Below the pieces are notes generated by a model. The model ran no database searches and was not told the origin of the DNA. It saw nothing but the letters and a program-made list of their open reading frames with translations. DNA of 64,000 bases, taken from the NCBI GenBank assembly GCA_051362555.1, contig CM120641.1, forward strand, positions 45,762,401-45,826,400, given 5' to 3'. The position numbers and the translations under genes were made by a program. This document shows positions 1 through 64,000 of the stretch, piece by piece. Every line of letters begins with the position of its first letter. Within the stretch, counting starts at the first letter, position 1. Source of the DNA: Lingula anatina (taxonomy: Eukaryota > Animalia > Brachiopoda).

Positions 1-16
1 TTCTTATTCTTTTTGA

Positions 17-3413
<3,397 letters not shown>

Positions 3414-3882
3414 TGGTTTTCACTTCAACCCTAGCTAGATGACTGGTCTTGACTAGATCTAAGAACTTTTTGAAGATTTCTTTTTACGAGTGTCACAGTT
3501 AAACTTAAATGTTTTGCAATGTTTATGATAACTGGAATGATGTGTCATAGCAAATATTTTTTTGTTGACAGAGGACTATTATTAGTACTTGATGATGACA
3601 AAGTGGAAATTGGGAAATCTTCAACTTTTTCTAACATTATTTCTGAAATTCCTTTCTGTTTCAATTATTCATTCCACTAAGATGTTTCTTCAAGGTAATT
3701 TGCAGAATTTGTTTAGGCATTTTACACCATTGCAAATGCTCTAGCATTTAACATCTAACATAACAAGAGAGCATTCTGCCAAGGATTGGCAAGAGCATGT
3801 GGCAAGGATTGGTTAAGTAGGGAACAAGGTTAGATATATTTGTGAAAACATAAGGAATGTGAACTGTTACTGGCCTTATCAC

Positions 3883-3888
3883 AATAAA
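3883..3888 (+). terminator. candidate polyadenylation signal of PSMC4
   Basis: First AATAAA I found after the stop codon, about 470 nt downstream. Confidence 0.5.
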
Positions 3889-3990
3889 AGAAGATTGGTC
3901 ATACCAGTTGTACAGTTTGCATAATTATTTATATTCAACTATTCAACATATGCTTTAACAACACTATGAACAAAAAATAGTTACGGTTAA

Positions 3991-4153
3991 AGGGGGATGT
4001 TACTTTCTGGTCCCTAAAAATGAACAAAATGATTTCATGTCCTTTACAGTTATTTTCCTTAAGGGATCGAATTGTTCATAAATTAGCTGCTAATGATTAG
4101 AAATTATCGTTTCATTAATTTTTAGGCCTTAGAAAATGGACAGATGTCCCCCT
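3991..4153. mobile_element. Kolobok-like MITE (TTAA target)
   Basis: TTAA|AGGGGGATGT ... ATGTCCCCCT|TTAA; the imperfect inverted repeat continues inward (tttctggtccctaaaaatgaa vs ttaatttttaggccttagaaa). Confidence 0.6.
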
Positions 4154-5129
4154 TTAAAAAACCTGATCATTCAGAGATGTGGTCAAATGTTATGAGATGT
4201 GATTATGCTGGTGATTTGATATTTTCCTTGCATATATGATGTGGCTGTTCTGAGTTTTTTTTCTAAATCTGATTTTTCTTTTCTTTTTTTTTTTTTTTTG
4301 GAGTTTGAACTATATAACAATGTACTTATGACCCTTATTTCAAATTTTAAGTCATTTGATATTGAAAAAAAAATCAGATAAAAAAAAATTTGAATTACAT
4401 TAAGATGTAAATTATCCAACCACAATTCCATCTTATTGCTCTGTTATAATATTACGTGAGCTTAATGAAAACTCTGAAAAGAAACTTAAAATCTTGTTTA
4501 CAAGGTCTTTTAATTTATAACCAGGTGCCCAAAAATGTTACTATTTAACGGATGGGGGAGAGAGGGGGTGCAAAATTTTTTACTGTGTTTATTGATAATT
4601 GATATTGGATTTAATTCAGTGGGTGGCTAATTGTTTTGGAGCAATATCCATTTTTTTCAAATGCAAGCCTGTCATTCAGTTTGGAAAAAAGTTAGCCTCT
4701 GATGTTCTATAAGTGATTTCTTTAACTGTTATTTTGCTTTTGTCTGTGTATGATTAAAAAAATGCCAGTTTGGAAATATCATATTCCAAACTCGCCCATT
4801 TTAAAAAGAAACAGTACAGAGATTAGCGATTAGAGAATGAATGTTTGATTTGACCTAGATAAATGATTTATTGGCAACAATTTCGGTGATGTTGAGGTAC
4901 ACAGACCATGCGTTCTACATCATACCCTGTGAGTTAAACTGAAAAAAAAGTTGGGTGAAATTTGCAATAAATTATGGCCCTTGATTTTGCACCAAGCCCA
5001 GGATAGGTGCTTTAGATTATTATTTTAACGTTAGTCATTTTCATATCGATAAAAACTACTACTCGGTTTGAACAATGTTAACCTTCCAAATTGTTTACTT
5101 TTTTAAAAGTGTATTAGTGTTGGTAATAG

Positions 5130-5610
5130 TATTATCCAATCAGAATGTTGCTACATCGTAAGTGCCCCGCTCGGCACGTTGATGATGTCTGTTCGTCTCG
5201 CTGCACAACATCGGCAGTTGCGAAGCGAACAGATTGAAATTAAGTGTGTACATAACTCGATGTTCTAACACTGACATGACCTAAAAAACAACAGTCGAAG
5301 AGCGTAGAACCAGCAGATTACGCTGCCATATTGTCATGGTTGTAGGCGAGTGCGAAACACGCTAATAATACTCGGGTAGGTGTAGAGCCTCGAACGCTGC
5401 GTCGTCCCTCTTCCCCTAACTAGCACAAGTTCTAAAGTTACGTTGAAGTTTACACACCGCCTTTGCTTAACTTGCCCCAAGTCTTTGCGTAATCCCTTTA
5501 TGCAGACATGTGCAGTCCTACTTTTTGTATGTTTGAATAAGAACATGCGATGACCCCATTTTTTTTCAGATGCATTATATTACTTAGGGGCACATGCGAA
5601 CTGAGAGGGG
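5130..5610 (+). promoter_or_regulatory. CpG-enriched putative distal promoter/5'UTR of the trh/NPAS gene
   Basis: Local excess of CpG in a CpG-poor background, CCAAT near 5136, YY1-like GCTGCCATATTG near 5322; ends in an ATG-initiated exon with a GTAAGT donor. Confidence 0.45.
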
Positions 5611-5663
5611 ATGCAGCAACCGATACCATCGGCCCCCGGCATCAGCAACACGGGGCCACCGCG
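5611..5663 (+). CDS. NPAS3: candidate alternative first coding exon 1a of trh/NPAS1/3 (MQQPIPSAPGISNTGPP-R)
   Basis: ATG at 5611, 17 codons + 2 nt, CCGCG|GTAAGT donor; phase 2 joins the bHLH exon at 49005 in frame. Confidence 0.6.
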
Positions 5664-8600
5664 GTAAGTGATTTCACTGCCTTAACTAGCCGGCGGCCTT
5701 TTAACAAAAGATGACCACGGCTGCGTGAAATTAATAGGTTATTGCCCTCTAATGTGTTTGTTACCCGCTACAGGTAACTGCCTTACCTTAAGGCTTGTTT
5801 CTTTCCATACTTCAGACTACTTTCTGTTATTAGAGGCCCATGAAAGGGGTGCTTGTGGGGGTAAAAGGCATGTGCAACAAACCTTGGGTAGTTATATGTC
5901 TCATGACATCTGAAAGTTTTATGTCATAGGTCTAATCATATTAAAATTTTGGTTTTAATTTTAATTTTATTTTTTAGTCTTCACCATGCATTTGTTAAAA
6001 TGTCAACTTAAAGTTACATGTATTGTTCTAATTTCTCCGTTTATTGGGTTAACTATATTTCATGACCTGTCATGCATTCAGACATAAGAATTTGATTAGT
6101 GTTCAACATGTTTTCAGGGTAATTGGTAATAAAAGAATGAATCCACTGGTTTTGTAGGGAATGTTTTTTATTTGTCCTTATCGTTTGCATTTATCCTTAT
6201 CCTATACAGCACAGTTATCTTTTTTATCCTTTGGAGAAGGTGGCAAGTTGATATCACTTGCCATTAATGTATACTTGCCAGTTTGAAGATATGATTATGT
6301 GGACTGGGTAGACAATTGTATGGTTGTCAAAAACAATTGTCTCTTCATAGAAAAAAGGGTTTTATGTATAATTATATTGGTACTTATATCACATTTGTTT
6401 GCAGGCTTTTCTAAAATTGTGTGCATAGCCAAACCATGTCAACATCTAGTTATTCAACAAGGAAACAATACTGTTATCATAATGTAATATATATGTTTGA
6501 TGAACTCACACATGTAGACTCAGCTGAATGTTTTGATATAACTGCTTAACACATCTGGAGGCTCAGTCTTCAGGGGAAAAACATACCAGTGTATTTTTGT
6601 ATTTCATATGTGTCAGTGTGTGTGAATGCGTGTGTGTGTGTGTGTTTAACTTACTACGATGACATAAAAAGGAAGGCTGCTGGTAATCCAAATTTTATTT
6701 TAATATGGCATAAAGTTATGTGAGAAATGATTTTTTTCATTCAAAGGGTACCTATCTCAGAACAGCACTTCTGTATAATACACAGTCTTTGATGTATCCA
6801 TGGTTTGTTCTATTTGTCTACACAAAATGGTAATATATATATATATATATTTGTGCTAGGTTGATAAATGTTTAAAAAGGTTATAATCAAATGTCCCTGT
6901 GCTCTTGACTGAACTCCCATTTTTGCTGTGTTATTTGATATATTTCAATTTAAAATTAGAAGATATCTCGGCATTAAACAAGACACCAACGTTGACCCCA
7001 GCTGTTACATAACTGAGTAATTATTGTTAGTTGTAACAGAGTTTTAAATACTTGTTAATGAAACAGAAGCATATGTTCTAATCTGCAATTGTTCACAATA
7101 ACATATTAAATTTTTAATGTCTTATTTTAATTTATGTATTTGAGATAAAATTAGTGACACAGTTGTAATTTAGCAGCAGTTTTAGAAAACTTTATACTAA
7201 CATTTTGATCTAAACAGATGAAGTTTTCCAAATTAAACAATATTTAAGTAGTAGAATATCAGGAAAACAAGGGAATAGACTTTTTGGCTTGGTAATTTGT
7301 AAAAAAAGGTATTAAAAGCAGTATTGTATAGATAAAAAGTCCCATGCTTGTTGAGCATGACATTATTCCCATTAACTCACAGGTTAAAAAATGAAAACTT
7401 CAAAGTAGACATACTATTATATATTAATCAAGTTGAACAGGACAGAAAAATAATAATTTGTTTTGTTCATGCTGTAATCTTCAAATCCAATTAAACCAAA
7501 AATGAATAAACTAGTCAAGTAATGAATGGGTGTATAGTAACAGCAAAGCCCATTTGTAAAGAAATTATTTATAGTACAAATTCGTAGAGCTTTTATATGT
7601 AGTTGTGTAAATGTGGGAAGAATACAGGGAATTTACACGTGTAGATGGCAAGCATTCACCACAAACAAATTTTCTGTACACGGGATCTAAGTGTATCTTG
7701 GTGTTCCACCCCTATCATTTGCCGTGTACATATAGAGTTCACTGTAAAACCATTAGATACAAAAAGTAGTAATGAACATTTAGTATACTTGCTAAAAAAA
7801 TGTAAAAAAAAAAAAAAAAAAAGATTTCAGGGATTAAACACAATAGGACAAGAACTGAGGCCAGATATGTTTGCAAGAATAAAGATATGTACACATGTAT
7901 ATAAATTGCTGGGTTAAATGCATACTTTATTCGCAGACTAAAATAACTCAGAAATAAACCGTTATATTTTAATAAATGTCCACTGCATGTTGCATTTTGC
8001 CATTGCTTTGGCACATAGAAATTTGGTCTCCATGGCATTTGTAGAGGTTGGAAGGTTTTGATTACTAAAAAAAATCCATTTTAATTTATTAAGTCACCAA
8101 CCATATAGTTTTATGGTGGTGCCTTTAGCACATAGGAATGTGGACTTGATACTTCATTGGTAACTTCCCTGTGACACTAATTTGAAACGGCATAGTTATT
8201 AATAAGTGTTTATATGTTGAATGATCAGAGTATAGTTGTGTTCTTCTGAGGCTTGTCATTCATAACGTTATCATGATTGCAGGAGAAGAAAGCAGACTGA
8301 ATGAAAATAATAATAAAAAAATAACATGTATAGTAGAAGCCACATTATTCAGATGCTTTGGGACTAGGAAATTTATTCACGTTACGCAAGGGTTGGAGTA
8401 ATTCAGTATTAATAAAAGTTTCAGCTAATGCTCTAGAGAAAAAAAAAAGCTGTACCACAGTATTTGTTGGAGATAAACAATGATTGGAGCTATAGGGTGA
8501 CAAGTAATGTAGAGTCTGCTGATCTGGTGCCTGGATACCATTGAATGATAAAAAACATAGGATGAAATACACCTAAATGTAGATGTTTTAGTATCAGTTT

Positions 8601-9611
8601 GTAACCCTAGCAGCCCAAGTCACACATCAACTCAAGTTCAATTGTAAAGAAGCACAACATATGTCAATGAACATGTACGTTGCACGGGTGAAGTCTCGTC
8701 TGAAATGTGTATGTTTTAATGTCTGCCAGGCACATGTGCACAGTGTAGTTTATGTTACAACCTATATGTGTTTCCCTGCATGTGATGATTTATATGAATA
8801 ACATGTGGGAAGTCTTTTTAGGTCACAGTCTGTTATGCAATCTGCTATAATTCAGTGCAGCATGAAAGCACCTGTTCCATGCATATAGCACCTCCCTGCT
8901 AATCACTGTATATCGTAGTAATTTTTGTAATTAGAGAGTGTGGCAGTAAGGTGAAGAAATAAAGTCAAGTACTATTCACAGCTGATGGTGCAGATATTGA
9001 ACTGGCTGTGACATTTAGCATTTGATTTGTCTTAGTTTTATTTCAAATTGTCACGCAGATTATGCTTTATTATTCTGTTTGCAGAATAAGATACTTGATT
9101 GTGTTAGAATTAAGTTTTTTTTAGTTTTTTTGATTGATGGCATTCGCAGAATATAGGGATATACAGTTAAATAAAATTAATAAAATATAAGTAAAATATA
9201 AGTTAACATTATTTTTAAACATTTTCACACGTGAATTTTAACCATTGATGTATACTTCTATCCAAAGGATTATCCCAGAGTCCATATTTTTTTTATCCTT
9301 AAATTTTTATTTCTTAAATAACAGTATAGTTGGACTTAAAAGTTTGAATAGTCCGCAACAAAGACAACACAATGTCAACATGTCTTTTCCACCCTTTGAT
9401 ATAAGAGTTATAATAATTATTGTTTTTGCTGTTGTTGTTGTTATTATTATTATTATTATTATTAGATTAAAACGTTTTTTCAAGTTACGTCTTCAGTTAA
9501 TGACTATGTTTATGATGTACTGTACAGATCTTAGATCTGTCTTGGGCTCCGTTCACATGGAAAATCTATTTTCTAAAAATCTAAAATCTTTTTTCGGTAT
9601 CTTGTGATCAC

Positions 9612-9732
9612 GGTCTGTGCCCTGGATACCCCGCGGCATAATTAATGGCAGCGCAGAGAATTAATTACAGCTTTGGAAGTAACTGGCTCGCGCTGCCCGT
9701 AATTACGCCGTGGGGTATTCAAGGCACAGACC
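9612..9732. repeat. 121-bp imperfect palindrome (about 43-bp arms), MITE-like or hairpin RNA
   Basis: ggtctgtgccctggataccccgcggcataattaatggcagcgc is the near reverse complement of gcgctgcccgtaattacgccgtggggtattcaaggcacagacc. Confidence 0.75.
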
Positions 9733-9861
9733 TAATGTTGACTATTATTAAAGAATTGAAAAAAATAGGGGATCTGAGTAGATATCTGTAGGCAGTGTAG
9801 AATCTAGATGGACTGGGGATATTTTTACAGAAAAAAATTGAGGTTGAAGGTTGATCCTTCA

Positions 9862-10027
9862 TAGGCCCGTAGCCAGCTAATTCAAAAGGAGGTTCTTTTT
9901 CTGAAAAAGTGGACCTTTTACTATGAAATCTTCCTGTACCTAGATAAAATTTTACCCAGAGGGGACCTTTTCCCGACAAAAAGGGGAGTTCTTTTGAACC
10001 CCCCAACCCCCCCTGGCTATGGGCCTG
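9862..10027 (+). mobile_element. MITE family A copy 1 (TIR about CAGGCCCGTAGCCAG)
   Basis: taggcccgtagccag ... ctggctatgggcctg; shared core ctgaaaaagtggacctttta also in the copies at 17731, 28850 and 43340. Confidence 0.75.
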
Positions 10028-11757
10028 CTTTATGTGCCATTTTTTAAACTTTGAAAGAAAATTTTATGATAAGTGCATCTTGTACATCAGTGACCTCTGT
10101 TGGCATTGTTTCAGTGGAGAGCAGGTTTCACAACAGTCCTCAACCAGTCGTAAATTAAATTAGACACCTGCATTATATAAAGAAAGACGTTGCTTATTTA
10201 GAACAATTATTACTCAGTGGACAAGTTTAACAGAGACAATTTGGTAATGTTCTTGGGCTGTTTTTAAAAGTTATTTAATATTCAAAGTTTGTCTTAATTT
10301 TAAAATCCCCCAAAATGGGCTTGCTTAAATTTAGGATAAATCTGTTAATAGTTCACCAGAACAAGTAAAATAATTGGCCTTAATGTAAGACATTTATTCC
10401 TTTTTACTTATAAGTAGGGGATCACACTTTAGTGATTCATCTCAGGTCAAAGTAGGCTAGTTAAAAGTTAAGACTGACTTTCCACTAGTTCATTTGTAAC
10501 ACCAGCCCAGTGAAGACTTCAGATGCTCTGTCTTTTGAAGTTATAAGACTACAATGCATCTGTTATGCTAACTAGATAGGATCCCAATGTTTACCATACC
10601 TAGTCATTCCATAAAGCACCAATAAGGAAGAGGGGGGGGGGGGGGGGGGGGGGGCGGGGGGGCAACTGACCCCTTCCAAGGATTGGGCAGTTAAAGTGAG
10701 TTAGCTGGAAAGGGATGACTTGCTTTCTGGTTTAAATTGCAAAGCCAGTTATGGAAATGATGGGATGGGTTCCAAAACTAAAATAAAAAAAGTGCAGTCA
10801 CATTAAGTAGTTTTTTTAATGGTCACACTTTTCAAAGGGAGAAAGGGTGGAAGGATTGGTGATATCAATCTTTGAGACCACTAAAGGATTGCGGAATCTC
10901 TGCTGCTTATTTTACAAATGTGTTCCAGGCATAGGGCATGTTTGTCTTCTTAACTTAATAACTGGTAGCTGGAAAAAAGAAAAAAAAAATACTGCTGATG
11001 GTTTAACAGTTAAAATAATGTAATGAATCCCATAATGTTTCAAGAGCTCCGGACTGCTTTATTTAAATACAACTCTATTTATTTGTAAAAATCAGCATTA
11101 GACTATTTTCATTGTGACTATACAGTCATCATATTGATTTATAAATCTGATCAAGCTTCTTTTCCGACTCCTCTCCCTGAAAATGGTACAGGCCACCTAA
11201 GCCATGGATGGCACAAGCCTGCGATCATTATGAATGTACTCTGGAGGAATTTTCGACAGTTTCTACCCTAAAGCTATACAATAAACGTATGGTTAGAAGA
11301 GACACCAGGCTAGATATTAAAAACTCCATCCGCTAATGGCATGTTTGTTCATTTGCAGTGCCTGGAGGCCTGCAGGTCGGACCCTAGTCATTCACTACCA
11401 GAGGAAATATAAAGATTTAACAAGGCTTTAATATCCTATGTATTCTAATAAGGTGACAAGTAGAGACCGGAAATGCTCATCTTAAAGCACTCCTCAGGTG
11501 TTTGTTAAGACAGCTTTGCTTTTAAGTTAGGGAGACTTGTAAGTCAGTGAAGATAAGTTATATAAAGAAATGTAATATTCAACCTGTGTGACTGACTTCA
11601 TCACTCCGTAACTTATGAATGGGATGTGTAGCGAGTTGGAACATACCTGCATTCTCGTAGTGAGTGGCTTGGCCACAGAATTCTTCTTCATCACCTCCAG
11701 TACCTAGATCTTCTGTAATGTTTACTACTGTTGCGGTCAAGTGGTATTAGAGGCTTG

Positions 11758-11873
11758 ATGGACGGTTGGTACCCCACCATGGCCAGTGAATGGCTGACCA
11801 GGCCCGGGACAAATGTCAACCTGAACACGATGAGTCCTGAGATGATGTTCCAGGACGAGTATGCACCATGCAG
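11758..11873 (+). CDS. NPAS3: candidate first coding exon 1b of trh/NPAS1/3 (MDGWYPTMASEWLTRPGTNVNLNTMSPEMMFQDEYAPC-S)
   Basis: In-frame TAA at 11716, ATG at 11758, 38 codons + 2 nt of GC-richer coding-like sequence, CAG|GTAATT donor; phase 2 joins 49005 in frame. Confidence 0.7.
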
Positions 11874-13124
11874 GTAATTTTGTTTTTTTTTTTTCCAAAA
11901 AGTCAGTTTGAGAATTTGATAAGCTGTATGAATGATATTTTATATGTGTGTATAAGGGTATTAATCATAGTGAATGAGATACTACCAGTGAGTGCATTAA
12001 TTATCGTGAGCAGTATTTATTTAAGTGTGATATAAAATATTAACTGTTAACTGATGTGCTATAGAACTAGCTCCCCCCCCCCCCTTTCTTCTTGTGATTT
12101 TGAACAGATGTAGATGACATTATTACTAGTAATCTTTTTGTTCATGAGGACATTATGAATAGTTTTTATGGAGAATTTTTAATGTGTTTCCAGTATCACG
12201 AGGTAAGGCTAAAGACCCCCCCCCCTAATATTTTCAACTTACGGCACCATTTCACCTTGCGGCCTGTGTATCGTCATCAAAGGTGTTAACTTGCATATGT
12301 AGTTTGCATTATAGCACCTAATGGGTTGTAACCATTAAAAACCAGTTTAATTTTTAAAAAGGTGATATATGTGAGAGAATGTGGCACCCTTCCTGGTAAG
12401 GCAGTTAAAAAAGTTTCTTGTGGTCTCATCGACCATTTCATTACTGTTTGCTCAGTTTTACATCTTGCCTGTAGCATAGGCATTTGAAAGTCAAAATTAT
12501 TGTCACTAATGTAAATCTAAAAACACTTGAAGGTTATTACTTTACTTTCATGGTTCCATTTTGATTGCTTTACATTAACTTCTTTGTGGGAAGGTAGCCG
12601 AGTTTTACGCTGAAGTCAAAGTTCATTAAAAGAAAATTTACAGACAGTTACCAATTTCTCAGTCTGCTTGTCCTTTCCTCTTTGTACTGATTTTATTTAT
12701 TATTTCTCTTTTTTTCCTGGCCTCAAGGGAGGTCCTTTGTACATACATAATGAATTAGTTGATTTGAGATGTTTATAATTTACGAATTATTAGTCACTCT
12801 AAAAAAAAAAAAAGATAAATAAATGAATAACAAGTCTGTGGCCAAAATGACATGAAGATGAAGGTGCTGAAAGTGAAAAAAGCATCATTCCCAATGAGAG
12901 GCTCATGTACACCTAAAAAAACTGTACGCAGTCCTTTTTCTTTTACTTGAATACCTGTCTTTTAAAGCTTAATAAACATGGTCACTTACTTGAAAGGCTT
13001 AAGCAATCCAATTATTGAAAAAGATGACGACCAGTGCAGGTTTGAGACCTTAAACATAAACTTCACTACAGTTAGTAAAAAATGCTGAATACAATCTTGC
13101 AGCAGGGTCTCAATGTGTGAAGTA

Positions 13125-13270
13125 CAGGGGCCGTTGCAATGGTCTGAAGGTTCATTGGTCGGAATGTTCACTATAGAACCTTCGAACCAATGAACCCTTG
13201 ATTAAAAAATTGATGAAAAAATATCACCATTTATGGACCAATGAACCTTTGGTCTATCAATGCACCCCTG
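13125..13270. mobile_element. palindromic MITE, unclassified
   Basis: Ends cagggg...cccctg; internal inverted units aaggttcattggtc vs gaccaatgaacc(t). Confidence 0.55.
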
Positions 13271-16200
13271 ATATACATAAAAGCTGGATACTCTGAAAGT
13301 AGACTCTGCCTGTAAAGTGGCATTTTGTTCAAAATGTATGTTTGGGAAGGAATGTGATTGACCTTTTTGTAATTGGTTATCAGCAGTGTGAATAGATAGA
13401 TGCCTTATTGGTTATTTTCATATTTGTGAGAAAATTTAGTAAAAAACTCTTTCCTTTGTGCATTTCAAAGAAAAGGTAAAAATATAGCATTAGGGATAAA
13501 GTGTCAGTACCATTTAAAGTTATTTATAGGTTTGTTATTATTTAATTAAGTAGCTCAAAGTTTGGCCAAATCAATTTGTTATATGAAGCAGTTACGTGAT
13601 AAATGACAAAACATTTTATATTCTATGGCTGATTTACATGGAAGTCCTGTTGTAATAGTTTTTTTTCTTGTTTTAGGTGTTTGAAAATTTTGTTTTTCTT
13701 TCTTAATGGTAAGATTGCTTCAATTGGCAGCGATGTAAAGGAGTCTAGAATAGATTGGTAGAATATACCTTTAGTCAAAATCTTTACACAACCAAAAAAC
13801 TTTTTTTCTTCATATGAGGGTTTTTGATTGTACGAGTGAGATGTGCATCAGTTAACATACTGTGGGACAGTTGTCATAGTTTTGTAAAGTTTCCTTGTTT
13901 ATAATGAGAAAAAAAAAACAAAAAAACATGCGCATAAGACTTAATCTTACCACTCAAACTTAAATTTAATAATAATTGGTCATAGTTCTCTTTGTTTATC
14001 AAGAATATTAGAATTACAAGCACACTTAGTCTTTTGTCTCTCAAACCCAATCAAAGTAATCTTGCCCATATTTCTCTGATTTATCATACAGATAAAGTAC
14101 ACTCAAACCAAACCTTCAGTCTCTCAATAATGTTGGTCATAATAAGCCAGTGGGCATGTCACCTGTGTTAGTCCCTCTGCTGTGACAGCACTAACATAGC
14201 AGCCAACAGGTTTTCAGGGGCTGTTTCCACAATAGAGCTTTAGACCGTAGGTTAAGTCTCAACTTTTAGATCAAAAATGTTTAGTCTACTTTTACCCTAG
14301 GTGAATCTGAGTAGTCAACCTATTAGTAAATGAAATACTGTTTCTGTTGGAAAAAAAAGTGGGAAATGATTTAGACCAACATTTACTTCTTTTAAGAAGA
14401 CTGCTACAGATTTATGCTGAGCTGGATATTTTCTGTGTGTTTTGAACAACTTTCAGTCTGAAGTTCTTGTGTGAAACTTTTGTGGCACTTGTGCCTAATC
14501 AACACCTTATTACAGAATCCCCACTGCGTTGATGATAAAACCACAGGTAAGACAAATCATTGTGTTCCATCCGTCATCAAAAACTAGAGCCTCAATTTTA
14601 TAGTTTTTTCTTCTTGTCTGATATTGAAAACCTGAAAAAAAGAAGATCTAAAGAAGAGGTATTTCAGTTATGTACGTGTGGAAATTTAAGTACTAGTACT
14701 GAAATATGTATGGATATTTACATATGCTGTAATAAAAGATAACCAGCATATCTTGATAGTAATTAGTGTTTCTTTAGTGTCTCACTAAAGAATGCATTGA
14801 TGAATGCAACTTCCTGAAAATAAAATTATTAACTACAAAATGTGCATTAATAGAGAAAACTAAAAGAAAGTATATTTGTAATGCAAAGCATGAAAGTTGA
14901 CATGAAATTATGAATAAATTTGTAGATGGCTCGTTTCTTTTTATGATAACTTAGTAGATACTTACTCACGTTGGACATTAAATTATAGATAAGAATCTTA
15001 ATTCATTTTCAAGCTACAAAATTTTCTGCTTGATGCATATTGGACGTGACTATTTTCTTCAGACCTTTTAGAATCTTGCTTGAAAGGTCCTGAGCATTTT
15101 GGAACAACCATAACCCGTTATTCTGTATTTGTTTTACTTGTAAAAAAAAAAAAAAAAAAAGGTTCAAAAGTAAATTCTGACATTCAAGAATTGCATGGTC
15201 TAGAGAACCAAATGACTACAGGTGAAAAGAAACCTGACAGAATTTTATGACCACCATCTGTGAATATCAGACACTTGTTGTTTACGGTCTCTCTATTCAA
15301 ACCTGGTTATGTCATGGAGGATGCGTCATGTTATGTATAAAATATTCAGCTCTAGTTGTAAGTATACAGATTATTTTCATCATGTAGATTGTTGGAGACC
15401 TAGGTTGATTTAACCAAGCTGCGTTGGCATGCTGAGACCTATTAATTCATATTTACTTCACACAGTCGGTGATTTTTTACCTTTTTTCGACTTGGGTAGC
15501 AGTTACCATTCTGTATGCTCTAACACACACTTGTTACGTCAGGGTACACAAGACAATTTTACAGTGTGTTCTTTCTAGGTCCTTGCAGTGAAAAATGAGT
15601 TCACTTTTTCAAATGCTGCTTTCGAGACCATTTGTTTTAAATTGCATTTTTCAAATATTTTAAATATAATTGAAAAATTGGGAGCATTGATGAATTTCAT
15701 TGACCACTGATTTGTAGCATGTAAATAAAAAAAAATTATGTAAGAATTTACTTTAATGGCAAGGCCATAAAATTGAAAAGGAGGAGAAAAAACATGAATT
15801 TGTAGAACTTGGAAGAAATGTTATTTTCAAATCTCATGATTCTTTTAGTTAACCAGTTAAAGTCGGATGATGTGTCTAGTGGGTTCTGAAGACTATGTAA
15901 CCAGCTGCTCCCTTAACATGTAGTTTGTATTCAATTGATCCTGTGCAGCCCGTTGATGCAATGAGGGATGACAGGCTGTTTTATTTTGATTTAATACTGC
16001 TGCTCCCCACATGCATATAACCTCAGCAAAATTGAATTAGCTGAATGTCAAGTGTCGGGAATGATGAAATTTCCAAATCATTTGAAAGAAATATTTGTGC
16101 AGGCTGTTAAGTTTTCATTTCTCCACAGCAAAGCTGATGTGGCAGGGAACATGGCTTGGCATGGATATAACAAAGTTACCTCCAATTTGGTTAGCTTTTG

Positions 16201-17096
16201 GCCCAAAAGGTCAGTTTTTATTAATCCAAAATGAGCTTCCAAATAAAATAACTGCCGCTGATCAGCAGCTTGGGTGTCATTAGCCCCTGGGGAGTGGGAC
16301 TGGAAGTGGGTTAGAAGTCATGAATGATTTATGAAGTGATAGTCATGATGCTGATGACACTTCCATGTTAGAACCTTTGTTTACAGATCAGTTTACCTAT
16401 TTGTCATGGTCAATTTACTCTCAGACTTATGCTGCTTCGCCCCAATATTCTGTATTTTTAGGCAGTGCTCAAAAGTTTTAGCAGGGTACCACTGATTTGG
16501 TTTGATAATTTCAGCAGAAATGATCATAAAAGGTGGAACTGTAAAGAAAGTTTAGCGTGCATTCTTTGAGAAATGTAACACCCTCAATGTGAAAAGTTTG
16601 ACTGTGAGTCATTTAAAGAATTGTGTCAGCCATACACTGTGTATGAAACTCTCACCCTTTCTTGTTTTTAGGGAAAACATCAACAGACTGAGTAAATTTC
16701 AGAGAGTTGAGTAAATCAGTCAATGTTGTACAGTAACAGCTTAGTTTTTCTCTAACATGAATTGGAAACATTTAGGTCAGAAAAGATCAAGAATGATTCG
16801 AGAAAAGGTTGCCTGCTATTGGCAAATGGAGCCTTTCACTATGCACATTCTTCTTATCATGTTACAATGAAATTTTTTGTTTCTGGTAATAAAGATTTTT
16901 TTGAGTGGACCTCTCTTTTAATTAGGACATAGTGGTATTTAGTTTAATTTTAGTGAGAAAATGTGTCTCAGTCTTTGGAATCAAGATCAAATCAAATGGC
17001 ACTAAGCCCTTTTCTTCTTCTGAGAGGTGGGATGGGGTATCCGTCCCTATCTGGATGGGGGGGGGGGCTTGAATGTCCCCCTTTATAGAACTCAAA

Positions 17097-17328
17097 GGGT
17101 GCGTTCACAGGGAATTAGCCTATTAGCTACTGCTCTAACTCCATGGGAACTCTTGCTGAATGCAATCAGATTAACAGACTAACAGTTGCTTCCTGGCAAT
17201 GAGTAGATAATACAGAAAAGCTGGTGTTTATATGAGTATGTTGGAAACAAGAAGTGTGTTGATCAATGCGAGTCCCCATGGAGTTAATACGCTGTAGTTA
17301 GAACGATAGACTCAATGTGAATGCACCC
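17097..17328 (+). mobile_element. PIF/Harbinger-like MITE family B copy 1
   Basis: TIR gggtgcgttcaca ... tgtgaatgcaccc; core atacagaaaagctggtg...ttggaaacaag shared with the copies at 31330 and 54351. Confidence 0.7.
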
Positions 17329-17730
17329 TAAATGTACGTGCCTCTTCCCGGGTTCAATGACTTGAAAGCTGTATTCAGACTGACTTTAAACTTGAGTAAT
17401 TATGGTTCTATGCCACACCACCAGACAACCTTGTAACCCTTCAACAATTCTAAAGTCTCCCCGTCACGCTGCCCTCAAACAGGGAGACCCCATAACAACC
17501 ATGCACCATAGACTGTGCAGTGAGACTTGTGCAAGAACCTAACACCCAAACTGGAGTTACTCTTTGAGACCAAATATTTCAGTTTACTTTGACCCAAGTT
17601 AAGGCTGAGAAGCAGGTAACCTCAAGGAAACCTGTTTTAGAAAATTAAGAAAATGACTTTTTAGTTTAACTAAGGGCTACCCTATTTGGAGAGTGAAGTG
17701 TGCGTGGATTTATCCTTAATTGAAGATGGG

Positions 17731-17910
17731 CATAACCTGTAGCCGGGGGTGGGGTGGTGGGGGGGGGGGGGGTCAAAAGAATCCTCCTTTTTGCTAGGAA
17801 GAGGTCCTCTCTGGGTAAAATTTTATCTCGGTACACGGAGGTTCCATTGTAAAGAGTCTACTTTTTCAGAAAAAAGAACCCCCCTCTTGTGATTCCCGGC
17901 TACGGTCCTA
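17731..17910 (-). mobile_element. MITE family A copy 2 (opposite orientation)
   Basis: cctgtagccgggg ... ccggctacggtcct; reverse complement of the family A core (ctttttcagaaaaaagaacc). Confidence 0.7.
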
Positions 17911-18368
17911 GAAGCAGACCATTTTTTAAAAAATCTAATCATTCATCTTATGTAAAAGTAGACTAAAATTTTGACATAAAGTTTAGATCAACTTTACATG
18001 ATTTTTTTCTTAAAGCCAAAAACACCTGCAAAGGGAGGAAGCTGCATTTGACAGGGATCCATGTGGGCGTGGGCAAGTGCTAATAATGTGGCTACTGGTC
18101 CATGAAGTCATTGGGGAAAAAAAATAAAAGATGTCTTTTACCTAGTGAGGTTAGACTGAGCAGACTCAATGGTAGACTGAGTTAGGCTATGTGACTATAC
18201 TTGTTGCATTCTGTCTTGCACAGTGTATATTGAATGATGGTATATGCTGGCATGTACCGAAGTTTTGTGGCAAAGAAAAACTGGAGTATGAAATGGTATG
18301 ACATACGGCATATGGGTCGTACTTGAATTATAAATGTTCAGTGTCTGGGAAAACTACTGGTTTACATA

Positions 18369-21300
18369 CGGTAAAGTGCCATGAATTTCGAACGGCTCTT
18401 GAATTTCGAACGATCTTAAAATCGGCCGTCTGGAGTTTTTTCTGGACCATGAATTTCGGCCAGTAAGCAATTTTGCGCGATCTTCATTTCGTGAATTTCG
18501 TACACCTTAAAATCGGCCACCGGGCTATTCTCGCGCTTATAAAGATCTAACAGTCGGCAATGTTGCCCTAGCGTACCTTTACCTGAGTACTACGTGTGCG
18601 GCCCACGGTGCAGGATAACGATCAGTACAGTTAGTTTAGGACGCTAAACAACATCGTCATATCCATTCATTCAGATAACAGGAGAATCTATTAAGAGTTG
18701 TACTGTCGGGCTGTTGTTTCTTTACCGCAGTATTCGGTGTGAGATAGCGATCGGTAGTTTTGCTGAGGCGCACAATAGCATTGTTATCGTAGAGACTTCA
18801 GTAACAGAACAAAAGAGCAATATTAAGAGCTGCAATAAAGATTACCATTATTGCTTTCTTGTCTCGCTCAGATCGTTCACGATCTCCCGCTGACGATCTT
18901 CTGCTAATGAAGTCCCTTGAAATGTACAAATGAAATGAAAAATATTTTTAAAAATAATAAATTCCAATAGGGAGGGATGGAGGGTTAAAAACAATCGAGA
19001 ACGATCTCCGGCTGACGATCTGCCGCAAACGAAAGCCACTGAACGAGTATGAGCTTTCTCGTTTCACTCGGATTGCGACGCTGACGATACGAAAATTGCG
19101 TTCTCGTCTCGCCCTTTGGCTTACGAAGTCTCTTTAACAAATATGAAAATTGCCTCCTGGTCTCTCTCGGATTGCGAACTATCTCTCGCTGAAAATTTGA
19201 AATTTTCCTTTTTGTTAATCAGCTTTGTCAGTTGCCGTGCGTATGAAGGTCCGGAAGGTGTCCCCTTTTACAAATTGGCCTGTAGTTTGCTTAGTGTTTT
19301 GTACCGCATGAAGGTCACTCTTGTCACTGCTGCATACGGCGTGGAATGTGTATCTTAAAGTTCATAGAAACATTTTATTGTGTTTTGTAAGCTTTAGGAA
19401 GTAGTTTCGTCGTGACTGAATATCAGCGTACACTACAAAGTAGTACCATTCATCTGTGACGCATCATAAAAGCTAGGTACGTCAAATTACTCTAAGAAAA
19501 TTTCTTACAACGTCCACGGCTGTCCCGACAAGCCAAGACGTCATTAAAAAAAGTCGCAAGCCGTCTAGCCGTCTTTGGAAATATAGGCCGTCCGGTGATG
19601 TCAGCGGCCGTCCAAATGACGGCTGGACGGTTCGCTGGGAAAAGCCTTGCTCATAAGGGTATATTTATTAAACTAGGGGCTTACTGACATCACCCAGCTT
19701 ACATGCGGGTGCATGCCTCCCAAAATTATATTAAAGGATAAAATTGTAATATATCTAAATTTAATTGTTTGTAAATTTTGTAAAAATTGCCCATGCCACC
19801 CCGTTAGTTTGGAGGGTTAAGCTGGATCAAGTCCGTGTCAAAATTCTTTGAAACTTTGCAGGAAAAATCAATCTTCCTTTGTTTCTCTGGCTCCTTGTTT
19901 AGCCCGATGATCAGATTTATCTAGTGCCCCCAGGTCTGCTGGAGCAGCTCTTTGAAATAACACACAGGTAGATTTTTATCTGAGATAAATATCGCGTTCG
20001 ATACACTCAAGACAAAAGCTACCTGTGGGCTGAAGGGCACTTTACCCTCTAATTAAGAGGTAAAGCAAGTTCCAGCTAGATGGACGATTAAGATCGGACT
20101 TCAGATGGTAACTAGTATTGTTTACCTCAGTTCTGTGAAAGCAAACGAGAAGGGTGTCAGAACAATGGTGCATATATAAATTATACAGAGAATTTGTACA
20201 TTCAGGTGACCTTAACATATAATCGAAGGGGATTTTCGATAATATTTCTTGAAAAGTACACTAGATTTATAGAGAATAATATCATGGTTGGCCAAAAAAT
20301 TATATACGCACAGTGTATCCGTGCGTATGCCTGGTTACGCCACTGTCGCAAACCATATCCTACTGACTACATGAAAATTGCCTTCTAGCATGGACAAAAA
20401 GTCCAAGCTTCTATGCTTGCTCGGATCGCTGACGATCTCTTGCTGTCGAATATAGTAACGAAGTCCCTTGAACTAGTGTGGAAATTGACTTATTGTCGCG
20501 CTCAGATCGCTCACTATCTCCCATTGACGATCTTCCAGTCCCTTGAACGAATATAAAAGCTGCCTTTTCGGTTTACTCTAGATTACCTATCTCTCGCGTT
20601 TGTTTGAAGATGGTTTCAATGACAAAACGTACACGCTTTTCAAATGCGTACATTGACGCAACTATGCGCCAGGAAATCAGTTGCTGCTGCTTGTAAAGAT
20701 TGGGTTGCCTGAGCGAAAAAAAAAAAAAAACGGCCCTGCACCCCCCCCCCCAAACCTAGTATATTTGATCGCAGACAACAATCAGCGGTCATCTTGGTCG
20801 CAGCGCACGACGGAGAGAGACCGTAATACACAGTTCGGCTGCCGTGGCGAAGGCTACCTGTGCGCCGCACATACCGATCTGCGGTCGTAGTGGCCTCTCT
20901 GCACGGAGGAGAGGCCGTAGTGCCGAGGCCGGCTTCTGCAGGGAAGGCTACGTATGCGTCGGAGACACCGACCCGCGAACGGCGAGATGAGGACGCATTC
21001 GCGCGTAAAGCTCCGCCCGACTTTAACGGTAAAGGCAACGAACCTGGTCGGGGAAGACACTTATCGCAGATGAAGGCTACCTGCACGTGCGCCATAGACA
21101 CTGATCGGCTGTCGTCTCAGTTTCAGTGCACGGAAAGGAGCAACGGTAACACTAAGCTTCCATAGTAAAGGTTATCTGGCCGTGACAGACGCTGATCGTC
21201 GGCCGTCTCTCCCTCCGTCCACTCCCGTTCTGAGCGCCAGGATCTTTTTGGAAAACGACACTAGTTTCTGGCTGCCAGAATCGCGTTTGAAAAACGACAC

Positions 21301-21654
21301 TACTGACGCATTATTTTATAAATGGTGCAAGGACGTGCTGTTTTGCGGCCCTAGACAACAGTACCGCTCTATCTATGGGCCATACACAGTGATCGGGTGA
21401 AAGTACGTGTATATCTTTGGTCGCAATTACCGACACTCACACATCATACATTATGGTAACTCTAAATAGATCGTCGGGAGAAGATAACAGAAGGCCTAGC
21501 GACGAACAGACAACTTCCGGTCAAAATTGACAGAATTCCATGAAATTCGAACTTTCGGAAGTTCTGAGCACCTCCATTTCATGAATTTCGGCCAGAACGA
21601 TCTTTTCCCAAATTTAATTATTTTCTACTGTTCGAAATTTATGGCACATTACCG
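18369..21654. mobile_element. 3.3-kb non-autonomous DNA transposon, Tc1/mariner/pogo-type ends
   Basis: TA|CGGTAAAGTGCCATGAATTTCGAAC ... GTTCGAAATTTATGGCACATTACCG|TA: 25-bp TIR with 2 mismatches and TA duplication. Repeated subterminal GAATTTCG motifs; CpG-rich interior with no recognisable transposase ORF. Confidence 0.8.
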
Positions 21655-24600
21655 TATATACACTGTTGCATTACTTAAACTTTGTATAAAAATTTAAATG
21701 ATACAAAGATCAGTTATGTTTTAATTGAAGTTATTAAAGGCTTTAGCTGCTCTTTATGCTCAGGAAATTATGCAAATCTTTTATAGTTATTCATGTGAAT
21801 TTTTTTGACCAATTTTGATGTTCTCCATCTTTACCCTTCTTCAGATGCCACCTTCCCTTGAAAAGTCTCCAGGTTTTTATGTGTCTGTCTATTCTGATCA
21901 CTGTCGTCACTGTCTCTGTTGTAGTCACTGTCTAACTCGTCTGTTATTCACCCTATAACTGCCAAACCACATTTATGTATTACTTAAAAGTTACTGATTA
22001 GCTTTGTTTGGTGAAAAGACAGGTTCCTGTGGAAAATCATCATGATTCGGTTATTTTTACAAAAGTTACTGTCAACTGGAATGTGCGTGTTGAGGTTAGA
22101 GTGCAGTAATAGGAATGGCTTTTTGCAAGCTATAATTGCTGTTTAGTTTCAGGTAGAGTCTAAAAACAGCCCCAAAGATCAAGATTTGGTGGGCAGAAAC
22201 TTAAAATGCAAATCATAATGTATAAATATAGAGAGATTAAGTGAGCTATGTGACTATATATTATTATTATTCCACTGACTAGTAAAAAAGTGTGCTAGAT
22301 TTTACAGTTTTAGATGACTAACACTTTTATTCCATTAAAGCTCACATCCCTCTATCTTGGGGCTAGTTGAGAAGTGTATCAGATTAAAAGGGGGGAGGGG
22401 AGCTGATGTAGAGGTAATTTTAGTGTATAAAGGTTTACCAAGGCATATGATTTGAAAGATAGAAAGTGAAGATTGGATAGGCACAGTGCTTTTAAAAATC
22501 CTTATTTTGGTACTGCTCGTTACAAAATTACACCTTATGGCACCATTTGTAATAAAATTGAAATAAAAGGTAACTGTGAGACAGTCAAAGTTACACAGTC
22601 ACAGTCCTGTAGCCCACAGGGGAGGTCTTTTCCTGACAAAATGGGCTTATTTTCCTCCCCAAGCCTGAGGGCCTTTTACCTTCCAACTTACAGAGGCACA
22701 GATCTCCTGCTTATTTGTCTATCAATTTATAAGTCGGTGCTGATAGTATTGTGGGAGTGCTAATGTATTTATTGTCAAAATACATTGATGTATTGATTTC
22801 CACTACATTTTGAAATTGGAAAGCAGTATGGTCTTAAGGTCTTTTTAATTTCGATGTATGTAAAAATTGGCATGTGAGAAATATTTTTATGTTGAGACCA
22901 TAACTCGTCCTGAAAATGTGTTTCATATGTATATGTGAGTATATATTTTGACAATGAAACACTGAAAAACAAAAACAACAGTGGAAAAAAAAATCAGATG
23001 TTCACACCTGCAGGATAGTTATTTTATACACCTGTATTGCATTGTTAAGATTCCAGGAACAAACATTACTAATTTTTTGGTATTTTTGTTTTTCTTTCTC
23101 CCCCAGAAATGCTTGTTTTAATTCATTACAGATTACTAATATATGGTAAAATTGAACAGTTCAACTTGTATGAGGGTTGTTAACAGTTCTGTGTATCTTT
23201 TTATGTATGAGACATTCACCTGTTTTACACAAATAGCTGTTATTTTTAACAATAAGTACGAATACATTGTTTCACTTGCTGCAAGCTGATTTAGCAGTTG
23301 TCTTAAGATTTGTGTTTTGTATTTTATAAGAGTTTCTAAAGTTTCCTGTATTAAGAAAGGTTAAGTAAGATCATTTTATTCAAAGTTTGTACTAATGCCA
23401 TTTATCTCTTAAAGGGGCATATGAACTGAGGAAAAGTGTTAAATATTGTTGTTGAGATGGTGTCTGAAATAGTTTATGTTAATCATCGCTATGTGATGTA
23501 AAAATTATGTGTCAAAAAACAATTGCAACATATAGTTTCTTGTCCGTTTTGTGTGTTCAGTCTTACACCCGCATTCAACACATTTTATTACTACTACTTC
23601 TACTACTACTACTACTGCTACACCGTAACACGAACTACCAAATTAAACCAATGTGACCATTGCAACATTTGATAGCACCTCGGCGCAAGGTAAGCCTCAC
23701 AACATTTTACGTCACATTTACATCATTGACATAGGCCACTGCCCTCTCTATTATGTTCCTACTTTCAAGTTTTGTGTCATGTTCTCTTCTTTTTATTCCT
23801 TTTATGAAGTTACAAGTTTCTTCTCTACAATGGCTGCCATTTTTTTATTAGAGCAAATCCCTTGCAGTCACATGGTACCCCTACTCACTTCGCTTTCACA
23901 TATGGAAGTATGGGTTGTAAATGTATCTTTTAAATACTATTGTTACTGATTGAACTCCTATTTAGTAATGAAAGTGGGTTTACTGATTGTGCTAGATGTT
24001 TTTCCACTGGGTGGTATGGTTGCAGTGGTCATAAGTAGTTTTACTGAAAAAATGTACATGTAACTTTTGCCAAAAAAACACTTCAGAATGAATTAATGTG
24101 CCCTGCTTTTAGCTATCTTGGAGTTAAGTCAATTTCCCCACGCTTTTTCCCAACCAGTTCATTCATATATGCTAGTATCCTAGCCACATAACACATTCTT
24201 GACTATCGCTGTTGGAAAAAAGTATATTACAATTGATACGGATTCATATCACAGTAAGATTTTCATTTCCTGTCAATACGGACTGGGCGTGTATTTCTTA
24301 GTGTGTTCTTGCAACAGGCAAGAACTAGAAAATGTTTTTGTTTTTACCTGAGAGCCATCACGAAGTTCCTAGGAGTCAGAATAGCAAAATATTACTATAT
24401 GATATTCTTTTAGTCATCCCAAAAAATTCACAGAGAAAGCCCTCTTGTCACGTACTAGTACTTGGTGCTTGCAAACCAAGAAAGAGCACACAAAATGTAA
24501 AGTAACAGATATATCAGTTTATGTCACAAATTATCAGGTATAATTGCACATACTGGTTTTATATAGTCTTAAGCTACGTGTTTGTGAAGACTAATTTTGA

Positions 24601-27600
24601 GGTAAGAGTTATAGTAAATGCTTCAAGACGTGCATGTGCAACTTAAACCTAGGACACATATGCCCTGTCTGGGGTAGCATTATAAGTTTTTTCGCCTTGG
24701 CCAAATCACTACTTTTTCATCACTTCATTCTCCAAATGGATTAAATTTGACTAAAACAAGCCAGACTAACCCTATTTTGTTAAGCCAGTTAAGGTCAGAT
24801 TTAGCACATGGCTAAATTAGCGAGTGTGCCTCCTCAGCCTGTGATGTCCATATGATGCCTGTAAACTACCCGTATATGTCCCTTTTCGTCAGGTGTCCCT
24901 GTGGAGGCAGGCAGTGGTCATACAAAATCGTACAAATTCACTGCCTGGTAGCCGTTACCATTTTGTCGAGCTGAAACTTTTGTCAAAATTTTAAAACTCC
25001 AAGCACACAGGACTTAGCAGTGTCATAGATGTCATTGCATAATACCCGTACATATGGGCATTTTTGGTGGTCTCAAGGTAATAGTGGGTGCTTAAAAGTC
25101 TATGTTTCAATCAGCAAGGAAGCTTTGGAGTGGGTGTTCATAAGCTGGACTGAGATTGAAAGGGCTTTCAACCAACCAATGATTTTTTCCTGACCTAACC
25201 TCAGCACATTGTGGCGAAAAATGGCATAGTGAAGATGTGATTTTTTCTTTGAAAAATAGCTCTTTGAATGGATGTGCTGCAAAAAAGTACTATGACAGAA
25301 CACTTTTAATTGCGCGTTGACATTAGTCTGTCATTAGACATATTACTAACTTTTTATGTATTCTTTTTTTTTTTTTTAATTGCCAAATATATGGCGCAGC
25401 CATGTGCATCACGTACACTTTCACACAGCACCAGTTTTGCATTGTGTTTTATTTCAGGAGCAAGGAAACGGCCAAAGAAAACAGATAATGACCTTGGCAT
25501 TCTGTCAATCATGGTCTCGTGCTTTGACATAGTTAGGTGGAAATTTGGTGAACATTTAGCATGCTTTATTGTTTTAAATTTTACTGTGTGTAGTTGTGTG
25601 TGTACCTGTTTTGTGTATTCTGTAATATAAAATAATTTTGAGCACAGTGGGAAATAATGCCCCGAAAAAATTGTGACTCATACCTAAGCTGATGTCAGAG
25701 CTTCTTTCAATTGCCAATGTTCGAAGATCATTAGCTTTAACATGTTACCAACTTTGACTAAACCTACCACAGAATTAATATTTTTAAATGATGAATTATC
25801 ATTTTTTTTAGCTGGAAAACTTAATTTTCCGAGAAGTGTAAAAATTTCAGTACATGAACATGCTCATACAGTTTTCTTTTTGTGGGTTCATTAAAGTAGT
25901 CCTGTTCACTGTTTTCATGAGTTTCTTTTTCTTTCAAGTCATATTTAAGTAGGGCAGTGACTTTTTAGTTGTTGTATAAAGTTACTGATTTAATGCTAGC
26001 AAGTGTTATTAAGTAACATGTTCCAAATTGGACAGCTGCCGATGATTAGAACCATGTACTAATATCACTGATCAAAACATCTGATGTAGGCCCAAGTAAT
26101 ATGGTCTTTTTTCATGTGTAGGCACTTTTTCACATTCCTTTCATCATATTTTATAATTTCGAAAATGTGTCCTTGTAGTCCTGTGCTTACTGACACCCTA
26201 GATTCATCCTGAATTCACTGGCATTGTTGGGGCATTGAGCTTTGTGAACCAAGCGATTAATTCCATTGGAGCTCTATCTCCCCAGTTTAAGTGTTTTCAT
26301 CTCAAATAGAAGAAGAATGAGAAGAGAGAGGGAGACAGAAAAAAAAACAACTTCCAGTTATTGACAGTTATATATTGAACCAAGGGTCCCCCAATGTGGA
26401 AGCCTTGTGTAATATGTCAGTAAGACATGCATGAACTTTGGGTGAAGTTTGGTACAATCACTAAGAGCTGCATCAGTGATTACACAATGCTTTACGCTCC
26501 AGATGTCACATTGTAGAAGAACCTTTACTGTGCTAGAATTACAGGCTTAGGGGACCAGAGCTTTGTCCTCCATAAAGAGAAAAAACATTGCAAAAAACAC
26601 GTCCCTGTTATACAGTCAATCTCCTATAATAGGAGGTACTATTAATCATTTTTTGAAAAGCGGGCTTGTGCATGGGACCTTTTATTGAAACGTTACACAC
26701 AAGGGTTGTTGAGGAAGAAAAGCTCTAACCAAGCATTTCATCTTGAAAGTCTAGATTTTTGGGCATTGGATGGAATCCAAAGTTGCACTTTGAAGAAGAG
26801 TTGAAATTGTGACCCATTAGAGAAAACAATGGAGGAGAAGCGGGCGGTTTGACTGAAGTTGGGAACCAAACTAGGTTGGTTGGATTTCGCCAAGTGCAAG
26901 TAGCAAGGACTCCAAGCTGGGGAAGGTGAACCTCCATGTCGGAGAGATCAGGGTAGGTAAAGCAATACATACATACATACATACATATACACTTACATGT
27001 ACACATGCACGCACATGCACGCACGGTTTCCATTGACAGGAATTACTACCAATATGCATTCCCAACAGATAGTGAAAGAAGGCAGCAAGAGGAAAACTTT
27101 GAAAGGAGATCTATTTTAACATGCCAGGTTAATTGCTAAAAACTGGTAGTTGATAGCAGGTACATGCGTGAAGTACATTTTATCCTGTACTCTCATGCTG
27201 TTAGCATGTCTTAACACATGTTATGTCATATGTTATCATTATTATTTTTTAATATATATAGCCAATATTGATCTGTATGTATCTATGTATGTTTTTGAAC
27301 TTTTTGACAAGACTGGTGTACCTTTGAACGTGTATTGTACCTAATATGGTATGTTTGGCCTAATTTTACAGTTGTAGGAACCTGACGGCGTGTTGCTCAT
27401 GAAAATATGCTCAACCCAGATTAGGCCTTGACTTTAGCCTAGATTGTGTCATACATGTTTGATAGCTGCTCTATAGCCAAGTGGTGGGTAGCGTGCACTA
27501 CGTTATTAGCATGTGTTTGTGTTCGGCATTTATGTTATGTTATATAACATTTGGTTTTAGCAATACCAGAAAAAAAGGTTAACTGTAGAATTAATGTTTG

Positions 27601-28849
27601 CACATGCTTTTTAGCAAAAATGAAATGAATAGAAAAATTAATGATAAAATTATTTAAATAAAATTCATGATTGATTTGGAAAAGGATGACTGTTGAAGAA
27701 TGGTGGTAGTACGTATTGTTTTGTTAGCAAAGGCCCTCTTAGATAATGGAGTTACTGTGAAGTCTTTTATACAGGTATGTTGATTTGTACACAGGAAATA
27801 CAGGTGTGAAGTTAAAACTTCAAATGGCAGTATCGAAAAAAAATTTCGACAAATGTTGAACATTGGATTAAAATGTGAGTGTGACAAAAAAGGTGGATCT
27901 ATTTCACAAAAAGAGAAAATTTCAATTATTTGGGCTGGAACAAAAGCTGGAATAGAAGTTTTAATCCTTGCAACATGTGTTATTGTTGTAATGTTCCTTG
28001 ATGTCTAAGCAAAATTATAATTTGTTATATTTAAAACTGGGTTCATTTAAAACTAAGTTTGGCAAATTACTGGTGGAAAATGCTTTATCTAAATAGATTT
28101 TTTAAAGTCCTTTTTATACTATACCACTGTATCTTGGATGACAGAAAATTTTTGAACAAATCTCTCATCATGAACTTCCCAGGGCTCGCTGAATCTCAGT
28201 TGAGACTAAACTTGTAGAAGTTTTATATTATGAAATGGACAAAGTTTTCTAAAAAAAAAACTGTAATTTTCAGGCTCACAGATGTGAAAATGACCAAAAT
28301 TAAATAAAATTTGATAAGAAATTTTCTGAGTATTTACCAGGAATCAGAATTATTTGGGTAATTATTAGGTTATTAGAATGATACAAGGTATGTTTTTAAT
28401 AATAATAATATTGAATAATAATAATAATAAAGTGGGGGGGGGGGGGAGATCAGATTACCCACCTATCTGTCCATCCGTTTGGCAAGTTGTCAGGTATTAA
28501 ATCAATAAGAGCAACTTCAAGACAATCAAGATCTTAACAAGTTGTTATGCGCCAAAATATTTTCATGATTTTGCCCTTTTTTAAACAATTTTTCCAATAA
28601 TTATATTGAAACTTTTATATTGCCTGGATGAAATCTTGTTTTACCATTTGCTCCTAAGATTTTATATTACTAGAACTGCAAAGAGAGAACAACTTAACAT
28701 GTTTTTCTCTTTTTTTTTGTGGATTTTCAGATAATTTAGTTCTGATAATTTTGTCAGATCAGCTGAAGTAATTGCTTACATACAGGATAACCTTCTACAT
28801 GGTGATACACCTAAATTTTCAGCTCACACACCACTGTCTGTCTAGTTTG

Positions 28850-29018
28850 CAGGCTCGTAGCCAGCAGTTTCAAAAGGGGGGTTCTTTTTTTCTGAAAAAG
28901 TGGACCTTTTACCATAAAACCATCATGGACCTAGTTAAAATTTTACCTAGAGGGGTCCCTTTTCCGACAAAAAGGGTGGTTCCTTCGACCTCCCCCCTCC
29001 CCCATGGCTATGGGCCTG
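28850..29018 (+). mobile_element. MITE family A copy 3
   Basis: caggctcgtagcca ... tggctatgggcctg; closely similar to 9862-10027. Confidence 0.75.
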
Positions 29019-29213
29019 TGGTGATACACCTAACTTAGTAAGTTTTCAGCTCACACACCACATGTCTGTTCATTTTGTCACCATCTCTCTGTGGTGTGAA
29101 CAGCATTGTGAACAGCATGAAGGGAGTGAGATAAAACCAATAAATTGAAAAATTCAGTCCACTTATAAATCCCTCACCATGTATAGATAAGTAGGTATTG
29201 CTTGTATAAGGCA

Positions 29214-29214
29214 T

Positions 29215-29253
<39 letters not shown>

Positions 29254-29255
29254 TT
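29214..29255. repeat. (ATTT)n microsatellite
   Basis: Read directly from the sequence. Confidence 0.9.
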
Positions 29256-29580
29256 ATTTTCATTCATCACCTTCAGTCATGTTGATGACTGCTACTTGTA
29301 ATTGTTTTGACATCATTATTCTTGGGGAATCTCTCATCTTTACGCAATCGATTTTCTTTTGTTGTTCATTTGCTTTTTTCGTCTTGCATCCTTATGCAGA
29401 TTGTTGAAGGAATTGTAGTTTGTTGTACAGCAAGATGCACTTTTACCAGTTGTGTTTCTCTCGTTCCTTTTTCTACCTTTCATTACTTACAATAATTCAA
29501 TAAAAGGTAGAAGTAACAGACTCATTAAGGTTAAGTGGCTTGCTCCTCATGTGCACTTCTTAGGGTAGCTATGTTCAAGA

Positions 29581-29583
<3 letters not shown>

Positions 29584-29620
<37 letters not shown>
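29584..29620. repeat. (TG)n microsatellite
   Basis: Read directly from the sequence. Confidence 0.95.
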
Positions 29621-29622
<2 letters not shown>

Positions 29623-31329
29623 GTGCACACATGTGTGCGTGTGTGCAGGTGAAAAATGGGATTAGAATTGTACGTTTTTGTGATAAAATCAGAAAAATTT
29701 AGCATTTCAAATTTAGGAAACTTTTTCATTATTGTTTAAACTGTTTCATTATTGCAGTACTGATCAAGGATATCTTGAAGGAGTTGGTAATTACTTCACC
29801 TAAACCTACTTGAAATAACTTCAGCCTCTCAAAATCTTAAAATGTAATCTTAAAGGTAATCTTAAAATGACATTGTTGCTCTTGGAAGGGAGGAAGGGTG
29901 GGCTGATGACGCCATACACTTGATCACTGTGAAATATGGGTGAACCTGGCAATCAAGGCATTGACACGTAAACTGAGTGTCATTTCTCTTTTTTTTCCTC
30001 TGTCAAAGCAACATGAGGGTAGGGGAAGGGTGAAGGCAGAGGCAGTTTACCTAGTTTACACTGAATATGTCTAGACACAGATAAGATTTTCTCACTGAGT
30101 TCGTCTTTGTGGATTGTGTCAACACAGAGTGAAACTAGTGGCATCAGCTATTGTTTTGTCTGTTGTTGTCAACCAGAATATTTTTCACTTGCTATCTGTT
30201 AGTCTTACAGTAGAATTATACCAGACTGATTGTTTTGGAAGACTTTTCATTCTGAATTTGAATTATTTAGTTTTAGACAAATAGTTAGATAAATATAAAT
30301 ATCAAATCAGTGGAGCCTTTTTGTATATATTTAAATAATAACTTATCTCTGGCAAAATTAACCAGAGACTGTGATTGTAAAGTTAGGGCTCATTCCTAAT
30401 AAAACTATCATTTTATATCCATTGATCCAACTCTAACCCTCCAACCTAAATCTCCAAGTATTCAGATATATCATTGTTGTATTTATGCCCCCCTCCAAAT
30501 CCAGCACCCCTTGTATTCAGTTGCCCACCCATTGTCCACACTTGGCACCTTAAGTTTTTTTTGTATTTTTTTTTCTAAAAGGTCCACTTTCATCTCTGCT
30601 AATGGTAGTATGTTTTCTTTAATCTTCTTTCAATTGCATTTTATTCCAGCTAAAATATTGTGAAAGTACTTATAGTCATGGAATTACTTCATAAAGTTTC
30701 TGCATTGTATTGCTGTCATCAAAAACCTTGACAAAAGAAAGGTGAATAAACTTTTAATACATTTAGTTTTGCATGTGAAATTTTTGTAAATAAAATCATG
30801 ACCACTGGCAATTTAAGCCAGATTAATGCCCAATGGGTTAGGGTTATTTAGTTTTATTATTATTCCAGTCTATGTCCACTGGCAAAAACTCCCTGCCTGC
30901 CTCTTATATATGGGAAAAAAACTGAGGTACAGCATGTGTCGACTTGCTTTTAAAAAAATTGTTTCAAAAAATAGGTTTTAAATGTAGTCTCTCTGGATGA
31001 ACAAGAATCCGAATGTGATACTCTAAATTATAGGTTTGTTAGCATTGTCATATTAAGTCTATGTATCATGTATCTGACACTCTTGCAGGTTGTAGATAAT
31101 TGTAAGAATAACAAACATGTTGTTCAAGTGGTATAATATGGCCTGTGAGGTGGTGACTGCTGCTATCTATTAGACATAAACTTGTGCATGACTGGCGGGC
31201 AGAGGAAGCGGACCCCGTGACGCAAGTCGTAAAAACTGGCATTTCCATTAATGGCTTTGTCCAGTGTCAGAATTAAAGTATAATGGGTAAAAAAAAAGGC
31301 TGACCAATAGTCTACATAAGAAAGTCTAA

Positions 31330-31585
31330 GGTTGCACTCACAATGATACTATGGCATAAGGTAGTTCAAATGAACTCAGCGGGGACTCTTGCTGAATGCA
31401 ATCAGAATAGAAGATAAACAGTCCTCCTGCTGATGTTGAGTAGCATACAGAAAAGCTGGTGATTATACAAGTGCTTTGGAAACAAGAAGAGGTGCATTAA
31501 TCTGTTCATCTGATTGCATTCAGCGAGAGTCCCTGCCGAGTTAGTTCTAACCACCTAGTACAATAGTTTCATTGTGAAAGCACCC
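31330..31585 (+). mobile_element. PIF/Harbinger-like MITE family B copy 2
   Basis: TAA|ggttgcactcacaatga ... tcattgtgaaagcaccc|TTA; internal 22-bp inverted repeat at 31385-31406 / 31509-31530. Confidence 0.75.
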
Positions 31586-33249
31586 TTAGGTAAAATAAAG
31601 AGAGATAGTAAATTAGTAAATGGCTTTATCCAGTTGACAGAGAGATTCATTATACATGCAGTTTTATAGACAAATGAGTTTACTGTAAGACGTGTAAAAC
31701 AAAGTCTACTCGATTAACATGATCATGGATTAATAGTTAATGTAAAACTGAACCCTTTTAATTGACTGTCATTGTTAATTTAGTTCTGCATTTATTGTGA
31801 GTTTTAAGTGATAATTCCTGTTGCAGTTTAATTTGAGCGTGATGGAGTTAAATGCAGTTTTATTGCCAGTAGCTTTAAAGGGATCCTATGGACCATTGCA
31901 TAGTATTTAGGGCTTTTATACCTCGTTGTGGCTTTCTCATTGTAAACTGATACTTGGTGTATGCAGTCTGCCCTCTCTGTGAGGTCAGCCATGCAGACAC
32001 AACATTGGAAAAGGTTTTCAAGCACCCCTTAGGGAGAACGAAGATCACTATATAGACCCGTCTGCAAAGGCTTCCCCAGTTAATAAAGGAATATAATAAG
32101 ATTTGAGAAAAGAGTGACCCAGAAATGTGGCAGAGTGTGTCCAAGTGGTCCAAGGAATTGAAGAGAACCTGCATATGGCCACTGCCACCTGGGACTGTTG
32201 CAGAAACAGAACATTACTTTCAGGTGTATTTGGAGTGCTGGAAAACTCTCTCTCTTTTTTTTCTTGAAATATGTTCCAAATTTCCTGAAAGTAGTTGTAG
32301 AAGAGCAGACCGTAGTGTTCACATGTGCCTGGTTAACTGTTTCCGTACCACAAACCTGTGCACAACTAAACAAATTCGATAATTGTGTTTTTACTGATTT
32401 ATTTGTTTTATTGGAACCAGCACTGGTGGAATGAAAAGTGAAAAGGGGTTTCTGGTTAGATGGAAAGGGAACCTGCTCTGCAGACTCAGCTGTTGAAACC
32501 TACTGTCAAATGAAGTGCAGTTCCTTTGAAGTCACAGAAGTCATCAAATAAAAGAAAAACAATGTCAAAAACCAAACTTTATAACAACCAAGGCTGTTTT
32601 TTGAAAATGCTTTGCATAAATTTAATAAAATGTTCTTCATAACTTTTTTCATATGACTAAACCATTAATTAGGTAAGGTTTTTGATTAAGGTCAAAATGG
32701 TAGCATCATAGATTGTTTATTACTGTAGGATGATTTTCAACAGAGACTTAGGGTGGCAGAACATAAATAAGTCTCTTGATATGACAACAGGGCCCTGAAA
32801 TGTCAGGTAAACTGATGAAATAGAATAATGCTAATTATTATACCTACAACAGTTAATACAGTAAAAATATGAGACTGGAGCACATGCAGCAATGTATACA
32901 AGATCAAGTTCACAAAAGAATTTGAGTTGAAAATTACAAATTTGTTAGATTTTGACTGAAATATTTTGCCACCTTCATTCTAGGATAAATCTATTCTAGG
33001 ATAAATCTGTTAAATAACGTAACCTTAAATGCTAAACATTAACCATTTCAGACTTTTTGACCTGCTCTCTAAACTACAGCACAAGTATTACTGATCTATC
33101 CAGGGTCACAGTACACCTAAATTTTTGGTTCTTAAGTTAATACTTACAATGCCTTTTGTTGATTTGTAGAACAGCCCCCTGACTGCAATGTATTCATTGC
33201 TTTGCCATAAAGAGTGTACATTTAGGAAGCTCACCCCAGTATAAATGAA

Positions 33250-33530
33250 GGTGGGTGGATAGTGATGTGTTTAGGTCGGAATATGCTGGATAAAGAGGAT
33301 GGATGGATGTGGGTGGGTAAGGGGGGCATGGATGGATACTTATGTAGGCTGGTATAAAGTTAGTGGGTAAGGGGGGCATGGATGGATACTTATGTAGGCT
33401 GGTATATAGTGGGTGGATAGATGGATATAGTTAGGTAGGTGGATATGAAAGTGGATGGATAAGAAAGAGATGGATGGATAGTTAGGTATGTGGGTATGGA
33501 GCTGGGTGGATAAAGAGAAAGGTGGAGGGG
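33250..33530. repeat. GGAT/GGGT low-complexity tract with a 50-bp tandem duplication
   Basis: gtgggtaaggggggcatggatggatacttatgtaggctggtata occurs at 33313 and 33363. Confidence 0.8.
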
Positions 33531-36500
33531 CAGGTTGATTTATGATTTTTTTAATACTACTGTGCATAGATGTAAAATGTTGTGAAAAGATTTTTTCTAA
33601 CAAACATGATGGAAGACTGCTTGTCGTGGTCTAACTGGTAGGACAGGTGCATTGCGGTACTTTGAGTGTCTTCTGTATCAGTCAGTTAAATTATGGCATT
33701 GTCTACAGCCCAGGTTACTAACAACAACTCTTTTGTCCTTTGTTTTTGGTTCTTCTTACAGTACTCTTCACGAGCATGACCCAACATTGCAGCCATCTTG
33801 TCTCACCGGGGTTTGTCTGTGTGTTGAGTACACATCTCCCAGGAAGACATTACGTGTTGCGTATTCAGAGTAATCCATTGTTTAATTGATATTGTTAAGT
33901 AAATAAGGGTTATTGACAACTGTGGTGTCATTTGCAGACTTAAATTAAGTGTACTGCACGTGTGACAGTCCCGGAGGATATTAATATAATTTAACATAAT
34001 GATAAGAAAATTTAATCACCTATTTAAAAGTATTAATTCAACAGATTTTGGAGAAAATGATAGATATGATTATGATTTCAAATTGTTTAGCTAACTGAAG
34101 TTCGAATCTACTAGAATTTTGTACATCACTTTAATTGTATATTTACAAGTGTGGTAATTCCTATTTCTGTATTTGGAAGTAGTTTGTTGTATATTGATGG
34201 ATGTTCTACAGAAGATATGTTAAATTTCCACAAAATATTTCAGCTTCTTAGTTCCAAAAAGGAAATTTTGAAATAAAACTTCCAAAAAACATCACCACTT
34301 CGGAGAGAGGGAAGTGAATATGATCACTGAATGAAGACATTGAGTACATACAAGTGCCTTTTCAGATAGTGGCCCTTAGTTTTTATAAAATGTAATACTA
34401 TTCATAACTGACAGCAAAATATGATGATCCTATTTTGGTCCATACCTTTTTTTTTCAAAGTGCAAGTCATCGGTAGCTAAATATGCATTTCTCTGTCAAC
34501 AAAGGTTGAAATTCTCAATGTAAAATGTGATTGCCTCAGATACTATGTACTTTGACTTGTGACCGCCTGCAGACCAGCTGCTAATAATAAGGCAAGATAG
34601 CCTACCTAGAATTTTCATGCAGCATTTAGGCATTATGCTAATTGTAACTTATGGTTATTTTTCAAATAAATTTGCCTCTAACTTGAATCAATATCATCAG
34701 ATCTTGGTAAGAGCATGCCAAAAATGCTTTAACATCTGCTCAAAGCCAAATTAAGGCCTGGCCACACTTTTTTTTCTGTTATAGGCTTTATAAAAAATTT
34801 TTAAACTATGGTAGAGTTCTGGTGACCTGTCTGTCTCAACATTACTTTTTGAGCGAGCAAGCTGAAGGTAGAATTGGACAGTTAATAGAAATTAAGTTTG
34901 AAATGTTTGTTTTTTTTTGTTATTGTTGTTGAATGCTTTGAAGCATTGTTCTCTGAAGTTTTTTCTGTATATTTAAAATATGAAACATCATATCATATAT
35001 TCTCAATACAATTCTCAACTGTTCACTATCAATGATCCTACCACAGTCACATTGGTTTTGTTGCTAGGTTTGACTTAAGAAGAAAGTTTTTCTAAATTTT
35101 TGTGGTAGAAAAAAAAAAAAAAACAAGTATGATTTGTACACATCTCAGCTTAAATGAAGAATGTGTTTGATCATAAGATATTCAGTGTGTCTCTGTTACA
35201 TGTACACTCGCGGTGTTTACTGGTACCAATATGGATTTTACATAATACAATATAATACAAACAGAGGGAATCCTCTCCCCCCCCCCCCCCACCCCCACCC
35301 CCATTTCTATTATAGCAGATGTCATGTTGGGTGTCATATTTGCGAGGTCATGGTGAACCTCAAGTCCTACATGTCAGTCAGAGTGTTAAGGGAACATTAC
35401 AGGTGTGATATAATTGATGACCATTAAATGAGTAAACAGCAGTGTTAGTCATGAAGGGAGGCTCACCTTTTTGGTTTTCTTTGATGTTATGTATGAGTTG
35501 GTAACAAACTGCATCTTGCTGGTTTAACTTACAATGGTTAAAGAAAGAAAAACGAACAGCATAATATTTCCCCTTTAGTACGCGTTACTGATTTTTTGAG
35601 CCAGTAGGATTTTCATGAATTAACTTCAGGTTTAAAGTAGACTTAGCTTAAAGACCAAAGATTTTAGTCTGCTTTGACTCAAAGAAGATCCAGTACATTG
35701 AAATAAGGTAGTTTGCTTGCTTTATAGTTACTGGCCTGCTACAGATTTATCTAGCTTGTATTAACCAATATGTTGGTCTGAAAATTCTTTAATAAAACCA
35801 GCCCCAAAACCCACCTCTTTTAACTTGTTTAAGTTATGTATTATCTGTATGTTATTTTATAATGCAGCTGAGAAGTTGCCCCAATATTGCTAACCATATT
35901 GAGTTGATTTCATTTACAAACATCCAGTAAGGTAAATACTTCAATTTATTTATGGTCAGCACTGAAAATAAATGTTAAAATGAAAGTTTTGTTATACTTG
36001 ACTGAAGAATTAATTTGTCTAGATTCAGATGAATTTTTAAAAAATATTTCATCAAAGATTAGAAACGATCTAGAAACCCTTTTTGTTTAAGATTGACTCA
36101 GTTGAATATTTTGGTAAAATTGTTTTCCAGTGAGAGGAATTGATAAAATTATAAGAATGTACATGCAAATTGCAGTGCAAATGAGTCATTACTTAGAAAC
36201 CCATACTTGCACTAATCAAAGTCTTACAGGACAACTTATTAGATCCCAAGCTGTTCTTGCATTATTATAAATTCAAGTTTCATGTCGGATTATGTAGAAT
36301 GAAATGCAAAGTGACTTATTTCTAAATTCGGTTATAGATTTAAGAAAAAAAAAATACCCCCCTTTATGAGAAGCTTATGTATTAACCTTAGATTTGAAAT
36401 TAAATTTCCCCAAAAAAGTAAGTTGTTTAAGAGTGAACCATAAATCTCCGTCTACAAGCACTGGAGTGTGGAAATTGAGGTGGTTCTGGGTCTTTTCCAA

Positions 36501-39347
36501 TGCTAATTAGCCCTGGGTTTCCTTTTGATTGTTTAAAGTTTTTTTTTTAACTTCAAGATTTTCATTGAAAATTAGTACATATGGGAAGAATGTTACTCCC
36601 AACTCCAAGTCAGCTTGCAGAGTCAAAGAAAATAAATTTTTGAATTTTCAAAAGAATGGGAGTTTTAGTTCCACTGCAAGTACCCATCAGTAACTGTATA
36701 CTGTAAATTTTGAGATTATGGGCATAAAAGACAAGTTGCTTTGATGTTTCAAAAATGACATTTTAGTCAAAGTGCTATGTTCTTTTGAATGTTTGATTTT
36801 TTTTTGTTTTAGACAAAGGTGAATGTGAAAGTTTGTCTTTGCAGATATTTTAGATCTCTCAAGAGTTGAATTCCTTAAGATGGAAACATCTTTGCTGATA
36901 TGAGAAAGTGATATTAAAATTGCACGTTACAACTATTTCTGAGCATTGCAATTAATTTATGAAACAAGTGATTTGGCCGTAAATAAAAAAACTCACATGG
37001 TATAGCCAGAAAGAGTAAAGATAGGCTAATTAGCTGAAATGCAGACATATAAAAACTAATTGACTGAAGTAAGCAAATCAATGCGCAATAAAACTTTCTG
37101 AAGAAATGCATTACGACATGTACATGACTTGACGTTTTTGAAGTGTCTGTCTGATTCGGGGTTTATGTTCACAAATGTCACCCACCCTCAAGTTATGCAA
37201 TATTGCAATTTTTGAAGATTAATTTTTTAGCTACAAAAACATACTTCCTTCCATGAACCACTTTCTATACTTTTTTTCAGAATGTATGCACTTCTACATA
37301 AATCCAAAGGTTATATGGATTATTTTCTTTAATTAATGTCATTAAAACCTATTAGTTTGTCTGTAGTTCTGCTTACTATGAACATAAGAAGTCTTTAATG
37401 ATGTAAGTGGCAATTAACTGCAACCATGTGAGGAGGCATACCTTGCTTTTGTCAGAAAAAATGTGATATGTAGATTTTTTCTTGTCCTTTTTGTTCATAT
37501 ATATATATTCATCTTACATCTGAAATAAAGGAAACTGCCATCTCATTTGAAATGATGTTTTTATCAAATGAATAAATCAGTGATTTATTCAAGACAAAAT
37601 GTGTCAGTTGCAAATAGATTTACTAGTATTTACATGAATTTGTATTTTCAGTTAAATTGCTAATGTAGACTCCCTTTTCAACTTTGGAAAGGGATCAGAA
37701 TTGGTTTTGAGCGTGTAATTTGTTAACCACTACAGAGACCATCTTGAACTTCACAATGAATGTGTAGACACATGGAGGTCAGCTTAGTATCTACAATTTT
37801 AATTAAGCCTTTTTAGTGTTCCAGAAGCATAACCTCTTTTGAAAAATGGACTCATTTCATTGCTTTTTTATAAGTTCTGACTTGCACCTTAGTTAAGACT
37901 AGTTGTATTGTTAGAATCAACAAGTTTTTTTTAGGCATCTAGGTATTTGCATGCGAAATAAAAAAATAATAATCAGTTAGTTATTTTCTGAGTTAAGTCT
38001 GAGTTATATATACTTACAAACTAGTTATATAATTCTGTCACCACATTGGTGACATCAGGCAAGTAAATCATGCAGCTGAGACAAAACCCCTATGTTCATT
38101 TTTTTCTTTTATTCCAGAGAAAAATAATTAAAAGCTGCCCAAATTCCTTGTAAACAGATTGAACGTCAACTCCGCAGAAAATATTACTGGGAAGAAAAGA
38201 TGGGAGAATAATTATAGGTGCAAAATTATATCTTGACAGTATCTGGTAACTTAGTTATAACCCTGCTTTCAGAAAGTGATAATCACACAAATTGCATTTT
38301 GACACCATCAGATAACGTCTTTAGACCTGAGCTGGGGAGAATGATTATGACTCAAAATTGTAATGTTGACAGAATCTGATAATGTCCATAAATCCCAACT
38401 CTCGGATTTTGACTTTCTTATTGAAAAAAGATATAATCCTGAAAACAAAGAAAGCAGCTTTTCACAGAGGATTTTGATGAATGAGGCCCATTAGTCTAAG
38501 TCAGTACCCAAAGGCCGCTTTGACCAACTATGGCAGGGGGGCAAATGATGTAATTACAATGAGCCATATCTAATAGATACTCATTAGGACCATCCAATTC
38601 TTCAATGGACCGCTGAGAGAGATAATATCAGGGGTTAAACTCTTCCCAAGCTCAAGTGAAATATTTGCATGGCCTTTCGTACCCATTACAAGATTAAGCG
38701 CTGTTTCTTTTGTTTTTTAGTGATCTCCGCAGGGGGTTGGGTTCAGGGTGAATTGGATTATGGGTTGATTAACGAGGTGTGATCGGAGATGATAGGAGAT
38801 AGAGGGTCTGTTTTCCAACTTGCTAATCCAATAAAGGAAACATATTATACAGATGAGGTGGGCACCCGCGGGACTGAATGAACTTGGTAATTGAGCAAAA
38901 ATGAAGGAAATGGGCATCTGAAAAAGTGGTTCTTAGGGAAGATTTGTAGACTAGACCTGGAGACCCTTTATCTTGTACTAATTACCTAGAGGGTTGTTTC
39001 AGTTATCCTTTGTCTTGGCCCGAGATTGAAAGTGCTCGGCAGGAACCATGTGTTTATAATGACCCTTAAAACAAGACCAAGTTTCTGAGAAGGACGGGGA
39101 CTTTGGAAGCCCTTGAATATGGTGAGCGCAAAAGAGCAATTATTCCTTGCGAGGTACATTCGGGAATTGCTGTTGTCAGTAATGGTTCTATGGAGATTCT
39201 TTAGATAAGGCCAAAATGTCCCAGAACTGGCATGTATTTTCATGTTTAAAAGATGTCGTTTGAAGGGGAAATGAACGTGGGTTGAAGCAGGGAGGTTGTG
39301 CTAATTTTATGGCCCAGACCCTAAGAGTCTGCATCACCCTCGCAGCA

Positions 39348-39358
39348 CCGCCATTTTG
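39348..39358 (+). promoter_or_regulatory. YY1 consensus site in a putative internal promoter/5'UTR
   Basis: CCGCCATTTTG matches the YY1 consensus; it lies about 60 nt upstream of the ATG of candidate exon 1c, within a roughly 1-kb GC-elevated non-repetitive block. Confidence 0.45.
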
Positions 39359-39416
39359 GTGCGATATCCGAAAAAAGCAGGCCATTGCTGGCAGCTCGCA
39401 CCTTGGAAGTCGTGTG

Positions 39417-39481
39417 ATGGATCTTTCGCTTCATGGTTATAACACGGGGCAGGAGAATGACTTGTGTTTCCGTCACTCATG
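39417..39481 (+). CDS. NPAS3: candidate alternative first coding exon 1c of trh/NPAS1/3 (MDLSLHGYNTGQENDLCFRHS-C)
   Basis: ATG at 39417 (gtgATGg context), 21 codons + 2 nt, CATG|GTAAGT donor; phase 2 joins 49005 in frame. Confidence 0.6.
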
Positions 39482-41781
39482 GTAAGTTATTGGTGACAAG
39501 AAAAGAGAGCTGAACACCAAAATTATTCATTGTAGCTAAAATTACATGTAGTATTATTGTTTTCTATAACAAGAATTGTTTTGAAACTCCATTATTTTTT
39601 TATTTTTTATATGACAGAAAAAATGAATTTTAAGTAGAAGTTTTAAGAATAAGAAGTGAAATGCTGATGTATGAAGCGATAATGGCAAACAAGTGCGATC
39701 ATGATTTACAGTTAAATATCTTGATGAGTTTTTTGCAGGAAACCTAAGGTAGAAAATGACTTAATGTCAGGTAAACTGGGTTAAAACAGTCTTACAAAGA
39801 CCAAGGTGTGCAAAAAGATAAATGATGCAACTTTTTTGCTGTATGCTCCAATTCACAAGGACAATCATGTTTTATGGCAATAAAAATAATGCAATAACAA
39901 CAATAATAATGATAATATAGTACAGAAGTTTTTTTTTTTTTGTTTGAAGTCGTTAATAATGAATGCCTTGCCTCTCACAAAATGATTAATGGAGCATCTC
40001 TTTTACTGCTTTTATGCACAAGGATAATAATAATGATAATAATAATAATAATAATCTTTAAGATTGTTCATAGCTCCAGGGATTTCTATTTACTAATGCA
40101 CATAATTTCACCAATTACATCACCGAGTGAGAATCATCCACAGGTCTACCAGCACGTAACGACCTGGGGGCATTTAGCCTGATATAGTGCTCTTGAGACA
40201 AGAGCAAAATGTAGTTGTTCCACTTATAATTTTGTTCCAAAGTTAATGAGTACTAGCAGTTAAATGTTAGTAAATAATAATATAGTGTTATTTTAGCTAT
40301 AGGCCAATGATACTGTTAGGGACAGAATCATAACTTATAGAGGGGAAGGGATTCAAAGTTATAACATCCCCCCACCCCATTCATAAATCTGAATCTGCAG
40401 ACTTATTTTTGTATGGTGTAGTGTTCAGATATGGCAAGGTGCCACGTAGCCCCTTTCAGTTTAAACCAAACATTGGAATTATTGGTTTGTTGGGATGTAA
40501 ATTATTTTTATAATGCAAATTGTGTGCTTTTGTTTCACTGTAGCAAAAAAACAGACACTGACACAAAAGGTTGTTTGGTATTCAATTTTTAAAAAATCAT
40601 TTCAATACCTTCAATGAATGCTTTTGCAGTACTGTATGGGCTTACTATGTTTAAACATATCCCTGAAGGATGGATATATAAAGAAAAAAGTAAATCATTA
40701 TACCGCATTTTAAATGGAGCACATCTGTTTTTGACTAGTTTAAAGAGTGGTTTTTACTCCATATATATATTCATATCATAATTTTGCCTCTTTCTTCTCC
40801 AGTTTGTCAATTGATTCTAAGCTCCAAAGACATTTTAGCGACAAAACCTCATATTTAAGAAAATATTTATATTTGCAAATACAGAATTTTTCCCCATTTT
40901 TTCAAAATTAAACTGGAATGGTGGGAATTGGGAATTTGAGTCCAATTTTCACATGAAATTGGGAACTATTATTTTGAAAAGCATGATGGCCTCCTTGATA
41001 GTAGAACTCTATTCACTCTAATGGATTTGAATTAGCCAGCAAGCAAAGGTTTGCATTCCCAAAAGAACTTAAGTTTGAAAGTACTTATAAGACTGAAAGT
41101 TATGGTCCACTTCAGTTCAGGATATAGTTGTTACAAGTATATGAATGATTTTTATAGAATGTAATAAGGCTATTAGGTGTGTCTTTTTTGTTTGTATGTT
41201 TTTTAATTAACAAGCACAATTCTTAATTTAATGGTGTATTTTTGATTTACCTTGGACCAGAGCAGATTAATTTTTTTTTCCTTGAAAAGGTTTCGGTCTT
41301 CATTTTTTTTTGTGAAACCTCCCCAGTTTGCAGTTTTTTTTTCTGTATCCCATAATGCAACTCACTGAATCTTCCTATGGAAATATATAGTTATTTAGAA
41401 TTGCTAATGAATAGGGAGTCTATTTTTATGGCATTAAAAAAACTGCCTAGAATGCTTGTTATGTGGCAGTATACTATGCGGAACGGACAAGTTTTATGCA
41501 AATCGATTGTGCCTGTACCATTAAAGTGCTTGCCCCATTTATTTCAAACCCACTATCTTTTTGCATATTATAAACATTATAAGTGGTTTTAGGGAGTGCA
41601 TATATATAGTAAACCTTGGCTTGACTGTATGGGGATGAGGTCAGGGCTGCTTTACTTCTCCAAATATAGAACTAACACACAAGGGAAGGAGAGAGCATGG
41701 CCGATAATAATGTGGCTGAAAAAAATATCGCTGGAGCAACGTTGAAATTGACTTGAATAGGAGTCTGACTGACGAGAGGAC

Positions 41782-41786
41782 ATGCC
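41782..41786 (+). CDS. NPAS3: candidate alternative first exon 1d contributing only Met-Pro
   Basis: In-frame TGA at 41770, ATGCC|GTAAGT, phase 2; TATATATA at 41601-41608 about 180 nt upstream. Confidence 0.4.
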
Positions 41787-43019
41787 GTAAGTAGCCTTTG
41801 ATCATTATTCCACGGAGGTTTTTTTACCTCGAGGTCTTCAGGTGTCTCATGCCTGCTGGTAAATGGGGTTAGATATATGTTTTTAATAGCATTGATATTT
41901 TATTAGGACTCCCTCTTGTAGAGTTGCCATTTGCTGAGGAGATGTCCTTTATGAACTGCCTCTACAGTGGCATACGTATTGATGACTCGATATGGCTTAG
42001 TTGACAATGCTGTAGTGATTCCATTCAATTTTATTTTATGATTCTACTTCTTGATGATTTTTTTCTTGGCAGAACAACTACGCAGATAGGGGTATTGGCA
42101 TTTTAATACTTACAGAATATTTAGTGAAAAGAGGAAATAGCCTGCATGATTTTGGTGATCTTTTGATATTTTTCTGAACTATGACAAGTTTTTTCTCTTT
42201 TTTTATATAGAATAAATGTTATGACCATAGAAAAAGATGTATTTTCTTCTTTTTGATGAAAAGGGAGATGGGGGCATTAAAAATTTAAGGAATGTTCAAA
42301 AGTTGTTTTGTGTTAAAGAACATGAAATTTACTTCTTTAGGAGGGCAAAAACAAAGAGATTTGTCACTAGCTGAGTTTGAAGAAATGAAAAGAATAAATC
42401 CCCAAAGCAAAAAATTGACCAGAACTGAAGTATTTTGTCTCCACTAGGTGACTAGCATAACCTGAGCATAGCAAGCAGGCAAATGTGCATTTGTGTTTCA
42501 ACAGTCTGTTTTTTGTGGAATTTCATTCCATAGCCCTGTGTGTCACAAGTTGACCCAGGTGGCGACTTCAAACCTTGGTTTCCCCTTAATGTTTTTGTCT
42601 TATCTCTAGATCAGAGACCTGCCGTGCCACTTTTCCTAGTGTTGGTAGAGCATCATGATATATATACTTCTTCTTTTAGTGAATTCTGTCTTAGTGAATT
42701 CTGTCAAGAATACTTTTTCTGAAGACACAAATGCTTACAAGGCTGTTGTGTCCTGTTAAAGTTAGTGTCTAGAGATTATATTCTATGATATATTATTGTC
42801 TCAAAGAATTGTGATACTGTTTTCTTGTTTTGTTTGTAGGTTTATGGTTGGTATATAATTCCTCTGATTTTACTAGATAGTAATATAGGGGGTATCCATC
42901 ATAAGCTAAAGTAACAAATAATTGATAAGAATACTAAACTGTGGCGTTACCAAGATTTTATGGTAGAGTTAAACATAAAGAAGTTCGTAGGATTAAACAT
43001 GCATGTGTGTACACCCACG

Positions 43020-43051
43020 CACACACACATAGTCACACACACACATTCACA

Positions 43052-43096
<45 letters not shown>
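43020..43096. repeat. (CA)n microsatellite, interrupted
   Basis: Read directly from the sequence. Confidence 0.9.
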
Positions 43097-43098
<2 letters not shown>

Positions 43099-43216
43099 TA
43101 TTTATGTTGTATTTCCTATGTAAATGCACTATTTATGTTTTCTTGTCTGATAATTATCACCATTTTGTGGTGTCTGTTCATTTAATATAGATGATAATGT
43201 TTAAGCAGTGCTTTTT

Positions 43217-43339
43217 ATGTAGATGCACATTGTGTCTCACAGTCTGTACATACAGCCATCACCTGCGTCTCTTGTCGCCGCCATGCACTTTTTACTGTTA
43301 AAGCAATATATGGAAAAGTGTTTGACTTATTATCCTAAA
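43217..43339 (+). mobile_element. degenerate 5' end of the HINE/Helentron-type family seen at 59495
   Basis: gtctgtacatacagccatcacctgcgtctcttgtcgccgccatgcacttt matches gtctgtacatattgccatcacctgcgtctgtcgtcgcc...gtgcacttt. Confidence 0.65.
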
Positions 43340-43534
43340 CAAGTCCATAACCAGGGGGTTTCGGGGGGGGGGGGGGGGTTAGAAAGAAACACCCTTTTTG
43401 CTGGGGAAAAGGTTAGCTCTGAATAAAATGTGATCTGCGTAGGTACATGAAGATCTTATGGTAAAAGGTCCACTTTTTTAGAAAAAAGAGCCCCCCCCCC
43501 CCCTTCCCCTTTGAAATTGCTGACTACAGGCTTG
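43340..43534 (-). mobile_element. MITE family A copy 4
   Basis: caagtccataaccag ... ctgactacaggcttg; core ggtaaaaggtccactttttt. Confidence 0.65.
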
Positions 43535-44581
43535 CTCAAACTTACTGGAGTGATTTATTTTAGTATGGAATTTAATGTGGCATTAATTTAGCTTGATAAA
43601 GGTTGTGCTGTGAAAATATTTTAACTTGTGAGCTACCTAAATCAATAATAGTGAAATAAATAAATGGTTATAGATAAAACTAGTCTTTATAGGTGTATTT
43701 TTAGATGTTTTATCTGTTTGATGTCATAGAATTTTCTCCCACTTCTCAGAGAAGAGATGTACTTTTTTAGATATAAAACAGGAAGAAAAAAGAAAATAGG
43801 GTAAAGTATAAAATCTTTTATACTGACTAAAATCATTATTTGTTCTGATCTTACACATAAAGTGCCACCTCATAATTTTCTTTGAAAAATAAGAAGGAAA
43901 CTCGGCACCATAGTATCCCATAGTTCTGAACTGTAGCATGTAAAGGTTACACCGAGGTTGCCATTGTCATTTGAGGTTAAGTGTTCTATTAGAACTGGTG
44001 ATATATGACTTGACCTTTCTTTTCAGAAGGTCTGATGAACATCCCTCTTGTAACCCCCAGTTGAAAACTAACCTTAGTACAGAATGAGAACAATTTGAGA
44101 AGTTGTGAAACTCGACTCTTTGCGGTTGGACCACAGTAATGACCTTGATGTTGAAACTTATTGTCACCTTAAAGATAAAAGGAGGAATTACAATTTTTCA
44201 CATTTTAGTCAAACTTTGGATGTTTGTTTAACAATTTTTTTTTACGCATTTCTTATCTATCTTGCTCTGAACAGTTTTATCTCCATATATCAGAAGGGGC
44301 ATCTCTCTGGTTTGATTACAATGTGGCAGCATTTTTTAAGACATATTTTACCTATTCTATATCAATTTTAAAAATGGTATATTTGAGTCCTATGGAGATT
44401 ATTTTTTGGGGGATAAAAATTAACGACCCTCTTAAAAACAGATAACAGAGCCAGGCTTAGATAATCAACATACATTTATCTACTAAAACTTTACCCTCTT
44501 GTCATATATACATACCCGTAGCTATAGAAAATCAGAGAGCACAGCGCCTCTGCTAAGGCACCTCAGTTCTCATTATATTAA

Positions 44582-46093
44582 CCCCATAGCGCCGGGAACC
44601 GCACATATGCGGTTCATTTTAAAAAGTCCTCAGTGCCGGGAACCGCATATACGCGGTTTCTGTGTTTACATGCTTGTACTGTCCCCTGTCTTTTGTAACA
44701 ATTCATGCTTCTATCACAAAACTAACTTAATGTTAGTTTTTTGTTTACTACCGGCTTTTGAAAGACGTGTAGCGAGAATTAAATAATGAAAATGCGGTTT
44801 ATTTCAATCATTGTCGAGGCCCTACGAAGTCATAATGGCGGCGAGAAGTCAGCAGAAGTTATGGGTTGAGAAATGTTTTAGATTTGTTAGAAAATTCAGA
44901 CTTCGGGAAGAGTCCTTGATAGATTTTGATACTCCGATAACTTCAAAGATGATGGAACTTTGCCGAGTATGAGTTGTCAGAGAGCAGATTCGGACGTGGG
45001 GCTTGATTTATGAAAAACGCTGATGATACTAACGGCAGTAACCAAGCAGACGACAATAGTAATTGGAATGGCTATATCGCTGATAAAATGACTGTAACCG
45101 TGGCAAGTCAGACTAAATGTTGCCTTGTGTGCTGCATCAACGTGTCTTTTCCTGCTTGTGTATTAATACAAATGTCATATGTTACGTTGAACTGCATCAA
45201 GATGTCTTTTCCTGCTTATGTCTAAGTACAAATGACATATGTTTACTTGTTTGCTGCATCAACATATGTCTTTTCCTGCTTGTGTGTAAATACAGATGTA
45301 ATATGTTTACTAGTGCGCTGTATCAACATATCTTTTCCTGCTTGTGTATTACAAATGCCAAATGTACAAATGCCACGTTTACTTGTATTTTTATGATGCA
45401 CTTTTTATTCACGAAAGTGTAATATTTGCTCATGATAATGTTTATATTCTTGTACATGGTTTGAGTGCTAAACAAAATTTTATGAGTATCCTGGTTCAGT
45501 TGATTAAAAAAACTATGAAAAACTATCTTAAAAAGCACTAAATTTACAGTCTTTTTGTAATTATTAAAGTAATTAGGTGGAAGTCTTCTAGTCAGCTAGC
45601 CTGCCTGTATATTGTGCAACTCTCTGACGTGATGCAAGTTTTTAGGTACAGCACGCATCCCAGAAAATTTATTAACAAAAACTAAAAAACTAAAACTCAA
45701 AAACTAAATAAGATATCTTTCTGAAATTTTCTGACATTGTTTAAGATATATTTCAAATGTTTATGAGAAAATTTCAACAAATTATTTGGTAAAGTGAAAA
45801 AGAATGTGCATGCTGAAATTAAAGTTTTGTTTTTTACTTCTCTTCGAGAAAAGCAAGTCTCATATTTAAACTCCTGCTATTTCTACCTAAGTTAACAAAT
45901 GTGAATAAAACTGATATGACTTTAAAGCTCACATTCTTGGCTTTTTAAAAATGTACAGTTTATAGGTGTTTTCTAAAGAAGTGAATACATTATCATCGAT
46001 TAAATGAGGCCGCCTGAAAAATTGAGTGCATCTGGGTAGAGGGCTCAGGACCAAGGGCACTTTCTAGGTCAGATGCTGCCAGGCTCTATGGGG
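44582..46093 (+). mobile_element. non-autonomous piggyBac-like element, 1.5 kb
   Basis: TTAA|CCCCATAGCGCC ... GGCTCTATGGGG|TTAA: 12-bp TIR with 1 mismatch and TTAA duplication. Two subterminal palindromic repeats gccgggaaccgca.ata.gcggtt. Confidence 0.8.
45117..45360. repeat. about 60-bp minisatellite x4 inside the piggyBac-like element
   Basis: Four copies of the core ctgcatcaa...tcttttcctgcttgtgt...acaaatg. Confidence 0.8.
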
Positions 46094-49004
46094 TTAACTG
46101 CTTATTAATCAAATAGTAATGTACCTAAATTTTCAGTATTTATTTTAGTAAGCACATTAGTTATGTAGTAATTAGTAATAATGACCAAATTAGCCCTATC
46201 TTTTTAAAATGTCCTGGATCCAGATGGTGATCTGGATCACCCCCAAAATCTGTTCACATCACCTCCTTGGTAAAAGTAATAAAGTATAATAGATATAGAA
46301 AGAGAGAGAAGTATTTATGTGTACTTTGAGTGAGGAGCTTATATATCTAAAAGCATTCAGATAAAATAAAGAGCAACAATATATTGACATTATGTAACAT
46401 TTCTATACACACAAAAAAGGATCTTTTCTGTAAGCTGTCAATATATATATATATTCCGATGCTGACCCATTTTTAGAATCAACTTGTAAACTATTTCAAT
46501 ATCATATAAAAATGTTTAAGACAAATTAGTTCTCATTAAAAAATGAGCAAGATATCTTGTCATTTTTCCCTGACAGCTGTTGCTGTTGAGAAAAAAAACC
46601 TGGTTGTTTGGTCCAACAAATAAGTATGTCCTCCTGACCTCGGCACACTTGACAGATGATAGATAGCCCAGCATATATTAAGTAAGATTGCAGTGCAGAT
46701 TATACTTGTACATCTTTAAGTATTGTAGGGGTTTTCCTTACTGAGGCTATCTCTGGCTGGCCATCATATGCAAGGGGTAGGGTTTGAAAAAAATTGAAAT
46801 AGAAAAAATTGGAACACGAAGTTGGTCTTTAAAAGTAATGTCTCCATCTTTTTGATGGGAAAATTGTGAATTTTACAGATACTGTATTCTTTTTAAGTCA
46901 TTAATTTTAACAATTAGAATATTCCTATGGAGTGATAGCAACAAAATTGAAAAGCAGGCTACCTTATAGTTCTGTTCTTTATAGTGAAAGCATCATAAAT
47001 GTTACCTAGAAATACATACATATTTTTACACATTATTTTTCCAAAATTATCTGAAAAATTGATAGGTTTTCCACATAAGAAAGACTGAGTCAATACCATA
47101 CTTTGATCCAGTCATACTTGTCTACGGAAATGAAAAAAATTTGCCTGTTTTATAAAAAAAAGAAATTGCTAATGTTTTAGACAGCAGTTTGTTTTAAAGA
47201 ATTGCTTTGAATGTATCTGAATTGAATTAGTCAAAAAAAAAAAAATCTGTTTAGAAGTTTGGACTTACGGTTGATCTGAAGACCCCCCCCCCCCCCCTCC
47301 ACCTTTTTTTTTTCTTTCCGACACCAGGCCCAAGCAGGAACTGACATATTGACAAATGAATAGTTACATTTTAACATGAATATTTATGTACCTTGTAGTT
47401 TTACAGACTGTTTTCTTGTAATTCATATATTTAATTACTGGTAAACCGCAACTCCTTGGGTCAGGTCCAAGTTTATTTTGAGGATAGTTTTTTTTAAACT
47501 GGGAGTAAAATTGTTTTGTACCACTTGTTGTAGTAGTTGTTGCCATGAATACGTCACCATTGTCCAAACCAACAGTCAGAAAATAGGGTTTTTAATGACA
47601 AAATTAAAAAAAATGGACTGAAAATTTGATTTAATATTCATTGTAGATAGAAAAAAGGTCTTAGAAATAAGGTGTTGGATAAGGACACAAGTACACAAAT
47701 GAAATAAAAGTCAGTTTAAGTCATGGTACTGATTCCATTACACATTTGTCTTCAAGTCCAGGCTTTGATGTCTTCCTCAATCTTTGTCAAGTTTCTAACT
47801 TCTGTCAGACATTTAGGAAAAAAACTAATGAACAAGAAATTAGAAATGGAAATTAAAAAATATGAAGGAATGCTTTGAATATTGATAATGGGGCTCTGTA
47901 TGAGCAAATTCATTATTGAATTTGATAAGCTCATGTGCTTTTTGTTACATGTATATTTTTCTGGATAATTTTTCATACAAAAAATTGCTATTTCTATTCA
48001 TTGAATAAACGCGAGATGCATAATTGGAAATAACTGGTTTGTATTTCTGTTAATAAAAGCAGTACTTAAAGCCCTCATGTTTTTAAACTTGATTTGATTC
48101 CTCGACTTCCCTTTCTTTGAATAATGCTCTCACTACAAATTCTTATAAAACAAGGATTGGATATGTTCTGCCTCTGATTAAGAAACTGGCAGAGGTCACA
48201 TTGTCTGTTGTCTTCTGCAGAGTGACATCTTTGTGCTGTGTTCTACTTCAAGATTACCAGTATTCTGCTCAAATGGACTATGTTTTTTCAAGGGCAGAAT
48301 TGAGTTTATTGAGTATAGACAATGATTATAATTTAGAGGTGTCAAGTGGTGGTTGGAGAAGGTATGGTAGGACTGTAAAAGAGATTTAGAGTTCTTTTTC
48401 TTTTGTTTTTTAAGATTAATGTTTTTCAAATATATACTATAATATTTTAAAAAACTTTCACTGCACTTACAAAAACCACAATGATGTTCTTGATATATTA
48501 ACTATATGATAAAATGGCCCAATTTTAGGTATTAGGTTCTTTTTGTGAAGCAGGCTGCTTTGCAGTTTTAAGTCTGAAAAGATGGCCTTTTGTCAAGTTG
48601 GACTGATGGTCCTGAATGAAATGTTTGGATGAAATAAGAAGAAATTGTTGTTTCTTCAATACAGATCTGTCATTATTATATATTTATAAAGATACTTGGA
48701 TGAAAGTTTGTCTCGTGAAAAAGTTTGTTTACAGAAAAAGATAAGTTGAACAATATTTTCAAACGAAAAGTAATAAAATGAGTTCTGAATCAGTTATATT
48801 GCTTTTTGTGTTTGAATCAGTTTGCCATTTTGTTTAATTATCCATGTATTATTATTTATTTTTATTTTTAATCTTTACACCTTACAGGAAATAAAGAAGG
48901 GATGATTTCAACTCAAGATGCTACAGAAGTGAAAAGAAAAAACTTCATGTTTTATACCTGATTTATTTGCTAGTACTTACAATTTTAATAATTACTCATT
49001 ACAG

Positions 49005-49246
49005 CATACTGGAAATAAGGAAGGAACGATCACGAGATGCTGCACGCTCCAGACGTGGGAAAGAGAACTTCGAGTTTTACGAGTTGGCAAAGATGTTGCC
49101 GCTCCCGGGTGCCATCACTGGCCAGCTGGACAAGGCCTCCATTATCCGCCTCACCATCAGTTATCTCAAGCTGCGGGACTTCTCCAGCCATGGTGATCCT
49201 CCGTGGAGCAGAGACGGACCACCACCCAATAAGACCATTGCAAAAG
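49005..49246 (+). CDS. NPAS3: bHLH exon
   Basis: cattacag|CATACTG...AAAG|gtgtgt; encodes [21 protein letters not shown]...[18 protein letters not shown]. Confidence 0.96.
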
Positions 49247-52200
49247 GTGTGTAGTGGGTTTCACAAAAAAATAGAAAAGGAAAAAATCAGGGAGAAATTA
49301 CTTACGAACTTGGCATTTGAAATTGCTTAAAGACAAGTGAGTGCCAAATATTTGATTTCCCTTGAAATTTTAATATTTTTCTTTACATCATTATATCTAA
49401 AACAATTCACAAGTATACCACATCTAAAACAGTTCACAGAATTACTATCCATCAATGCAATTTTGAGTTTTACATTTGTAGCTTTTGCATCACTGTTGTT
49501 GTCAGGATGGAGACTGGTCAATTTCAGTCACCCATGGCATCAAGAATAAGACATTTAGAACTCAAAAAGGGGTTTTCAGAGAATAATTTTCTCAATGGTT
49601 TTGGATAAGATGTACTTTGGTGATTAAGGGAAAATTGTTGCTATATCCAGGAAAAAATTTCAATACATGCATCTTTTATTTTACAAATTCAAGAAGGTAA
49701 GAAATTCATGCCCCGCCAGATGTGACTTAAATACTGAACATTGATTGACCAGATCCAGGAAAACCAGACATAAATGCCAAAGCCAGCAATTATCAGATTT
49801 TAACTTAACCCTTACACTGGTATGAGTTACAATTAATAATAATAATAAGAAGAAGAAGAAGAACAGAAACAACAAAAACAACGACAACAACAACAATATT
49901 GATTTATTTTGATTTATCCTTGATCAGTTTTCATAAGACCAGAGGCAGTTTGAATAACTGCTAATATGAAGGTTCAGATTTTCACCATCAGCAGAAACTG
50001 TCTACACAGTGACACCTCCTTTCTTGCATAGATATATCAAATTAAAAAAACCAGAGTTGGTGATTTCTGCAAATTGATGGTACGTGCAGTCTAGGCTTTA
50101 CTGTACCTGTTCCCCTTACATATCATACTATATACCTGATTTATTTAGAATAAACAAGGTTGCTTTGTTGGGCTGAAATCCAAGCCATGTTCCCTTTGAG
50201 TGTACAGCATAATAGATGATGGTTATACGGCAAAAATTTGGATTTTCCTGGAATTTTCAGCAATTTACTTATAAATTCCGAAGTACAGTGTATTTATGCA
50301 CTGAATCGTTCTTCAACAGTATATAAATTGTTTGTTATTTTTCTGTCATGACTATTCAGATTAAACAGGTACCTTTTTAGATATGCCGTATGGAAAGTTA
50401 ACTTACAGATTGATAAATGGCTGCATTTTTCATTAGAAAATAAAGAATTTAAATAAGAATGTGAAGAAAGTTAAATTTTAGAACAAATTCATTAAAGTAT
50501 TTTCTATGAACATCACTATCATCTTACGTGTCCATTAAAGAACAGAAAAATGCCCTCAGAACTTAGTATTCCTTACAAAAATATTCACTAGGACATCCTG
50601 TGTGACTCTATGGGACACTTAAGGATACTTTAAGGACTCTGTACAAGTCCTAAAGGCCTCTATAGGATATGTGTACAGCACCCCAGACTGATATAAACAT
50701 ACAGTAGCTTGTAGCCACTTACGATGTCAAAAAATCACACAGTAAATGGTATATAATTTCAACATACTGCACCTGTGGCAAATGTTATTAATACAAGCCG
50801 TATCTGATAATACGTAGACAGCAAAACTCCATTCATCTATTGTCTTGTTGTTATCTTTAGCATAATGTCTAGAATTTTTCTATAACAATTTTTTGTTACA
50901 TGTATAGTTTACAACAACAACTTTTTATTCATTTTTATTGAAAAAGGATATATTGTTGAATACAGATATTATATGATATTGGATTTGGTTAATTATTCAA
51001 AAAATTTAATTGAAAGTATTCTTGTGATGTGTTTTGTAGGAAATCAGAGTCGAAGACGAAGTATGTCGGCAGTTGCCATGGAAATATTCGAAACCAGCCA
51101 AGGCTCACATATTTTACAGGCAAATATTAAAGCCAAACTCATTTTAGGATAGTATTATGTAATCCTATAAAAAATGACAACAGCTGTGTTCAACACTCAG
51201 TTACTGTAATGGTACTTTCTTTGATCAACAGCTGAAATCAGATTTTTTTTCTCCAATATTACTCTGTGTGTGTGATGTTAATATTAGAAAAAATCTGATA
51301 TGTAGACTGTACATGGTAGAAGCTTTTTATGGAAATTTTTTTTCTTTTTTTTTTTGGCTGGCAAGTACTATAATCATGTGTAATTTTATATAGCAAATGA
51401 TGATTTTACTAAATCTTTTGGAAACCAGTGAAAATGAATACGAAAAATTTAAGATGTAAATTATATATGTTTAGATTTTTGTTTTAGTCAATAAGCTCGA
51501 AAAATATGTGTCCAATAAAAAGTCTACCCAAGGTTAATAAGGAAAAAAAAAACAAAAAAAAAAACACTAATTTTTAACTGATCTTCAGTTACAGCAACAA
51601 TATAATTAATATATTGTTTTTCTGATTTCGCCATTTCCATGACATTTAACCTTTTTTATATCCAATTGATAAATTTAATAAGTCCTAAAGTTGCAAAATC
51701 TAACATATACTGAATATTACATTTATTATAGACTTTTACATTACAGTCCCTGGATGGTTTTGGTTTTTCTTTAACAAATGATGGAAGATTTCTCTATATA
51801 TCAGAAACCGTTTCCATTTATCTGGGGCTCTCACAGGTAAGATGCTCCATCATGATGTTACTTCATTTACCACTATGTAGCATTATTAATAGGAAGGTTG
51901 AAGAAAGGACATAAAACAGGTTTTCAAAAATGAAAGTTGCTTTTCAAAAATGAAAGTTGCTGTAGTTTTTAAAAGAAAGAATATTCATGAAAAATTGATC
52001 CCTATCACTGAGAGTCTTGTAGAGGTTTTTTTTTTTCTCACATCAACTGACATCTACATTAGTTCTCTGTATCTATGTATCAGGTGGAGATGACAGGCAG
52101 CAGCATCTTTGATTACATACACCAGCAGGATCACTCTGAGCTCTCAGATCAGTTTGGTCTCAATCCACCACAAGGAACGCCCTCTGGTGGCTCCACATCA

Positions 52201-55200
52201 GACGACTCATCTTCCACTGCAGGGACGCCAACCATAACTTCTCCCTTACATGAACGAGGTATGCAGGGGGAATGAATTGAAACAAAATTGTTAAGATTAA
52301 TTGTCAGTCATCCAAAATACAATATTTTTGTAATTCAGTGTAAATTAGTTATTATCAGAATGTATATTCAACCCAAATATCAAGAAACATCTTCATATCA
52401 TCTAAAATAAAGACCACATCACAATTATTCTGAGCTTATTTTAAAGCAATTCTTTTTTGATTATCTCTTTTTAAATTAAAAGTTGATTTCACCCTAATAT
52501 CAGTAGATATCTTACTTCATTTAGAATATAAGAACATCAGTAATTGAGCCTGAAAGCATTTCAGCAGAAGTATTACAGCAAATGTTATAATCTTATCTCT
52601 GTATCTTTTCCAGCTGGTATCATGACCCCTAACCTAAGCAAAGGTTTTGACAGATCCTTCAGTATTCGTATGAAATCCACACTAACTAAGAGAGGTGTAC
52701 ATGTTAAAACATCTGGATATAGAGTAAGAATGTGTTATGATTGAAAAGCAAAAGGAAAAAAATTGTCACGTTGCAAGTTTTGTTCCATCTCTTATGTCTT
52801 GTTAATTTAGATTTGTAATATTTTTGTTGGTTTGCAGTACATCCAGATGAAGTCATTTGCTTCTCATAACTTCACATAAGAGACTTCATCTTTCAAAGCC
52901 GAAGAAATCTGATAAAGTGCATTTTCGATTCATTAATTTGTTTGCTGGTGGTACACAGTACAAGTAGTGCCACACACCTCTCTCTTCTACCATTCATTTG
53001 TTGTCAAAAATCACTGCAATATACTTATGCGTACTTCAATATGTTTTTTTTTTTTACCTACTTAATTTTGTAGTAAAAATAATTGCTGCTTTCTGACTTA
53101 ATGAATTCCAATGTCATAAAAATGCTGTTTTTTTCACCAGGTAGTCCATATACTTGCTCATATGCGGCCACAGTTCAGTTTCTCCGTTAATAGGAAGCAT
53201 CCCCCGCACCTTATTGGAATTGTTGGCATAGCACTGGCGCTGCCACCTCCAACTATAAGTGAATTACGGATGGAGAACGACACATTTGTGACGAGACTTG
53301 GTTTAGACTTTACTGTTTCTTATTGTGAACCAAAGTAAGTGGAGCAAAAAGTAGAATGTGTACAACTTCATTGTGAATATTATTTTCATAGTACAGATTT
53401 TCTTTTACAGTTTTTCAATATCGTTCTTGCTACTTGTCACTAATTATGGCCTTTGAACAAACTTCAAGGTGTTTTTGAAATTTATTAAATTTGGACATTT
53501 GACTTTTAAGATGTGTTGATGTTTATAACTCGTGTAGTGACACTGTTTACTCTGCTCTGGACTCTCCCTGGAATAGCAAGATCTGGATGTTTTTAACTAA
53601 ATCAAATTTTAGCTTATTTCTAAATCTTAAACAGTGGTACATTTGGCAAAAAAGGGTAAATATATTACCTCTTCCTTAACCAATTTGAACATTTGGCTAA
53701 AATTTAGTGTCTAGAGAGAGTCCAGCTGTTAACTCTGTGGGTATTTTTCACAGTTTTATTGTTTTTGGATCTCTATCACAAGTTCAGTCTAATGTATTAT
53801 ATGTATTATATTATAGTCACAGCATCAGTAAAAATTGCCATAACAGTAAATACACATTTACAAAAATCAAAATCATGTTTTCACACTTGTAATCATTAAA
53901 ACAATAATATTAATAATTATAACAAAAAATATAATGTAACAGTTATATTGTACAGAATAATACTTACATTGCTTCATGTCTACAAGAGATATCAAATACA
54001 TTTTCAAGAACTACATTAAAATTGAAATTAAGTTTTATACAGAAAAAAAAAAATATTCAGATTTATTTTTGCTCAATTATTTCCAGAATTAGTGAATTGA
54101 TGAACATATCTCCAGATGATCTCAACAACAGGAGTCTTTATGATTTCATTCATGCAGAAGATTTGAAGAGGATTCGGAAATCTCATGTAGATTGTGAGTG
54201 CAACAGTTGCAGTACAGTGTTAGCATGATGTATACCAGCTTCTTCATTTCTAATTTTCCATACAAACCCCCCTTTATTGTGTCTTAACTTCAACAACATT
54301 TGATAGAATTTTACCATACCAATCAGACGTTAGACCCATCTATTAACTTAGAGCCAGTTCACAATGAATTTATCGACCTAGATATTGCCACACCAACTCC
54401 GCAAGGACTCTCACTTATTAACATGCAAACTCCTGGCATTGAGAACAATACAGAAAAGTTGGTGCTGATATGAGTTTGTTGGAAACAAGGAGGCCTTACT
54501 CTGATTGCATTCAGCTAGAGTCCCCCTGGAGTTAGTGCACAGTAGCTGGTGCAATTGATTTATTGTGAATGGGCCCTTAGCCCTGTGCCCTAGCATCCAG
54601 ATATAAAACTGGATACACATTGGTGCTTGGCACAATGAACTGCAATAACACTTACCACTGATTGTCAGCGTAAAAAGAGTGCACGAATGGAGGTTTAAAT
54701 ATGAAGAAGCTGTCAATATGGATCCAGCTGTCAATATGGTTAATATGGATCCATCACATTATTTACTGAAGATTTTCTTTTTCGCATTTTGAAATAATTT
54801 TGTACTTTTTGTGAGTTTTTTTGTGAAAACATTGTTCTTGTTCTGTTTTTTAAATTGCACACATGAATATAATATGTACAAAAAGCATTTTATTACTTTG
54901 TGGTAATTAATATACAGAAATATGTTAGTTTACAGAATATCAAGCAGTTCCGTATGCCATTTGGGTATTCATTCATTTATTGCCCTTTGGCCTATATGCT
55001 GCAGGCTACAATTGTTAAAATATGAGGTGAAGGTGTCACCAAGTGTTAAAGGACAACCTTGTTTATTGTCACATCTCCAGATTTTCTTCTTTGTTTTGAA
55101 AAAGGGCAATGACCTGGCAACAAAATTATAATTTCCATGTGAATAAGGTGTGGCCTGACCTGTGTTTGTTATATTTGAAGTGCATTCTAAGCTGGAGCTG

Positions 55201-58200
55201 GGGTCTGGTTCTCAGTTTGGGGCTAAAATTTCAGTCCACTAGGACTTCGATAAATTGCATTTCACAAAGATTCTAAATGTCACAGACCTCTTCTCTTTCT
55301 GAACTAAGACCCTTGAGCAAGTGATTGTCGTGACAGAAGTTGACACTCTCTGGGGTGTCAGTTGCCTAGTTGGGTATGTCACTTAGTACATTTATCGTGG
55401 GCAAATCACTCACGTAAGACTTCAAGTCAAAGTGGAAAGTCAACTTAGTGTAGTCAGCCACCCAATGTTAACAACCTTACCTCAGCCCAAGAACTAAGAT
55501 TTATTGTGAAAGGGACCCCATGTGATGAACTTAAGATTTGAATTGGCTTGTGTTTAAATATATAATAAAAGGGATCCCCCCCCCCCCCTCCATTCCCTCT
55601 TTCACTTCATGTTTTTGACAGTTTCAAATGACACAGTTAATAATTCTGGTTGAAGAAAAGGAAAAAAAAATGATATAAAAATGTTGTCAGTTAGAATTGT
55701 AACTTTGGCTCAGAAGTTACTGTTGATGGCAAGCTTTTCAGTTGTCCAGGCAGTAGAAGAAAGATGTAATAAGAAGTATTTTGGTGAAGACTCTCATTAA
55801 CTATGTCTGTTTCGCAATATTTATTAATTAATTTGTTGGTTTGTTGGTTGGTTAATCCACTGCATATGTTATGCCATATGAAAAACATTACATAACAATA
55901 TACAACTTTTTCTTTTCCAGGAATTTTTATGTTTCATTATTAATTACCATCATTCCTGTCTAGTGCATGTGAAATTATGTAACATAAAATCTACTGAAAC
56001 TTTCAATGTCTGCTGTTTCCAGTATTGTCAAAAGGCCAGGTGTTGACAGACTACTACCGTATGCTGAACAAACATGGTGGCTACGTATGGGTGCAGACAT
56101 GTGCGATGATGATACTGAATAAGAATGATGAAGTTATCAGCACCATCATCGGAGTCAATACGGTATTAAGGTAATCAGATTGCCAAGACTGTTTCTAGTA
56201 ATGATCCTAGCATGAAGATATTTTTTTCTGTCATAGATAAGATTGAATTGGTTTACATCATATTGCTAATATTTAATGAGACCTTGACTATCCCAGTATC
56301 TGTTTGTGACTGTTAGCTACTGAAGTGAAATAATAATTTAGAAACAACCTTGTCTTAAATAGAGATGGAGACTGATGGATTTCACTTGAAACAGTATAAA
56401 AAGAAAATTTAGAAACTGGGTAATAGACTTATTTTCCTAGTAGTTTTGAAAATATACCCTGGTGATTAAAGGGAAAACTGTCGACATTTCCAGGAGCTTT
56501 TTTTTTTTGTATAAATGTCAAACGCACATTATATGTTATAGAATTTTTAAGAACACCCTGTTACAAGAACTATGTGAAAACTGTAGAAACATTTCATTTG
56601 TAGTGGTATTGAGTATTCCAACTGCATCATGGACACCAGTCAGATGAAGACTGTCTTCACACCTGATCCTGACCAGTCTGACCACTCTGAAAATGACTCT
56701 GGATCTGATCAAGGTGGGCTTACAGTGTGTCCTTATTTCAACTGATTTACCTATATGTATATTTATATTTAGTATTTGAATGTTAAAAAAATTAAATTTT
56801 TAAAGATTTTAAAGTGAAGTTTACTTTGGCAATGATTAGCCAATTATGATGTTGAAAATGGCTAAAATTTGCAAAAAAAAAAAAAAAAAAAAAAGAGAGA
56901 ATAACCATCTATCATTACTAAACCTTATTGAATCTCGAGCTTATATTTTTGTTTAATTTTTGTATATTGTGTTATTGATTATATTTCATGCATTTGAATA
57001 AAAAAAATCTTATCTGCATTTTCAGACCCTGGCAAAAATGGAGAAAAAGATACTCCCAGTTTAGAACCTTCCGTAGTTCCTCATGGCACGGTGGCCTCTT
57101 CTAGTGCTAACAGGAATGGCAGTCGCCAGGCTTCATCAACTGGGAAAAGTCATTCTTCTAGTCATGAAACACAGTCACCCGAGGCTGCACTAGAAAAGAT
57201 ATCAAACACAAAAGAGGTTGACATTTTATCTGAGGATGTATTTTTTGAAGATTCAAATAAAACAGATACCAGAATTTCCAGGAGAAAACTAGACAAGCCT
57301 CGCAAGCGCAAGCGTTCGTTAGCTGATGAAATCCAGAGTCATCTTGATAAGTATTCAGGTACGGTTCAGAACAATACGAGACTTGATGAAAATGGTGCCC
57401 AAGGAACAGAGCAGATGCAAAAACAGGACAATGACTCTTCTGCTACTGAACAGTATCAAATGTCATCTGTTGCTTCAGATATGGACCAAAGTCCACCTGC
57501 AGAAGTTGCTGCACATATCCAATCTCCCATTCCAGAAGATTTAACCCTGAGACCAAGATCCAACCCCTTACAGTCCCCACCCCTACAGCCCAACACACCA
57601 GGTTCTGTGGCAAATAGCACCAAAAGTTCTGAGAACTTTAAGTCAACACAGCAGACATTGCAAAGTCCCTTCTCTGACCAAGATGAAAATGGTGGAAATG
57701 CAGTACGTGATCTCGAGAAAGCCATGAACAAACATCTACCTACGGATGGAGATGGTTTCCACAACGACATGTCATCCATTACACAATCCGGTGCCTTGCC
57801 ATCAAAACAGCAGCAACAGCAGCAACAACAACAACAGCAGGTAAAGTTACAACAACAACAACAACAGCAGCAGCAACAGCAGCAGCAAAAATCCACAATC
57901 CAGTGGATAGGTTCTCAGCCTTCTGGTGTTGCATCCAATCTCCCAGCATCCAGTTTACTACGTCATATTTATGCCAATAGGGAATCCGTTATTCGGCCAA
58001 ATATTTACACGCCCAGGCCGCCATTCTATGGGGACAATGTCCTCCAGGGGGCAACGATGCTAACTCCCCCTGGTGAGGGAGCCTACAAGGAACAGCCATC
58101 TTTTAGTCTGGTACCGTTTCCTGCCAGCTCTGTTCAGGTGCCAACATCCTATGGCCTAATGGCAAACTATACTAACAATCACCCCCTGCCCCCTGGGGGT

Positions 58201-58497
58201 CTTCCAGATTACAACATCACCCCGCCCTCCTCGGTCTCTCCTCAGGAGAAGTACCAGTCTCCATTTCCAGATCCCACGCTCCTTGCACAACATTATTTTG
58301 TGGACGGTGGGCAGCAGATGAAGGGGCAGGCCAGCGCCACGCCCGCCCCGGCACACACAGGCACAAGATACGATAGCATGGCCTTAACAGCTCAGTACCA
58401 AACTGGCTTCTATGCACACCATGGGGCGTATGCCGCCACCACCTCTTTTGGTGGAAGTGATCTACGAGATAAGCAGAATTCGGACCAATGGTCTTAA
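49005..58497 (+). CDS. NPAS3: bHLH-PAS transcription factor trachealess/NPAS1/3, constant coding exons; join(49005..49246,51040..51119,51747..51836,52084..52258,52614..52723,53141..53334,54087..54193,56023..56170,56604..56713,57026..58497)
   Basis: b[66 protein letters not shown] and PAS-A SHILQSLDGF...[29 protein letters not shown] are characteristic of Trh/NPAS1/3. All exon phases are consistent; total 2728 nt, needing a phase-2 first exon. Confidence 0.93.
51040..51119 (+). CDS. NPAS3: linker exon ending at a GC donor
   Basis: ttgtag|GA...TTACAG|gcaaat; encodes [27 protein letters not shown]. Confidence 0.88.
51747..51836 (+). CDS. NPAS3: PAS-A exon
   Basis: ttacag|TCC...CAG|gtaaga; encodes [30 protein letters not shown]. 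Confidence 0.95.
52084..52258 (+). CDS. NPAS3: PAS-A exon
   Basis: tatcag|GTG...CGAG|gtatgc; encodes [25 protein letters not shown]...LHER. Confidence 0.93.
52614..52723 (+). CDS. NPAS3: PAS-A exon
   Basis: ttccag|CT...AGA|gtaaga; encodes ...[25 protein letters not shown]. Confidence 0.93.
53141..53334 (+). CDS. NPAS3: PAS-A end / PAS-B start exon
   Basis: caccag|GTA...CCAAA|gtaagt; encodes [11 protein letters not shown]...[36 protein letters not shown]. Confidence 0.93.
54087..54193 (+). CDS. NPAS3: PAS-B exon
   Basis: ttccag|A...GATT|gtgagt; encodes [35 protein letters not shown]. Confidence 0.93.
54351..54576 (+). mobile_element. PIF/Harbinger-like MITE family B copy 3 (intronic)
   Basis: TTA|gagccagttcacaat ... 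attgtgaatgggccc|TTA, a 3-bp TTA duplication; family core present. Confidence 0.7.
56023..56170 (+). CDS. NPAS3: PAS-B/PAC exon
   Basis: ttccag|TA...AAG|gtaatc; encodes [49 protein letters not shown]. Confidence 0.93.
56604..56713 (+). CDS. NPAS3: post-PAC exon
   Basis: ttgtag|T...CAAG|gtgggc; encodes [37 protein letters not shown]. Confidence 0.9.
57026..58497 (+). CDS. NPAS3: large terminal exon (NLS-like basic patch, polyQ, low-complexity C-terminal tail)
   Basis: tttcag|AC; phase 1 is in frame with the ORF-track 468-aa ORF; stop TAA at 58495-58497. Confidence 0.92.
57808..57888 (+). repeat. coding CAG/CAA repeat: Q11-VKL-Q13
   Basis: Read directly from the sequence. Confidence 0.95.
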
Positions 58498-59494
58498 TTG
58501 TAATTTTCCTTCCACTCCCACCCTCCAGGTTGTTACTCAGACTGTGTCTAATGTGGTTGTCTTGTTTTTATCTTTTTTTTTCATCTGTTCAAGCACTGAG
58601 GAGTTTTGTGACAACTGGGAACGATGATAATTATATTCCAGTAGGTGTGATCTTGCATCGAAGCATACTATTATTTCCTTTTTTCAGTTTCATACAGAGG
58701 TGAGGTTTGGCAAAATCTTGATATATTTGAAATAAATTTCATACAGCTCTTCACCATTCCTCCCCTCACAAAATTCACCTTTGAAATTTTTTGAAATCAC
58801 AAAGAAGAAATTTCAGATGAAAACAAAGAATGTCTGAGTTCATAGAAAACTAACTTACCAGTATGGTTCCCAGTTGCTCATGCTACTCGCAATAGTTCCC
58901 AGAAGTCTACATGTCGGAACAAGCTCAATGATACACTGGTACCTGTCTATATCAACAGGTCTCACAAGATTGATATAATAAATATGGTTTTGTATTAGTC
59001 ATTAGAGTTGGGACGATTTTATTTAGAGAGAGAAGTAAATCATTTAAGGGTTTAGTGATTTGAAGGTGCCATGACAGTTATATTTAGATTGTAAAAGAGA
59101 GAATGAAGAAGAGGACTAGTTATTTATGAATCTGTGATATCATGAACTTTGTTATTTTGAAGAAATGTGTATATTGAAGATAAAAAAGCTACTATTATTT
59201 CCTATAAGGTTGGTATTAGGAAATTGTTTGGTAGATTTTTTTAAGGTGGGGCATGGAGTTGTGAAACTGTTAGCCCAGATTTTCCTAGAATTGTTCTGTA
59301 TTGTTTGTGGTGAAGAAAGAAATGTTGTAGTTGGTTAAATAGTTAAATGTGCAAAGATTTCTCCACAAATTGATTGCGTTTTATGCTTCTCATTTTTGTT
59401 TGTTGAAATTATTTTGATAGAATGCTTCACATTTCTTTAAGAATCTTTGTTTTTTTTCTCTTCAACCTGATACAAGAAAGTACAAACATTTTTT

Positions 59495-62400
59495 ATGTAC
59501 AGACACAGATGTGTCTGTACATATTGCCATCACCTGCGTCTGTCGTCGCCGTCCCTGTCGCCGTCGATGTCGCCGTCGCCGTCGCCGTCGCCGTGCACTT
59601 TCATCGTTAACACGATAAGTGGAAGACAGTTTTACTTTTTGGCTTTATATTTACAGAGCTGATGAATATTCATAAAACGCAGGTCAAGTTCGAAAATCAG
59701 CATGTTTGGGCAATTATTGTAGTATTTATGCTGTGTTTTCACTTTTTAGCATATATGCAACACTGTTAACACATTTCAAGGAAAACCGATAGGCCTGTTG
59801 TCATGAAACTCACAGGAGTAATTAATCTTACTAAAACGCAGATCAAGTTCAAAAATCGGCATGATCGGGCCACTATTTTAGTAGTTATGCTGTTTTTTTC
59901 ACTTTTCAGCATATGTGCAACACTGTTAACACATTTCAAGGAAAACCGATAGACCTGTTGTCATGAAACTCACAGGAGTAATTAATCTTACTAAAATGCA
60001 GGTCAAGTTCAAAAATCAGCATAATCAGGCCATTATTTTATAAGTTATGCTGTTTTTTCACATTTCCTCAGATTCAATTCTTAGGCATGTTAACAGTCTC
60101 ATTATTTAACTAATAAGATTCGTAAAAGTGTTTGTTTGACATTTCCTGCATCTTTACAACATTGTTAGTTGATTTTGTAAAAATGATGGTAAACTTGTTA
60201 TCATGTATTGTATAATAGAGTTTCAAAAATGGAAATAAACTCATATCATTGCAGTTTGTCAGATTCATTCATTGACTATGTTCAGAAACTCAGAATGGAG
60301 GAAATTGGACATTAAACACTGTTCTATTGATATTTTTCCCATCTCATCAATTTTCTTAGTTGATCATATATAAATGGCAGTAAATTATTAATTTTGTTAT
60401 ATGTTAAAAAAATCGTTAAAAATGGAAAAAAAGCATTTCAGGACAGTGCTGTCTTGTCTACATTTTGGCATTTTCAAGGTGTGACTTTGAAGTTCGTTTG
60501 GCCTGAAGACCTTTGCTAGGAACATTTTCTGAATATCCATGATACTAATATTTTATTATTAAAAATTGATGGTAATTATCCTGTTAAACATTATGTAATA
60601 GTGCATCAAAATTTGAAGACACCCCTATTTTGGACACTGCTCCCATGATGACCATTTAAGGAAACCATGTCACTTACTGTTCTCAAACTTACAGGAAGAA
60701 ACATGGGACTTAAATAAAGCTTCAGTGGGCAATGCAGACTATTTGGTAAATTTTTTTGGCAGTTAATCAGTTTTTTGTGAAAATTTAATTTTTCACATAT
60801 TGGCATTTTCAAGGTGTGACTTAGAACCTCCACGGGCTTGAAGACCCATACCAGTCACATTTTCTGAAAATCCATGGTACATATATTTTATTATGTACAG
60901 ACACAGATATGTATGTACATATTGCCATCACCTGCGCCTGTCGTCGCCTTCGTCGATCATGTCGCCGTCACTGTTGCCGTGCACTTTCAGCATTAACACC
61001 ATAAGTGGAAGACAGTTTTACTTTTTGGCTTTATATTTACAGAGCTGATGAGTATTCATAAAACGCAGGTCAAGTTAGAAAATAAGCATGATCGGGCCAT
61101 TATTGTAGAAGTTATGCTTTTTTTTTCACTTTTCAGCATATATGCAACATCGTTAACACATTTCAATAAAAACCGATAGGCCTGTTGTCATGAAACTCAT
61201 AGGGGTAATCAATCTTACTAAAACGCAGGTCAAGTTCGAAAATCGGCATGATCGGGCCACTATTTTAGTAGTTATGCTGTTTTTTTTCACTTTTCAGCAT
61301 ATGTGCAACACTGTTAACACATTTCAAGGAAAACCGATAGACCTGTTGTCATGAAACTCACAGTGGTAATCAATCTTACTAAAACGTAGGTCAAGTTCGA
61401 AAATCAGCATAATCGGGCCATTATTTTATAAGTTATGCTGTTTTTTCACATTTCCTCAGATTCAATTCTTAGGCATGTTAACAGTCTCATTATTTAACTA
61501 ATAAGATTCGTAAAAGTGTTTGTTTGACATTTCCTGCATCTTTACAACATTGTTAGTTGATTTTGTAAAAATGATGGTAAACTTGTTATCATGTATTGTA
61601 TAATAGAGTTTCAAAAATGGAAATAAACTCATATCATTGCAGTTTGTCAGATTCATTCATTGACTATGTTCAGAAACTCAGAATGGAGGAAATTGGACAT
61701 TAAACACTGTTCTATTGATATTTTTCCCATCTCATCAATTTTCTTAGTTGATCATATATAAATGGCAGTAAATTGTTAATTTTGTTATATGTTAAAAAAT
61801 TGTTAAAAATGGAAAAAAACACATTTCAGGACAGTGCTGTCTTGTTTACACTTTTCAGCATATATGCAACACTGTAAACACAATATAAGAAAAACAGATG
61901 GGCCAATTGTCATGAAAGTCATAGGAGTGGTCAGTTTTGCTAAAATGCATGTTGAGTTCGTAAACCAGCATAATCGTGCCAATATTTTTGAAGGTATTCT
62001 GTTTTTTCACATTTCCTCAGATTCATTTCTTAGGCATGTTAACAGTCTCATTATTAAACTAATAAGATACGTAAAAGCGTTTGTTTGACATTTCCTGCAT
62101 CTTTACAACATTGTTAGTTGATTTAGTAAAAATGATGGTAAACTTGTTATCATGTATTGTGTAAAAAAGTGTCAAAAATGGAAATAAACTCATATCATTG
62201 CAGTTTGTCAGATTTAATCATTCACTATGTTCAGAATCTCAGAATGGAGGAAATTGGACATTTAACACTGTTCTATTGATATTTTCCCATCTCATCAATT
62301 TTCTTAGTTGATCATATAAAAATGGCAGTAAACTGTTAATTTTGTTTTATGTTAAAAAATTGTTAAAAATGGGGAAAAAAACATTTCAGAACCGTGCTGT

Positions 62401-62876
62401 CTTGTCTTTATTTCCACGTAAGCAGTTGTATTGTTTTTTATGTCTTTAAACATTATGTAATATTATTTTATGCACTGTCATCATTTTTCAAAAATTGAGA
62501 CTTTCATCATGTGAATTTGAACTCTCATGATCCTGAAACTGTAATCTTATTGAAGGGGTGGATTGAGACCATCTTCTGGGTCTTCCGGAAGACGGTCAGG
62601 TTATTAAGTTTATATTGACTGGTATCTATTTTTTTTTCTGTTGGAAGACCATAAAAATGGGGGATGGATCAACATAGATACTTTGGAATACTATTAGAAA
62701 ATATCTCTGGGTTCGCTCCTGTTATTGACCATGGTACCTGTTGTGCATGATTAGAATTCAGTGTTGACTGACTGCTATTATAAGCATTATTTATTATTGC
62801 ATCAAAATTGACAAAATGACCTATTTTGCATCTTTATTTTCTGTTTTTTGTCTGTACATTTGACAGCTTTGCTGCC
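59495..62876 (+). mobile_element. composite Helentron-associated non-autonomous element (HINE/DINE-1-like) with internal tandem repeats
   Basis: T-run, subterminal ATGTACAGACA with nearby inverted copy TGTCTGTACAT, (GTCGCC)n microsatellite, 160-bp tandem units. A second head starts at 60893; 3' TGTCTGTACAT at 62849-62859 is followed by the hairpin gacagc-ttt-gctgcc. Confidence 0.75.
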
Positions 62877-64000
62877 TTGTCTTTAATCCTTATGGAAGTT
62901 ATATCTTAGATATATGCAGACTGCAATTTTCTTTTATTAGAGAGTGAAGTTTTTCCCCTCTGCTGTTAGATGCATTGTGTCAACTTGTCACTTCAAATGC
63001 TCATTTTATCATTGTGGTTAAGATTTTGTCTCACCTTAAAACTGGAGCAGTATCAGGAAAACTTGGGCTTTCAAATCATGCCATGTACATGTAGCATGTA
63101 TAGAAAATTAGTCTTGAATTCTAATTAGTTTTAAAAACACTAGGTGAATAGGAGCACTGAAATTTGCACAACATGAGGAAAAATCAAAAAAGTGTTTTTC
63201 ATGTCTACTGTTATATGAGCAAATCCAAAATGTACAGTCATTTCTTGTATAATATATATACTACTATTTTGATATACCATGTTATAACTTGCATATCAAG
63301 CACACACGGTTGAGGGTGCTATGCTATTATCATGAGATTTTTTTGTAACTGTTACATCTTTACACAATTTTATCTATCAGACTTTGCTTGTTGATGATTG
63401 TTAAGTGTATATATTTAACACAGCTTCGTAGAAGTTATTAGTTTATATTACTTTTTATGTAAAAGTGTGAAAGCTGCAACTCTGTTGGATTATAATACGT
63501 AACATGACTGCCAATATGATGCAACTTGTTTGAAACATTTTGCAGCTAAGCGTGTTCTATTCGTATAGGAAGTTGCATTTAGAGAACTTTTGCCTCGTTG
63601 ACAGCTTTGCCATCTCTGCAGCTTTTCTTGATCATATGCCTGCTTCTTTGTTCTATTAAGGCCAGCATTTATTCTTATTGTCTTTTGGTGTATGTATATG
63701 TGTTTGTGTATGTTTGTGTGGTTGAGATAATGGCTTTTATTGTGCCATGTGATGGTAATGAAGATAGTGCAATGTTTTTAACATGGAAGGAAAAAAGAAA
63801 CGGGAAGGTTTCGAAGCTATTGACACCTTTGCCATCCCGCTACACTGCTTTTTTTGATCATGCCTGTTCCTTTTTAAAATTAAGGTCATTATTATTATTA
63901 TTGTTATTATTATTTTTGACTTTTGGTTTGTGTCTGTGTTTGTGTAATTGAGATACGCTGTAGATGCTTTTATTGTGCCATGTGATGTTTAATATTGTGC

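What the first reader, a model, noticed from the sequence alone, without database searches (positions are those of the whole stretch)
5611..41786. Array of alternative first exons, all phase 2, feeding one constant bHLH-PAS body
Seen: the bHLH exon (49005) starts in phase 2 with no Met before the basic region. Four ATG-initiated mini-exons each end in phase 2 at a good donor and read in frame into [11 protein letters not shown]: 5611-5663 (GTAAGT), 11758-11873 (CAG|GTAATT), 39417-39481 (GTAAGT) and 41782-41786 (GTAAGT). Each sits at the end of a locally GC/CpG-elevated, non-repetitive block. Inference: a multi-promoter, variable-N-terminus system giving proteins of about 926, 947, 930 and 910 aa. 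The unrelated leader peptides would sit right next to the DNA-binding basic region, with first introns of about 43, 37, 9.5 and 7 kb. That could tune tissue specificity, transcription delay or protein stability. Caveats: phase matches occur by chance one time in three, and other ATG/donor pairs (5145-5157, 14532-14546) are not phase 2. A weak acceptor at 11750 could also let 1a splice in frame into 1b.
Basis: partly seen in the sequence, partly recalled or inferred. Interest (0 to 1): 0.8.

Follow-up and report, generated by a model that had tools for sequence, protein, structure and literature searches.

The report
Alternative leader exons of brachiopod trachealess
This lamp-shell developmental regulator gene (trachealess/NPAS3) splices at least two different short front exons onto one shared body, likely from separate promoters; the arrangement is ordinary for this gene family, but a probable third front exon ends in a short motif shared with insects, spiders, ribbon worms and octopus.

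Summary
The gene is trachealess/NPAS3 of the brachiopod Lingula (382 of 383 aligned residues match a Lingula anatina RefSeq fragment, apart from one extra residue there). The four ATG-to-GT segments, phases and protein lengths are as stated. Phase alone is uninformative: 26 of 84 strong donors upstream also close a phase-2 ATG frame. RNA reads join 1a (5663) to the bHLH exon in 2 of 4 runs and 1d (41786) in 2 of 6. 1c (39481) had no listed junction in 6 runs, but ends F-x-H-S-C like annotated Trh leaders of nemerteans, octopus, chelicerates and insects; that motif plus donor occurs once in 49 kb (0.015 expected). 1b has neither reads nor a homologue. Transcription starts were not mapped, so 'first' exon and 'promoter' are inferred. 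Twelve other species in the search results already have two unrelated annotated N-termini at this junction, and mouse Hif1a and Hif3a have published alternative first exons. Verdict: real for two, probably three, of four exons; an ordinary alternative-promoter arrangement, not a variable-exon array. The conserved leader tail is the only mildly surprising part.

The parts
5611..5663 (+). Leader exon 1a, coding part (17 codons plus split codon); 5' extent unknown
   Evidence: Loose read ends before the bHLH exon match 5633-5662 in X3 (4 reads, 0 differences) and X7 (6 reads, 2 differences, both synonymous third positions)
11758..11873 (+). Candidate leader exon 1b, unsupported
   Evidence: In frame, CAG|GTAATT donor, GC rank 4 of 52; no read group at its expected place 49002 in 4 runs; 0 hits among 1.84 billion proteins; junction tail rank 239-279
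39417..39481 (+). Probable leader exon 1c, ending F-R-H-S-C; further in-frame ATG at 39309
   Evidence: Tail matches F-x-H-S-C of annotated Trh leaders; motif plus TG|GT once in 49 kb, 0.015 expected; rank 2 of 2198, 2 of 1908, 3 of 1454 open GT sites; no listed junction in 6 runs
41782..41786 (+). Leader exon 1d, coding part (Met plus split Pro codon); transcribed exon reaches at least about 90 nt further upstream
   Evidence: Joint 41786-49005 GT..AG, 3 reads from 3 starts in X7; loose ends X7 3 reads (median 94 nt), X9 4 reads
49005..49246 (+). Shared bHLH exon, starts in phase 2, no Met before the basic region
   Evidence: Covered in all 6 runs laid; PF23171 E 9.8e-21; NPAS3 chain 5sy7_B E 2.4e-36
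51040..51119 (+). Body exon 3, followed by a GC-AG intron
   Evidence: Read joints; boundaries; open frame
51747..51836 (+). Body exon 4 (PAS-A region)
   Evidence: 5' joint in reads; 3' boundary from sequence and frame
52084..52258 (+). Body exon 5
   Evidence: 3' joint in reads; 5' boundary from sequence and frame
52614..52723 (+). Body exon 6
   Evidence: Read joints; matches P0160
53141..53334 (+). Body exon 7 (start of PAS-B)
   Evidence: Read joints; 100% identity over 64 aa to Lingula anatina trachealess-like P0160
54087..54193 (+). Body exon 8
   Evidence: Read joints; matches P0160
56023..56170 (+). Body exon 9
   Evidence: Read joints; matches P0160
56604..56713 (+). Body exon 10
   Evidence: Read joints; matches P0160
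57026..58497 (+). Last coding exon (low-complexity C-terminal region, poly-Q) to the stop codon
   Evidence: Read joint and depth; 32-42% identity to C-termini of Trh-like proteins

Best explanation
The Lingula trachealess/NPAS3 gene splices at least two different short upstream exons (1a, 1d), and probably a third (1c), onto one shared bHLH-PAS body, likely each from its own promoter. Shown: two donors joined to 49005, full body spliced and open. Inferred: because the shared exon starts in phase 2 and has no Met before residue 31, any upstream exon that is to yield a DNA-binding protein must supply an ATG and end in phase 2, so the common phase is a requirement of the shared exon, not a sign of a special array. 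The main role is likely regulatory (separate promoters for different tissues or stages); 1d adds only Met-Pro, so a leader peptide is probably dispensable for the core factor, which would dimerise with ARNT/Tango as its orthologues do. 1c is likely the orthologue of an old protostome leader exon ending F-x-H-S-(TG|); 1b is likely a rare exon or a chance ATG-GT pair.
For: Junction reads for 1a (X7 6, X3 4) and 1d (X7 3, X9 4). Both differences in the X7 1a consensus are synonymous (n = 2, weak). 1c tail matches Tubulanus, Lineus X3, two Octopus X2, Stegodyphus, Pycnogonum and insect leaders; 44 of 93 distinct leaders among 110 full-length proteins carry F.HS[CW] (mostly insects). Twelve species among the retrieved proteins have two unrelated N-termini at this junction (8 insects, Lineus longissimus, 2 Octopus, Pycnogonum). 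Published parallels: Hif1a I.1/I.2 and Hif3a 1a/1b (PMC13760070, passages); human NPAS3 isoforms differing next to the bHLH both bind ARNT (PMC6276216, passages).
Against: No transcription start was mapped; 1a and 1d each have an acceptor-like site 94 and 117 nt upstream of their donors, so either may be an internal exon behind a non-coding first exon. Only 17 listed junction reads in all, mates not collapsed, from 6-30% of each run. 1c had no listed junction in 6 runs, and in the unanchored tail comparison one or two apparent chance sites outscored it (10858; 2479, 15919). X1, X2 and X4 cover the bHLH exon but their upstream exon was not identified. Genomic DNA of the homologues was not seen, so their leaders being separate phase-2 exons is inferred from peptides.
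Confidence: 0.78

Rival explanations
1. One promoter (the CpG-rich block near 5150-5400) with a non-coding first exon; 1a and 1d are alternative internal exons that supply the start codon.
For: Acceptor-like sites at 5569 and 41669, strong donor at 5375 (10.1 bits) with no ATG frame; loose ends show only the last 30 nt.
Against: 1d lies 36 kb downstream of 1a; no joint into 1d from 38601 onward was listed in X7 and its coverage is confined to one bin, 41269-41935. A joint from upstream of 38601 was not testable in that call.
Confidence: 0.1
2. One reading: four working first exons forming a variable-N-terminus system in which leader peptides and intron lengths tune stability, DNA binding and timing.
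For: Two exons spliced, a third conserved; 1b ranks 4 of 52 in local GC, beside the two supported exons 1a and 1c; X3 showed only 1a and X9 only 1d among listed groups.
Against: 1b has no reads in 4 runs and no homologue; 1d encodes two residues; human NPAS3 isoforms differing beside the bHLH both bind ARNT; read counts too small to show tissue choice; no functional test.
Confidence: 0.1
3. Only 1a is the real first exon; 1d is low-level leaky transcription or cryptic splicing and 1c a dead remnant.
For: 1d donor is weak (5.8 bits), seen only in two runs of one study (X7, X9); 1c has no listed reads.
Against: 1d makes 3 of 9 listed 5' junction reads in X7 and 4 of 4 in X9; its ATGCC is kept in the X9 consensus despite two upstream differences; 1c keeps an open frame, a 9.9-bit donor and the conserved tail.
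Confidence: 0.07

Closest known systems
Trachealess (insects, chelicerates) / trachealess-like (nemerteans, molluscs) annotated isoform sets
   Same: Different N-termini joined at the same point before I-L-E-x-R-K-E; one class ends F-x-H-S-C as 1c does
   Different: These are database annotations, not experiments I could read; 1a and 1b resemble no retrieved leader; no cassette exon like the insect or spider H-S-W extension was found between 39481 and 49005 (one weak open candidate, 46149-46226)
Mouse Hif1a exons I.1/I.2 and Hif3a exons 1a/1b (NEPAS)
   Same: Class I bHLH-PAS genes with alternative first exons giving N-termini that differ by 8-12 residues ahead of the bHLH, with promoter-specific expression (PMC13760070, passages)
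   Different: Paralogous genes in vertebrates; promoters there are mapped and tested; Hif1a I.1 uses a Met in exon 2, which this gene lacks before the basic region
Human NPAS3 isoforms 1 and 2
   Same: [quoted passage not shown]
   Different: The passages seen do not say these come from alternative promoters
Clustered protocadherin / UGT1A variable-exon arrays (recalled, no call)
   Same: Several upstream exons spliced to a constant body
   Different: There the variable exons are many, tandem paralogues and encode whole functional domains; here 2-4 unrelated leaders of 2-39 residues

Membership tests
Trachealess/NPAS1/3 (class I bHLH-PAS) | HIF/SIM-type bHLH at the N-terminus | tested here: met
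   PF23171 E 9.8e-21, above cut-off
Trachealess/NPAS1/3 (class I bHLH-PAS) | PAS domains after the bHLH | tested here: met
   P0160, near-identical to the window's body, hits PAS_3, PAS_11, PAS (PAS-B region only, PAS-A not scanned)
Trachealess/NPAS1/3 (class I bHLH-PAS) | Closer to NPAS3/Trh than to HIF or AHR | tested here: met
   PDB: NPAS3 126 bits, NPAS1 94, HIF1A 67, AHR 30; named best hits are trachealess(-like) at 85-92% identity. No tree was built
Trachealess/NPAS1/3 (class I bHLH-PAS) | Dimerises with ARNT/Tango and binds DNA | not tested
   Inferred from orthologues
Alternative-promoter bHLH-PAS genes (Hif1a I.1/I.2, Hif3a 1a/1b type) | Two or more mutually exclusive upstream exons joined to the common bHLH exon | tested here: met
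   1a and 1d junction reads
Alternative-promoter bHLH-PAS genes (Hif1a I.1/I.2, Hif3a 1a/1b type) | Each upstream exon has its own transcription start | not testable with these tools
   No CAGE or long reads among the 9 listed runs; acceptor-like sites upstream of 1a and 1d
Alternative-promoter bHLH-PAS genes (Hif1a I.1/I.2, Hif3a 1a/1b type) | Tissue- or stage-dependent use | tested here: inconclusive
   X3 1a only (4), X9 1d only (4), X7 both (6, 3), X2 none listed; counts small, tissues not known
Variable-exon arrays (protocadherin/UGT1A type; features recalled) | Variable exons are tandem paralogues encoding whole domains | tested here: not met
   Leaders are 2-39 residues and unrelated; no repeat of 40 nt or more links them among those listed

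The most novel reading that the evidence does not exclude
The trachealess locus has kept a leader-exon switch since the protostome ancestor: one promoter supplies a conserved F-x-H-S-C tail directly abutting the basic helix, which changes DNA binding, redox sensitivity or stability of the factor, while other promoters supply free leaders (down to Met-Pro), so promoter choice is a conserved functional switch of Trh from brachiopods to insects.
Probability: 0.2. Interest if true: 0.55.

Novelty: new member of a known kind. Interest (0 to 1): 0.27.

Why it matters
Mainly an annotation gain: the only Lingula trachealess protein retrieved is a 412-aa RefSeq fragment without the bHLH; the window gives the complete gene with at least two verified 5' variants. 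The conserved F-x-H-S-C tail, shared by Lophotrochozoa and Ecdysozoa, points to an old leader exon that can be tested in Drosophila or another insect; I found no paper on it in nine searches, which cover only the open-access library held.

Tried and rejected
No whole genome is held for this window, so no genome-wide controls. No RNA holder was listed by index; 9 raw-read runs were offered by species label, 6 were laid, X5, X6, X8 were not. In one search repeat-derived loose ends filled the table (147 rows hidden), so X1 and X4 could be tested only for 1c and 1d. The region of 1a and 1b was never laid directly, so their 5' extents and a possible 1a-to-1b splice at 11751 (in frame, but no pyrimidine tract; the stronger acceptor 11700 gives a stop after 19 codons) are untested. 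phmmer of the 1b peptide: 0 hits (38 aa, low power). tblastn of homologue leaders against 1-49004 gave only low-complexity or chance hits and did not pick up 1c. MAFFT of the 1c peptide with full-length proteins misplaced it and was discarded. Rfam: 0 matches. The CpG-rich block 18-22 kb was considered as a further promoter and rejected as a likely transposon. X7's 1a group has agreement 0.88, what one foreign read in six would give (0.86 if 1c); this cannot be told from noise and is not counted. Earlier-findings look-ups returned nothing. PMC6695205, PMC11461159, PMC6801399: term look-ups showed nothing on Trh leader isoforms. No supplements were read.
Full report
Identity of the gene. The exon at 49005 encodes a HIF/SIM-type bHLH (PF23171) whose closest solved structure is NPAS3 and whose named best hits are trachealess(-like) proteins. 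Exon 53141-53334 is 100% identical over 64 aa to Lingula anatina 'protein trachealess-like' (P0160); the assembled body matches that 412-aa record over 383 aligned columns with one mismatch at the edge and one extra residue in the record. The window therefore holds the complete trachealess/NPAS3 gene of Lingula; the public record lacks the bHLH. Read joints confirm 8 of the 9 body introns; the 51836-52084 joint was not listed and rests on sequence and frame.

Check of the observation. Phase is no evidence by itself: of 84 donors at 7 bits or more in 1-49004, 26 close a phase-2 ATG frame, 27 a phase-0 and 21 a phase-1 frame (matrix recalled).

RNA evidence. Nine raw-read runs were offered by species label; six were laid. 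Over 38601-58600 (X1, X4, X7, X2) the joint 41786-49005 appears in X7 only (3 reads, 3 starts) and no joint from 39481 is listed. Over 48850-49300 (X2, X7, X3, X9) the loose ends before the bHLH exon are the 3' end of 1a (X7 6 reads, X3 4) and of 1d (X7 3, X9 4). Nothing is listed at 49002, where 1b would fall; 1c would pool with 1a at 49004. Partly laid reads outside the listed rows number 2 (X2), 3 (X7), 0 (X3) and 3 (X9). So 1a is seen in 2 of 4 runs, 1d in 2 of 6, 1c in 0 of 6 and 1b in 0 of 4, at a threshold of 3 reads, with 6-30% of each run read and mates not collapsed. The two differences in the X7 1a consensus are synonymous, as are 11 of 12 listed differences in the bHLH exon. No start site was mapped: 1a has an acceptor-like site at 5569 and donors at 5157 and 5375 upstream, 1d an acceptor-like site at 41669, so 'first exon' remains inferred.

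Conservation. Among 110 full-length homologues with the junction motif there are 93 distinct leaders; 44 contain F-x-H-S-[C/W], 30 an M-[DE]-L-H motif and 19 neither (insects dominate). The F-x-H-S-C class includes Tubulanus, Lineus X3, Octopus sinensis and O. bimaculoides X2, Stegodyphus, Pycnogonum and insects. 1c ends C-F-R-H-S-C. The pattern F-x-H-S plus TG|GT occurs once in 49 kb, at 39481, against 0.015 per 49 kb in 200 order-3 Markov simulations; the pattern was defined after I noticed the match, so I ran a test without it: scoring every open GT site against all leader tails puts 39481 at rank 2 of 2198 (6 residues), 2 of 1908 (8) and 3 of 1454 (12); the sites above it have weak donors and match single tails. 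1a ranks 124-713 and 1b 239-279, that is, no resemblance. The switch between H-S-C and H-S-W in insect and spider isoforms fits an exon ending in H-S-TG followed by different exons (inference from peptides; their DNA was not seen). The 1b peptide has no hit among 1.84 billion proteins (low power).

How it works. Shown: at least two upstream exons are spliced alternatively to one body. Inferred: they come from separate promoters; since the body has no Met before residue 31, each must bring an ATG in phase 2 or the product loses its basic region (Lineus isoform X4, P0134, is annotated as starting at that inner Met). The shared phase is thus forced by the common exon. A two-residue leader (1d; compare Octopus P0142 with three residues) suggests the leader is dispensable and the point is promoter choice. 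X3 showed only 1a and X9 only 1d, which hints at sample-dependent use, but counts are too small. Whether the conserved 1c tail does anything is untested.

Comparison with what is known. Twelve species in my results already carry two unrelated annotated N-termini at this junction: Zophobas, Agrilus, Euwallacea, Harmonia, Ptiloglossa, Hylaeus, Vanessa, Papilio xuthus, Lineus longissimus, two Octopus species and Pycnogonum. Mouse Hif1a (I.1/I.2) and Hif3a (1a/1b, NEPAS) have published alternative first exons with small N-terminal differences and promoter-specific expression (PMC13760070, passages only). Human NPAS3 isoforms 1 and 2 differ beside the bHLH and both bind ARNT (PMC6276216, passages only). 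It is not a protocadherin-type array (features recalled): the leaders are short and unrelated. Nine searches and term look-ups in three more papers showed nothing on Trh leader exons or the F-x-H-S-C tail; subscription papers and supplements were not seen.

Verdict. Real for 1a and 1d, probable for 1c, unsupported for 1b. A new member of a known kind; interest 0.27. The boldest open reading, a protostome-wide functional leader switch, has probability about 0.2 and would merit 0.55.

Noticed in passing
window 51120-51746: GC-AG intron after body exon 3; the joint is seen in all 4 runs (listed as 51113-51741, shiftable by 6; only the GC..AG placement has an AG acceptor and keeps the frame)
   Followed up: yes
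window 18366-21657: 3.3-kb CpG-rich element with 28-nt terminal inverted repeats (93% alike) bounded by TA and no long ORF (longest 158 aa): likely a non-autonomous DNA transposon; shows that CpG richness here is not specific to promoters
   Followed up: partly
window 5150-5610: CpG-rich block upstream of 1a with donors at 5157 and 5375, an acceptor-like site at 5569 and out-of-frame upstream ATGs at 5570 and 5594: possible non-coding first exon and uORFs
   Followed up: partly
window 11681-11700: Strong acceptor-like site upstream of 1b; joined to 1a it gives a stop after 19 codons, but it could serve a non-coding upstream exon
   Followed up: partly
window 57383 and 57610: Reads carry a 3-nt insertion at 57383 (X7 9 of 10, X2 4 of 4, X4 2 of 2), matching the extra Asp in the RefSeq protein, and a poly-Q length variant near 57610 in X7
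   Followed up: partly
window 49005-49246: Runs X7 and X9 differ from the window at more places than X2 and X3, nearly all synonymous: likely a diverged population
   Followed up: no
window 9896-10027, 17759-17874, 28887-29018, 43440-43497; 59673-60066, 61059-61446: A dispersed intronic repeat family in both orientations, and two arrays of a 160-nt unit downstream of the gene
   Followed up: no
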